A DNA stretch of 64,000 nt from Leucoraja ocellata (lineage: Eukaryota). The first letter of the stretch is position 1; every line of letters begins with the position of its first letter. Under the pieces are notes generated by a model that was not told the origin of the DNA, did no database searches, and was given only the letters and a program-made list of their open reading frames with translations. Position numbers and translations under genes: made by a program. Shown here in pieces: positions 1 through 64,000 of the stretch. The DNA is taken from positions 1,240,001 through 1,304,000 of the forward strand of contig JAWMAR010000471.1 in the NCBI GenBank assembly GCA_036785375.1, given 5' to 3'.

Positions 1-573
1 GTAGAAGGACGTGGCCCAGTGAAGCAAAAAAAACAAAACAACTCTTGATACATAAAGGGCAAAGCATTTATCCCGGGTTGTGTAAATTCCACTTAAAATA
101 TGACCTTTCAGTTGTTGAACACAGAAGGCTGTGGAGGCCAAGTCAGGGGGAAAATAAGGCAGCGATAGATATATTTTTGATTAGTCGAAGCGTCGGAGGT
201 TTTGACATTGCGGAGAAGGCAGGAGAATGGGGTTCGGAGGGTGACATTGTTCAGCCATTATTGAAAGGCTGAGTGGACCTGATGGGCCGAATGGCCTAAT
301 TACACCGTTGAAACTTGACTATATCCAGGAAAGGATACACTTCAGTCAAGCTGTGGGGAGAATGACTAGTTCTATTGTTTTAACGCCAAGAACCAATTAC
401 AAAATGCTAGAGAACCGACAAAGGTAATTTGTCTCATTCACCGGATCCCGACTCACTGAATCAGCTCCACTATTATCCCGTGCTCGCTTTGATTGTTCCC
501 ACAGCCTGGAATATTTCCAATTTCACTTTCATAATCAGAGTTTGACCTCGCGGATATTCGTCAGTGATTTTCT

Positions 574-955
574 TCACGGTGGCACAACGGTAACGGCGGA
601 GGTGCTGCCTAACAGCGCGTTTAGCACCAGAGACCCGAGTCCGATCCAGACTCCGGGTGTTGTTGGTACGGAGTTTGTATGTTCTCCACATAATCTGTGT
701 GGGTTTTCTCCGAGATCTAGGGTTTCTTCCCACACTCCAAATATGGACAGTTTTGAAGGGTTATTGGCGCTCTATAAATGTAAATATTCCATCGTGTGTG
801 TAGGATAGTGTTAATGTGCGGGGATTGCAGGGAGGCGCGGACTTGGTGGGCCGAAGGGCCCGTTTCCGCGCTGTGTCCATAAACTAAACTAAACTGAACT
901 GAACTAATGTAAACTAAACCAAACTATACTAAAGTAAACTAACCTAAACGAAATT
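574..955 (+). mobile_element. tRNA-derived SINE (HE1/V-SINE-like)
   Basis: tRNA-like head cacggtggcacaacgg..., central block gagtttgtatgttctcc...gtgggttttctcc, CR1-like 3' end gggccgaagggcccgtttcc and (ctaaa)n tail; other copies occur in the window. Confidence 0.8.
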
Positions 956-1121
956 AAATCTCCACTCGTCGAGGGAACAATTAAAGGATCCATAAATAAC
1001 GTTTCCATATATTTTGCAAAATGTGATGAACTACCGGAGACGGTAACTAGTTTCTGTGTGTGTCACAGTCTCCAACAGTCAATGTTAAAACAATAACTAT
1101 TCCACTGTTATTTTTCCACAG

Positions 1122-1427
1122 ATTCGATGTCCGCGGTTTCCCAGAGTACGCCTCAACAATCCTCTCTTTCTGGTGACACTGCCACCCTTAACTGCGTATA
1201 TTCCGGAATCTGCTCGTACACAGTACACTGGTACCGACAGTTCCCAGGGCAGGCTCTGGAATTCCTGCTCCAAAGACACATTTCAGGAAAGCAAGATGAG
1301 GAAGCGGCTGCCGAAGGTCGTATTTCTGGTTCTCTCGATCCTGCCCAGAAAATCAGTCAGTTAACGCTCTCTGAGGTTCTGCCGAGCGACGAGGCTGTGT
1401 ATTACTGTGGGATGAGTCCGCGCATCG
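1122..1427 (+). CDS. TCR V exon (V1), TCR-delta type; probable NAR-TCR supporting V
   Basis: Acceptor tttttccacag ends at 1121, phase 1. Open frame (D)SMSAVSQSTP...TATLNCVYSGICSYTVHWYRQFPGQ...DEAVYYCGMSPRI with canonical Cys/Trp/Cys plus an extra CDR1 Cys, followed by a 23-RSS. Confidence 0.92.
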
Positions 1428-1466
1428 CACAGTGGCACAGCGCAGTGAGATAGCTGTACCAAAACC
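1428..1466 (+). promoter_or_regulatory. 23-RSS of V1
   Basis: Heptamer CACAGTG 1428-1434, 23-nt spacer, nonamer ACCAAAACC 1458-1466 (one mismatch to ACAAAAACC). Confidence 0.95.
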
Positions 1467-1634
1467 TCAGCGTGGCGGGATACAGGCACACAGCACTGCA
1501 GAACATCTGGGGCGCTAACCGAGAACCTCAGTGTAGTATGGATTGTTTACACGTTGCCACGGAAGGAAAGAAAGAAAACATTACAAAGATAAATTATGTT
1601 GAAACTTACAGAAACACAATTAGTCTGGGAAGAG

Positions 1635-1865
1635 NNNNNNNNNNNNNNNNNNNNNNNNNNNNNNNNNNNNNNNNNNNNNNNNNNNNNNNNNNNNNNNNNN
1701 NNNNNNNNNNNNNNNNNNNNNNNNNNNNNNNNNNNNNNNNNNNNNNNNNNNNNNNNNNNNNNNNNNNNNNNNNNNNNNNNNNNNNNNNNNNNNNNNNNNN
1801 NNNNNNNNNNNNNNNNNNNNNNNNNNNNNNNNNNNNNNNNNNNNNNNNNNNNNNNNNNNNNNNNN
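1635..1865. other. assembly gap
   Basis: run of N. Confidence 1.
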
Positions 1866-2376
1866 TCCGACGCTGAGAAGTTTCGAAACGCCCGTTCAAA
1901 AGTTTTTGTCGGAGGGAAGAGGTACAGAGGCAGCGAGAGTTCGAAGTCTGACCTAACGTCGGACTGCGGAAACTTTCCATTTTAAAGGATATCTCCATTC
2001 AGTGCGGGAATTCCAGCGCTTTTATGGAGGGCAGCGAGAGCAGCAGTGGCTGGTGGATTGCCACTCGTACCTGGTGACCGGGAGTCGGAAAGTGTCGGTG
2101 TTTATATCGTTTCTAGCACCATAACCCTGCTCCCATACCGATGTGCCCAGAGCAGGTCGCCGGGGTTTAAACGAAGAGAAGGTACTTATCGAATCCGGCA
2201 GATTTCTGACGCTCGGAAGGCCTGAGATGCCTCCCAAGAGATGCTCTCGGCAGAGAAAGTGGGCGTGGGGGTATTTACTTGCTCGGCTGGAGAGAAAAGC
2301 ATCTGCTGAGAGTGACTTACAGATCGCTCTTGAGCTGATACTGCTGTTATCTGCGGTGCTGGTGTGTAGCCCTGTC

Positions 2377-4298
2377 CATATAATCATATAACAATTACAG
2401 CACGGAAACAGGCCATCTCGACCCTTCTAGTCCGTGCCGAACACGTGTTCTCCCCTAGTCCCATATACCTGCGCTCAGACCATAACCCTCCATTCCCTTC
2501 ACGTCCATATAACTATCCAATTTATTTTTAAATGATAAAAACGAACCTGCCTCCACCACCTTCACTGGAAGCACATTCCACACAGCTACCACTCTCTGAG
2601 TAAAGACGTTCCACCTCATGTTACCCCTAAACTTCAGTCCCTTAATTCTCAAGTCATGTCCCCTTGTTTGAATCTTCCCTACTCTCAGTGGGAAAAGCTT
2701 TTCCACGTCAACTCTGTCTATCCGTATCATCATTTTAAAAACCTCTATCAAGTCCCCCTTAACCTTCTGCGCTCCAAAGAATAAAGCCCTAACTTGTTCA
2801 ACCTTTCTCTGTAACTTAGTTGCTGAAACCCAGGCAACATTCTAATAAATCTCCTCTGTACTCTCTCTATTTTGTTGACACCCTTCCTATAATTAGGCGA
2901 CCAAAATTGTACACCATACTCCAGAATTGGCCTCACCAATGCCTTGTACGATTTTAACATTATATCCCAACTTCTATACTCAATGCTCTGATTTATAAAG
3001 GCCAGCACACCAAAAGCTTTCTTTACCACCCTATCTACGTGAGATTTCACTTTCAGGGAACTGTGCACAGTTATTCCCAGATCCCTCTGTTCACCTACAT
3101 TCTTCAATTCCCTACCATTTACCATGTACGTCCTATTTTGATTTGTCCTGCCAAGATGTAGCACCTCACACTTATCAGCATTAAACTCCATCGGCCATCT
3201 TTCAGCCCACTCTTCCAACTGGCATAAATCTCTCTGTAGACTTTGAAACTCTACTTCATTACCCGCAACCCCACCTATCTTAGTGTCATCTGCATACTTA
3301 CTAATCCAATTTACCACACCATCATCCAGATCATTGTTGTACATGACAAACAACAGTGGACCCAACACAGATCCCTGTGGCACCCCACTCGTCACTGGCC
3401 TCCAACCTGACAAACAACCATCCACCATTACTCTCTGGCATCTCCCATTCAGCCACTGTTGAATCCATCTTGCGACTCCACCATTAATACCCAACCATTG
3501 AACCTTCTTAACCAACCTTCCATGAGGAACCTTGTCACAGGCCTTACTGAAGTCCATATACACAACATCCACTACTTTACCCTCATCAATTTCCCGAGTA
3601 ACATCTTCAAAAAATTCAAGAAGATTAGTTAAACATGACCTTCCAGGCACAAATCCATGTTGACTGTTCCTAATCAGACCCTGTTTATCCAGATGCTTAT
3701 ATATATTATCTCTAAGTATTCTTTCCATTAATTTGCCCACCACTGACGTCAAACTAACAGGTCTATAATTGCTAGGTTTACTCTTAGACCCCTTTTTAAA
3801 CAATGGAACAGCATGCGCAGTACGCCAATCCTCCGGCACTATTCCCGTTTCTAATGACATTTGAAATATTTCTGCCATAGCCCCTGCTATTTCTACACTA
3901 ACTTCCCTCAATGTCCTAGGGAATATCCTGTCCGGACCTGGAGACTTATCCACTTTTATATTTCTCAAAAGTGTCAGTACTTCCTCTTCTTTGATCCTCA
4001 TAGTTTCCATAGCTACTCTACTTGTTTCCCGTACCTCACATAATTCAATATCCTTCTCCTTGGTGAATACCGAAGAAAAGAAACTGTTCAATATCTCCCC
4101 ATCTCTTTTGGCTCTGCAGATAGTTGTCCACTCTGACTCTCTAATGGACCAATTTTGTCCCTCGTTATCCTTTTGCTATTAATATAGCGGTAGAAACCCT
4201 TCGGATTTACTTTTACCTTACTTGCCAAAGCAACCTCATATCTTCTTTTAGCTTTACTAATTTTTCTTTCTTAACATTCTTTTTACCAATCATTATAG
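2377..4298 (-). mobile_element. CR1 LINE, ORF2 reverse transcriptase and 3' end (family with gtgctgtaattgttatat tail)
   Basis: 447-aa ORF 2748-4091 with KSPGPD, NYRPVSLTS, GVPQGSVLGP, YADD; frameshifted C-terminus; runs into the gap. Confidence 0.95.
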
Positions 4299-4498
4299 NN
4301 NNNNNNNNNNNNNNNNNNNNNNNNNNNNNNNNNNNNNNNNNNNNNNNNNNNNNNNNNNNNNNNNNNNNNNNNNNNNNNNNNNNNNNNNNNNNNNNNNNNN
4401 NNNNNNNNNNNNNNNNNNNNNNNNNNNNNNNNNNNNNNNNNNNNNNNNNNNNNNNNNNNNNNNNNNNNNNNNNNNNNNNNNNNNNNNNNNNNNNNNNN
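4299..4498. other. assembly gap
   Basis: run of N. Confidence 1.
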
Positions 4499-4563
4499 TT
4501 TGTATTTTCACAAACATCCGATAATCAAACCACTCACGTGTTGTAGTGATATTATTTTAATGA

Positions 4564-5471
4564 TCACTTTACCAATTGCCCTATATTTTTAGCGCAACGG
4601 AATGGATATGTTAGCACACGGACCAACTCATCTCTGAACTTGCGCTGTGTCACGGTGTAAATGGCCGTGTTGGTGCAGGAGCTCAGGAGCTGAAACATAA
4701 ATCCAAACTTTTCAAATTCGAACAGGGGGTTTGTCCAGGACCTGCGTAAGGACAAATTAAAACATCGAAGCGCAATAAAATGTGCGACACTTGTGGCCCA
4801 GAGCAGGATGAAGGTGCTCGAGATTGCCAGAAGTAAAACGACCGAGCGTCTGCGGTTCACCATCTCCTGGTCTTTCATTTTCTCCCCACCGCTGAGGTCC
4901 CGGAGGCTCCTGCGGACCCGACTGGCCACGGAAATACGTCTGACGGTGAGCGCGTTAAACAACAAAATCAGGCAGAATGGAATCACCGAGGTGAACAACT
5001 GTTCGATCCAAGAGAACACTATCCATTCGTGACGCATGTAAAAATATACATCTTTGGCGCAGCCCAGATTCAGTTCAGTTGGGAAATAGGGAACGTATGC
5101 GAAGGGCAAATGTGTATTCAGAAGGCAGACGAACGGGGTCACTGTCAGAATAACAATCGACGCGGTTCTCTCGCTGCAATATTTGGCCTTCATATTCTTA
5201 GTAGAAATCGCAACAAAGCGATCAAATGTGAACGCGACTGTGAACCATACAGAACAATCCACCGACACGGGAGCCAGGTAGAGTATTATTTTACACACAG
5301 GAGTGTAGGTCAATGAAGTAGGCCACCAAAACATTTCAGCAATCCGACCAAATACCAAGTCAATGAGAAGCACAGAGAGGTCCGCGGTCGCCATGGCTAC
5401 CATGTAACGAGTGATGCACTTGGAGAGGTCGCACTTGCCACGGGACAGGATCACAATCGCCATCAGATTCA
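4564..5471 (-). CDS. GPCR-1 exon 2 (class A 7TM, GPR139/GPR142-like family)
   Basis: Acceptor ttttattccttcccag, phase 1. VNLMAIVILSRGKC..., MATADL, VAFTFDRF, NRRRSVVLL, SSCTNTAIY, then stop. Joined to exon 1 (15065-15134) it gives 325 aa. Confidence 0.93.
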
Positions 5472-6399
5472 CTGGGAAGGAATAAAAACATAAACTGGTG
5501 AATTGTGTTGGGGTTTGCGACGGTGGATGAGGGTTATTTAAACGTGCGCATATTTGGGACGATCAACCATCAAAGTTGTCTATAAAGATGTTCACTCGTC
5601 AGCAAATGATTAAAGACCTGATTACCAAAACTCGTGAAATTTGAATGAATGAACTTTATTGTCATTCAGATATACACCTAGACACAGTGCACCTTGAACG
5701 AAATGTCGTTGCATTTGACTCTCCAAAATCAGGTAATAGTAAAAAGTGCTAGGTGCGTCCATAAAAAATGCCTCATGTGCATAGTTCTGTAAAATAAATA
5801 TGTATACAAAGTTTTTAAAAAGTGTCGATATTTAAAAAGTTCTAGCCTCGGGTTTGTTGATTGTTCAGTAATCTTATGGCCTGGGGATGAAGCTGTTGCA
5901 GAAATTGCTGTTTCTATTTATCTGCACATATTTATGCCAACCGTTTAATATTGATGTTTTGTTACCCCTGCATGATCGTGGCAGCTGCAGTCTCTGTTAT
6001 ATGTCCTTCAAAAACCTATCTTAAAATTGCCTTCCGACCTGAGGGGGAACATGACTGGTTGTTCAACTTTTGTTGAGTAAGTTGTTCATGCGATCTTCAA
6101 ATCAGTCTCTGCGAAAATAACCCTGTGGAATGTTATGAGTTTTACATAAAAGGCTGTGCCAAGTTACGGGACGGGGTGGGTTTTTTTTCTTCTTTCTTTC
6201 TAGGGAGTGCACTACGGAACAGGTAGTCCCACACACAGCGAGGACGCCGTGTCGCGTGCTCCACCAACAGCGCAGGTGCATCGGTTGTAGCCCAAATCCG
6301 TGGAGGTTAAATTTGTACCTGAGTCTATGAGAGGCCCTCTCCATTTTCGGTGATGGAATTTTTTCAACTGGGTGAGAAGTTCTGTACACGGGTAAAACT

Positions 6400-6457
6400 T
6401 TAATACACCAACCCAACAACTAGAATATTAACAAATCACATGTTATCAACTAAATTT
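6400..6457 (+). mobile_element. L1-clade LINE, 5' piece upstream of the DIRS insertion
   Basis: Reads RILTNHMLSTKF and continues in frame into SRCCRQGCPLSP at 11255 once the DIRS is removed. Confidence 0.75.
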
Positions 6458-9400
6458 AATAGTAAGATTAAACGAGAACTTACCAGTTTGAAGTTTGATC
6501 CGTATTTTATGAGGAGTTACGATGAGGGATTACGTGAAGAACCCGCCTCAGGACGCATGTGCGGCATACTTCAAAGCAGCGGTGTGGAATCACAGATAGA
6601 CACAAGTATTTGAAGTAACATAGTAAAGACAAAGAGACATCAATTTATCAGTTTGATCCATATAATGAGGGTGGGAGCGGAGGGCACGTAATCCCTCATC
6701 GTAACTCCTCATAAAATACAGATCAAACTTCAAACTGGTAAGTTCTCGTTTAATCTTACTATTTTACTTCGGAGTCACGTGAGTGACTACGTGAAGATTT
6801 CAAAGCTTCTGTGATTTCAAACCGTGTAACAGCTTTATATCACTCACTGCCGAAGTCTTTGAGGGAGGAAATGTGTTACCGTAATCAACCAATGAATCTG
6901 TTTATAGAAAAACAATGGTATTTTTACAGTAACAATGAAGAAATTTAAATTCTCCCCTGGGCTAATTTAAATATTTGCAGATTGGAATCTTTCCTGCAAA
7001 TAAAAACAGGTTTTGTCAACAGTTTATAATAAATTATTTCTCTGAACGTTTTACCCCCATCATTCTGCTGTAGCCAGGATGTGGTTTATAGGCACGTCCA
7101 TTCTTTTGCCGTTGACGTGGAAGCTTGTCCTGTGGAATGAAAAACTTTGTACATGTTAGTTTTATCCCAGGAGCTTTAATACCCGCTTGAGCCACCCCAA
7201 AAAAGGCTCGTTACCCGACCACGAGGTTTTTTTGTGACCAACCCACAAGGCTTTTCATCTCCCTCGAATATTTAGGTTGTGTCTATGTAAGGTAACAGGG
7301 TCATGGCACATTACCGTGTTTTCTGGCGGATAAGCCCGGATTTTATGACTGGATAAGGTGTTCCTGGTCTGGTTTGGCCATTCCCTGGACAATGATAGAG
7401 ATCTGGTCTGAAGCTATGAGCATGGTGTCCAGTTGCAATAGGAGTAGTGACTGGACCCTCTGTGCTGCTCCATGTGCCTTCAACATATGTATTTAGAGCA
7501 TAGAAGGTTCAGGTTAAGGGATCTGGCTGGTGGGTATCCCCTGAGGAATGGTTGTACCACTGTGACATCCCATATATGGGTGTACCTGGTCTAGTGGTTT
7601 AGAGTTTTAATAACCTTCAAAGATTTACCACCAGCCAGTGACCCCATGGCCTGTTGTCCTGTAGCTGTTTTGAAACAACAGGCAGGGCAATTCTAGCTGT
7701 GTTGATGGTACTGTAGCCGAATCCTTCATTGTGATGAAGGTTCTCCAGGAATTCCAGTTCGTAGTAACTGAATCAGTTGAGTAGGTTATCCCTGTATCCT
7801 TGCAGTACTTCTCTTGATGCTGGGCAAGTGCTGTAGTCCAGTGGATGTTCAGAAATATGCTGACATGGTGTCGATGGTTCAGTATAACAATCCCAGTCCC
7901 ATATGAGGCTTGTGCAGAGTCTGCAACCCAGGAGCTTGATTTCCCATGGCACAGATGACTTGTGCCCGGCTCCGAGTGTTAATAATTCTGGGTACTGGGA
8001 AATACCATCCAAGTTTCAACAACCATGTCATGGCGTATAGTGAACAATGGCTGCGTAAGTCCGTCAGGTACTATCAAATACCTGAAGCAGAATCCTTTTG
8101 TACTGTGCGTAGTCCTCGATTGGTGTGGCAGAAGGGAAGAAATACATAGAAATAATTTCACCAATGCAGCGCGAACGCATTTGTCTATGGATTATTATAA
8201 ATACATTCTTGATTGACAACATGACCTGTAGGTCAGAAAAGTTATAATATATAGCTGACGAGCTTTCTGCTGGTAACTATCTGTCCCAGAGAAATTGGCA
8301 ATGAAGAGTCCACTGCCCCATGGTCTGGTTTCCCTCGCGACATACATAGGACATCCCCAAACACCTGGTGATATAGCGTTGATGCAGATAATCGATATCA
8401 GATTCAGATTCAATTTTAATTGTCATTGTCAGTGTGCAGTACAGAGACAATGAAGTGCATTAATATCTGGTGCGTCATATAGCTTGATAGTTTTGTTAAA
8501 ACTTTTTGTTTTAATTTTTTTTTAATAAAAACATCTAATTGATGTTGTCCTTAAATTTATGTGACCTGGTGTCTGTCACTGTATTTTGCTTACCTGGCAG
8601 GTAAGTTGCTGATAGTCAAATACATGTTTGGACACACCATTGCCAAATTGTTTTGACCAACTTGTCATATGATACCGACTTTATGCTGCCCATATGGTTA
8701 ATGTAGGCCATCTCCGTAGTGTAGTCTATTTATAACCGTACATGCAAGTGCTTTAAAACCCATAAAATTCACCCGAACATTTTTTAGATAATTAATGCCC
8801 AGTATAAGTGGTAACCCCACCACTGTATTTCTGATATTACTTCAGTGGGTAACTTCATGAGATGGTCAATGACAACCTATATGTTGTTTTTGATACTAAG
8901 GTCTGAATCATGTAGACAGAAATGCTACCATTTTCCCAATTACTCTGTTACTTGTCGAGTAGTTGGTAGTTTGTTTACCATTAATTTGTTGCTTGTTTGT
9001 GCCAATTCAACTATGTTGTCTCTTGGCAACATTATAGTTACGTGGACTGAATTAATATGAAACCCAAGTTAGTCCAGGAAAGAGCTCTATATGCTGGTAG
9101 GAACCAGACCCACCTACCTCCATGGTTATTGGCGGTTTTGTCTTTTCTGTTTTCTGAGTGCTTTTGTTCTGACGACGTGCTGGCGACGTTGGGGGGAGGC
9201 GCATTTTCCAGGGGGTCCGCGGCGGGCCCTGATCTAAAAGACCTTTGGGGATAATGCGGCCCCAAGCGTTCACCAGTCCCATATTCTAGACGTCGACTGG
9301 TGGATGGCGTGGGGTGCTGCTGCTTGGGTATCGGAAGTCGTGGTTTGCTCGTCCCGGGGCCTGCCCTCATGATGCCGAAGGTTTTTGATGCCTCTTCCAT

Positions 9401-11254
9401 CTCCTTCAGTTTTTTGTTGAGATCTCTCCCAAATAGCAGTGAGTCTGCCTCCGCAGCTGGGGCTTTACTCAAGCCTGCAAATTTTGAGATTGAGGGCAGG
9501 TCTTATATTTCCCTCCGGAGATTGTTTAGTTCAAATTGTGTGGTACACCTTAATACCAGCACTTCCTGCTGGTATGTGTTCACCTTCGTTGTCTCCATAG
9601 AACGAGCATAGGCTGTGATAGCTGACGTCAGGAGCCTTCGGATCCGCTGTAGCTTGAGTTTCTATGCCCGCATAAGGGACCCCACATTCGCAGATTTTGC
9701 TGTTGAGGCTTTTTTCCCCTTAAGGGCCTCACAGTTCTCTGGTGCTGTATATTCTTGCAGCACCTCGGCGAGCACCTTCTTCAGTAGAGGTTTGTTGGAT
9801 AGGTGGTTAATACTGGCTGCCATTTTTTGGCTCCAGCGGTGCTCCAGCCCGTGGGGTTGCTACGAAGCGGTCCACCACACCCAACAGCTGTTCCTGATCC
9901 TGCACCCCATGCATACTCCCGATTTTGTCCGCCTGTCCCATTTCCAGACCAGCCCTGCCCTGGTCACCAATGCTAGCCTCCTGCTCCAACCCGTGGTATG
10001 AGGGTAGCAAAGGGCAGTGCCTGACACGACACTATGGAGGAGGTGCCTGTCCTGTCTCGCCCGGAGCGCTGCTGTTCCCGGTGGACCTTCTCCTCCAGGA
10101 GCTGCTAAATGCAGCTCAGGCGGCTGTCTCTCTCTGCTTTGGTGGAGACATGTCCCCCTCCGACGAATCGGAGACGACCCGCCGTTTGGCTTCCTGGCCG
10201 CTTTCCCAGTCCGCCGTGCAGGCTCTGGCGAGACTGGGCTTGGCTCGGTCTCAGGGATAGCGAAAACCGCTCTGCGAGCGACGCTGCCACCGGTTGCAGC
10301 CCCGCTGGTAGAGTTGGAGCGGGGCAGTTTCTCTTTGCGAGTTTTTTGCGTTGTGTTCCTGAAACCTGCAATAAAACACAACTGCAAACTCATCTTTCCA
10401 ATGCCCAAGAGCCGCTCCTGCAGCTCAGGCGGTTGTCTCTCCCCCTCCTGGGTGGAGAGACGTCCCCGTCCGATGTCGGCACCACCGGCCGGTTTTACAT
10501 ACATCCAGCCCGCTGCTCAGGCGCTAGCGGGCTGGGCTCGGTCGCGGTGTCGGGTTAGCGGACCGCCCGCTAACCGGTCCTACCGCCTGTTGCTGCCCAA
10601 TGTCCTCCGTCGAGCGGGCAGGTGCAGCATTTTCCCCAGCCCGCTGCTGAAGTGCTGACGGGCTTGGTGCAGTGTCGGGAGCGGGGCGCTGATTAGCGGT
10701 CTTCGCTCTCTCTCTCTCTCTGCACTCGGGCTGCTGCTCTCCTGCACTCGGGCTGCAGCGCACTCCACGCCAGCACTGCGTAGTGGGTCCCCTCAACGGC
10801 TCCGAATGGTCGGAAGCCTCCGCCCGTCCGCCTGCCTGCCTCACCTGGCCAGTACTCGAGGGCGAGCGAGGACTGAGGGGAACCTCCAACGCAGTGCAAG
10901 CGCCGTCTTCCTGCGCTCTCTCTCGATGTCGCCCCTGTGGAGTTTACCGGCACCGGCACAGCTCCCATCCATGGTCCGCCGTGAGTGCGGTCCTGGTGGC
11001 GTCTTTCCCCCCCTCCCGCGAAACGGAAAACTCCTCCCGGAGTCCAAGGGGGCCGCTTGCATGCTCTGTGGGGAACAAGCAGACGCGAAGGGGCTGTTAA
11101 AATAAAGGTAAGTACTTACCTAAAGCTTAGTTTTTCTGGTTGCTGCGGGAGCCCTGTCTCCCGCCTGCCGCTGTTGCCTGCTGAAACGTAATGCCGCACA
11201 TGCGTCCTGAGGCGGGTTCTTCACGTAGTCACTCACGTGACTCCGAAGTAAAAT
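6458..11254 (-). mobile_element. DIRS1-like tyrosine-recombinase retrotransposon, internally deleted and degenerate
   Basis: Inverted repeat 6531-6567 / 11191-11227. Internal complementary region 6685-6797 matches both termini. gag-like remnant (LLFGRDL, 9038-9472), RNase H remnant (IDYTTEMAYINHMG...YLPGKQN, ~8560-8745), recombinase HST(R)-like remnant ~7100-7145. Confidence 0.92.
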
Positions 11255-12539
11255 TGATCTAGATGTTGTAGACAAGGATGCCCGCTATCTCCGTTATTGT
11301 TCGAACTCGCTATTGAGCCATTTGTTGAAAGTGTTGGGGCCCATCCAGAAATATACTGGTATAATACTAAAGGCACTGTGAATAAAAATTATTTATATGC
11401 AGATGATGTATTAATTTACAATACAAAACCAGAAATTAGTATCCTAAACTTATTAAATCTAATAACTCAGTTTGGTTTGTTTTCTCGATACAGAATTAAT
11501 TGGAATAAAAGTGAAATCATGCCATAACGGAACTTAATCCACATATAATACATCAATCCCCGTTTAAAATAGTTAATGAAAAATGTTAATATCTGGGAAT
11601 TTATGTCACTAAGACATATGCTTCGTTATTTAAATTAAATTTCTCCCCTTTACTGAATAAACTACTCAAGAATATTCAGTATTGGCAAACATTCCCTATT
11701 TCAATGTTTGGGAGAATTAATGTCATAAAAATGATTTTTTGCACCGCAATTATTATACATCTTTCAATCAAACCCGATATATCTTCCTTTTTATTTTAAA
11801 GGTGGACTCCATCGTCACTGATTTTATCTGGGATTATAAGAATCATAGAATAAGCAAAAAAACTTTTATGCAAATCAAAGACAAATGGAGGTTTAGCTTT
11901 ACCGAATTTTTTGTTTTATTTCTGGGCAGTTAATATTAAAAATATGAACTTTTGGCTGGAAGAAATGGACCAACAACCAGATTGGTTAAAGATGGCAAAG
12001 GAAGATTGTTTACCTTTTGAAATTGGTTCGATTCTGCTTACTACCTCAAAATTGAATTAAAAAACTTACAGGGAAAATCCTATAGTATACAGTGGTATGC
12101 GAATTTGGAAACAATTAAAAAAGACCTTAAAATAGTATAATGAATCACTCTATCTCCCCCATCGTGAACAAACCCTCGTTTAAACATTCTATGTTCGATA
12201 AAGGTTTCATACAATGGAAAAATTATGGAATTAAAAGGATGGGACAACTTTTTTAAGAAAGGCATCTTTCTATCATTTCAGGAGCTACAACAGACTTACG
12301 GACTCCACTGGAATGATTTTTTTTTAGATATTTACAACTTAGAGATTATGTTAAATCATATACACAAAACCTTGGAACTAGAGATCCGGAAATTATTGAT
12401 GATTGTTTGAATAAACATCCTAATACAGATAAATTAATATCTCATATTTATAATATCCTATTAGATAGTGAGATACCACCAACGGATGTATATAGAGAAA
12501 TATGGGAAAATGAACTAACCCAACCAATAACGAAAGATA

Positions 12540-12732
12540 CACAAAACAGCTGGAGAAACTCAGAGGGTGCAGCAGCATCTATGGAGCGAAGGAAATAGGC
12601 AATGTTTCGGGGCCGAAACAGGCCCGAAACATTGCCTATTTCCTTCGCTCAATAGATGCTGCTGCACCCGCTGAGTTTCTCCAGCTTTTTTGTGTACCTT
12701 CGATTCTCCAGCATCTGCAGTTCCTTCTTAAA
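12540..12732. mobile_element. Palindromic Penelope-derived repeat with 15-bp target-site duplication
   Basis: Inverted arms of about 70 bp centred near 12615; caataacgaaagata at 12525-12539 and 12733-12747. Confidence 0.7.
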
Positions 12733-13343
12733 CAATAACGAAAGATATTTGGGATGAAAGTTTACAACATATGCATCAATGTTCATTAAATCCCAGACAC
12801 TCTTTAATACAATTTAAAGTACAGCATAGATTATATTACTCCAAAACAAAACTAAATGGAATCTTCCCACATATCTCTCCTATCTGTGATAAAAATCAAC
12901 ATTTAGAGGCTAACCTAACTCACACATTAGCAAACTGTTTAAAAATCAAAAGCTTCTGGACGGAGATTTTTAGAATAATATCTATAGCTGTCAACACTCA
13001 ATTGGATCCCGATTTAAAACTAATAATACTAGGAATATCAGAACAAAGCCTAACATTTACAACAACCCAAAGAAACGTTATCGATTATACTGTACTAACT
13101 GGGAAAACATTAATATTAACCTCTTGGAAAGGTCCTATAACCACCACAATTAAAATGTGGATTGTAGAAATGTCGGAGACCTTACATTTGGAAAGAATCA
13201 GACTTGGCTTAGTGGACAAACAAGAACTTTTTTTTATCAGAATATGGTCTCCATTCATTGACTACGTGAAGGGGCAGACGGGCTCGGCACGTGAACCTGA
13301 CTGTAACCCGAAGTAAGTAACTAACTTCGAAGTAAGTAAGTTA

Positions 13344-13726
13344 AACTTACAAAATTCTTAAGGGGTTGGAGAGGCTAGATGCAGGAAGATTGTTCCCGAT
13401 GTTAGGGAAGTCCAGGACAAGGGGTCACAGCTTAAGGATAAGGGGGAAATCCTTTAAAACCGAGATGAGAAGAACTTTTTTCACACAGAGAGTGGTGAAT
13501 CTCTGGAACTCTCTGCCACAGAGGGTAGTTGAGGCCAGTTCATTGGCTATATTTAAGAAGGAGTTAGATGTGGCCCTTGTGGCGAAGGGGATCAGAGGGT
13601 ATGGAGAGAAGGCAGGTACGGGAAACTGAGTTGGATGATCAGCCATGATCATATTGAATGGCGGTGCAGGCTCGAAGGGCCGAATGGCCTACTCCTGCAC
13701 CTAATGTCTATGTTTCTATGTTTCTA
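13344..13726 (+). mobile_element. CR1 3' fragment, (ctatgttt)n-tail family
   Basis: [18 protein letters not shown]...VNLWNSLP, 3' hairpin and tail. Confidence 0.9.
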
Positions 13727-14051
13727 AGGATTAGATGAAAGGTTTCACTTTATAATTTACGAACTTATCTCCAACGTTGTATTTTTAGTAAATTATTCCA
13801 TTCTACTCTATCATGCTTTTTCCTTTTTTTTTAATTTCTCTTTCCTATTTTCTATCTATATAAAAAAAATACTAGAAGCAGTTAATATCAATCGATAATA
13901 TTAGTAATGTAGGAATGATATACATGAAATGTTTTTAATATGATATGTACCTGCCTCTAAAAGCTTATTTAAAAAAAAAGAGTCGATGAGAAGCCACCCG
14001 TCAAAGAAGACAACGCGTTTCCTCTCTCCCAAGATGTACATTGGCTTATTT

Positions 14052-14940
14052 GAGTTTAGTTTAGATGTACAGCCCCGAAGCGGATCCTCCGGTCCATCGA
14101 GCCCGCGCTGACCAGCGATCCCCGCTCACAGTTTAAGGATAAGGGGGTAATCTTTTAAGACCGAGATGAGGAAAACATTTTTCACACAGAGAGTGGTGAA
14201 TCTCTGGAATTCTCTGCCACAGAAGGTAGTTGAGGCCTGTTCACTGGCTATACTTAGGAGGGCGTTAAATGTGGCCCTTGTGGCTAAAGGGATCAGGGGA
14301 CAAGCTTTTCCCTTTGAGAATAGGGAAGATTCAAACAAGAGGACATTACTTCAGAATTAAGGGACAGAAGTTTAGGGGTAATATGAGGGGGAACTTCTTT
14401 ACTCAGAGAGTGGTAGCGGTGTGGAATGAGCTTCCAGTGGAAGTGGTGGAGGCAGGTTCATTGGTATCATTTAAAAATAAATTGGATAGGCATATGGATG
14501 AGAAGGGAATGGAGGGTTATGGTATGAGTGCAGGCAGGTGGGACTGAGGGAAAAAAAAGATGTTCGGCATGGACTTGTAGGGCCGAGATGGCCTGTTTCC
14601 GTGCTGTAATTGTTATATGGTTATATGGTTATATGGTAGGGGGAGAAGGCAGGTACAGGATACTGAGTTGGATGATCAGCAATTATCATATTGAATGGCG
14701 GTGCAGGCTCGAAGAGCCAAATGGCCTACTCCTGCACCTATTTTCTACGTGTCTATGTTTCTAACAATATCCGACACACACTAGCGACTTAAACCAAATA
14801 TATACCAAATCAATTAACCTACAAACCTGTCTGCCTTGGGGAGCTGGAGGAAACCGAAGATCTCGGAGAAAACACGCGCTGAACCTACAAATTCGGTAAA
14901 GACAAGCAACAGTAGTGGGAGCGAGCCCTGCACCATCTAC
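14052..14940. mobile_element. Nested repeats: minus-strand SINE split by two plus-strand CR1 3' fragments (14126-14762)
   Basis: SINE halves at 14052-14125 and 14763-14940; one CR1 family (14299-14636) lies inside the other. Confidence 0.8.
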
Positions 14941-15064
14941 CGCTGAGACTTCGTGCAGCCCTTGACCCTGCCGGGTTATTCCGTTTGTTCTCTTCATCTT
15001 TACTCCTCTGCGCTTTTGCAACCTGTCTTTGTATGTTCAATGAGATGTGCCGACAATTACCTAC

Positions 15065-15134
15065 CGGGTACACCAATCGCTGCAAGAATCGGATAATACA
15101 CAGATTCTATATCCACGATCTCAATATAATACAT
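15065..15134 (-). CDS. GPCR-1 exon 1
   Basis: Reverse strand ATG...MYYIEIVDIESVYYPILAAIGVP then G|GTAGGT donor; 70 nt, phase 1; same YYPILAAIGVP motif as GPCR-2 exon 1. Confidence 0.9.
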
Positions 15135-15394
15135 TTTAATTCGACGGTCTCGGCGATCACTCCTGGTGCTGCCACTCAGCGTTTGTCAGCGAAACAAACC
15201 AATCTCTGGCACATTTATAAAGTAAATAAAAGGGAAAACAGGCAATTAGGTAACATCCCTGTGGACATTACAAACAGACTTTGGAACAAACAAGTACTGT
15301 TTTCAATGTAATATTCAGAAATCACAATCATGCCGGCGACCGCTCCATACATTTCCAACAGCAGGCAGTGAACGGGTATGGACTGGCACAAGAT

Positions 15395-16775
15395 TGGGAA
15401 CATTTTTTCCTGCATTTAGCTTGTCCAGTCCTTTATAATTATATATGTTTCTATAAGATTCCCCTTATCCTTCGAAACTCCAGTGAATACAAGCCTAGTG
15501 TTTTCAATCTTTCCTCATATGACAGTCCCGCCATCCCAGGGATCAATCTCGTGAACCGACGCTGCACTGCCTCAATCACAAGGATGCCCTTCCTCAAATT
15601 AGGAGACCAAAACTGTACACAATACTCCAGATGTGGTCTCACCAGAGCCCCATCCAACTGCGGAAGAACCTATTTACTCCTGTACTGAAATCCTCTTGGT
15701 ATGAAGGCCAACAATCCGTTAGCTTTCTTCACTGCCTGCTGTAACCGTAAGCCAACTTTCAGTGACCGGTGTACAAGGACGCCCAGATCTCGCTGCACCT
15801 CCCCATTACCTAACTTAACCCCATTGAGATAATAATCTGCCCACTTGCTTTTGCCGCCAAAGTCGATAACCTCACATGTATCTATATTATACTGCATCTG
15901 TCACGCATCTGTCCACTCGCTCAACCTGTCCAGGTCATCCTGCAAACTCTTAACATCCTCTTCACAGTTCACACTGCCACCCAGCTTTGTGTCATCCGGA
16001 AACTTGCTAGTGTTGCTCCTAATTCCCTCTTCCATATCACGAATATATATGGTAAACAGTTGCGGCCCCAACACCGACCCTTGCGGCACTCCACTAGCCA
16101 CTGCCTGCCATTCTGAAAAGGACCCGTTCACTCCTACTCTTTGCTTCCGGTCTGCCAACCAATTATCTATCCATGTCAACACCCAACCCCCAATACCATG
16201 TGTTCTAATGTTAGTCACGAGTCTCCCGTGTGGGATCTTATTAAAGGCTTTCTGAAAGTCTAGATACACTACATCCACTGGCACCCCTTCATCCACTGTG
16301 TCACAGCCTCAAAAAATTTCAGAGGATTAGACAAGCGTGATTTCCCTTTCATAAATCCATGGTGACTTGGACTAATACTTTTACTGTTATCCAAATGCCC
16401 CATTATTACCTCTTCAATAATTGACACCAGCAAATTTCCCATCACCGACGTCAGGCTAACTGGTTTGCAATTCCCTGTTTTCTCTCTCGCTCCTTTCTTG
16501 AAAAGTGGGATAACATTAGCTACCCTCCAATCCACTTGAACGGATCCTGAATCTATTGAACATTAGAAAATGATCACCAATGCGTCCACTATTTCTAGAG
16601 CCACCTCCCCGAGGACCCTGGGATGCAGACCGTCAGGTCCAGGGGATTTATCATCCTTCAGTCCGTTTAGCTTACCCAATACTATTTCTGGCCTAATAAA
16701 ATGTCTTTCAGTACCTCTACCCCCTTAGATCCTCTGTCCTCCAGTATATCTGGGAGATTGTTTGTGGCTTCCTTA
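15395..16775 (-). mobile_element. CR1 ORF2 fragment
   Basis: [34 protein letters not shown] in broken frames. Confidence 0.9.
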
Positions 16776-17294
16776 ACCAGAGGTTCACTAAAGAAGTACA
16801 TAGTAGTTCAGCACTGCCCCCTGGTTGTGGTAGGACGATCACTTTGCCTGATCACAGATGGGGAGAAACTGTCCCTGAATCTGGAGGTGTGCCAGATTGG
16901 AATTGGAGAAGATTGAGTCGGCACGGCGCAACTCGTCCTTGATCATGCTGCGAGCCCTGGCGAGGCCGCGCGAGCTTTAAGTAAATGGAGGCAATAGAAA
17001 GGAGGTTGGTAGAATGGAGCTAGCCAGCAAAACGGCGTGAGAGGTGGATTTCGGACAAGAACGCATGCGATCTGAGTATAATTTTAAATCGGGGTTCCTT
17101 AGCATATACTATCGAGGCCTCTTAGGGAATGAATTGTGGAGATTGCGCCAGGGATTGGGAGTGATAAATGGAAATATCAAAGGACTTGGGATGATGGAAC
17201 CTAAGAAGAAAGGAAGGTGATTACTTCAAACAGGTGAGGCAGGGATGTTGTCAAGGTGGAACATTGGAGGGAGGGAATGCGTGAAAGGGTTGTT

Positions 17295-17625
17295 TTGTTT
17301 AGTTTAGTTTAGAGATGCAGCATGGAAAGAGCCCCTTCGGCCCACTGAATCTACAATGCCCCTCTATCACCCATCCACACTACATTTATAGCCGAACTCA
17401 CTCATCCACTCTCTGCACGCTGGCTGCAAATTGCAGAGGACGAATAACGTACAAATCGGCACATCTTTGGCATGTGGGAATATACCGGAGCACCCGGAGA
17501 AACCCACATGATCACAGGGAGAAAGTGCAAACTCTTCAGAGGCAGCTCCCGATGTCAGGTGCGAACCCGGGTATCTGGCGCTATGAGAGAGCAGCTCTTG
17601 CAGATGCGCCAGTATGCCATCATCA
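17295..17625 (-). mobile_element. SINE (degenerate)
   Basis: Reverse-complement match to the SINE at 574-955. Confidence 0.7.
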
Positions 17626-18002
17626 CTGTGGCAATGCGCTAGGAGAAGCATGTAGCCGATGAGGTAGGTGGCTTTGGGAACGAATCTGGGTGATAGTGGG
17701 ATTGTTCTATTTGTAAAAATCGAACGAACCCAGCAGATCGGAAATGAACACAAAATGCTGGAGTATCTGAGCGGGGCAGGCAGCTTCTCTGGAGAGAAGG
17801 AATAGTTGACTCTTTAAACAGGCCAGACGGAAGAGTGGTGTCGACACGAAACGTTACCCATTCCTTCTCTCCAGAGATGCTGCCTGTTCCGGAATGTTGT
17901 GTCTACCTTCGGTGTAAACCAGCATTTGCAGTTCCTTCCCGGAGAGTAGAACGGTGGTCAGGACGAGACCGTTGGAAGAGAGTAACCTACAACAGTAGAA
18001 TT

Positions 18003-18655
18003 TCAGAATCAGAATCAGAATCAGATTTTACTCGCCAAGTATGTTTTGCAACATATCAGGAATTTCAATGGCCAGGTCAGGCATACAATTAAAAACAACA
18101 TATTTAACATGAACATCCACCACAGTGACTCCTCCACAATCCTCACTGTGATGGAAGGCGAAATAAAGTTCAAGTCTTGTCCTTTGTTCTTCATTGGTCG
18201 GGGGGGGGGGGGGGGGTCTCGAGACCCCGTTGACGGGACGGTCTTAACTCCGGTAGCCGGCGGCGAGGCGTTCAGCTCCTGCATCGGGGGGTGGGGGGGG
18301 GGGGGGTTGTCACCTCCCCCTCGCCGGGCGATCGAACCTCGCCTCGGGGCTGGACGAACCTTCTGCGGCGTTAGAACTCCCGACCTGCCTCTACCGAGAC
18401 TTCGATCCCTTGTTGGTAAGTCCACGGTGGACGCGGTGGGAGCGATACCAGGCAAGGGATCCGCTCCGATGGTAAGTCCGTGCCCGGCGGTGGGGCTCAC
18501 GGCAGTCCGAGGCGGCTCCCAGCTCCAGCGTTGGTAGGCCGCAGAGCCCTGGCAATGTGATCCTAAAAATGATCACAACTCCGGGACGGTAAGGACTTGA
18601 AAAAAAGTCCCCCCCCCATGAAACAAACTTAAAAACATAAAAACAAACTTTTATT
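18003..18655. repeat. Unclassified dispersed repeat, related copy at ~23820-24290
   Basis: Shared aacatcca(c/t)ca(c)agtgac...tcactgt...gaagg and tcagctcctgcatcgg blocks with simple-repeat ends. Confidence 0.6.
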
Positions 18656-18659
18656 TGTT

Positions 18660-19443
18660 TAGCAGACTATTATCTAAATGGTGGCCGATTGGGAAAGGGG
18701 GAGATGCAGCGAGACCTGGGTGTCATGGTACACCAGTCGTTGAAGGTAGGCATGCAGGTGCAGCAGGCAGTAAAGAAAGCGAATGGTATGTTAGCTTTCA
18801 TTGCAAACGGATTTGAGTATAGGAGCAGAGAGGTTCTACTGCAGTTGTACAGGGTCTTGGTGAGACCACACCTGGAGTATTGCGTACAGTTTTGGTCTCC
18901 AAATCTGAGGAAGGACATTATTGCCATAGAGGGAGTGCAGAGACGGTTCACCAGACTGATTCCTGGGATGTCAGGACTGTCTTATGAAGAAAGACTGGAT
19001 AGACTTGGTTTATACTCTCTAGAATTTAGAAGATTGAGAGGGAATCTTATAGAAACTTACAAAATTCTTAAGGGGTTGGACAGGCTAGATGAAGGAAGAT
19101 TGTTCCCGATGTTAGGGAAGTCCAGGACAAGGGGTCACAGCTTAAGGATAAAGGGGAAATCCTTTAAAACCGAGATGAGAAGAACTTTTTTCACACAGAG
19201 AGTGGTGAATCTCTGGAACTCTCTGCCACAGAGGGTAGTTGAGGCCAGTTCATTGGCTATATTTAAGAGGGAGTTAGATGTGGCCCTTGTGGCTAAGGGG
19301 ATCAGACGGTATGGAGAGAAGGCAGGTACGGGATACTGAGTTGGATGATCAGCCATGATCATATTGAATGGCGGTGTAGGCTCGAAGGGCCGAATGGCCT
19401 CTACTCCTACACCTAATTTCTATGTTTCTATGTTTCTATGTTT
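18660..19443 (+). mobile_element. CR1 3' fragment
   Basis: 216-aa ORF2 C-terminus 18689-19339 plus (ctatgttt)n tail. Confidence 0.93.
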
Positions 19444-19569
19444 AAACAGACATAAAGATAACAAAAGTTGAGAAAACTAACAGACTGCCGGCAGGGCTAA
19501 CCACCTCCATGGTGGTCAGTAATGTTTACTTTTGCAGTGGTGCTTTACAATCGGCGGTAGGGTCTCATT

Positions 19570-19940
19570 CCTACCATGGCGCGTCGCGGCCTGGGCCTGG
19601 CCAAGCTGGCCATCCGCGAGTCACGGCGCCAGACGGTGTAGGGCTCTACCCGAGCCAGCTGCCTGCCCCTTTTCCGGGGTTTCGTCCGTGCACGGGTGGG
19701 ATTAGAAAGGGAATACGCCTACGGGCACCCTGATGGAGTTCCGGGACCGCTGGGCTCCGCAGGGTGTTGAATGTATCCGCAATAAGGATTGTATCATAGT
19801 TGTATAGTAGTTTATTACGGATACATGTTTGTATTGTATTATGGTGGTGGGTTCTGGATTGTTTTATTGTAGTGTAAATATTATTTTTTTAAATAATTGA
19901 ATACATTTTGTTGTAATAAAAGAAAATAAAAAAATAAAAA
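19570..19940 (+). mobile_element. Tx1/L1-like LINE 3' end
   Basis: FRGFVRARVGLEREYA...EFRDRWAPQG-like C-terminus, T-rich UTR, A-rich tail. Confidence 0.55.
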
Positions 19941-20255
19941 TGGCGCGTCGCGGTGAGCAAGCGCAATGCACTCACGTTATTTCATTTGACAAACTCCGGT
20001 CGCAGCAGAACAGCGCTGCGCACGTTCACGCAGCCCGTACTCCGCTCAGTGTCAACAGTTGTGGCTGTACCATCGAGGTCACATTTGATCCTCTAGGTCT
20101 GAATGCTTTGTCAGATCTGTGAGCCTGAAGGGCTGGTTACGGCGGGTGGCTGCTCGTATTTGGACCATTCATCGGGGACCGGGGGGGGGGGGGGGTGAAG
20201 CTCCAACAATTGTGCTCCGACTGTGGGTTTCCTGGCCTGTGGATTCGGAAACATC

Positions 20256-20301
20256 ATGCGGATCTTCAACGCTCCGTTCTTCGTCGTTACATCGCTGCTC
20301 G
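20256..20301 (+). pseudogene. Leader exon of V2
   Basis: ATG...MRIFNAPFFVVTSLL then G|GTTAGT donor; 46 nt, phase 1, matching the acceptor at 21500. Confidence 0.8.
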
Positions 20302-20449
20302 GTTAGTATTTCCGTCTCCAAAATTATTTATTGGATCTTGTTACTACACATATTAAATTGGAGAAAGGGGTGATTGAGTTGATTGAAGAAATCATGTTAA
20401 CTGATATGGACACAAACGGGCTACTGGAGAGAAGGAATGTGTGGCGTTT

Positions 20450-21330
20450 CATAGAAACATAGAAACATCGAAAATAGTTGCAGTGGTAGGTCATTCGGCC
20501 CTTCGAGCCTGCACCGTCATTCAATGTGATCATGGCTGATCAACCAACCCAGTACCTTGAACCTGCCTTCTCTCCATGCCCCCTGGTCCCTTTAGCCACA
20601 AGGGTCACATCCAACTCCCTCTTAAATATAGCCAATAAACTGTGGCCTCAACTACTTTCTGCGGCAGAGAATTCCACAGAGTCACCACTCTCTGTGTGAT
20701 TTTTTTTTCTCATCTCGATCCTAAAAGACTTCCCCCTTATCCTTAAACTGTGACCCCTTGTTGTGGACTTCCCCAACATCGGGAACAATCTTCTTGCGTC
20801 TAGCCTGTCCAACCCCGTAATAATTTTGTAAGTTTCTATATGATCCCTCCTCAATCTTCTAAATTCTAGCGAGTTCAAGCCGAGTCTATCCAGTCTTTCT
20901 TCATATGAAAGTCCTGCCATCCCAGGAATCTCACCATTTGGTCCCACCAACGCCCTGTACAACTGCAATAGAATCTCCCTGCTCCTATACTCAAATGCTT
21001 TTGCTATGAATGCTAACATACCATTCGCTTTCTTCACTGCCTGCTGCACCTACATGCCGACTTTCAATGACTGGTGTACCATGACACCCAGGTCTCGTTG
21101 CATCTCCCCTTTTCCTAATCGGCCATCATTCTGATAATAGTCTACTTTCCTGTTCTTGCCACCAACGTTATACTGCATCTGCCGTGCATTTGCCCAATCA
21201 CCCAGCCTATCCAAGTCACCTTGCAGCCTCCTAGCATCCTCCGCACAGCTAACACTGCCCCCCAGCTTAGTGTCATCCGCAAAAATGCAGACGTTGCATT
21301 CAATTTCCTCGTCCAAATCATTAATATATA
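20450..21330 (-). mobile_element. CR1 fragment in the V2 leader intron
   Basis: FADD and ORF2 C-terminus; tail at ~20450. Confidence 0.9.
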
Positions 21331-21500
21331 TATTTCGAGACTCATAAGAAGGATCTCGACCCGAAACGTCACCCATTCCTTATCTCCAGAGATGTTGCAT
21401 GGCCCGCTAAGTTAATCCAGTTGTTGTGACTATCTTCGGTTTAAATCAGCATCTACAGTTCCTCCCTACACATGTTAACTGACATATGGTTTACTGTTAG

Positions 21501-21782
21501 ACTGGAGCATCCAGGACTCGGTGGCACAGTCGGTCTCTGAAATGACGTTCGCAGTTAAAGATGACATCGCGCTAGAATGCTCCTTTGGAACGGCAGGGAC
21601 AATCCTGAATGTTTATTGGTACAGACAGCGACGTGGGCGGCAGCCAGTGATCCTGTTTCGGATTACGGCAAGGATACTAAAGAGAAATGGGGATCTCACA
21701 GACCGATTCTCTTCCACGTACAATAAGGCTGCAAAAACCTTATTAGGTTAATCATCCGCGCGTCCGAGATTACCGACTCCGC
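21501..21782 (+). pseudogene. TCR alpha/delta V pseudogene (V2)
   Basis: Acceptor ttactgttag. (D)WSIQDSVAQ...ALECSF...VYWYRQ...RFSSTYNKAAKT, frameshift near 21740, then RLIIRASEITDSA; the YYC motif is missing. Confidence 0.9.
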
Positions 21783-21821
21783 CACGTTGCCGAAGAAACA
21801 CGGCGGACACGCACAAAAACA
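21783..21821 (+). promoter_or_regulatory. 23-RSS of V2
   Basis: CACGTTG 21783-21789, exactly 23 nt, ACAAAAACA 21813-21821. Confidence 0.8.
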
Positions 21822-22044
21822 CACCGCATGCAATTGTGTACGGAGCCGCCAGATGGCGCACTCCACTACTAGCACGACAATACGCAAACAATGAAACAGC
21901 AACAATACAATACATTTTATTTGTCATTTGGACCCCTTGAGGTCCAAACGAAATGTCGTTTCTGCAGCCATACATTACAAAACAAAACGCACCGTATCGT
22001 CTCCCTGCTGCGGCACGGCGGCAACATGTGCATACAGGTAGAGG

Positions 22045-23590
22045 TAGAAACATACTAAAACTGGTGCAGGACTAGGCCATTCGAACATTTGAGCCAGCAC
22101 CGCCGTTCAACGTGGCCATGTCATATGCTGAGAGAATGGAGCGGCTGGGCTTGTGTACTCTGGAGTTCAGAATGATGAGAGGGAATCCTATTGACACATG
22201 TAATATTATTAAGGGTTTGGACATAATAGAGAATGGAAATATGTCCCAATGTTGGGAGAGTCCAGAACCAGGGGCCGCAGTTTGAGAATAAAGGATAAGC
22301 CATTTAGATTGGAGAGGAGGAAACACTTTTTTTCTCACAGAGAGTTGTGAGTCTGTGGAATTCTCTGCCTCAGAGGGCGATGGAGGCCGGTTCTCTGGAT
22401 ACAGAGACAGCGAAGTCAGGGGATATGGGAAGACGGCATGAACGGGGTACTGATTGGGGATAATCAGCCATGATCACATTGAATGGCGGTGCTGGCTCGA
22501 AGGGTCGAATGGCCTACCCCTGCACCTACTGTCCGTTGTCGGTTGTCTATAATTGTATATGTTTCTATTAGATCTGCTATCATCCTTCTAAATTCCCGCG
22601 AATAGAAGCCCAGTCGACCCATTCTTTCATCAGACGTCAGTCCCGCCATCGCGGGAATTAACCCAGCGAACCTACGCTGCATTCCCTCAATAGCAATAAT
22701 GTCCTTCCTCAACTTAGGAGACGAACATTGCGCACAATATTCTTGGCGCGGTCTGAAAGACTTGGGAGACAACGCAGTCAGTGTCTGTGGTCAAACGTTA
22801 ACGATTCTGAGCAAGCGACACTACTGTCGCGTGTGGCCGATTGGGAAAGGGGGAGATGCAGCGAGACCTGGGTGTCATGGTGCACCAGTCATTGAAGGTA
22901 GGCATGCAGGTGCAGCAGGCAGTAAAGAAAGCGAATGGTATGTTAGCTTTCATTGCAAAATGATTTGAGTATAGGAGCAGGGAGGTTCTACTGCAGTTGT
23001 ACAGGGTCTTGGTGAGACCACACCTGGAGTATTGCGTACAGTTTTGGTCTCCAAATCTGAGGAAGGACATTATTGCCATAAAGGGAGTGCAGAGAAGGTT
23101 CACCAGACTGATTCCTGGGATGTCAGGACTGTCCTATGAAGAAAGACTGGATAGACTTGGTTTATACGCTCTAGAATTTAGGAGATTGAGAGGGGATCTT
23201 ATAGAAACTTACAAAATTCTTAAGGGGTTGTACAGGCTAGATGCAGGAAGATTGTTCACGATGTTGGGGAAGTCCAGGACAAGGGGTCACAGCTTAAGGA
23301 TAAGGGGGAAATCCTTTAAAACCGAGATGAGAAGAACTTTTTTCACACAGAGAGTGGTGAATCTCTGGAACTCTCCGCCACAGAGGGTAGTGGAGGCCAG
23401 TCCATTGGCTATATTTAAGAGGGAGTTAGATGTGGCCCTTGTGGCTAAGGGGATCAGGGGGTATGGAGAGAAGGCAGGTACGGGATACTGAGTTGGATGA
23501 TCAGCCATGATCATATTGAATGGCGGTGCGGGCTCGAAGGGCCGAATGGCCTACTCCTGCACCTAATTTCTGTGTTTCTGTGTTTCTGTG
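22045..23590. mobile_element. Cluster of CR1 fragments on both strands
   Basis: + copies at ~22120-22545 and ~22833-23590, - copy at ~22550-22745; ORF2 C-terminal peptides. Confidence 0.88.
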
Positions 23591-24531
23591 CGTGTTGTTG
23601 ACTAATCGCTCTCGTTTGGGCTCCTTCTTACATTAAATGCAGCTGATGATCTTGAGAAGCAATACTTTATATTCTTTCTATTTGATAGGTCGTCCATGAA
23701 AAGCTATTGTTTTAACATAACGTTATTACTTCCACTCTATGCACCCATAAAATCAGAAGACCATGTGATACGAGTCGTATGAGGCCATTTGTCCCCATCA
23801 AATCTACTTCACCATTCAATACAATACAATACAATTATACTTTATTGGCAAAGTATTGTTAGCAACATACGAGGAATTTCATTTGCCAAGTCATTCATAC
23901 AAATTAAATAAAAAGCAACCGAACACACAAAATACATTTTAACATCAACATCCATCACAGTGACCCCTCCACATTTCTCACTGTAATGAAGGTAAAACCA
24001 AAAGTTCAATCTCTTCCCTTCTTTGTCCTCCAGCGGTCGGGGGCCTCTAACCTTCTGTTGACCGGAAGATCTTATTCCCGTAGCTGGCGGTGGGCCTTCC
24101 TCGTCGGGCCGATCAGCTCCTGCATCGGTGGGGAATCTCAGTTACCCCGCGCCGGCGATCTGACCTCGGGTCTGGGCTTGTCGAACGTCGAGCGGCTTAA
24201 GGAGCTTCCCGACTCGGTCTCTCCAGAGACTGCGAGCCCTTGATGTTAAAGTCTGCAGGCCGCGATTGGAGCGTCGATCCGAGGCAATTCCTCTAAACTC
24301 CAGCGAGTGCCTTTAAGCGCAGATTACATGCTCACCCATTCATCTCCTCTCTCTGCAGGACCAGCACAGCCTTCATCAGATGTGTTGCCCAAACCGTCTC
24401 ACAACATCTCACTCGCATTTCCCCGCCCATTTCTCGATTTGCAGCTCTACACGCGTTACATAGCACAACCGCTTTAATATTACGTGCATGAAAGAACTGC
24501 ACATGCTGATTTAAATCGAAGGTGGACACAA

Positions 24532-25175
24532 TATAGAAACATAGAAACATAGAAATTAGGTGCAGGAGTAGGCCATTCGGCCCTTCGAGCCTGCACCGCC
24601 ATTCAATATGATCATGGCTGATCATCCAACTCAGTATCCCGTACCTGCCTTCTCTCCATACCCTCTGATCCCCTTAGCCACAACGGCCACATCTAACTCC
24701 CTCTTAAATAGAGCCAATGAACTGGCCTCGACTACCCTCTGCGGCAGCGAGTTCCAGAGATTCACCACTCTCTGTGTGAAAAAATTCTTCTCATCTCGGT
24801 TTTAAATGATTTCCTCCTTATCCTTAAACTGTGACCCCTTGTCCTGGACTTCCCCAACATCGGGAGCTATCTTCCTGCATCTAGCCTGTCCAACCCCTTA
24901 AGAATTTTGTAAGTTTCTATAAGATCCCCTCTCAATCTCCTAAATTCTAGAGAGTATAAACCAAGTCTATCCAGTCTTTCTTCATAAGACAGTCCTGACA
25001 TCTCAGGAATCAGTCTGGTGAACCTTCTCTGCACTCCCTCTATGGCAATAATGTCCTTCCTCAGATTTGGAGACCAAAACTGTACGCAATACTCCAGGTG
25101 TGGTCTCACCAAGACCCTGTACAACTGCAGTAGAACCTCCCTGCTCCTATACTGAAATCCTTTTGCTATGAAAGC
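24532..25175 (-). mobile_element. CR1 3' fragment
   Basis: (atagaaac)n tail and ORF2 C-terminus. Confidence 0.9.
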
Positions 25176-26173
25176 TAGCTGGAATCCTTTTGCTATGAAA
25201 GCTATGCTGGAATAACTCGGCGGGGCAGGCAGCATCTCTGAGGAGAAGGAATGGGTGACGTTTCGGCTCGAGACCTTTCTTCGGCCTCTCGACTCTTCGG
25301 GTATGAATAATGTTTTTCGGATCAGTTTCCCCAGAACGCGGGTAATCGGAGCATTCTGGGACTTTCGGCACGAACAGGCTGATTCCGCATTTTTATTTGA
25401 CCACGGCCGATTGCCCCAATTCAATCCCCTATCCCCCTTCTTCCACGTATCACTGGCTCCCCCCCCCCCCCCCCCCCCCCGAGCCCCAGGAACAGAATAT
25501 ATATCACCGTTTGAACATACTGAATGGTACGCTCTTCAGTCTGTATCCATTTTCGCACCAATTCACCATCTTACGGTTGGTGTTGGCGTTGACTATCAGA
25601 ATAACAATATAACATTATTGTTGGGAAACTGACGAAACTGCAGATGCTGCATTACATTTTTAAAAAATGCACAGAATGCTGGAGTAACTCAACGGGTCAG
25701 GTAGAATATCTGGAGAACATGGATGGAGTTTCAGTTCGGGGCAGTTCATCAGAATGATTGTGGTGAGGGGAGAGAGGATAACAGTCGAAAGGTAGGGGGG
25801 TTAGCTCAAAGCCTGGCCATATCTAAGGGGACACGGGAGAGAAGGGGCGTTGATAGGCAACTAGTTGGAGCAATCCCAGAGTTGAAAAGACAAAAGCCCT
25901 GACACAAAAAGGAGTAAACAGCCGGGAATTGTGAAGCTCCTTCCAGCCTTCTCTCCCCTCAGTCCTAGCCCCACCACCACCACAATCAGTCTGAAGAATG
26001 GTCCTTACCCGAAACCTCATCCATCTATGAGATGCTGCCTGGTTCGCTGTGTTTCGCCGGCACAATGGAGGGAGGATAACGTACGTCTCTTTATGAGAGG
26101 CTTCAAGAAAAATCCTAGGACATATGCACTAGTTGAGGAGGGAAATGTTGTGGACATTTTATGTCCAGCAGGG

Positions 26174-26733
26174 CATAGAAACATAGAAATTAGGTGCAGG
26201 AGTAGGCCATTCGGCCCTTCGAGCCTGCACCGCCATTCAATATGATCATGGCTGATCATCCAACTCAGTATCCCGTACCTGCCTTCTCTCCATACCATCT
26301 GATCCCCTTAGCCACAAGGGCCACATCTAACTCCCTCTTAAATATAGCCAATGAACTGTGGCCTCGACTACCCTCTGCGGCAGCGAGTTCCAGAGATTCA
26401 CCACTCTGTGTGTGAAAAAAGTTCTTCTCATCTCGGTTTTAAAGGATTTCCCCCGTATCCTTAAGCTGTGACCCCTTGTCCTGGACTTCCCCAACATCGG
26501 GAACACTCTTCCTGCATCTAGCCTGTCTAACCCCTTAAGAATGGTGTACGTTTCTATAAGATCCCCTCTCAATCTCCTAAATTCTAGAGAGTATAAACCA
26601 AGTCTGTCTAGTCTTTCTTCATAAGACAGTCCTGACATCCCAGGAATCAGTCTGGTGAACCTTCTCTGCACTCCCTCTATGGCAATAATGTCCTTCCTCA
26701 GATTTGGAGACCAAAACTGTACGCAATACTCCA
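26174..26733 (-). mobile_element. CR1 3' fragment
   Basis: ORF 26327-26734 and tail. Confidence 0.9.
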
Positions 26734-27229
26734 TGTCATGTTATAAAGTGCCGCGTGGTTGGCTGCCCTGGAACGGTAGCACGAGATCCAGGTGGATTTT
26801 GTTAAATGGGGAGAAAATCAACTTGAAGGGAGAAAGCAGAGTAGGATGGCGGAAGATATTTTTTTTTCGGACTGGATGCCTGCGACTAGGTGTCTGCCTC
26901 AAGCATCAGTTCTGGGCCCAATGATGTTTGTCATTGATATCGAAGATTTGGATGAGAATGTAGAAGGCATGCATTGAAGATGACACCACGGTAGGTGGAG
27001 TCGTAGAGAGCGAAGATGATAATCAAAAACCACCGGAGGATCTTGATCAGTTCCACAAGTGGGCCGAGCAATGGTTGTTGAATTTTGATGAAGATAAGTG
27101 AGAGGTTTCGGTTTTTGCGTAGTCAAACAGGGCAGGACCTTTCCGGCGAATAACAGTGCAGTGGGGAGCACTGCAGAGCCACGGACTCCAACCTCCCGTC
27201 ACGGCGACTATTTGCTCCCTGAAAGAAAG

Positions 27230-27272
27230 ATGGAAATGCTGCTTGCTTGCATATTTTGTGCATGTTTATTCC
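27230..27272 (+). CDS. Leader exon of V3
   Basis: MEMLLACIFCACLF then C|GTAAGT; phase 1; paralogous to 35002-35044. Confidence 0.9.
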
Positions 27273-28043
27273 GTAAGTACCTTTAAGACAAAAGTGAGGT
27301 TAACTGAAGCCAACTTTGACATAGACATAGAAACATAGAAAATAGGTGCAGGAGGAGGCCCTTCGGCCCTTCGAGATCTGTGATTTAGACACATAGAAAC
27401 CTAGAAACATAGAAAATGTGTGCAGGAATAGGCCATTCGGCCATTTGTCGGCTATATTCTCAATGTTCGTGGGATTTCTGAAGAGTCCGGGAGTAGTGGT
27501 CACAATCGGCCTGGAGACTGGGGCTCGTGACATCCATGGACTCCTCGAGTGCAGTCTGAGTTGTGTGTACTTTCTGAACACTTCAATCTGGAAAATGAGT
27601 TCGGGCAGGATATTTCACATGTGCGACATTGTGGTGTGTTTTTTTTTTCTTAGCAGATAATTCAATCTGCTGTCTGCCATGTCCGTCTCGCTAGACCTTG
27701 CTGGGTTCAATTGCTATCGCAGCCAACGGGTGCTGTGCACTATAGGACCCATTGTGGAAAAATCCACTGTTGCAACAACACGATGCAGCGCTTAAAGACC
27801 TTGGTTTGGCCGCATTTGTAGCGTCGCCTACAGTTCCCATCGTCTTATTGATGGAAACGCGTGGAGGTTTTGGTTAGGATGCAGGCTAGGACTACCAGAA
27901 TACTAATTGGAAGGAACTGAAGGTGCTGGTTTAAACCGAAGATTTAGTATCTCCAGCCCTATACCCAGAATACTACTTGGATTAAAGGGTGCTAACTTTC
28001 AGGCCAGATGGGGCAGAGTTGGCTTGTTTAACATGGATTATAA

Positions 28044-28262
28044 TGCCCCTGTCCCACTTAGGAACGGAAACCTCCGGATACTTTGCGCCCCACCCAAGGT
28101 TTCCGTGCGGTTCCCGAAGGTTGCAGGTGGTTGCCGGAGGTTGCAGGTAGTGGAAGCAGGGAGGGAGACTGACAAAAACCTCCGGGAACCGCACGGAAAC
28201 CTTTGGTGGGGCGCGAAGTCTCCAGAGGTTTCCGTTCAGGGTTCCTAAGTGGGACAGGGGCA
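28044..28262. mobile_element. MITE, PIF/Harbinger-like (other copies 32500-32714, 37709-37825, 50334-50540, 51169-51388)
   Basis: Long TIRs tgcccctgtcccacttagg...cctaagtgggacaggggca, flanked by TAA/TTA. Confidence 0.8.
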
Positions 28263-28651
28263 TTAGGGGCTCCGATCTGATTAAAGTATATGAACCTATG
28301 AGAGATATGGAAAGTGTAGGCATTCAGAACGGGTTTTTTCTTTCCCACTGTGGAATTATTAAATACTAGATGCCCTTCCATTAAGGTGAAGCGTGCAAAA
28401 CGCAAACGATGTGTGCGGGTTATTTACGGGGAGAGCGGTAAGTACATGGGACATGCTGCCGGGGGTGGGGATAGAGGCGATACGACAGAGGCTTTTAAGA
28501 GGGTTTGAGATAAACACACGGACATGCACGGAAAGGAGAGATATGAGTGATTTACAGAAGATGCACTTAGTTGAGCTTTGCATCGTGTTCGGCGCAGACA
28601 TTGTTGGCTGAACGTCTTGTTCCGATTCTGCCCGTATTTCTGTTCCATGTT

Positions 28652-28950
28652 ATAGAAACATAGAAACATAGAAAAAATGTGCAGGATTAGGCCATTCGGC
28701 CCTTCGAGCTTGCACCGCCATTCAATATGATCACGGCTCATCATCCAACTCAGTATCCCGTGCCTGCCTTCTCTCCATACCCCCTGATCCCTTTAGCCAC
28801 AAGGGCCACATCTAACTCCCTCTTAAATATAGCCAATGAAATGTGGCCTCAACTACCTGCTGTGGCAGAGAATTCCACAGACTGACCACTCTCTGTGTGT
28901 GAAAAATGGTTTTCTCATCTCACTCCTAAAAGATTTCCCCCTTATCCTTA
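28652..28950 (-). mobile_element. CR1 3' fragment in the V3 intron
   Basis: Tail and 3' end of ORF2. Confidence 0.88.
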
Positions 28951-29102
28951 TCCTTCGCAGCTGATGTTTTCTGAAACACGGAGTAACATTATGTAAACGT
29001 GTATTTTGTCCGAATGTCGAAACGTTGCATTTGTTCGGCGGTCAAACGAAACCATCGTCTAACTGCCACTATTATTCTCTTGACACGGAATCTATTTCAC
29101 AG

Positions 29103-29412
29103 GACAGGGCGCTGGGAATTCGATCACTCAGACCGAGTCTTTACTGAGACAGGGAAAAGATGAATTGGTGAAACTAACCTGCACCTACAATACTGCAGCA
29201 CACACGTATTGGTTATATTGGTATCGACAAATTGCCGAGGAAAATCCTGAGTTTATTGTGATGATACGATCTTGGGACCATCGGGAAACATCGGGAGACA
29301 TATTAGAGAAACGCTTCTCCATGGATCTCCAGACAGCGACTTCATTTGTCCATTTAACTATCTGGGGCCTCCAGCTGACAGACTCTGCAGTCTATTACTG
29401 CGCCCTGAGTTC
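29103..29412 (+). CDS. TCR delta/alpha V exon (V3), intact
   Basis: Acceptor tctatttcacag. (R)QGAGNSITQ...VKLTCTY...LYWYRQ...RFSMDLQ...LTDSAVYYCALS, open frame. Confidence 0.95.
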
Positions 29413-29451
29413 CACAGTGATTGGAAGCAGTCTCTGCGCAGTGCAATAACC
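29413..29451 (+). promoter_or_regulatory. 23-RSS of V3
   Basis: CACAGTG 29413-29419, 23 nt, GCAATAACC 29443-29451. Confidence 0.93.
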
Positions 29452-30402
29452 GCCTGTGGTGAGCCTTTCTTGTCATTGTCTGTGTTTCCCAGGGGTTCAA
29501 GAGCTCAGTTGGGGCAGCCATGTGCAGAGCGCCAATAGGTGCGCAGACACACACACACACAGACAGGAAACCTCGGATATACTAGTCAGCCACCGCATCC
29601 TGGTGAACCAGAGGAACTAAGCAAACTTCAAACGACGCGATTTGTTTCAATTCCATGATCTAGACCAATAAAATATAAAGTGTAAAATTGCTCATTCAAG
29701 TCCGACGCTGCGGAAATCTCTGGCCAATGGCGTTAAACATTAAACTAGTATCTAGCTTCCAATACAAGTGGCTCTTATCTTGTTCAACCGTTTCCTGCGC
29801 GGCAGGAGTATGGGGTTAGGAGGGAGTCATATATCCTGGTTGAATGGCGGAGTAAACTTGATGGACCGAATGGCCCAATTCTGCTCCTATCTCTTATGAC
29901 CTTGTTAAACTTTAGTTTCTTGGGACCTATCTCTGCGCGTATTACCCGATGCATTCAAACTGCTGATATTCCGTAATTCTTATATCTATGTATAGCATTC
30001 TGGGGGCAGGGTTGTGCATATATCATATGATCATATGCAATCTATATTGCTGCTGGAGCTAAGACATTACCCATCCATGTTCTCCAGAGATGCCACCAAG
30101 TCGCTATGTTTCGCCAGCAGTTTGTGGCGCTTTAGCAATTAAAGTTTAAATCAGAACTAGCTGTAAGTATTCAATTGCTGCGCGCGTTGCCAGTAGAAGA
30201 TATCAGCATCTGGCAAGCTATTGGAGCCATTGGGTTAGCAGTCACTATCTCCGATCAGCCACAGGAGGTCGCTCGTTAATCTCTGCACAGAATCCACAGG
30301 TGTTTCCGTTCAGTTAAGCGGGGAAATACCGTTTGCAATGCAACGTTGGACTCGAGCCCAGATTGTGTCGGAGACAAAATGTGCATCAAAGAACTGCAGA
30401 TG

Positions 30403-30906
30403 CTTAAGGGGTTGGACAGGCTAGATGCAGGAAGATTGCTCCCGATGTTGGGGAAGTCCAGGACAAGGGGGTCACAGCTTAAGGATAACAATTACAGCAC
30501 GGAAACAGGCCATCTCGGCACTACAAGTCCGTGCCAAACAACTTTTTTCCCTTAGTCCCACCTGCCTGCACTCATACCATAACCCTCCATTCCCTTCTCA
30601 TCCATATGCCTATCCATAAGGGGGAAATCCTTTAAAACTGAGATGAGAATATTTTTTTTCACACAGAGAGTGGTGAATCACTGGAACTCTCTGCCACAGA
30701 GGGTCGTCGAGGCCAGTTAATTGGCTATATTTAAGAGGGAGTTAGATGTGGCCCTTGTGGCTAAGGGGATCAGAGGGTATGGAGAGAAGGCAGGTACGGG
30801 ATACTGAGTTGGATGATCAGCCATGATCATATTGAATGGCGGTGCAGGCTGGAGGGGTCGAATGGCCTACTCCTGCACCTAATTTCTATGTTTCTATGTT
30901 TCTATG
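30403..30906 (+). mobile_element. CR1 3' fragment containing an inverted tail of the second CR1 family (~30488-30616)
   Basis: ORF2 C-terminus interrupted at aaggataa; tail at ~30890. Confidence 0.85.
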
Positions 30907-31388
30907 CTGGTTTAAACCGAAGCTAGACACAAAATGCTGCAATAACTCAACGGGACAGGCAGCGTCTCTTGAGAGAAGGAATGGGTGACGTTTCTGATCG
31001 AGAACTTTCTAAGGGTCATTCCTTGGATAGGAGCCAGGTGGACTGAGTGGAAACGAGAACAAAATGCCTTTCACTATATTCACGATGGAATTAGTCGCAT
31101 TTCGTGTGCCTAATGGGATCAAGGGGTATGTGGAAGAAGCAGGAAATGGGGTCTGAATTCGGATGATCAACAATGATCCAGTTCATTCAATGCTGACGTT
31201 GTTTATATCATTGTTCTTCTATATGAAATAGACGTGAGATCAATTAAGCTTCCACTGCCTTGTGCAAGAATGAAATACATCGTTACTTTAAAATGAGACA
31301 TCCATGGACTGGATAGTATTAATGCTTCATCAATCCCTCTCATCGCTGATTGTTCGTTGTTTTCTGACTCTGCGGAGTGTGCGGCTTA

Positions 31389-31690
31389 AGGGGCTATCCC
31401 ACGAGCATGCGACCCCATGCGGCAAGCGCGACCTAACGTGGTCGTTTGAGCCGTACGGCCACGCGGCGCCGGTCCCACTTCGATCGACGGAGCCGTATGG
31501 AGTTGTGCGGAGCTGGTCCCGACATCGCGGGGGGCTCCGAAAAACTGACCTTGTACAAAGATTCCGCGCGGCAACTGCCCGCCGGCCCGCAGCCGCATTG
31601 AGGACATCCCGCGGACTTCGCTCGAACTTCACGTCACTCACTCGACCTCCGGTTTGGTCGCGCTTGCCGCACGCTCGTGGGACAGGCCCT
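31389..31690. mobile_element. MITE with related TIRs (Harbinger-like)
   Basis: aggggctatcccacgagc ... gctcgtgggacaggccct, flanked by tta/taa. Confidence 0.7.
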
Positions 31691-31742
31691 TAAAGCTGCT
31701 GCTTTTCATTAAAATTCCATGAGGGATATATTTCAAAATATC

Positions 31743-32316
31743 ATGTTCCCAATGATCGGGGAAACTAGAACTAGGGGACATAGTTGCAGAATAAGGGGGG
31801 GCTCTTTTAAAACTGAGATGAGGAAGAACTTCTTCACCCAGAGGGTGGTTAATTTATGGAATTCACTGCCCCAGGAAGCAGTGGAAGCAGAAACTTTAAA
31901 TATATTTAAGACTAAAATAGATGTTTTTTTAGCTGCCAAGGGGATAAGGGGCTACGGGGAGAGGGCAGGGATATGGACCTAGGTATGGTTAGTATAGTAA
32001 GACCTGAGTGATCTCCTGGACAAGTGTCGATCGCCTAGATTGGGGTCGGAGAGGAATTTCCCGGATTTTTTTTCCCGAATTGGACCTGGGTTTTTATCCG
32101 GTTTTTTGCCTCCCCCAGGAGATCACGAGGTTCTTGGGGTGGAGAGGGGTGATAGTGGTATAAAGGGGAGGGTAGTGTCTTGTGTTCTGTGTCTTGTGTC
32201 TACTGTTTGTGGGTAAGTGTGTCTGTTTAGTGTTCAGCCATGAGCGAATGGCGGTGCGGGCTCGATGGACCTGGTGGTCTGCTCTCGCACCTACTTTCTA
32301 TGTTTCTATGTTTCTA
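31743..32316 (+). mobile_element. CR1 3' fragment, variant with longer 3' UTR
   Basis: MFPMIGETRTRGH...VNLWNSLP; (ctatgttt)n tail. Confidence 0.85.
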
Positions 32317-32715
32317 AATGACTTGTGGTTTAAACAAAATATTTAATTGAAAGAAGGCTCCGTGTTTGAGATTCACAAATCACCATTGGACACGCGTGTG
32401 GTGCAGGATTGCTGGAGGGAGGATAACATGTTTCTCATTTGGAGAGACTGCAAGAAAAAGCCTGGGACATATGCACCGATGAATCAGCCGTCTGTGTTAT
32501 GCCCCTGTCCCGCTTAGGAAACCTGAACGGAAACCTCTGGAGACGTTGCGCCCCGCGCAAGGTTTCCGTGCGGTTCCCGGAGGTTTCTCTCAATCTCCCT
32601 ACCTGCATCCACGACCTGCAACCTCCGGCAACCACCTACAACCTCCGGGAACCGCACGGAAACCTTGGGTGGAGCGCAAAGTCTCCAGAGGTCTCCGTTC
32701 GTGTTTCCTAAGTGT

Positions 32716-34525
32716 TTCCCTTCTCATCCATATGCCTATCCAATTTATTTTTAAATGATACCAAAGAACCTTCCTCCACCACTTCCACTGGAAGCTCATT
32801 CCACACCGTTACCACTCTCTGAGTAAAGAAGTTCCCCCTTATATTACCCCTAAACTTCTGTCCCTTAATTCTGAAGTCATGTCCTCTTGTTTGAATCTTC
32901 CCTATTCTCAAAGGGAAAAGCTTGTCCACGTCAACTCTGTCTATCCCTCTGATCATCTTCAAATCCAGTGTTAAAACACATTTGTACTCCCTGGCTTTTG
33001 ACCATGCCTGAGGCTTTGCTTCTGTTTGTGGTGTTTTTGATGTTTCTTTATTTTACATGTCTTTTCCTACTATTTCTTTTGATTGTTATTTTTGGTGTGT
33101 ATTAACTTTTTTGTCGATGATTAGTGATGTACAGCACTTTGTTGCAGCTATGTTTGTTTTTAAAGTGCTCTATAAATAAAATTATTATTATTATTATCAT
33201 TATTTTAAAGACATCTATCAAGTCCCCCTTAACCTTCTGCGCTCCAGAGAATAAAGACCTAACTTATTCAACCTATCTCTGTAACTTAGTTGTTGAAACC
33301 CAGGCAACATTCTGGTAAATCTCCTCTGTACTCTCTCTATTTTGTTGACATCCTTCCTATAATTTGGCGACCAAAATTGTACACCATACTCCAGATTTGG
33401 TCTCACCAATGCCTTGTACAATTTTAACATTACATCCCAGCTTCTATACTCAATGCTCTGATTTATAAAGGCTAGCATACCAAAAGCTTTCTTTACCACC
33501 CTATCTACATGCGATTCCACCTTCAGGGAACTGTGCACAGTTATTCCCATAGTTTTGAAGAAGTGACCCAAAATGTTTAGTGAGGGGAATGTCGTAGACA
33601 TTGTATGTTCAGCAAAGCATTTGATAAAGTGCCGCGTGGTTGACTGCTCTGGAATGGTAGCACGAGATCCAGGGGGGGTCTTGCTAACTGGGTCGAAAAT
33701 TCGCTTCAAGGAAGAAAGCAGAGTAGGATGGAGGAAGATACATCTTCAGACTAGCTGCCTACGACAAGTTATGTGCCTAAAGGATCAGTTCTGGTCGCAT
33801 TGCCGTTTGTCATTTATATCGAAGATTTGGATGGAAATGTAGAAGGCAAGACTACAACTTTGGCAGATGGCACAAAAGTAGACGAGAAGCGAGGATGATT
33901 ATCAAAATCCACCGGAGGATCTCGATCAGTTCAATAGACAATAGGCAATAGGCGCAGGAGTAGGCCATTTAGCCCTTCGAGCCAGCGCCGCCATTCAATG
34001 TGATCATGTCTGATCATCCCCAATCAGTACCCCGTTCCTTTCATCTCCCTCGATCCCCTGAGTCCGCTATTTTTAAGAGCCCGATCTAGCTCTCTCTTGA
34101 AAGCATCCAGAGAACCGGCCTCCACCGCCCTCCGAGGCAGAGAATTCCACAGACTCATCACTCGGTGTGAGAAAAAGTGTTTCCTCGTCTCCGTTCTAAA
34201 TGGCTTACTCCTTATTCTTAAACTGTGGCCCCTGGTTCTGGACTCTCCCAACATCGCGAAGATCCTGCCTCTAGCGTGTCCAAGCCCTTAACAATCTTGT
34301 ATGTTTCAATGAGATGCCCTCTCATCCTTCTAAACTCCAGAGTGTACAAGCCCTGCTGTTCCATTCTCTCAGCATATGACAGCCCCGCCATCCCGGCAAT
34401 TAACCTTGTAAACCTACGCTGCACTCCCTTAATGGCAAGAAAGTCCTTCCTCAGATTATGGGACAAAAACTGCACACAATACTCCAGGTGTGGTCTCACT
34501 AGGGCCCTGTACAACTGCAGAAGGA
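32716..34525 (-). mobile_element. CR1 fragments (32716-32960, 33200-33550, 33935-34525) inserted in older LINE remnants
   Basis: ORF2 C-terminal peptides in the ORF track. Confidence 0.85.
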
Positions 34526-35001
34526 GTTGAACAAGTAGGCTGAGCAATGGTCGATGCATTTTAATGATGATAAGTGAGAGGTGTTGCATTTTGGGAAGTC
34601 AAACACGGCAGGACATCCCCGGCGAATGGTAGGGTCGTGGGGAGTGTCGCGTTGCAGAGTCTAGAAATGGGCACGGCCCGGATGGCTGTTGGGGCGACGT
34701 AGATGGGGAGAACGAATTACTTGCCTGACACGAAGTGTGTTGATTCCATCCCTATGTAGTTTATTGCGTTTCTGTGCGTTAGGAATGCCATATGAGTAAG
34801 CAGTCAGGATACTTTCTGCAGTACATGTCGATATTTAGTGGGAGATTCGGTGAATGCAGGATCTCGTAAAACCTCTATGGAAGTAGAGGCGCTGGCGTGT
34901 CAACCTACTGTCGAAGTTGTATCAGCGCAGCTCCAATTCGATCAGAGCAGTGCAGGACGCAACTTTCGGCCAAGCCAGCTGTCTGCTCCCTTAAAGGAAA
35001 G

Positions 35002-35044
35002 ATGGGCATGCTGCTTACTTTCATCTTCAGTTCATGCTTATTAG
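35002..35044 (+). CDS. Leader exon of V4
   Basis: MGMLLTFIFSSCLL then G|GTAAGT; phase 1. Confidence 0.9.
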
Positions 35045-35404
35045 GTAAGTACCTTCAAGCCAACCGTGACGTGAACGGAAGATAATTTTGTTATCCACGT
35101 GTTCTGTGATTTGTCTTTAATATTCACAATGTTCGTGAAATTTCCGAGGGGTCAGGGATTAGTGCTCACAGTCGACCTGGCGAATGTGGCTCCTAACCGC
35201 CCTGGAAGCCTCGAGTGCAGTCTGTTTTGAGCTGTCTGTACTTGCTGGGCACTCCAGTCTGGAAGATGAGTTATGGCAGGAGGGCTAACATGTGCGACAT
35301 TGTGTTTTTATTCGTAGCAGATACTTCAATCTGCTGTCTGCCATGGTCGTGTCCCGAGACTTTGCTGGCTCCAATCCCCATGACAACCAATGTGTGATGT
35401 GAAT

Positions 35405-36858
35405 CATAGCAACATAGAAACATAGAAAATATGTGCAGGGGGAGGCCATTCGGCCCTTCGACCCAGCACCGCCATCCATTGTGATCATGGCTGATCGTCC
35501 CCTGTCAATAGCCCGTGCCTGCCTTATCCCCATATCCCTTGACTCCACTAGCCCCTAGAGCTCTATCTAACTCTCTCTTAAATCCATCCACTTGGCCTCC
35601 ACTGCCCTCTGTGGCAGGGAATTCCATAAATTCACCACTCTCTGTTTTTTCTCATCTCAGTCTTAAATGGCCTCCCCTTTATTCTGAGACTGTGGCCCCT
35701 GATTCTGGACTCGCCCAACATACGGACCATTTTCCTGCATCTAGCTTGTCCAGTCTTTTTATAATTGTATATGTTTCTAGATGAAACCCCCTCATCCTTC
35801 TAAACTCCAGTGAATACAAGCCTAGTCTTTTCAATGCTTCCTCATATGACAGTCCCGCCATCCCAGGGATCAATCTCGTGAACCTACGCTGCACTGCCTC
35901 AATCACAAGGATGTCCTTCCCATGGACACATTGTAGAAACATCTATGGCGGTGCAGCGTTAAAGGACATTGGTTAGGCCGCATGTGTAGCGTTGCTTACA
36001 GATCCCACCGTCTTATTTAAGGGGGAGCATGAAGATTTTGAATAGGATGCATACTAGGATTACCAGGAAGGATCTGCAGATGCTGGTTTAAACCGAAGAT
36101 AGAGTGTCGCCAGCTTCATTGCCAGAATACTACTTGCGTTAGAGGGTGCTAGCTTTCAGAAGAGTCGGGGCAGAGTTGGCTTGTTTTCCGTTGATTGCTA
36201 GAGGCTGAGACCTGGTTGATGTACATGAACTGGCGGTGAAAGTAAATATTCTGACGGCAAAGTGAAAGGTTTTGTGTTTCCTTAGGTGGAAACATTAGAG
36301 AGTAGATGGCCTAACTTAAAGGTGAAAGGGGCAAAACATCGAGCGAAACGTGCGAGTTATTTACGGAGAGAGCGGTAATGCCTGGGACATGCTGCCGATC
36401 ATGGTAATAGAACCGATACGACAGTGGCTTTTAAGAGGCTTTAGATAAACACAAGGATATGCACGATCAGGAGAGATATCGGCAATGTGCAGGAGGAGAT
36501 ACGATTAGTTCATCTTGGCATCATGTTTGGCACAGAGATTGTAGAAACATATAAACATAGAAAATAGGTGCAGGAGTAGGCCATTTGGCCCTTCGAGCCT
36601 GCACCGCCATTCAATATGATCATGGCTGATCATCCAACTCAGTATCCTGTACCTGCCTTCTCTCCATACCCCCTGATTCCTTTAGCCACAAGGGCCACAT
36701 CTAACTCCCTCTTAAATACAGCCAATGAACTTGCCTCAACTACAATCTGTGGCAGAGAATTCCAGAGATTCACCACTCGCTGTGTGAAAAATATTTTTCT
36801 CATCTCAGTCCTAAAAGATTTCCCCCTTTATCCTTAAACTGTGACCCCTTGTTCTGGA
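35405..36858 (-). mobile_element. Two CR1 3' fragments in the V4 intron (35405-35920; 36543-36858)
   Basis: Tails and ORF2 ends; the second has a 7-bp duplication agattgt at 36536-36542 and 36859-36865. Confidence 0.85.
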
Positions 36859-37043
36859 AGATTGTGGGCAGACCGGCTTGTTGCTGTGGTGTCCGTTTAT
36901 TTGTTCCATGTAAGTCTTCGCAACTGATGCTTTCTAATACAATGTTGTGTAAAAGTGTGTTTTGGCGAAACGTTCCATTTGTTCCCTTCCACCGTCTAAC
37001 GGCCGTTTTTTTTTCTTCTCTTGACCCGGAATCCATTTCACAG

Positions 37044-37353
37044 GGCAGGGCGCTGGGGATTCGGTCACTCAGAGCCAGTCTTCGCTGAGACATGGAAAAG
37101 ATGATTTGGTGAAACTAACCTGTAACTACAATACTACCGCGTCCGCCTATTGTTTATATTGGTACCGACAGATTGCGGCGGAGAATCCTGAGATGATTGT
37201 GCTGAAACAGTCTTGGGACCAACAGGAAGAACGAGGAGACATATTAGAGAACCGTTTCTCTGCGGATCTCAAGACTGCGACTTCAATTGTGCATTTAACT
37301 ATTTGGGGTCTCCAGCTGACAGACTCTGCTGTGTATTACTGCGCCCTGAGTTC
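37044..37353 (+). CDS. TCR delta/alpha V exon (V4), intact paralogue of V3
   Basis: Acceptor ccatttcacag. (G)QGAGDSVTQ...VKLTCNY...AYCLYWYRQ...LTDSAVYYCALS; 77 of 102 aa identical to V3 by hand count. Confidence 0.95.
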
Positions 37354-37392
37354 CACAATGATCGAAAGCAGTCTCTTCGTAATGCAAAAACT
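37354..37392 (+). promoter_or_regulatory. 23-RSS of V4
   Basis: CACAATG 37354-37360, 23 nt, GCAAAAACT 37384-37392. Confidence 0.92.
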
Positions 37393-37914
37393 GCCTGCGG
37401 TGAGCATTTCCTCTCCTTTCTGGGTCTCGCATGGGTTCAAGGGCCCAATGTGGCCGCCATGTGGAGAGCGCCGACCGGTGCTCATACACACATTGACAGG
37501 AAACCTGAGAAACCTCGGATGTACTTATCAGCCATTGCATCCTGGTGAACCCGAGAAACAAAGCAAGCTTCAAACGACGCACGTTGTTTCAATACCAACA
37601 TCCAGAAAACTAATAAGTAACGTGAAAAGTGGCTAACTCCACTCGGACCCTGCGGAAACCTCTGGTCGGTGGCAGAAAACAATACCTCCCCTCGCCACCC
37701 TTTCCGTGTGCCCCTGTCCCACTTAGGAACCCTGACCAAAAACCTCTGAATACGTTGTGCCCCACGCAAGGTTTCCGTGCGGTTCCTGGAGGTATTTGTC
37801 AGTCTCCCTAATGGTCGAAAGTGGTTGACAACTATTTTGTGTTTTCCTCAAATGTCAGCATCTGCGGTCTTATATATCACCATAATGTAAATTGTAACTG
37901 TTTCATATTTTACA

Positions 37915-38297
37915 AAACTTACAAAATTCTTAAGCGGTTGGACAGGCTAGATGCAGGAAGATTGCTCCCGATGTCGGGGAAGTCCAGGACAAATGGTCAC
38001 AGCTTAAGGATAAGGGGGAAATCCTTTAAAACCGAGATGAGAAGAACTTTTTTCACACAGAGAGTGGTGAATCTCTGGAACTCTCTGCCACAGAGGGTAG
38101 TCGAGGCCATTTCATTGGCTATATTTAAGAGGGAGTTAAATGTGGCCCTTGTGGTAAGGGGATCAGGGGGTATGGAGAGAAGGCAGGTGCGGGATACTGA
38201 GTTGGATGATCAGCCATGATCATATTGAATGGCGGTGCAGGCTCGAAGGGCCGAATGGCCTCTACTCCTGCACCTAATTTCTATGTTTCTATGTTGC
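37915..38297 (+). mobile_element. CR1 3' fragment
   Basis: ORF2 end and tail. Confidence 0.9.
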
Positions 38298-38570
38298 TAA
38301 TGTTTGTTGCAGAATGTGCTCAGCTGGTGTACGCGTAATGTGCAGAGGACCTTACATTGATTGCTCACCATCACTGGGGAACGAAATATTGTTTTTGCCA
38401 AGACGCATTCGCGATGCTCGGGGGAAGTGGTCTAATTTTCCATTTAATTCTACTGTGTATTATTTAGAGTATAAATACACCAGCGTGTTTCATTTGGCTC
38501 ATGATCTGCCCGCGTCCAGTTACGTACAGGATAGACCACAGTTACGACCAAGAAGACGGAAATCTGAAAC

Positions 38571-38634
38571 ATGTGGCGGATACGGCGCATGGAATTCTAC
38601 TATTATCCAATTCTGGCTGCAATTGGAGTACCAG
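38571..38634 (+). CDS. GPCR-2 exon 1
   Basis: MWRIRRMEFYYYPILAAIGVP then G|GTAGGT; 64 nt, phase 1. Confidence 0.9.
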
Positions 38635-39282
38635 GTAGGTCAGGGGTGGCTTGTGTGGCGCGAATTCACATACGGTTCGAGGCTGTTTCTTATGTTTCAT
38701 GCCGGTTACGGGAAAATATTAAAGATAATGAGAAATGCTGCAAAGAAAATCTTCAACATGTTGCTTGGTGCCTGGTGGGAGTGAAACCACTGCGATGTTC
38801 GTCTACCGTCTCGTCTTAGGTCAAGATTTAAGAGTCAATGTTCATGAGTGTTTGCATGCCAAATGTACCTACAAGCGAACAATTAAATTCTCACTCAGCA
38901 GCAGCATCACATGCCTGTTGGCAAAATATACAGAGAATATTCAATAAACTAAAAACCCAAATCGTAGTTCAAAAATATAGTGATCTAAAGCCTGATAGGC
39001 TTTCAATTCTTGAAGCGAATGGCACCGGTTTTTATTACTCCTGCAATTTATTACAGATGGTAGGAGAGCGTGGCCAGCGTCATGCGGGTCTTTGGTCGGA
39101 TATAAGGAACATGAATATAATTATAGGCAGACAAAAATGCTGGGGAAACTCAGCGGGTGCAGCAGCATCTATGGAACGAAGGAAATGGGCAACGTTTCGG
39201 GCCGAAACCCTTAAAATTGGTTCTTGTTTTTCTTGCTCGAGAAGAGCTACCAGCTTTTGAAAGATTAGCTCTAACTTCAGAT

Positions 39283-39359
39283 CGGGATTCTAGCTCAGTG
39301 GCAGAGCGCATGCTTTGCATGTATGTGCCGCGCCACGTTCAATCGCTGACATCATCTCC
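39283..39359 (+). pseudogene. tRNA-Ala(TGC) pseudogene in the GPCR-2 intron
   Basis: gggattctagctcagtggcagagcgcatgctTTGCAtgtatg matches the 5' half of tRNA-Ala(TGC); T-stem and acceptor stem are disrupted. Confidence 0.8.
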
Positions 39360-40088
39360 CTGAGCTTTCCATGTGTTTTTTTTTCAGTAACGGGAAAAAG
39401 ATCGGCTATATCCCGCCAGATCAGCGAATGCACCGGCAAATGGCCGGCAAATGCCGAATTCCTGTTGTGCTGTGTCTCACTGAGTTGAGAAGTGGCAGTT
39501 CCGAGGGAATTGCTCTTTCTAGCCAGACGATCAGAACGTTTTCGTCAGGATTTTAATGTCAGACTAGAGCTCAAAAAGTTTAAAACGAGAGGGGCAAGAT
39601 TTTTCATCGTGGGTAGTTGGACCTGGGACTGGTAAGGGTAGCTATAATGGTCGAGGTTCAATAGCTTTTAGATAGGCACATGTATATGTATTGATTCGTG
39701 GTTCATAGATCACGCGAGGGCATTTGCGATTAGTTTATGTTCGCCACGTATTGTGTGGGACGAAGAGTCTGTTCCTTTGCTGTAGTGTTCTATATCCTAA
39801 GTTGCATACAATTCAGGTTTATCGGGTTAACCAGTTTAATTTATTGCCACGTGCACTGAGATATAGTGAAAGCATTGTTGTTGCGTACTAACCAGTCAAC
39901 AGAAATACGATATTGAATTACAATCGATCCATTTACAGTGTATAGATATCATAGTTAAAGTAAGACATGTTACTGTAGGAATTGAGATTTACGAGTGTAG
40001 AACGATTGTAATATATGTTTCTAGATCTGCTTCTGTGACTGGCACGCATATAGTCGCCTGTGTTGGATGCCAAGGCAAGACTCTCTGA

Positions 40089-40695
40089 CATAGAAACATA
40101 GACAGAGAAAATAGGTGCAGGAGTAGGCCATTCGGCCCTTCGAGCCTGCACCGCCATTCAATATGATCATGGCTGATCATCCAACTCAGTATCCTGTGCC
40201 TGCCTTCTCTCATTTAGCCACAAGGGCCGCATCTAACTCCCTCCTAAATATAGCCAATGAACTGGCCACAACTACCAACTACCTTCTGTGGCAGAGATTT
40301 CCACAGATTCGCCGCTCTATGTGTGAAAAATGTTTTTCTCATCTCGGTACTAAAAGCCTTCCCCCTTATCCATATACTGTGACCCCATGTTCTGGACTTC
40401 CCCAACATCGGGGACAATATTCCTGCATCTAGCCTGTCCAACCGCTTAAGAATGTGGTACGTTTCTATAAGATCCCTCCTCAATCTTCTAAATTCTAGCG
40501 AGTACAAGCCGAATCTATCCAGTCTATCTTCATATGAAATTCCTGACATCCCAGCAGTCAATCAGGTGAACCTTCTCTGTACTCCCTCTATGGCAAGAAT
40601 GTCCTTCCTCAGATAAGGAGACCAAACACTGTACGCAATACTCCAGGTGTGGTCTCACCAAGGCCCTGTACAACTGCAGTAGAACCTCCCTGCTC
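40089..40695 (-). mobile_element. CR1 3' fragment
   Basis: ORF2 end and tail. Confidence 0.88.
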
Positions 40696-41078
40696 CGTAA
40701 CCGACCTCTCGCTATAATCCAAGCCCGCAGTTCCAGTAAGATATTGGGAAATCACCTTTGCACTTTTTCCAACGCTAATGGCGTCCTCCCTGTAGTTCTC
40801 TGGGTGATTTCTCGCCGACGAATTGCACAACTGCATCAGAACTTTACCAGGTATGCCGTACTTCCTCACGTCACAGACGCCGGTGAACGAGTTGTTGAGA
40901 TTAAGTATGTTTGGCTGCGGGATCAGGCGCACAGCCGAGCCAATGGGGCCATTGACAGGGGCCACCGATACGGCTAAAAAGGCAACAGTATAATTGTATA
41001 ATACATACCCACAGCTAATTTTAGGTCATAAATTTATCATGCAATTGAACGTAATTATTTTTTTTTCTTTTCTCCCAG

Positions 41079-41992
41079 TGAACCTGGTTACCATTGTGAT
41101 CCTGTGTCGTGGAAAGTGCGGCCTCTCCAAATGCATCACCCGTTACCTGGTGGCCATGGCTACGGCGGACCTCTCGACGATCATAGGCAAGGTGCTGTTA
41201 GAGCTGGTTGCCGGAATCTATTGGAGGCACACATTCTTGTTCTACACTCCGGTGTGCAAGTCCATTATCTTCATGGCGGCCGTGGCTGTAGACTGTTCCG
41301 TATGGTTTACCGTGGCGTTCACGTTTGACCGCTTTGTAGCCATTTCCACCCTGAATATGAGAACCAGGTACTGCACCGGGAGAACCGCGGTGGTGGTTGT
41401 AGGGACATTGACCGCGCTCTTCTCTGTAAAGAACATCCCATGGCCCTTCGCGTACATCGGGTATTTAACATCTTCCGTTGGTCAACAAGGCTGCCTCCGT
41501 TCGCCGCATGTTTATACTCTGACCGGATGGGTGGCGTTTTCTGTGGCCGACCAATTGTTAACCCCAGGCATTCCGTTCTGTATGATTTTCTCCTTTAACA
41601 CCCTCACTATCAGATGCATTTTACAGGCCATTTGGATCCGCAGGAACCTCCGTGAACTGAGCAGCGCGGACCCGGAGACAGCGAACCGCAGGCAGTCCAT
41701 TATTTTACTCCTTGCAATCACTACTAGTTTTATCCTCCTCTGGGCGACAACAATCGCAGATTTTATTTACAATCATATTATACCATCACCTCATCGCGTA
41801 TCGTCGAGTAACAGTTTCCCATTGCTCCACAAAGTTGCTATTCTACTCCAGCTGTTCAGCACCTGCACAAACACGGCTATTTACACCATAACCCAGAGGA
41901 AGTTCAGAAAACAACTGCTCCAGGCATTGAAACTCCCATGCATTCTCATTACAAAATCGACGAAACCCATCCGAGCTAAAGTCTGTCAGTGA
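41079..41992 (+). CDS. GPCR-2 exon 2 (class A 7TM, GPR139/GPR142-like family)
   Basis: Acceptor ttttcttttctcccag. VNLVTIVILCRGKCGLSKC, MATADL, VAFTFDRF, NRRQSIILL, STCTNTAIY; spliced product 325 aa. Confidence 0.93.
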
Positions 41993-42117
41993 TTCGTTGC
42001 ATGTCAGAAGAAGGGTCTCGACCCGAAAGGTCAACCGTTCCTTCTCTCCAGAGATGCTGCCTGTTCCGCTGAGTTACTCCAGCTTTTTGTGTCTATCTTT
42101 GGCTCACGTAATAACTC

Positions 42118-42727
42118 ATAGAAACATAGAAACATAGAAATTATGTGCAGGAGTAGAGGCCATTCGGCCCTTCGAACCTGCACCGCCATTCAATATGATC
42201 ATGGCTGATCATCCAACTCAGTATCCCGTACCTGCCTTCTCTCCATACCCTCTGATCCCCTTAGCCTCAAGGGCCACATCTAACTCCCTCTTAAATATAG
42301 CCAATGAACTGGCCTCGACTACCCTCTGTGGCAGAGAGTTCCAGAGATTCACCACTCTCTGTGTGAAATAAGTTCTTCTCATTTCGGTTTTAAAGGATTT
42401 CCCCCTTATCCTTAAGCTGTGACCCCTTGTCCTGAACTTCCCCAACATCGGGAGCAATCTTCCTGCATCTAGCCTGTCCAACCCCTTAAGAATTTTGTAC
42501 GTTTCTATAAGATCCCCTCTCAATCTCCTAAATTCTAGAGAATATAAACCAAGTCTATCCAGTCTTTCTTCATAAGACAGTCCTGACATCCCAGGAATCA
42601 GTCTGGTGAACCTTTGCTGCACTCCCTTTATGGCAATAATGGCCTTCCTCAGGTTTGGAGACCAAAACTGTACGCAATGCTCCAGGTGTGGTCTCACCAA
42701 GACCCCGTACAACTGCAGTAGAACTGC
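42118..42727 (-). mobile_element. CR1 3' fragment
   Basis: 164-aa ORF2 C-terminus and tail. Confidence 0.92.
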
Positions 42728-42887
42728 AGGATGCCATGATTGAATGGCGGAGCAGACTTGGTGGGCGGAATGGTATAATTCTGCGGAATGGGGCGAATTA
42801 TGCCCCTTGTACGTATGACCTCAAGACCTTGTGGACTCATCTGTAACCGTTCCAAAACCTCCACGCACTCCCTAACAGAACTGCCCA

Positions 42888-43070
42888 CGCGTGTGTGTGC
42901 GTATGTGCGCGTTTGTGTGTCTGGGTTTGTGTGGATGGGTACGTGTATGCGTGAGCACATGTACCAGTGTACGTGCATGGGCGTGTGCGTGCGTGCGTGT
43001 GCGTGTGTGCGTGTGTGTGTGTGTGTGTGTATGTGTGTGTGTGTGGGTGTGAGTGTGAATGTGTGTGTGT
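42888..43070. repeat. Imperfect (GT)n microsatellite
   Basis: direct observation. Confidence 0.9.
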
Positions 43071-43076
43071 TGTTTG

Positions 43077-46000
43077 AAACATAGAAACGTAGAAAATAGG
43101 TGCAGGAGGAGGCCATTTGGCCCTGCGAGCCAGCACCGCCATTCATTGTGATCATGGCTGATCATCCACATTCAGTACCCCGTTCCTGCCTTCTCCCCAT
43201 ATCCCTTGATTCCGTTAGCCCCTAGAGCTCCATCTAACGCTCTTTTAATTTACCAGCGAATTGGCCTCCTCTTTGGCAGAAAATTCCACAAATACACAAC
43301 AATCTGGGTGACAAAGATGTTTCTCATCTCAGTTTTAAATGGGCGCCCCTTTATTCTTAGACTGTGGCCCCTGGTTCCGAACTCCCCCAATATTGGAACC
43401 AGTTTTCCTGCACCTAGCTTGTCCAGTCCTCTTGAAATTCTAGACGATCCTATAAGATCCCCTCTCATCCTTCTACATTCTCTCCTATCTTGAAAAGTGG
43501 GATAACATTAGAACTCTCCAATCCACAACAATTGATCCTCAATCCATGGAACATTGGGAAATGATCACCAGTGCGTCCACGATTTTTTGAGCCACCTACT
43601 TGAGTACCCTGGGATGCAGACCATCAGGCCCTGGGGATGTATCAGCCTTCATTCCTAATAGTCAACCCAATACTATTTCTCCCCTAATGCAAATGTATCT
43701 CTGTTCCTCTCTCTCCATAGATAATCTGTCCTCTAGTAGACAATAGACAATAGGTGCAGGAGTAGGCCATTCGGCCCTTCCAACCAGCACCACCATTCAA
43801 TGCGATCATGGTTGATCATCCCCACACAGTACCCCTTTCCTGCCTTCTTCCAATATCCCCTGGCTCCGCTATCTTTAAGAGTCCTTTCTAGCTCTCTCTT
43901 GAAAGTATTCAGAGATACGGCCACCACTGACCACTGAGGCAGAAAATTCCACAGACTCACAACTTTCCGTGAGAAAAAGTGTTTCTTCGTCTCCGTTCTA
44001 AAGTGCATACCCCTTATTCTTAAACTGTGGCCCGTGGTTCTGGACTCCCGTAACATCGGGAATATGTTTCCTGCCTCTAGCGTGTCCAAACCCCGAATAA
44101 TCGTATATGTTTCAATAAGATATCATCTCATCCTTCTAAACTCCAGAGCATACAAGCCCAGCCGCTCCATTCTCTCAGCCTATGACAGTCCCGCCATCCC
44201 AGGAATTAACCTTGTAACCCTACGCTGCACTCCCTCAATAGCAAGAATGTCCTTCCTCAAATTAGGGGACCAAATCTGCGCACAATACACCAACCTGCCA
44301 TTCGCTTTCTTCACTGCCTGCTGTACCTGCACGCTTACTTTCATTGACTGATGAACAAGGACCCCCGGATCCCGTTGTACTTCCCTTTTTCCTAACTTGA
44401 CGTCATTTAGATAGTAATCTGCCTTCCTGTTTTTGGTACCAAAGTGAATAACCTCACATTTATCCACATCAAACTGCATCTGCCATGCATCTGCCCACTC
44501 ACCCGACCTGTCCAAGTCACCGTGCATTCTCGCAGCATCCTCCTCACAGTTCACGCTGCCACTCAGCTTTGTCTCATCTGGTAGATTATTTGTGCCACAG
44601 GCAGTGATGGTCCAATCTGCACGGCCATCCTAGAGTCTGTCCTCACCTTCTCTATCAATGTCTGGTTTGGCTCAGAGGGATAGCTTACCCTCGTACGTCA
44701 TCTTTTCACCCCGCATTGCTCTCTCTGTTACATTCTGTTGTCCTTTGAACGTTTCCCATTCTCTGGCTTCCCGCTACTCTTTGCAATGTTAGAAACATAG
44801 AAACATGGAAAATAGATGCAGGAGTAGGCCATTCGGCCCTTCGAGCCTGCGCCGCCATTCAATATGATCATGGCTGATCCTCCAACTCAGTATCCCGTAC
44901 ATGCTTTCTCTCCATACCCCCTGATCCCTTTAGCCACAAAGGGCCACATCTAACCCCCTCTTAAATATAGCCAATGAACTGGCCTCAACTACCCTCTGTG
45001 GCAGAGAGTTCCAGAGATTCACCGCTCTCTGTGTGAAAAAAGTTTTTCTCATCTCGATTTTAAACAATCTTCCTGCATCTAGCCTGTCCAACCCCTTAAG
45101 AATTTGGTAAGTTTCTATAAGATCCCCTAGTTTCTATAAGATCTCAGTCTCCTAAATTCTAGAGAGTATAAACCAAGTCTATCCAGTCTTTCTTCATAAG
45201 ACAGTCCTGACATCCCAGGAATCAGTCTGGTGAACCTTCGCTGCACTCCCTCTATGGCAATAATGTCCTTCCTCAGATTTGGAGACCAAAACTGTACGCA
45301 ATACTGCAGGTGTGGTCTCACCAAGACCCTGTACAACTGCAGTAGAACCTCCCTGCTCCTATACTCAAATCTTTTTGCTATGAAATCTAACATACCATTC
45401 GCTGTCTTCACTGCCTGCTGCACCTGCATGCCTACTTTCAATGACGGGTGTACCATGACACCCAGTTCTCGCTGCATCTCCCCTTTTCCTAATCGGCCAC
45501 CATTTAGATAATAGTCTGCTTTCCTGTTTACGCCGTTTATTTTACTTTTATCCTATCCCTAACTTCCCTTGTCAGCCACGGTTGCCTCTTACTCCCCTTA
45601 GAATCTTTCTTCCTCTTTGGAATGAAATTATCCTGCATACTCTGGATTATGCCCAGAAATCCTGCTGTTGCTGGTCTATCGTCATTCCTGCTAGGAGCCT
45701 TTTCCAGTCTACCTTGGCCAGCTCCTCTCTCATGCCTCCATAGTCCCAATTGTTCAACTGCATCACTGACACTTCTGATTTAACCTTCTCCCACTCAAAT
45801 TGCAGATTAAAATGTATCCTATTATGATCCCTACCTCCTAGCGGTTCCTTTACCTTGAGTTCCCTTATTAAATATGGATCATTAGACAATACTAAATACA
45901 GAATTGCCTTCTCACCGGTAGGCTCCAGTAAAAGCTGCTCCATGAATCCATCTCGGAGGCACTCTACAAACTCCCTTTCTTGGGGTCCAGAACCAACCTG

Positions 46001-46140
46001 ATTTTCTCATTCTACCCGCATTTTGAATCCTCCTATAACCACAGTGGCATTACGTTTGTTACATGCCAATTTTAACTCCTGTTGCAACTTGCACCATATA
46101 TCCAGGCTACTGTTTGGGGGCCTATATATAATTCCCCTTA
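43077..46140 (-). mobile_element. Stack of CR1 fragments (3' ends, RT and endonuclease remnants)
   Basis: Tails at ~43077, ~43737 and ~44790; endonuclease-like IIYRPPNS and LVLSND peptides at 45537-46140. Confidence 0.85.
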
Positions 46141-46759
46141 GTGACTTCTTACTGAGGATGCTCCTCAGCTTCTTCCCGCAGGCTATAAGACTGATAAACG
46201 GACTTTGCCCCCTGCCAAAGTATTGCCAAAGTATCGCGCACCAACCATCAACCTGGACACACTGCAGCAGAGCCACTGTCGTGCCACTGCCGATCGGAAC
46301 GCCTGTTGATGTTTAGTAGAGAGTAGAGTGTTAATTTCTTCCTGATATATGTATTTTTATTTCTATTTATTTTTACTGCACACTGAATGGACACTGGTTG
46401 AGCAACGTTTTTTTGTTTCCTCTGGGTATGTGAGTACTCAGGAAAATGACAATAAAGATATACAATACAATACAATACAATTACCTTCACTATTCCTCAA
46501 TTCTATCCACAGCGAATCTCCATCGTCAGTCCCTATGTCACCCCTCGCAAGGGACTGAATTTAATCTCTCAGCCACAGAGCTGCCCCACCTCCTCTTCCC
46601 ACCTGCCTGTCCTATCTATCGGACGTATAACCCTAAATATTCAGTTCCTAGTCAGGATCCCCCCTGCAGCCATGTATCTGTAATCCCAATGAATTCATAT
46701 CTACCAATCTCTGAGTCTCAAACTCATCCGCTTTACTACTTATACTTCGTGCATTCATA

Positions 46760-47834
46760 TATATTCGAGGTTGAATACATTTTATCCAAACGCTTCTCCC
46801 AGATGCGATAAATGTTTGTTTCAAAACGCTAATATAGCACATTCATTTGTAGGATGTACAAAGTTGAATACATTTTGGAGTGATATATTTGATATATTTA
46901 CAACGCTTTTCAAGTCAAGAATATAACCCAAAACGGAATGGATTATATTTGGAATAATAGGAGAAGATACCAATTTAAATAAAGACCAAAATGTTTTTTT
47001 TAATTATGGGTTAATAATTGGAAAGAAAGTGATACTTAAATTTTGGAAAAATACAACCATATCAACTGTTAAAATGTGGATTAGGAATATGATGGACATA
47101 GCACGCCTTGCAGAAATGAGACTCCGACTAATAGATAAATATGACCAATTCTTAAGGAGTTGGTCTCCTTTCATCGACTTTTTGGAATCATGTGATGCAG
47201 CGGTACCGTAAAGATTGCTGATTTCAGTTCATGACGTGGATAGATCTACATATCCGAATACAGATTTGAAAAATTCTCTTTTAAGGGGCCTTCTCTTCTA
47301 TTTCTACTTTCTACTTTTTATTTTTATTTTTTATTTTTTATATACACACTTCACGTTTTTCTACTCTCTACCATCCATTTTTCCACTTTTTCCTCTTTCT
47401 ATTTTTTTTATTTTTCTTGTCTTGCTTACTTCCCTTTCATAATATAAAACTAGAGGTTGTACATAGAATGGATTACGGTACGACATAGTTGGCTCCTAAA
47501 ATTAAGTTCCACTGTACTGTTTTGTACTGTATTAACTTCTAATAATAATGATCTCCTTTTCTTTTTTATTTTATTTTATTTTCACTATTTTCTCTCTCAA
47601 CTTTCTTCATTTACTCGTTTTCTTTCTTCACACTATATATTTCACATCTTTCTATCCTTTACTATCTGACTTATTTTTCTTATTCTCATCTTTTTTCAAT
47701 GTAACAAAAAAAAGAAGTTGTACATAAAATGTATTATGAAAATATATATTAAGCACTTTGGTGCCATATGATTGTACTTACTTCTAATAAAATAAAATAT
47801 TTAAAAAAACTTCTAATAAAATAAACAAAACAAA

Positions 47835-47835
<1 letters not shown>
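46760..47835 (+). mobile_element. L1-clade LINE 3' fragment
   Basis: SPRCDKC...HSFVGC...FW and ILKFWK...WSPFIDF, similar to 12771-13316; T-rich UTR and A-rich tail. Confidence 0.8.

Positions 47836-47836
<1 letters not shown>

Positions 47837-47909
<73 letters not shown>
47837..47909. repeat. (TA)n microsatellite
   Basis: direct observation. Confidence 0.95.
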
Positions 47910-47911
<2 letters not shown>

Positions 47912-48697
47912 TATCTATTTAATATATAAAACTCAAATCCGTCCGCCGTCCGTCCGGCTGCCGTCCGGATCCCTTCCTGCCTTTTGATTCGTTCCCGTCG
48001 TGTGATGTCACAATGCCCGATGCTCGCAGACGTCCAATCGGGATGGATCCATTTGCATATGCCTTTGCACCAGCCCCAGCCCCTGGTGACCGTGTCATCG
48101 TGTGATGTCACAATGCCCAATGCCCAAAGACATTCTTGCCATATAGGGAGTACAGAGACGGTTCACCAGACTGACTCCTGAGATGGCAGGACTTTCATAT
48201 GAAGAAAGACTGGATAAACTCGGCTTGTACTAGCTAGAATTTAGAAGATTGAGGGGTGATCTTATAGAATCTTATGTTTCTATGGTTCCCTCTCCTCACC
48301 CATCTCCCTCTCCCACCCATCCCCCTCTCCCCACCCCCTTCACTCTCTACCCCACCCCCTTCCCTCTCCCCCCGCCCCCTTCCACTATCCCTCTGTCCCT
48401 CTTCCATCACTCCCGCTACCCCTCTCCACCTCCCTCCCCACTCTTCCACTTCTCTCCCCCTTCCTCTCCACTCTCCCTCCCGACTCTTTCCCCTCTTTCT
48501 AATCTGAATGGAGCTGTGTATTGCATGCTCATCAATTGAAATTATCAACAATAGGATTTAAAGTTTTGGAGTTATGCTGCAAGCAAACAGGGCCTTCGGC
48601 TGAACTTGCTTATGGCAACCAAGTTGCCCCGTTTACCCATATCCTACCTACCTGCATTTGGTTCATCTATCTATCTATCTGTCTATCTATCTATCTA

Positions 48698-49016
48698 TCT
48701 ATTAATATATAAAACTCAAATCCGTCCGCCGTCCGCCTGCAGTACGGATCCCTTCCTGCCTTTTGATTCGTTGACGGCTGCTCCTTCCTATCAGCTTCCA
48801 ACACACTTCGAAACAAAGTTGCAAGACAGGAACACTGAACTTTTCACTGCTGCAGCAGGCAGGGGAGGTGCAATTGAGGGAGGCAGGGGAGTGCTGGAAA
48901 CTTACATTTGGCAACTGCTTCAATTCCATTGGAGGAGACGGGTGCATGGTGGAATATTGGGTTGGGGGAATCACACCATTGGGGGAGCAGACCCAACGGG
49001 TCTGCACTTGGTCTAG
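48698..49016 (+). mobile_element. Non-autonomous Helitron-like element (5'-only related copy at 47914-~48130)
   Basis: 5' TC, subterminal hairpin gcagaccc-aac-gggtctgc 48987-49005, 3' CTAG followed by T; no target-site duplication. Confidence 0.75.
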
Positions 49017-49339
49017 TATATATATAAATTTAATCTGTTGCTCGCCTCATCTTTCACATCGTTTTCTATCCACTTGGACATAACCCACCTGTCACTTCGT
49101 GAGCTTTCTGCCACGTCAAATCTGGTGTTTTTCTTAACGTTTCCTATACTATCTATTCCTTTAACTCCATTCTTGTATTTCCCATTTGTCTCTTCCCCTC
49201 TCACCTCAGTTCAAACCCACCCGTGTAGCAGTGGCCAACCTGCCTGCCCGAATGCTGGTCCCCCGCCTGCTAAGGTGCAACCCCTCACTTTTTGTACAAT
49301 TCACCCTTACCCCAAAACATTTCCCAGTGGTCTAAGAAT

Positions 49340-49990
49340 CTAAATCCCTGCCTCCTGCACCAGTTCCTCTGCCACACATTCAGGTCGCCTATCTCCCTCT
49401 TCGTGCCCTCGCCAGCACGAGGAACGGGAAGCCACCCTGGAGGTCCTGCTTTTCAGCCTTCTTCCCAGCTCTCTGAAGTCACGCTGTAGAATTCTTCTTC
49501 CCGACATCGTTTGTACCAACATGCATGACCACTTCCGGCTGCTCACCTTCACCCTTGAGGATGCTCTGCAATCGGTCCGTGCCGTCCTGGAGCCTGGCAC
49601 CAGGGAGACAATACACCATCCTGCTGCCAGTCCCCGACTGCCACGGCTCTGCCTGACGTCTGCCTCTTCGGCATTGACTTGCAGACCTTGGCCCCACGCA
49701 CCGAATGGCAGTGTCTTCTGTCCCGACAGCTTCCAAGAGGGTGGACCTGTTTTAAACAGGTACATCCCCCAGGGCCTCCTGTACTCCAAGCTTCCTTCTC
49801 TCTTCCGGTATCTTCGGTGTGACGATCTCGCTGTAGGTCCCGCGCAGAAAACTCTCCGTTTGCCCGGATGATCCTGAGTTCATTCAGTTGCCTCTGCACA
49901 GTCCTTCAGGAGCTGAACTTGGACACACTTTTCACAGTTGTAGCAGCCAGAGGCACCAGCAATGTCCCTGACCTCTCACGTCCCGCCAGC
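49340..49990 (-). mobile_element. CR1 ORF1 remnant (zinc finger plus SGNH esterase-like)
   Basis: VYCLPGARLQD...PEVVMHVGTNDVG; CYNCEKCVQ-like motif near 49920-49945. Confidence 0.8.
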
Positions 49991-51087
49991 ATCACCTGAA
50001 TCAGTTTACCTGCATTCTTTCACTGCTTCTCAACCTCTCCAATTTTTTGGAGTAGTCTCCTACCGCAGCCTGCTCGGCGAAGACTCTCGAGCCACAGACT
50101 CGCACATTTCTCAAAGGCACTTCCCTCGACAAGGCCGCTCCCCTTTTCAGCCAATCCTTTTTAAATGACCTGCTCCAAAAAAAAACACTGACCAACTCCG
50201 CAAGAGATTACCTTCTCTGTAAATCCCCGCACTGACCCCTTCACATGCTGCTCCTCTGCCGACCTTGAAGGTATGTGTTGCCGGCAGGCCCCGACCGGTT
50301 TTTAAATCACTCGATCCTGAAAAAACACCGAGGTGCCCCTGTCCCACTTAGGAAACCTGAACGGAAACCTCTGGAGACTTTGCACCCCACCCAAGGTTTC
50401 CGGAGGTTACAGGTGGTTGCCGGAGGTTGCAGGTAGTGGAAGCAGGTGGGGAGACTGACAAAAACCTCCGGGAACCGTACAGAAACCTTGGGTGGGGCGC
50501 AAATCTCCAGAGGTTTCCGTTCAGGTTTCCTAAGTGGGGCAACTTCGCAAGAGATTACCTTCTCAGCCAATCCCTGCACGGACACCTTCACCTGCCGCTC
50601 CTCTGCCGACCTTGAAGGCATGTGTTGAAGGCTGGCCCTGACCGGTTTTTAAATCACCCGCTTCTGAAAAAACACTGAATAACTCCGAGAAATTACCTTC
50701 TCAGCCCATTGACATGAATTTATTGAATGCATGGTACATTCCTTTCAACAAATAAATGTTGGCGCTGCATACATTTGAGTTGTTTGCTGCTGGTTCATTT
50801 TGAGGGCTGCTCACCAAAGAAGTAGAGTTCCACCTCGTTGCCGTCGTAAATTACGAGGCAGGAGACAGTTCCAGCAGATAATAATAATGAGGAACGTATG
50901 GTAAGCTGTTCTGTGAAGTTCGAACGCAAGGGATCCAGGGATAACGAATTGACTGCAACTCGCAATTGGTTTCATGGATGGAGCATGGTGGTGGTGGAAG
51001 CGTCTCGTTATGAATGGGTGCCTGTATTTAGTGTTGTGGCTCGGGGGTCCTTCCTGGCGATACTGCCGTTTGTTTCCTTCAGATCAG

Positions 51088-51735
51088 TATTTAGTTTTAG
51101 AGATACAGCGCGGAAACAGGCCGTTCGGCCCACAGAGTCCGCACCGGCCAGCGATCCCCGCACGCTTATGTCCCTGTCCCACTTAGGAAACTTGAACCTC
51201 TGGAGATATTGCGCCCCACCCAAGGTTTCCGTGCGGTTCCCGGAGGATTTTGTCAGTCTACCTACCTGCTTCCACTACCTGCAACCTCCGGCAACCCCCT
51301 GCAACCTCCGGGAACCGCACGGAAACCTTGGGTGGGCCACAAATTCTCCAAACGTTTCTGTTCAGGTTTCCTAAGTGGGACAGGGGCATAACACTATCCT
51401 ACACAAACGCGGGAAATGTTAAAATAATAATAATAATAAATTTTATTTATGGGCGCCTTTCAAGAGTCTCAAGGACACCTTACAAAAATTTAGCAGGTAG
51501 GGGAAAACCATGTGAGGGGAATGAAATAAATAGTAGAGACATTATGCCAAGCCAATTAGCCTAGAAACCTGGACGTCTTTGGAATGAGGGAGGAAATGGA
51601 AGGTCATGGAGAACACTCAACAAGGTCACTGGGAAAACGTACAAACTCGCTACAGACAGCACCCGTAGTCAGGATCGTAACCGGGTCTCCGGCGCTGTAA
51701 GGCAGTAGCGCTGCAGCTGTGCCACTGTGCCGCCC
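51088..51735 (-). mobile_element. SINE split by a MITE (51169-51388)
   Basis: Reverse-complement match to the SINE at 574-955. Confidence 0.75.
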
Positions 51736-51739
51736 TAAT

Positions 51740-52670
51740 GATTTTGTGAATTACATCAATTATTTATATGGGAATGTCAGACATAATCTGCAGGTTTGCA
51801 GATAACGCTAAGGTGTGTGCTATCGTGCATAGAGAACATGATTGGAAAAACGTGCAGCAGGCTCTCGGTCAGTTTTGCAAGGCCGCTGAGCAATACTTAA
51901 TGGAGTTTGATGCAGATAAGTGCAAGATGCATTTTTGGAGTCAACCCAGGGCTGGACCTTCGCAGTGAACGTCAGGGCCCTGGGAATAGTTGTAGAACGC
52001 ATGGATCAAGTCGTGCAGGACACGTAGCACATTGCGCATGGTATGAAGGGTATATGGGAAGGGCAAGAAGTGTTGTGGTGTATTGGCCTTCAACTTCCAG
52101 GGTACAATCGAAGTTGTGATTGCATCTTACATTTCAACAAGACCTCAGCGGGGCCGCATTTGGACGATTGTTTCAGTTTTGGCCACGCTCCTAAAGGAAT
52201 GGCTCAGCAGGGATAAGTGCACGCAGATGATTTTCGAGGACGTTGGCCGGTCCTGAGCTCCTAGGCTACATAGAGATGTTGGGCAGGCTAGTATTTATTC
52301 CTAAGAACGCAGGAGTCCGAGAGACGCTGTTCTGGGCGTACAATAGCTTCGGGGGACTAGATGGGTCGAATGCGCAGAACCCTTTATCCAGAGCAACAGT
52401 ATCAAGAACGAGACGACAAAGGTTAAAGATGAGAGGAAAAACATTTATTCGGAACCGTAGGTTCAACGTTTTTACACAGATGGTGTTGGGTTTAGGGAAC
52501 AAAACGCCACGGGACGTAAATGTGGCAGGTGCTACAACAGAATGTAAAGGATATTTTGACGGGTACATGGATATGACTGGTTTAGGGGGAAATTGGATAA
52601 AAGGGGTACGAGGCATTTTTTCCGCATGGGCAAGTTGGGTGGAATTATGTTTCTATGCTGTGTGATTCTA
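51740..52670 (+). mobile_element. Old degenerate CR1-like LINE 3' part
   Basis: RFADNAK, MEFDADKC, TRRQRLK...FTQMV remnants. Confidence 0.7.
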
Positions 52671-52859
52671 TGAGTCTGCGACTAATCGTTTTTTTACTTC
52701 AGTTGTTATCTAGCGGGATACATTCGACAAATTAGCAGAATTCTGTCTGTGTTTCTCTATTATTCCCTTCAGTCTTCGATGACTGAGTCAAAGGGCACCA
52801 GTTGAACTCTTGGTCTACATAGGTGTCATGAATAAAACCCGATCAATGAACTCAAGTCT

Positions 52860-53186
52860 NNNNNNNNNNNNNNNNNNNNNNNNNNNNNNNNNNNNNNNNN
52901 NNNNNNNNNNNNNNNNNNNNNNNNNNNNNNNNNNNNNNNNNNNNNNNNNNNNNNNNNNNNNNNNNNNNNNNNNNNNNNNNNNNNNNNNNNNNNNNNNNNN
53001 NNNNNNNNNNNNNNNNNNNNNNNNNNNNNNNNNNNNNNNNNNNNNNNNNNNNNNNNNNNNNNNNNNNNNNNNNNNNNNNNNNNNNNNNNNNNNNNNNNNN
53101 NNNNNNNNNNNNNNNNNNNNNNNNNNNNNNNNNNNNNNNNNNNNNNNNNNNNNNNNNNNNNNNNNNNNNNNNNNNNNNNNNNNNNN
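52860..53186. other. assembly gap
   Basis: run of N. Confidence 1.
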
Positions 53187-53916
53187 GCGCGCGTGTGTAC
53201 GTACGTGTGAGCGCGCGCGCGTGCGTGCGCGAGTGGATGTGTGCGTGTGTGTATGTGTGCGTGTATGTGCTGCGCGTGACACTGGTTGTGGATATATCTA
53301 CGATGGCACGGGAGCGAGGTTGGTGACAGAGGAAGCTCCAGTATCATCCAACACAATCGCCTCACTCATTTAAATCTGTTTTCTCGCTGAACGCTTCTCA
53401 CTATTTCTGCAATTAGTCACCTTCCTCATCGCTTTACCTTTTGTACTGGTATTAGGCTTTATTCTATTCCTGATTGGTATTATATCAGCAGATTGTATAG
53501 CACACTTCACTGTAATATTTTATTATACACGGCAGTTCTCCGTCCGTGCCCTGCGATCCGCTCTGGCTGCGACGCGCCGGCACCGGCAGGACCCCACTTT
53601 AACTCCCACTCACTAACACCTGCAACGAACCCCAACTATACTTAATCCAACGGCAGATCTACACCTTCAACAGATTCCTTGCCCACTCCTGTCTCACTAT
53701 ACCTGTGGGAGATTGCAACCTTCGCATGTTCCACACTGTTTCAACAAATGCAGCGAGCATATAAGAATATAAGCAGCAGAGTGTGACTGTAACTACTGGG
53801 TATTTCAGGCCATTGGCTTAAAGGAAAGGTATGACACCACTAAAAACTAATTGCAAGAAAATTCGTGAAGACGGGAAAACGGCAACTAAGTTGGTCCAGT
53901 CTGGCACAGATCCTTT

Positions 53917-54839
53917 TTACAAACATGCCCTCGACGTCAAACATTTGCGGACAACACTCAAAGGGTATTGAACCGCAAACGTCAACATCTCCCTGAATTT
54001 GGACTGCGTACCCACATAAATACACGTGTTGATGCAGGAACTAAGAATCTCCAACATGTACCCGCTTTCCTGGAGGATAAACTGCGGATTATTGGAATTG
54101 GAACCGCTGACGTAATTGTTGCCGGAAATTTGTACGAATAAGAAATTGACAATATACGTCAAACGCAACACGATAAAACTGCCCGAGATGGCCATGAGTA
54201 AAATTATGGACTTTCTTCTGCTCTCCATCTCCGAGTCGCTCTGTTTGTCGCTGTTGCTCTGGGCTCGGAGTCTGCTGCGTGCTTTACTGGCCACGAGAAT
54301 GTATCTAACGGTAAGAAAATTGAGCAGCAAAATTAGGACGAAGGGGAGACATGGGTTTAACATGAGATGGAGCCACTCGTAAAATCTCCAAGCAGCTAGA
54401 CTATAAAATATTTCCTTCAGGTTGCAATACCAAGCGACGTTATTGATGATATACATAGGCTCGTATGCGAAGAAAAGAGGAATGTTCTTCAAACAGTCGA
54501 GAATCCAGATGGTTGCTATAACGGCTGCCGCTGTTTTCTCGGTGCAGTACCTCAACTTCAGTTTCTGGCAGCATATCGCGATGAATCGATCAAAGGTGAA
54601 CGCAACCGTCAACCAGGCGGAAGCGTCTTTGGAAATCCAACTGAGCACTATAATTAGACTGCAGGCCGGGGTGGTGGAGAGAATGCTGCCCGAGAAATAA
54701 ATGGCCCGAAGACGGCTGAGTATCACAGCGGTAACAATGACCAGAACATCCGCCACCGCCATGAACAACAGGTAGCGAGTGATACACTTCGAGAGGCCGC
54801 GCATTCCATGCGACAGAATCACAATTGTCGTCAGGTTCG
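53917..54839 (-). CDS. GPCR-3 exon 2 (class A 7TM, GPR139/GPR142-like family)
   Basis: Acceptor ccttctttattgcag, phase 1. ANLTTIVILS...MAVADV, VAFTFDRF, LNPCLPF, SRRKSIILL, SSCINTCIY; spliced product 330 aa. The N-terminus given in the ORF track is CR1 tail sequence. Confidence 0.93.
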
Positions 54840-54868
54840 CTGCAATAAAGAAGGGAGACTTCGGGTGA

Positions 54869-55962
54869 ACATAGAAACATAGCAAATAGGTGCAGGAGTA
54901 GGCCATTCGGCCCTTCGAGCCTGCACCGCCATTCAATATGATCATGGCTGGTCATCCAACTCAGTATCCTGTACCTGCCTTCTCTCCTGATCCCTTTAGC
55001 CACAAGGGCCACATCTAACTCCCTCTTCAATATAGCCAATATTGTAGCCTCAACTACCTTCTGTGGTATAGAATTCCACAGATTCACCACTCTCTGTGTG
55101 CAAAAAATGTTTTTCTCATCTCGGTCCTAAAAGATTTCCCCCTTATCCTTAAACTGTGACCCCTTGTTCTGAACGTCCCCAATATCGGGTACAATCTTCC
55201 TGTATCTAGCCTGTCCAACCCCTTAAAAATTTTGTAAGTTTCTATAATATCCCCCCTTAATCTTCTAAATTCTAGCGAGTACAAGCCGAGTCTATCCAGT
55301 CTATCTTCATATGAAAGTCCTGATATCCCATGAATCAGTCTGGCGAACCTTCTCTGTACTCCCTCTATGGCAATAATGTCCTGCCTCAGATTTGGAGACC
55401 AAAACTGTACGCAATACTCCAGGTGTGGGCTCACCAAGACCCTGTACAACTGCAGTAGAACCTCCCTGCTCCTATACTCAAATCCTTGTGCTATGAAAGC
55501 TAACATACCATTCGCTTTCTTCACTGCCTGCTGCACCTGCATGCCTACTTTCAATGACTGGTGTACCATGACACCCAGGTCTCGTTGCATTTCCCCTTTT
55601 CCTAGTCGGCCACCCTTTGGATAATAGTCTGCTTTCCTGTTTTTGCCACCAAAATGGATAACCTCACATTTGTCCACATAGGCACGTATGCGAAGTAAAT
55701 AGTCTATCTTCATATGAAAGTCCTGATATTCCATGAATCAGTCTGGTGCACCTTCTCTGGACTCCCTCTATGGCAAGAATGTCTTTCCTCATTAGGGCCA
55801 TTTAATCCACACTAGAAGCAAGGGGGAGTTCCCGACCTAGTCCTTGGCCCCGACATCGGGAACAATCTTCCTGCATCTAGCCTGTCCAACCCCTTAAGAA
55901 TTTTGTAAGTTTTTATAAGATCCCCCCTCAATCTTCTAAATTCTAGCGAGTACGAGCCGAGT
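54869..55962 (-). mobile_element. CR1 3' fragments in the GPCR-3 intron
   Basis: ORF 55084-55734; tail ends about 28 nt from the splice acceptor. Confidence 0.9.
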
Positions 55963-56477
55963 AAATAGTAATCAGCCGACAACTGTGCCAACTAACCCTA
56001 CAACATACCTGTATTTAATGCATGTACATTATCCGGCGCTTGAAATCTATCATATCACCTGTTTCGCATTCGCAGTCTAAAGAAGGTTCTCGATCCGAAA
56101 CGTCACCCACCGATTCCTGTTCTTCAGAGCAGCAATCGGACCGCCTGAGTTACTCAGGCATTTCTGTCTATCCTCGCCTTCGTACTAAATCGCTTTCCAC
56201 GCATATAATGTGCGTGTAGTTTCTCAGAAACAATAAATCAATTTGCTCTTCAAACTGGCAATCAACATTGGCAAGTATGCCATTCTACAATGCGGTGCCC
56301 CAGAATTAAGTTGGTTTGCAGAGCAGTGAGGAGCTAAAAGGGTTTAGACCACAGAACAACTGCCATAGCTGAACAAGCTACGTGGAAAAGTATTCAGCAA
56401 ACAATATATAGATACCGGGACGCAAGCACAAGCCTCCACATGGTGCATCTCGGGCAATGCTAATGACAGGAACTGTA

Positions 56478-58775
56478 TAGTATAATGTGGATAAATGTGT
56501 GGTTATCCACTTTGGTGGCAAAAACAGGAAAGTAGATTATTATCTGAATGGTGGCCGATTAGGAAAGGGGGAGATGCAACGAGACCTGGGTGTCATGGTA
56601 CACCAGTCATTAAAAGTAGGCATGCAGGTGCAACAGGCAGTGAAGAAGGCGAATGGTATGTTAGCATTCATAGCAAAATGATTTGAGTATAGGAGCAAGG
56701 AGGTTCTACTGCAGTTGTACAGGGTCTTGGTGAGACCACACCTGGGGTATTGCGTACAGTTTTGGTCTCCAAATCTGAGGAAGGACATTATTGCCATAGA
56801 GGGAGTACAGAGAAGGTTCACCAGACTGATTCCTGGGATGTCAGGACTTTCACGTGAAGAAAGGCTGGATAGCCTCGGTTTGTACTCGCTAGAATTTAGA
56901 AGATTGAGGGGGGATCTTATAGAAACTTACGAAATTCTTAAGGGGTTGGACAGGCTAGATGCAGGAAATTGTTCCCGATGTTGGGGAAGTCCAGAACAAG
57001 AGGTCACAGTTTAAGGATAAGGGGGAAAGGCGTGATATAGAACATGTCCGGACACGAGAAAGCAGAAGATATAGATACCGATTACATGTCCTTACCATCT
57101 GAAGCAACACCGTGGATATCAGACGCTTCACCGCAATGATTCGTTAATGAGGTACAAAGGCAAACAACAATGAACATTTTCCAAAAAAACAGAGGGAGAG
57201 TCAACGATTGGCGAAGAAGGGGAAACAATTCACACCCAAGGACAGCGCGCGGTCAACTCTCGCAACAAGCATACGCCAGCTGAATAACTCATTCGGAAAG
57301 CAGCAGAAAACGGGTAAATCCTGGGGAAATGTGACAATTCAAAGTATTCAGGGCTTCATCTGTAGGAAGTTGCAGCTGGTTTATACCGAAGAGAGACACA
57401 TGATGCAGTAGGAACTCAGCGGACCAGGGAACATCTCTGCATGAGGATGTTTAAGGATAAGGGGGGAAATCTTTTAGGACTGAGATGAGAAAAATATTTT
57501 TTACACAGAGAGTGGTGAATCTGTGGAATTCTCTGCCACAGAATGTAGTTGAGGCCACAGTTCATTGGCTGTATTTAAGAGGGAGCTAGGCGTGGCCCTT
57601 GTGGCTAAAGGGATCAGGGGGGGTATGGAGAGAAGGCAGGTACAGGATACTGAGTTGGATGATCAACCATTATCATAATGAATGGCGGTGCAGGTTCGAA
57701 TGGCCGAATGGCCTACTCCTGCACCTATTTTCTATGTTTCTATGTTTCTATGAAAGGAATAGGCGACATTTCGGGTCGGAGCCCTTCTTCAAACTGTTTT
57801 TCTTTTACACGGCAATGTGGCTGAACAAGGGTTCCGGCCTGTAACATGGAAAACGTGCAAACTCCACACAGACATCGCGCATAATCAGGATCGATTCCGG
57901 GTGTTTGGCGCCATAAGGCGGCAACTCTCCGCTGCTGTGCCACCCCAGATAACCAAATAATTTATCTGGTTATGATATACGGCAGCGGTAATTTGTAACA
58001 CCCCCTGGAAAGTAGATATAGTTACCGTTGGCTTTGATATCAGCATCGAACAGCACGCAAAGAAATAAGAGAAATACCGCGGTATCCTGAGCGCCGACAA
58101 CGTTAAGCAGAAACAAGAGATAAACAAATAATTAAAAATAGTGGAGGCAGGGGATTTGGGGAGAAGGCAGGAACGGGGTACTGATTGTGGATAATCGGCC
58201 ATCATCACATTGAATGGCGATGCTGGCTCGAAAGGCCGAATGGCCTCTACTCCTGCACCTATTGCACCAGACTGATTCCTGGGATGTCAGGACTTTCATA
58301 TGAAGAAAGACTGCATAGACTCGGTTTATACTCGCTAGAATTTAGAAGATTGAGGGGGGGGGGGGGGGGGATCTTATAGAAACTTACAAAATTCTTAAGG
58401 GGTTGGACAGGCTAGATGCAGGAAGATTGTTCCCGATGTTGGGGAAGTCCAGAACAAGGGGTCATAGTTTAAGGATAAGGGGGAAAATCTGTTAGGGCCG
58501 AGATGAGGAAAACTTTTTTCACACAGAGAGTGGTGAATCTGTGGAATTCTCTGCCGCAGAAGGTAGTTGAGGCCAGTTCATTGGCTATATTTAAGAGGGG
58601 GTTAGATGTGGCCCTTGTGGCTAAAGGGATCAGGGGGTATGGAGAGAAGGCAGGAACAGGATACCGAGTTGGATGATCAGCCATGATCATATTGAATGGC
58701 GGTGCAGGCTCGAAGGGCCGAATAGCTACTCCTGTACCTATTTTCTATGTTTCTATGTTTCTATTGTCTATCGTC
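56478..58775 (+). mobile_element. Several CR1 fragments (56478-57030, 57450-57752, 58140-58775) with a SINE piece at ~57845-57945
   Basis: ORF2 C-terminal peptides and tails. Confidence 0.85.
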
Positions 58776-59662
58776 TAAAGGCGATAGACAAGCACGGGAG
58801 GGTAAATAAGCATCGAATCTGTAGATAAGAAGGTCCACGAAAATGATAACTCGGCAATGATTCAGTACCCTCAATGGCATGATACATTTACCGCCAATAT
58901 ATTATAACAACATTCCAAATAATTGCACGAGGCAGCGGCTCAGGTAACATCTGCAGAGAGAAAAAACACGTTCTTGTTCCGACCGTTCCATATACTCTGA
59001 AGAAAGGTCCCGACCAGAACCGTTCTCTGTCCATTCCCTTCCACAGATGTTTCCCCCGGCCCATTGATATCTTGGTTAAAGCTTCTCCCATATCTGCACT
59101 CTTTGCAGTCCCTAAAATTAAATCAATTTACGTCAGAAAATGCTGCTCCCGGCTTTCATTTGAATCGAAGAAGAAGGGTTTCGGCGCGAAACGTTGCCTA
59201 TTTCCTTCGCTCCATGGATGCTGCTGCACCCGCTGAGTTTCGCCAGCATTTTTGTGTACCTCCGATTTTCCAGCATCTGCAGGTCCTTCTTAAACAAGGA
59301 GGATGGGGCAACAGTCCGGGAAATCGTAAAGTATGTCCATGAGAGGAAAACGAATCATTGAAAGGTTTCAGATCAACAGTTAAAGTGAAAATACCTTGAA
59401 AGCAGAAAGCATAAATTAAATGAGTGTGTCAATGATACACAGAGAGCAAGTGTCAAATTTCCTTGAGACCGGTCACGTTACTCAAGCCGGATTTTAGGCG
59501 AATAAATCAATGAACAAGCTGGGGAGAATCCTAGCACAGGAGCGGTAGCACCGCAAGGAATCTGGAAAGAAAACATTAACACAGAAAAAAATTGTAATCG
59601 TCAACTCAGCGCGGAGGGGTCTCTAACGTACACTACGCACGTTTAGCACTTCAAACGTCTAC

Positions 59663-59732
59663 CTGGAACTCCGAAGGCTGCAAGAACTGAATAATAGATG
59701 GCAAAGACCAGGCCATTTCCGGGTGCGTGCAT
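59663..59732 (-). CDS. GPCR-3 exon 1
   Basis: Reverse strand MHAPGNGLVFAIYYSVLAAFGVP then G|GTAGAC; 70 nt, phase 1. Confidence 0.9.
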
Positions 59733-59936
59733 TCTCCCTGATATGCTCGCAGGCCACAGGTGTATGCCGAGCACGAGAGCACATCTATTTATACCAGGGT
59801 TTAACGGTAATTAGGTTGCACCGTCATGGTCGTTAGTTACAGTCTCATGAACAAACAAGTAAAAGGACGCATTTTTACGTTTATATTAATTAATATAAGG
59901 CACGGAAAGTAGTGAGACCACAGTTTACAGTTGAAT

Positions 59937-60962
59937 CGAGATGAGAAGAACTTTTTTCACACAGAGAGTGGTGAATCTCTGGAACTCTCTGCCACAGAGG
60001 GTAGTTGACGCCAGTTCATTGGCTATATTTAAGAGGGAGTTAGATGTGGCCCTTGTGGCTAAGGGGATCAGGGGGTATGGAGAGAAGGCAGGTACGGGAT
60101 ACTGAGTTGGATGATCAGCCATGATCATATTGAATGGCGGTGCAGGCTCGAAGGGCCGAATGGCCTAGTCCTGCACCTAATTTCTATGTTTCTATGTTTC
60201 TAATCCAGTGCACGGTTTAAATCCAGGTCATCTGAAGAGCGCTTAACGGAACGGTCCATATCGCTAGCCTACGGTAAAAGACATTCAAAACGCCTTGAAT
60301 GTAGTCTGAAATACCTGGGATTAAACGAAAATGTTAACATCAAATGGGTTAATGTACTGAATGCATTGTTTTTAGTCAGAAAGCGACGGTATAAAATGGT
60401 CCCACAAAAATCTACATTGAGAATACTGTTTTGCTCAATTGACGAAGAGACCATGGTTGTTTAGGAGACTTCTACAAATGTAAGCATAGCTCGATTTCCT
60501 TGAATTGCTGTAATTTGTAAAACGCATTGGATTGGATGAAGAGGCGATCGCTGGAATTTAGAAGATTGAGGGGGATCTTATAGAAGCGTACAAAATTATT
60601 CAGGGGTTGGGCAGGCTAGATGCAGGAAGACTGTTCCCCATGTTGGGGAAGTCCAGAACAAGGGGTCACACGATTTAAGGACAAGGGGGAAATCTTTTAG
60701 GACTGAGATGAGAAAAACATTTTTCACACAGCGAGTGCTGAATCTCTGGAATTCTCTGCCACAGTTGAGGCCACAGTTCATTGGCTATATTTAAGAGGGA
60801 GTTAGATGTGGCCCTTGTGGCTAAGGGGATCAGGGGGTATGGAGACAAAACAGGTGCAGGATACTGAGTTGGATGATCGGCCATGATCATATTGAATGGA
60901 GGGGCAGGCTCGAAGGGCCGAATGGCCTCTACTCCTGCACCTATTTTCTATGTTTCTATGTT
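59937..60962 (+). mobile_element. Two CR1 3' fragments (59937-60202; 60551-60962)
   Basis: 3' ends and tails. Confidence 0.88.
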
Positions 60963-61377
60963 AAACAGCCCGATGGATCAGGAGACAAATTGACGGCGAT
61001 TTTTAATTATCGTGTTGTAAATCATTAGTCATAGGGTCATGCATCACAGAAACGAGCATGTTGGCCAAAATTGGCCATGCCGCCCAAGCAGCTCAATCTA
61101 AGCTAGTTCTGAATCACCCGTACAATCCCACATTGACTGTCTATAATTAGCAGGAATGTGAAAGGAACTGCAGGTGCTGGTTTAAACCGAAGATACGCGC
61201 AAAAAGCTGGAGTAACTCAGCGGGACAGGCAGCATATCTGGACTGAAGGACTGAAGAGGGTCTCGACCCGAAACGTCACCCATTCCTTATCTCCAGCCAT
61301 GCAGTATAAACTATTCAGCCTAAATTCACAACAGAATATGTAAACATAATACATAACGGGAGAAAGCAAAAAAGATG

Positions 61378-61431
61378 CAGTGAGTGTACATACACATGCA
61401 CACATACTCAATAAATAAACACATATACTAC

Positions 61432-61516
<85 letters not shown>

Positions 61517-61590
61517 GATTCAGTGAGTGTACATACACATGCACGCATACTCAATAAATAAACACATATACTGCAATAATAATAATAATA
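61378..61590. repeat. (AAT)n microsatellite within a ~60-bp direct duplication
   Basis: cagtgagtgtacatacacatgcac...aataaataaacacatatact occurs at 61378 and 61521 around (AAT)n. Confidence 0.9.
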
Positions 61591-62125
61591 GTCTGTTGTA
61601 GTTCAGAGCTTATTTGTCGTTGTGTTTAATAGCCTGATGGCTTTGGGGAAGAAGTGGGGCTCGCCCTAAACTTTAAGGAAAACCTAAAGAAAAAAACTTT
61701 AAGAAAGTTTAATAAAGTTTTTTATCTCACAACACAGACTTCCACATCCACCAAAAAAAATCCTAAAACGTCTAGTGTTCTTAAAGTTTAGGACGAGCCC
61801 CCATTTTGAAGAAGTGGGGCTCCTGCACCTGGGACGTTGCGGTTTTCAGGCTCCTGTCCCTTCTTCGCGATAGCAATGGTGAAATGCGTGAGTGGGCAGG
61901 ATGGCGTGGGTCTTTGATGGGCTCGGCGTTTGCGTTGAGCGTTGCAATTGTAGTGCGTTGCAATTGTTATATTGTAATTGGACCGCAGATTTATTGTTGT
62001 TCCAATAAAAAAAGTGTTTCCCTTTATTTTATATAGTTTGCGTGTTGTTCCCCGTTTATGATGTCAGGCTTTACGGAGAGAGGGCAAAAAAGTGGGGTTG
62101 TGAGGGAAAGATAGATCAGCCATGA

Positions 62126-62626
62126 ATGTCAGGACTTTCATATGAAGAAAGACTGGATAGACTCGGCTTGTACTGGCTAGAATTTAGAAGATTGAGGGGG
62201 GATCTTTTAAAAACTTACACAATTCTTAATGGGTTGGACAGGCCAGATACAGGAAGATTGTTTTCGATGTTGGGGAAGTCCAGAACAAGAAGTCACAGTT
62301 TAAGGATAAGGGGGAAATATTTTAGGACCGAGATGAGAAAAACATTTTTCACACAGAGAGTGGTGAATCTCTCGAATTCTCTGCCACAGAAGGTAGTTGA
62401 GGCCACAGTTCATTGGCTATATTTAAGTGGGAGTTGGATGTGGCCCTTGTGGCTATATTTAACAGGCAGTTGGATGTGGCCCTTGTGGCTAAACTTATCA
62501 GGGGGTATAGAGAGAAGGCAGGTACAGGATACTGAGTTGGATGATCAGCCATGATCATATTGAATGACGGTGCAGGCTCGAAGGGCCGAATGGCCTACAC
62601 CTGCACCTATTTTCTATGTTTCTATG
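62126..62626 (+). mobile_element. CR1 3' fragment
   Basis: ORF2 end with a short internal duplication, and tail. Confidence 0.9.
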
Positions 62627-63229
62627 AATGTCGGAGTAGACTCCATGGGCCGAATTGCCGACTTCTGCTCCTGTAACTGAATCAACATCGATCCGAATAC
62701 TCGAAATATTTCATTGTAACAAAACAATTAATTCGTGTTGTCTACTTCATCCAAATACTGTTTTGGTCACTGGATATAGAGTGTCAGACGGCACGTTGAG
62801 ATGTCAAGTGAATGCCACGATTTATTTTCACCAGCGAGAGCAACAAGTCGTTTGGAATCACGGTGCCTTTCTCTGCGGCCCATGCCAGACTTCTGTAGTC
62901 AAGTCAAGCATTGTCCCGTTTAAAAGCACGGATAGTCTTCTTCTAATCGAGTCCACACACAAGGTTAGAAGTTGTTCAGCCAGAGCTGAACACACTTCTC
63001 GGCATCTGTACACACTGCTGTCTGTCTTGCGCTTCTCCTGTTTCTTGTGCGTGCCTGGTGAAAACAGGGTCAAGCAAAGACCGTGAAGGCTCTTTGCTTG
63101 ACCCCTAGCACGGTAAGTGTAACGGGAAGGAAAACGGATCAGCAACAATCGGGGTATTCCGGCCCATTAATCTGTTGAACAGGAACGACTCCTCACATAA
63201 CATCATGTTAAAGTGAATTAAATACCAAC

Positions 63230-63301
63230 GGGCACGGACGGGATTTGAACCCGCGATCTTCGGTTTACGAGACCGACGCCTTACCACTTGGCCACCGCGC
63301 C
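63230..63301 (-). tRNA. trnT-CGT: tRNA-Thr(CGT)
   Basis: Reverse complement GGCGCGGTGGCCAAGTGGTAAGGCGTCGGTCT-CGT-AAACCGAAGATCGCGGGTTCAAATCCCGTCCGTGCCC; cloverleaf with A and B boxes. Confidence 0.92.
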
Positions 63302-63419
63302 TCGATGACGATGGTGATTTTTCAAAATAGTTTAATTACGAGCTCAGTTGTTTAAAAATAATGCAATCAAAATGTCTTATTTACAGATGCTGATCTAATA
63401 ATTTCACGAATTGTGCAGA

Positions 63420-64000
63420 CATGGAATCTCACGTAGCTAGGGTGGTAAAGAAAGCTTTTGTTGTGCTGGCCTTTATAATTCAGAGCATTGAGTATAGAAG
63501 CTGGGATGTAATGTTAAAATTGTACAAGGCATTGGTGAGGCCAATTCTGGAGTATGGTGTACAATTTTGGTCACCAAATTATAGTAAAGATGTCAACAAA
63601 ATAGAGAGAGCACAGAGGAGATTTACTAGAATGTTGCCTGGGTTTCAGAACCTAAGTTACAAAGAAAGGTTGAACAAGTTAGGTCTTTATTCTCTGGAGC
63701 GCAGAAGGTTAAGGGGGGACTTGATAGAGGTCTTTAAAATTACGGGAGGGATGGACAGAGTTGACGTGGATAAGCTTTTTCCATTGGGAGTAGGGAAGAT
63801 TCAAACAAGAGGAATTGTTCCCGATGTTGGGGAAGTCCCGAAAAAGGGGTCACAGTTTAAGGATAACGGGGAAGTCTTTATGGACCGAGATGAAAACAAA
63901 AACATTTTCACACAGAGAGTGGTGAATATGTGGAATTCTCTGCCACAGAAAGTAGTTGAGGCCGGTGCATTGGCTATATTTAAGAGGGAGTTAGATGTGG
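63420..64000 (+). mobile_element. CR1 fragments of two families, running off the window end
   Basis: ESHVARVVKKAF...RPILEYGVQFW; switches to the second family near 63815. Confidence 0.88.

Follow-up and report, generated by a model that had tools for sequence, protein, structure and literature searches.

The closest described counterpart of the locus analysed here is the NAR-TCR of nurse shark and elephant shark. As set out in PMC1845163, it combines a NAR V, which has a leader, a cysteine in FR1 (the a-b loop) and no canonical tryptophan, with a supporting V that is leaderless and carries a cysteine in CDR1, the two belonging to separate V(D)J systems of the TCR alpha/delta locus; the skate locus shares these traits and probably lies in a TCR alpha/delta locus as well. 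It differs from NAR-TCR in that two NAR cassettes precede the one supporting V, the nearer without a leader, and in that 6 of the 16 cassettes on the contig carry partial joins in genomic DNA. According to the model given in PMC6795676, PMC3457774 and PMC5931798, a chain ordered NAR V, supporting V and C-delta results from two rounds of V(D)J joining followed by one splice. NAR-TCR is said in PMC3149040 to be present in every living cartilaginous fish, and Table S1 of PMC12227049 gives the label NARTCRV three times in stingray, a batoid; the presence of NAR-TCR in a batoid is therefore not new, and V1, the V segment under study, by itself amounts to one more member, from a skate, of a known family. 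That table has no skate sheet; it attaches its great white and stingray NARTCR labels to automated models, among them the great white model LOC121270138 with which V1 groups, and does not analyse RSSs, junctions or leaders. One great white label implies tandem, germline-joined NAR Vs.

Two other receptors bear comparison. The skate NAR Vs form the sister clade of an IgNAR-like V, VNARs are the closest folds of the one that was modelled, and the NAR cassettes share with IgNAR a cluster-type V-D-J organization and an IgH-like spacer logic; unlike IgNAR, the NAR cassettes have one D, no canonical tryptophan and an FR1 cysteine, and a supporting TCR V stands downstream of them where IgNAR has its C exons. 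Marsupial and monotreme TCR-mu shares the three extracellular domains and the antibody-like front V, with a germline-joined V in marsupials, and has an independent origin according to PMC3457774. In TCR-mu, however, the supporting V is the joined one, whereas in the skate it is the front NAR cassette that is partly joined and the supporting V that is split.

The window, i.e. the whole stretch of 64,000 nucleotides that was analysed, corresponds to C471:1240001-1304000, so that a window position equals the C471 position minus 1,240,000. V1 lies on the forward strand near its start. A pyrimidine tract and AG (1098..1121, AG at 1120-1121) form a phase-1 splice acceptor, from which an exon (1122..1427) opens in phase 1 as a V of 101 amino acids with both canonical cysteines, the canonical tryptophan and the CDR1 CVYSGICSYTVHW. 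The non-canonical CDR1 cysteine (1211..1213) stands six residues past the first canonical one; at this position a cysteine was found in 70 of 81 related records and another residue in 2, the motif being unmatched in the other 9. The exon is followed by a 23-RSS (1428..1466) with a perfect heptamer and one mismatch in the nonamer; the window contains two sites of this type, where 100 shuffles give an expectation of 0.03. The intact V, strong acceptor, CDR1 cysteine and near-consensus RSS described in an earlier note on this DNA were thus all confirmed from the sequence. Its assignment to a batoid fits as well: the closest named relatives of V1 are skate proteins of Amblyraja (86-91%) and Leucoraja (88%), so the genome is likely that of a skate. 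The dN/dS of V1 was below 1 against five of six paralogs, with few differences.

The same note had reported no leader for V1 in positions 1-1121 and a leader exon for each of V2, V3 and V4, with the caveat that an ordinary V1 leader might lie beyond the window. Positions 1..1121 are the 3' part of the predicted intron that runs on the forward strand from the donor of the nearest upstream NAR J to V1 (C471:1238062-1241121), and a scan for hydrophobic ATG...GT phase-1 exons across the 3,059 nt between that donor and the V1 acceptor returned no candidate, so the caveat was not borne out. Applied as a control, the scan recovered the leaders of V2, V3 and V4, with good donors 1.2, 1.83 and 2.0 kb upstream of their V exons. 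V4 also has an extra cysteine near CDR1 and yet possesses a leader, which indicates that it is the position of the cysteine that counts and not its mere presence. In V4 (window 37044-37392), which groups with conventional Vs, this residue stands three positions ahead of the conserved tryptophan. V2 (window 21502-21821) is a pseudogene, with a frameshift near its end and no YYC ahead of a degenerate 23-RSS.

Phylogeny, one of the checks proposed in the earlier note, placed V1 within a clade of supporting Vs with support of 98/91 in a tree of 75 rows, whose bootstrap had not fully settled, and of 96/99 in a tree of 32 rows, comprising 31 of those 75, chosen after the larger tree, and one IgNAR-like V. 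The references for supporting Vs were great white models labelled in a published table and records without names; members of the clade are LOC121270138 of great white, to which Table S1 of PMC12227049 gives the label NARTCRdV, and records P0059, P0061 and P0083, which continue into a J and C region. V2, the Vs at C471:1314.8k, 1353.2k and 1359.2k and those of C4836 were missed by the V-extraction pattern and are absent from the trees. The competing interpretation, in which V1 is a conventional V-alpha/delta with its leader farther upstream, draws on the 1.2-2.0 kb leader introns seen elsewhere in the window and on V4, which shows that a conventional V can hold an extra cysteine. Against it, the leader-free stretch ends at a NAR J donor, close paralogs of V1 sit behind NAR cassettes, and forcing V1 into one clade with 8 conventional Vs, the grouping that the earlier note had named as refuting its proposal, was rejected in the 32-row tree (p-AU 0.0007). 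We regard a conventional V1 as extremely improbable: V1 is, almost certainly, a leaderless NAR-TCR supporting V-delta.

Inspection of the upstream sequence revealed NAR-type V, D and J segments with RSSs. The NAR-TCR V-D-J cassette that the earlier note had placed just upstream of the window occupies C471:1236741-1238061, with its J donor at 1238062, 3,060 nt ahead of the V1 acceptor, and a second cassette lies at C471:1232221-1233533; no run of N, and hence no assembly gap, occurs from C471:1189746 to V1. Both cassettes are built as a leader, a V with a 22-spaced RSS, a D flanked by 13- and 12-spaced RSSs in that order, a J preceded by a 23-RSS, and a GT donor. In the distal cassette the leader (C471:1232221-1232263) is intact and followed by the V and its RSS (1232418-1232742; heptamer at 1232705, with one mismatch), the D (1233097-1233112) and a J ending at 1233533 with its donor at 1233534. 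The proximal cassette comprises a broken leader (C471:1236741-1236772), the V with its RSS (1236927-1237257; heptamer at 1237220), the D (1237611-1237626) and the 23-RSS with the J (1237966-1238061). V1, both NAR Vs, both Ds and both Js with their RSSs are intact, and only the distal cassette encodes a typical leader peptide. The proximal leader has suffered an 11-nt deletion, has no GT donor and stands alone among 17 leader copies in its short span; rescue through an alternative donor was considered and discarded on inspection, as no GT within the leader gives phase 1. A repeat of about 170 bp (C471:1236486-1236657) is inserted 84 nt ahead of its ATG.

The distal cassette has no supporting V of its own. 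Its J is followed by some 500 nt matching the J intron of sibling cassettes, then only by repeats and then by the proximal promoter, an arrangement which suggests that its supporting V was lost by deletion. Both Js join V1 in frame, giving the TVTA-D-S junction that is also seen in two-V records of other species. The distal J is likewise in frame, in phase 1, with the proximal V. The leader introns of most NAR cassettes of the array (e.g. at C471:1236797, 1217179 and 1112008) contain a conserved perfect RSS heptamer with a 12-spaced nonamer bearing three mismatches.

The identity of the NAR Vs was examined through alignments, trees and a structural prediction. The FR1 cysteine was present and the canonical tryptophan absent in all eight aligned NAR Vs, and the proximal V has no CDR1 cysteine. 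In the 32-row tree the cassette Vs form a clade with NAR Vs of great white, sawfish, thorny skate and others, which is sister (99/97) to the IgNAR-like V of a V-D-D-J cluster in the same genome. In that cluster (C5276:27250-28600) two Ds and then a J were detected behind the IgNAR-like V, and no C exons were found on the rest of its contig. The predicted structure of the distal V had a mean pLDDT of 76, with the first 16 residues poor, and its top four fold matches in the PDB were all VNARs, with modest E-values of about 1e-4; the distal V is accordingly predicted, at those modest E-values, to fold like a VNAR. When the PDB was searched with the sequence of the proximal V, most of the matches were multi-domain scFv entries. 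The distal V has extra cysteines in CDR1 and at the start of CDR3, a pair, with a putative bond, that recalls type II VNAR. About 20 NAR-like V fragments with in-frame stops were observed on C10, C7, C2063, C2073 and C3594, and are likely IgNAR-related pseudogenes.

The distal V also shows an unusual pattern of divergence. Its exon is 85-86% identical to the three closest paralogs, against 92-96% for most flanking segments and 83% for one intron; 40 of 284 exon sites differ as compared with 47 of 798 in the flanks (p 4e-5), and the exon changes are mostly nonsynonymous. Nonsynonymous and synonymous differences from these paralogs numbered 36/3, 37/2 and 38/5 (Fisher p 0.013, 0.002 and 0.051, respectively), and dN/dS exceeded 1 in 8 of 8 pairwise comparisons; these comparisons were made in pairs and are not independent of one another, and one of the three p values lies above 0.05. 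The excess of amino-acid change suggests use rather than decay of the distal V, and gene conversion from an unsampled donor could mimic it.

Taken with the NAR-TCR model, these observations make it probable that V1 serves as the central domain of a TCR-delta chain formed by two rearrangements, a normal two-V product whose front domain would come from the farther, intact cassette. The latter is the likely partner because the nearer leader is broken, the farther one is intact and the farther V bears the excess of amino-acid change. Under the model, RAG would join the NAR V, D and J (22/23 to 12/13, and 12 to 23) and would separately join V1 to D-delta and J-delta through the V1 23-RSS, the NAR J would splice in phase 1 onto V1, and the NAR FR1 cysteine would bond with the V1 CDR1 cysteine, both residues being present in the sequence. 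In the unit upstream of V1, transcription would start at the distal leader, since the proximal cassette is unable to supply one. The proximal V retains an intact acceptor and, if spliced in unrearranged, reads to a stop at C471:1237259; it must therefore be skipped, deleted by cross-cassette joining, or itself rearranged into a three-V chain. For a two-V product its exon would be skipped or, more probably, lost when the distal V recombines with the proximal D, or the distal D with the proximal J. Both of these cross-cassette joins are permitted by the RSS spacers, so that the pair would act as a small translocon.

Two other readings accept V1 as a true supporting V and differ in what its unit makes. 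The unit could be dead or nearly so, its leader lost, its promoter carrying a repeat and its distal transcripts trapped by the proximal V acceptor. The broken proximal leader and the promoter insertion are in keeping with this, as are other damaged units in the array, namely supporting Vs with a frameshift at C471:1063.6k and 1149.4k, a leader interrupted by a stop at 1078.2k and a D-J deletion at 1127.4k, and a proximal V neither deleted nor rearranged could indeed capture the distal J. Against this, every V, D, J and RSS of the unit is intact, the exon of the distal V has diverged further than its flanks and mostly at nonsynonymous sites, which decay does not predict, and the RSS spacers would allow the proximal V to be deleted; we hold a dead unit to be unlikely. 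The six RNA or possible-RNA runs inspected, of unknown tissue, covered repeats and essentially not exons and provide no evidence either way (four were mapped on the two cassettes without V1, and two possible-RNA runs on both cassettes and V1); two further runs of unknown kind covered the unit formed by the cassettes and V1.

Alternatively, the main product could be a four-domain, triply rearranged chain consisting of the distal NAR VDJ, the proximal NAR VDJ as a leaderless, supporting-V-like domain, the rearranged V1 and C-delta. Such a chain is possible in that the distal J is in phase with the proximal V, and the proximal cassette has lost its leader only, keeping V, D, J and RSSs. Automated models of great white (P0026) and horn shark (P0025) likewise place tandem NAR Vs ahead of one supporting V, and a great white gene is labelled 'NARTCR V(gj)V(gi)V' (Table S1 of PMC12227049), a label tied to P0026 by species and description only. 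These tandem models are predictions, however, and the chain would demand three in-frame rearrangements and a proximal V that lacks the CDR1 cysteine for pairing with the distal FR1 cysteine, while loss of the distal supporting V accounts for the short intron start and the repeats between the cassettes with no need for selection. We consider it improbable as the main product. The broader proposal, that loss of the proximal leader created a second supporting-type exon and with it a four-domain TCR-delta chain (NAR V, NAR V, V1 and C-delta) in the skate, and that the tandem cassettes of great white and horn shark act likewise, is speculative and doubtful. The tandem unit makes it possible to test directly if cross-recombination takes place between cluster-type cassettes that lie 4.5 kb apart, and if a receptor with three Vs can form.

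The two cassettes belong to an array of 16 NAR Vs on C471, six of which are in cassettes partly joined at or near the RSS borders. V and D are joined at 924.8k, 1004.7k and 1020.2k, where a 12-RSS and a split J follow, and D and J at 400.4k, 1031.3k and 1044.3k; among the remaining ten cassettes, one is cut by a gap and one is without D and J by deletion. C2754 adds one V-D joined copy (30.4k) and two D-J joined copies (4.5k and 19.1k); C2754 may be a simple allele of C471, but long blocks of the two match at only 96-98%. In the 1031k family neither the D nor the start of the J has been shortened, and two bases separate them; in one copy these bases are the palindrome of the D end. Untrimmed ends and palindromic addition fit the pattern of a RAG coding joint. 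Copies sharing joints differ by 2-4%, which argues for joining in the germline followed by duplication rather than for somatic DNA. A thorny skate model (P0009) that shares a clade with the 1004k V continues to read through a heptamer, a hint that the 1004k V-D join is recent. The coding 5' ends of the NAR Js vary in length with the heptamer kept, the shortest being that of the distal cassette, variation that could stem from indels or from open-and-shut events of RAG.

Split copies thus stand next to copies in either half-joined state, V-D or D-J, at a TCR locus. The ends of the joined copies fall on RSS borders or close to them, and one junction can be read as a palindromic addition of 2 nt; the partial joins therefore likely arose by RAG acting on this TCR locus in the germline, and the duplicated joined copies allow the joining event to be dated. 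The only hint of germline-joined NAR cassettes at a TCR locus that we found in print is the great white table label, and the supplement of PMC3964593 gave no match. The literature searched contained no description of the array or structure of a skate NAR-TCR, and key earlier papers, a 2019 paper on the nurse shark TCR-delta locus among them, may already describe tandem or joined cassettes.

In the assembly, V1 and the other parts of its presumed TCR alpha/delta locus are separated: the D-deltas stand on the opposite strand beyond gaps and C-delta on a separate contig. Two D-deltas flanked by 12- and 23-RSSs were located at C471:1365.8k and 1366.95k, about 125 kb from V1 and beyond gaps of 200 N. 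A first search for C-delta gave no match, and a later transmembrane query found it on the unplaced contig C5524 together with four near-identical Js. Within C471:1362147-1503000, the D-delta, J-alpha and C-alpha blocks flip strand across the 200-N gaps, and this region and C5524 are likely mis-oriented scaffold pieces. On the minus strand at C471:1375300-1375700, upstream of D-delta in the same gap-free block, lies an IgH-like V with a degenerate 23-spaced RSS; it is similar to the Ig-like Vs that Table S1 of PMC12227049 labels as associated with TCR-delta. Farther along, C471:1457000-1490500 holds a series of about 35-40 J-alpha segments that has expanded recently and whose flanks and ends are nearly identical.

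Follow-up and report, generated by a model that had tools for sequence, protein, structure and literature searches.

The window, i.e. the whole 64,000-nt stretch of Leucoraja ocellata DNA that was analysed (GCA_036785375.1 JAWMAR010000471.1:1240001-1304000), contains three GPCR genes and four TCR V segments in the order V1(+), GPCR-1(-), truncated V2, V3(+), V4(+), GPCR-2(+), GPCR-3(-). Searching the window by tblastn with its own V and GPCR pieces returned three GPCR exon-2 bodies, three matching exon-1 pieces and four V-like bodies, and no further V or GPCR pieces at E below 1e-3. Pfam assigned 7tm_1 to all three GPCR exon-2 products and V-set to V1, V3 and V4. These searches, the gene models and the scan for RSS confirm the interleaving of GPCR genes with V segments reported in an earlier note on this DNA. 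The features are as follows.

1122-1427, plus strand: V1 V exon, AG acceptor at its start, extra Cys in CDR1
1428-1466, plus strand: V1 RSS, 23-nt spacer, 1 mismatch to the consensus
1635-1865: assembly gap separating V1 from GPCR-1, 168 nt after the V1 RSS, outside all features
4299-4498: assembly gap on the 3' side of GPCR-1, 65 nt past its stop codon
5471-4564, minus strand: GPCR-1 exon 2, 908 nt, from the C-terminal half of TM1 to the stop
5472-15064, minus strand: GPCR-1 intron, about 9.6 kb, LINE pieces inside
15134-15065, minus strand: GPCR-1 exon 1, 70 nt, from the ATG to a phase-1 GT donor
15214-15249, minus strand: GPCR-1 upstream module, TAAT-core site then TATA box, about 80 nt before the ATG
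21515-21748, plus strand: V2, truncated V body (pseudogene), FR1 to early FR3, second Cys missing
21783-21821, plus strand: RSS-like site, 3 mismatches, just beyond the truncated V2
27230-27272, plus strand: V3 leader exon, 43 nt, GTAAGT donor, 1.8 kb 5' of the V exon
29103-29412, plus strand: V3 V exon, open, probable TCR alpha/delta-type V
29413-29451, plus strand: V3 RSS, 23-nt spacer, 2 mismatches
35002-35044, plus strand: V4 leader exon, 43 nt, GTAAGT donor, 2.0 kb 5' of the V exon
37044-37353, plus strand: V4 V exon, protein 75% identical to V3
37354-37392, plus strand: V4 RSS, 23-nt spacer, heptamer CACAATG, 3 mismatches
38432-38475, plus strand: GPCR-2 upstream module, TAAT-core site then TATA box, about 95 nt before the ATG
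38571-38634, plus strand: GPCR-2 exon 1, 64 nt, phase-1 GT donor
38635-41078, plus strand: GPCR-2 intron, LINE pieces inside
41079-41992, plus strand: GPCR-2 exon 2, 914 nt including the stop
52860-53186: assembly gap between GPCR-2 and GPCR-3, ~730 nt past the GPCR-3 stop, flanked by simple GT/GC-rich repeats
54839-53917, minus strand: GPCR-3 exon 2, 923 nt including the stop
54840-59662, minus strand: GPCR-3 intron, LINE pieces inside
59732-59663, minus strand: GPCR-3 exon 1, 70 nt, phase-1 GT donor
59788-59814, minus strand: GPCR-3 upstream module, TAAT-core site then TATA box, about 60 nt before the ATG

GPCR-1, V2, V3, V4 and GPCR-2 lie within a single N-free block of 48 kb (4499-52859), the adjacency of V1 and GPCR-1 is scaffolding across two gaps, and that of GPCR-2 and GPCR-3 is scaffolding across one. 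Since none of the three N runs touches an exon or an intron, the reading frames are independent of the gaps.

The V segments are all on the plus strand with the RSS at their 3' side. Translations of V1, V3 and V4 show the residues expected of a V-set domain, namely both cysteines (the second in YYC) and the invariant Trp in WYRQ, and V2 had rightly been called a pseudogene, being truncated in FR3 with the second Cys absent. A scan for 23-spacer RSS yielded five matches in the window against 0.79 expected; three of these are flush with the coding ends of V1, V3 and V4 (1428, 29413, 37354), one follows the truncated V2 (21783), and the fifth, at 12088, probably occurs by chance. No 12-spacer RSS was present, nor were D, J or C segments recognised within the 64 kb. 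V3 and V4 have homologous leader exons, each separated from its V exon as a split leader with a phase-1 intron; no leader exon for V1 was found in the 1121 nt of window upstream of it. PDB ranking, which is a weak classifier, placed V4 nearest to human V-delta-1 and TRA among single-domain solved chains and V1 nearest to antibody VH domains. The homologue search with V4 returned two proteins. The V3/V4 duplication in the window carries no GPCR.

Two exons make up each of the three GPCR genes. The intron between them follows ..G-V-P in phase 1, has GT-AG borders and splits the codon as G/TG in GPCR-1 and GPCR-2 and as G/CG in GPCR-3. The coding lengths of GPCR-1, GPCR-2 and GPCR-3 are 978, 978 and 993 nt, corresponding to 325, 325 and 330 codons plus stop, with no internal stop in any of the three frames. 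The exon-1 peptides and the junction residue (V or A, depending on the clade) agree with the N-termini of annotated homologues (for example GPCR-1 with A. radiata P0026, GPCR-3 with H. francisci P0128). RVT_1 and repeat matches account for the LINE content of the introns. Three further observations of the earlier note are borne out, namely complete frames of 325, 325 and 330 aa, an intron at the same position in all three genes and TE insertion into each of these introns.

Upstream of each gene lies a similar short module. A pattern that combines a TAAT-core site with a TATA box behind it, defined post hoc from the same three sequences that were later counted, has four matches in the window against 0.44 expected, three of which are located 60-95 nt 5' of the three GPCR ATGs on the correct strand. 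On this motif, each GPCR has its own conserved upstream module with a TATA box, a putative promoter.

The three GPCRs are old paralogues with pairwise identities of 41-50%. Pairwise dN/dS ranges from 0.30 to 0.46 at a dS of about 0.9-1.8, which is saturated for the pairs that include GPCR-3, and N1.50, D2.50, D/R3.49-50, N7.49 and Y7.53 are present in all three. Because the frames have stayed open at such dS, with dN/dS at these values and the core class A residues kept, the three genes look selectively maintained, in line with the purifying selection that had been suggested for them. GPCR-3 has Arg at 6.48, where class A receptors have Trp; as GPCR-3 and nine others of the 237 aligned sequences carry Arg there and one more has Lys, this is read as a trait of a clade and not as decay.

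Homologues are abundant. Of the 4274 candidates in one search, 2038 proteins had E<=1e-3, and of the 3062 in a second, 1143 had E<=1e-60, many per species; among the 120 matches listed for each search, the named proteins come from sharks, skates or rays only, and nearly all carry the NCBI name "probable GPR139". By homology, the three genes belong to a class A GPCR family, distantly related to GPR139, that is greatly expanded in elasmobranchs. The Pfam 7tm_1 scores are 53, 50 and 62 bits (cut-off 30.5). Against PDB, a family profile of 44 sequences matched GPR139 best and over nearly its full length (6.4e-19, 71 bits), followed by the PrRP receptor (54 bits), and a single GPCR sequence from the window listed 47 sequences at E<=1 with GPR139 absent. 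Human GPR139 (PDB 7vug, 9m42), the best solved-structure match of the profile, agrees with it in the YY..L...G.P.N motif that spans the intron site, the TM3 D-R and the TM6 L-W-A, the skate intron falling inside the part of the motif aligned with GPR139 residues G-L-P-A-N. In contrast to single-copy GPR139, the elasmobranch family has over a thousand members, and T stands in place of P at 7.50 in 187 of 237 sequences and occupies 6.50 in 145 of them. Orthology to GPR139 was rejected, given the absence of GPR139 from the single-sequence PDB search and the many homologues per species at E<=1e-60. The label "orphan" used previously holds in so far as no ligand is known, whereas the family itself is identifiable as distant GPR139 kin. 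Odorant receptors have an intronless coding region and match the Pfam model 7tm_4. A vertebrate odorant receptor was rejected as the identity of the skate genes, in which 7tm_1 is the sole profile at E<=0.01 and all three have a coding intron; these two features also uphold the view that the receptor family differs from the one found in mammals.

A structure model of GPCR-2 exon 2 (pLDDT 80.5, pTM 0.79) gave class A peptide-type receptors as its best 50 Foldseek matches, GPR139 not being among them. Position entropy in the family is 1.83 bits in the extracellular half versus 0.95 bits in the cytoplasmic half (Mann-Whitney p=2e-16); a conserved cytoplasmic face combined with a variable extracellular half points to signalling through a common G-protein pathway in response to diverse ligands, be it in a sensory role or in peptide/metabolite sensing. 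In the tree, GPCR-1 and GPCR-2 fall into one starred clade and GPCR-3 into another. Direct relatives of GPCR-1 are annotated as "probable G-protein coupled receptor 139" in L. erinacea (P0023, 92% identity) and A. radiata (P0026, 89%), and P0123 and P0124, annotated in the same two species, are clade-mates of GPCR-3 at about 70% identity; all four have the same exon-1 N-terminal peptide and junction residue as the skate genes. For GPCR-2, no relative above 59% identity was among the annotated matches listed. Both clades appear to be co-resident on a scaffold or chromosome in four other batoids, as judged from equal sequence sizes and not from coordinates (L. erinacea 208,102 and 169,644; A. 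radiata 59,888,763; P. pectinata 57,793,762; H. sabinus 48,887,500).

The arrangement is probably best explained by three intact, non-rearranging GPCR genes residing as passengers in the V region of the skate TCR alpha/delta locus. GPCR-1 and GPCR-2 share the N-free block with V2, V3 and V4, no RSS abuts any GPCR exon, and every GPCR gene is equipped with an ATG, splice sites and an upstream TATA module of its own. Tandem birth-and-death evolution within one chromosomal region would have enlarged both the V and the GPCR family and led to their interleaving. Transcription of the GPCRs probably takes place in cells other than T cells and starts at the genes' own promoters, whereas a T cell joining V to (D)J by deletion would lose the copies between the chosen V and J. 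By analogy with the OR genes among mammalian TRAV genes and the trypsinogens in TRB, we read this loss as a by-product without designed function.

Several other explanations have to be weighed against passenger genes. That V segments and GPCR genes from separate places were brought together by gap scaffolding or collapsed repeats is the least probable of them: there are three N runs between features and near-identical LINE pieces abound in the region, but five of the seven genes and segments (GPCR-1, V2, V3, V4 and GPCR-2) share 48 kb without any N, and Logan contigs of two runs contain 0.90 and 0.82 of the sampled GPCR-2 exon 2 words, although their source may be the assembled sample itself. 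We also consider it very unlikely that the GPCRs are recently dead or dying genes without present function. Such decay would agree with RNA data, as four RNA-seq runs (tissues unspecified, 5-32% of each run read) have zero depth on the GPCR-2 exons and on V4 and no RNA holder of GPCR-2 exon 2 words was found among Logan contigs, and likewise with GPCR-2 having no close orthologue (best identity 58% among the annotated matches listed; a long end branch of 0.5) and GPCR-3 lacking Trp 6.48. Against it stand open frames of 325-330 codons with ATG, canonical splice sites and core class A residues in all three genes, their persistence at the dS given above with dN/dS below 0.5, the clade-wide distribution of Arg 6.48, and the 92% and 89% identity of GPCR-1 to its L. 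erinacea and A. radiata orthologues.

The earlier note had gone further and raised the possibility of a GPCR repertoire coupled to rearrangement, in which V choice would set the GPCR copies that an allele keeps and the retained promoters would move towards the TCR enhancer. Taken as a function, V choice would do so deliberately, and lymphocytes would have a clonally variable GPCR repertoire. Part of this stands: with all V segments on the plus strand and their RSS 3', the geometry is deletional, and V choice would delete the intervening GPCRs provided that D, J and C lie downstream; the GPCR genes are, moreover, intact and constrained. Loss of the DNA between V and J is, however, an automatic by-product of joining for any gene in a V region, and if the window is J-proximal, nearly every upstream V-to-J-alpha join would delete all three GPCRs, which counts against a role in alpha-beta T cells. 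The zero reads on GPCR-2 in the four RNA runs, the GPCRs' own conserved putative promoter modules and a V3/V4 duplication unaccompanied by a GPCR also argue against coupling, and the mammalian parallels are described only as interspersed genes in passages of PMC4574546 and PMC8945572. No evidence here supports functional coupling between the GPCRs and V(D)J joining, and we regard it as extremely unlikely. Also unlikely, though less so, is a sensory repertoire, i.e. elasmobranch chemosensory or other stochastically chosen receptors whose residence in the V region is ancient and non-accidental, in parallel with the OR genes beside mammalian TRAV genes; the cause could be V arrays amplifying embedded genes, or shared permissive chromatin. 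The family is very large and fast-evolving with its variation in the extracellular half, a TAAT-core and TATA module is conserved 5' of each GPCR, both clades apparently share contigs in four batoids, and the canonical olfactory repertoires of the catshark are tiny, with 2 OR plus 6 OR-like, 3 ORA, 3 TAAR and 2 TARL genes (PMC11979771). On the other side, the four RNA runs have zero depth on GPCR-2, the Logan search gave no RNA holder, and the catshark "brain & olfactory epithelium" top-50 list is without a GPCR (PMC11979771). Higher extracellular variability is usual in many class A families, the promoter motif was found post hoc, and the V segments duplicated in the window without a GPCR.

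As passengers, the skate genes would have counterparts in mammals, and the precedents cited in the earlier note are found in two papers. In the human TRA locus, TRAV1-1 and TRAV1-2 flank OR10G2 and TRAV1-2 and TRAV2 flank OR4E2, and in mouse Olfr1507-1509 lie between TRAV1 and TRAV2, an arrangement also kept in sheep (PMC4574546); the human TRB locus contains trypsinogen genes that vary in copy number (PMC8945572). No published description of the GPCR/TCR V arrangement in skate was found in the literature searched, in line with the note, which knew of none. The skate layout resembles the mammalian one with OR genes in the TCR alpha V region but involves a different GPCR family: in both, non-rearranging class A GPCRs lie among TCR V segments, in the alpha/delta locus of mammals and probably also of skate, and use of an upstream V would delete the embedded genes. 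Whereas the mammalian TRA locus has two or three OR genes at its far 5' edge, the skate has three GPCR genes in 64 kb. The trypsinogens are likewise an unrelated multigene family inside a rearranging TCR locus, but they are serine proteases and belong to another locus, TRB.

In the window, intact, constrained and independently structured GPCR genes sit among rearranging V segments in contiguous DNA. The order read earlier from the sequence, V1(+), GPCR-1(-), a V2 relic(+), V3(+), V4(+), GPCR-2(+) and GPCR-3(-), was recovered by tblastn with the window's own pieces as queries. Its matches were the exon-2 bodies of three GPCRs, the three exon-1 pieces that go with them and four V bodies; it gave no further match with E < 1e-3 in the window, whose GC content is 45.7%. 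The sequence contains three runs of N:

1635-1865, N run 1, 168 nt past the V1 RSS
4299-4498, N run 2, 65 nt past the GPCR-1 stop codon
52860-53186, N run 3, about 730 nt past the GPCR-3 stop codon

All three runs fall outside coding exons and introns, so that no reading frame depends on the gaps, whereas their position between genes means that the V1/GPCR-1 link and the GPCR-2/GPCR-3 link rest on scaffolding. The interleaving as such is independent of the gaps because the N-free stretch 4499-52859, which contains GPCR-1, V2, V3, V4 and GPCR-2, already mixes GPCR genes and V segments.

In each GPCR gene, a short exon 1 closes with ...G-V-P and one further base ahead of a GT donor, and a pyrimidine tract and AG precede exon 2:

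15134-15065 (exon 1) and 5471-4564 (exon 2), minus strand, GPCR-1, intron of 9.6 kb
38571-38634 (exon 1) and 41079-41992 (exon 2), plus strand, GPCR-2, intron of 2.4 kb
59732-59663 (exon 1) and 54839-53917 (exon 2), minus strand, GPCR-3, intron of 4.8 kb

The exon sums of 978, 978 and 993 nt agree with the 325, 325 and 330 codons (plus stop) given in the earlier note, which had also correctly placed a common intron after ...GVP (GT donor and AG acceptor in all three genes) and described a heavy load of transposable elements in the introns, all of which are rich in LINE fragments. Annotated homologues provide independent support for the splice: their N-termini resemble the exon-1 peptides of the window, and at the junction they carry V in the clade of GPCR-1 and GPCR-2 and A in that of GPCR-3, as predicted by the split codons G|TG and G|CG. 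Exons 1 and 2 were treated separately in every search, alignment, tree and fold; the three exon-2 products match Pfam 7tm_1 with 53, 50 and 62 bits (cut-off 30.5). All three ATGs are preceded, at 60-95 nt, by a TAAT-core site that has a TATA box within the next 10-40 nt. The window contains four copies of this pattern (0.44 expected), three of which are the GPCR upstream sites on the right strand, a count that serves as illustration only because the pattern was taken from the same three sequences. The fourth match (11392-11439, minus strand) lies within the GPCR-1 intron, is followed by no exon-1-like sequence and is probably due to chance. The same intron harbours a GC-rich island (10000-11000; 61-67% GC against 30-45% in the surroundings) with long open reading frames in several frames on both strands, the one frame tested being without a Pfam match. 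The translation of 462-497 (plus strand) resembles the exon-1 motif of the GPCRs (YYP.LA.I.VP; tblastn E = 0.23), but no GT donor follows; the stretch may be what remains of a decayed exon 1 of a fourth GPCR located between an upstream NAR-TCR unit and V1, or a chance match.

V1, V3 and V4 are recognized by Pfam V-set. A scan of the window for 23-spacer RSSs gave five matches against 0.79 expected; it detected no 12-spacer RSS in the window and no RSS adjoining any GPCR exon. The sites of interest are:

1428, RSS adjoining the V1 coding end
12088, 23-spacer RSS match within the GPCR-1 intron, chance-like
21783-21821, plus strand, RSS-like heptamer-23-nonamer with three mismatches, 35 nt after the V2 body breaks off
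29413, RSS adjoining the V3 coding end
37354, RSS adjoining the V4 coding end

V2 is indeed a pseudogene, as it had been called: its body breaks off in FR3 and the FR3-CDR3 end is wholly absent, yet the RSS-like site persists. V3 and V4 share 75% protein identity, a flank of about 1.4 kb at about 77% nucleotide identity that includes an old repeat insertion, and homologous leader exons (43 nt, GTAAGT donors, 1.8 and 2.0 kb upstream), the two units being about 8 kb apart. Their leader-to-V introns (27273-29102 and 35045-37043) are, at 1.8-2.0 kb, far above the norm for V genes, the extra length stemming from a repeat element that had inserted prior to the V3/V4 duplication. By PDB ranking, V4 looks V-delta/V-alpha-like, and V1 (1127-1426, plus strand) looks VH-like, ranking nearer to VH domains of antibodies than to V domains of TCRs. 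Given that no leader exon was found in the 1121 nt preceding it and that its CDR1 has an additional Cys, V1 fits a putative IgH-like or NAR-TCR-supporting V-delta segment, judging from these sequence features. Searching for homologues of the V4 exon yielded two proteins only, V segments being scarcely represented among proteins.

The inference of purifying selection on the GPCRs drawn in the earlier note holds as constraint. The three proteins are 41-50% identical to each other, with dN/dS of 0.30-0.46 at dS of about 0.9-1.8 (saturated in pairs with GPCR-3), and GPCR-1 shares 92% identity with a protein of Leucoraja erinacea and 89% with one of Amblyraja radiata, which also suggests a skate origin of the window. 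The core class A residues N1.50, D2.50, D/R3.49-50, N7.49 and Y7.53 are present in all three and are invariant or nearly so among 237 aligned members of the family, that is, the elasmobranch GPCRs automatically named “probable GPR139”. Mean column entropy in the family is 1.83 bits in the extracellular half versus 0.95 bits in the cytoplasmic half (p = 2e-16), which fits one transducer common to many ligands, though such a concentration of variability is frequent in class A families. At position 6.48, Arg is found in 10 of the 237 sequences, GPCR-3 included, and Lys in one, which marks the replacement of the toggle Trp as a trait of a clade and not as a lesion in GPCR-3. This batoid subclade comprises GPCR-3 (53917-54839, minus strand) and the homologues P0123, P0124, P0126, P0130-P0132, P0134, P0136, P0137 and P0146; another 38 of the 237 members carry Tyr at 6.48.

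The family is very large. Exon 2 of GPCR-2 has 2038 homologous proteins at E ≤ 1e-3 among 4274 candidates, and exon 2 of GPCR-3 has 1143 at E ≤ 1e-60 among 3062. Among the 120 homologues listed per search, all named ones come from sharks, skates or rays and nearly all bear the automatic name “probable G-protein coupled receptor 139”. A single window GPCR sequence matched 47 PDB sequences at E ≤ 1, led by CCK receptors and with GPR139 absent among them, whereas a profile of 44 family members found GPR139 as its best match (6.4e-19, 71 bits, nearly the whole length; next 54 bits), the match taking in YY..L..G.P.N, the stretch split by the intron of the window GPCRs. As GPR139 is the best match of the profile but missed by the single sequence, the family is a distant sister expansion of it and not an orthologue, and the name is apt only in part. 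NCBIfam gave no match naming the family, and a protein atlas repeats the automatic name only. The structure predicted for GPCR-2 exon 2 (pLDDT 80.5, pTM 0.79) has the fold of a class A receptor, including a hairpin in ECL2. Foldseek ranks peptide receptors highest against this model, and it did not distinguish GPR139 from the other class A receptors of peptide type.

A quick IQ-TREE phylogeny of 77 sequences, with SH-aLRT support values, places GPCR-1 and GPCR-2 in one starred clade (99) and GPCR-3 in a second (100). Reading shared contigs from equal contig sizes listed beside the homologues, a comparison that concerns the GPCR clades and not the V segments, both clades apparently lie together on:

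L. erinacea, contig of 208,102 bp
L. erinacea, contig of 169,644 bp
A. radiata, contig of 59,888,763 bp
P. pectinata, contig of 57,793,762 bp
H. sabinus, contig of 48,887,500 bp

For the GPCR genes, these equal contig sizes suggest that a mixed two-clade cluster as in the window is conserved in batoids. Joint duplication of a GPCR-plus-V cassette within the window was rejected, as the only non-repeat paralogies are V3/V4 and GPCR-1/GPCR-2 exon 2 (68% nucleotide identity).

The arrangement is of a kind already known in mammals, and this GPCR/V version is without description in the literature searched. The mammalian precedents named earlier are confirmed by the sources: olfactory receptor (OR) genes lie among human TRAV1-1, TRAV1-2 and TRAV2 and between mouse TRAV1 and TRAV2, an arrangement conserved in sheep (PMC4574546), and trypsinogen genes lie within TRB (PMC8945572). 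In both, as in the window, a foreign multigene family is lodged among V segments; the OR/TRAV case involves a different receptor family from the GPR139-related one. The elasmobranch TCR alpha/delta-IgH complex was mapped in 2025, and the terms “GPR”, “GPCR” and “G protein” are absent from the accessible portion of that paper (PMC12227049). The catshark sensory-genomics paper reports that the OR, ORA and TAAR repertoires are very small and, in the portion available, leaves the GPR139-related family unmentioned (PMC11979771). Full-text search turned up no literature on this family and nothing that ties it to sharks or to TCR loci, in keeping with the impression that no description existed.

Our preferred explanation is that the three GPCRs would be passengers in the V region. 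A bolder reading, which we consider unlikely as a whole, is that they belong to an undescribed sensory-type GPR139-related repertoire that would have resided in the TCR alpha/delta V array since ancient times and been amplified along with it. This repertoire would have more than 1000 sequenced members across species, in which the signalling face is fixed and the ligand face diversified, and its core cluster in the TCR alpha/delta V region would predate the split of skates, rays and sawfishes. On that reading, the cluster would correspond, in cartilaginous fishes, to the mammalian olfactory-receptor/TRAV neighbourhood, and the family would be a candidate for the “missing” chemosensory repertoire where OR, ORA and TAAR are tiny. 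Canonical olfactory receptors are very few in elasmobranchs, and this scarcity makes the GPR139-related family, so far represented only by automatic “probable GPR139” annotations, worth study. The interleaving in the window would carry the TCR-locus curiosity of mammals to the oldest living jawed vertebrates with another receptor family, and would make it testable whether V arrays act as amplifiers of embedded genes and whether GPCR/TCR-V neighbourhoods are ancient or convergent.

For passenger genes, any V-to-(D)J deletion would take out whatever lies between. The deletion bookkeeping proposed earlier, in which use of V1 loses all three GPCRs and use of V3 or V4 keeps GPCR-1, therefore stands on condition that D, J and C lie downstream; the further proposal of a GPCR repertoire coupled to antigen-receptor rearrangement gained no support. 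Deletion is automatic in V(D)J joining and hence not evidence of function, and if the window is J-proximal, nearly every alpha join that uses an upstream V would remove the three GPCRs together, making a role in alpha-beta T cells unlikely. Expression data do not favour the coupling either. Exon 2 of GPCR-2 occurs in no indexed RNA run; fractions of 0.90 and 0.82 of the words sampled from it are present in two runs of unstated kind, which may be the very sample that was assembled. Four tissue-unlabelled raw-read RNA runs carrying the same species name (5-32% of each), mapped on 36900-42200, gave zero depth on V4 and on exons 1 and 2 of GPCR-2, a negative but weak result that neither shows silence nor supports lymphoid expression. 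Only LINE-derived stretches reached depths of hundreds to thousands; most of the reads there were 95-99% alike and stem from copies at other places in the genome. The LINE pieces covered in this way in all four runs are 37785-38315, 39024-39377, 40086-40793 and 42033-42200, and the deep coverage, mostly at 95-99% identity, indicates that this LINE family is abundantly transcribed somewhere in the genome.
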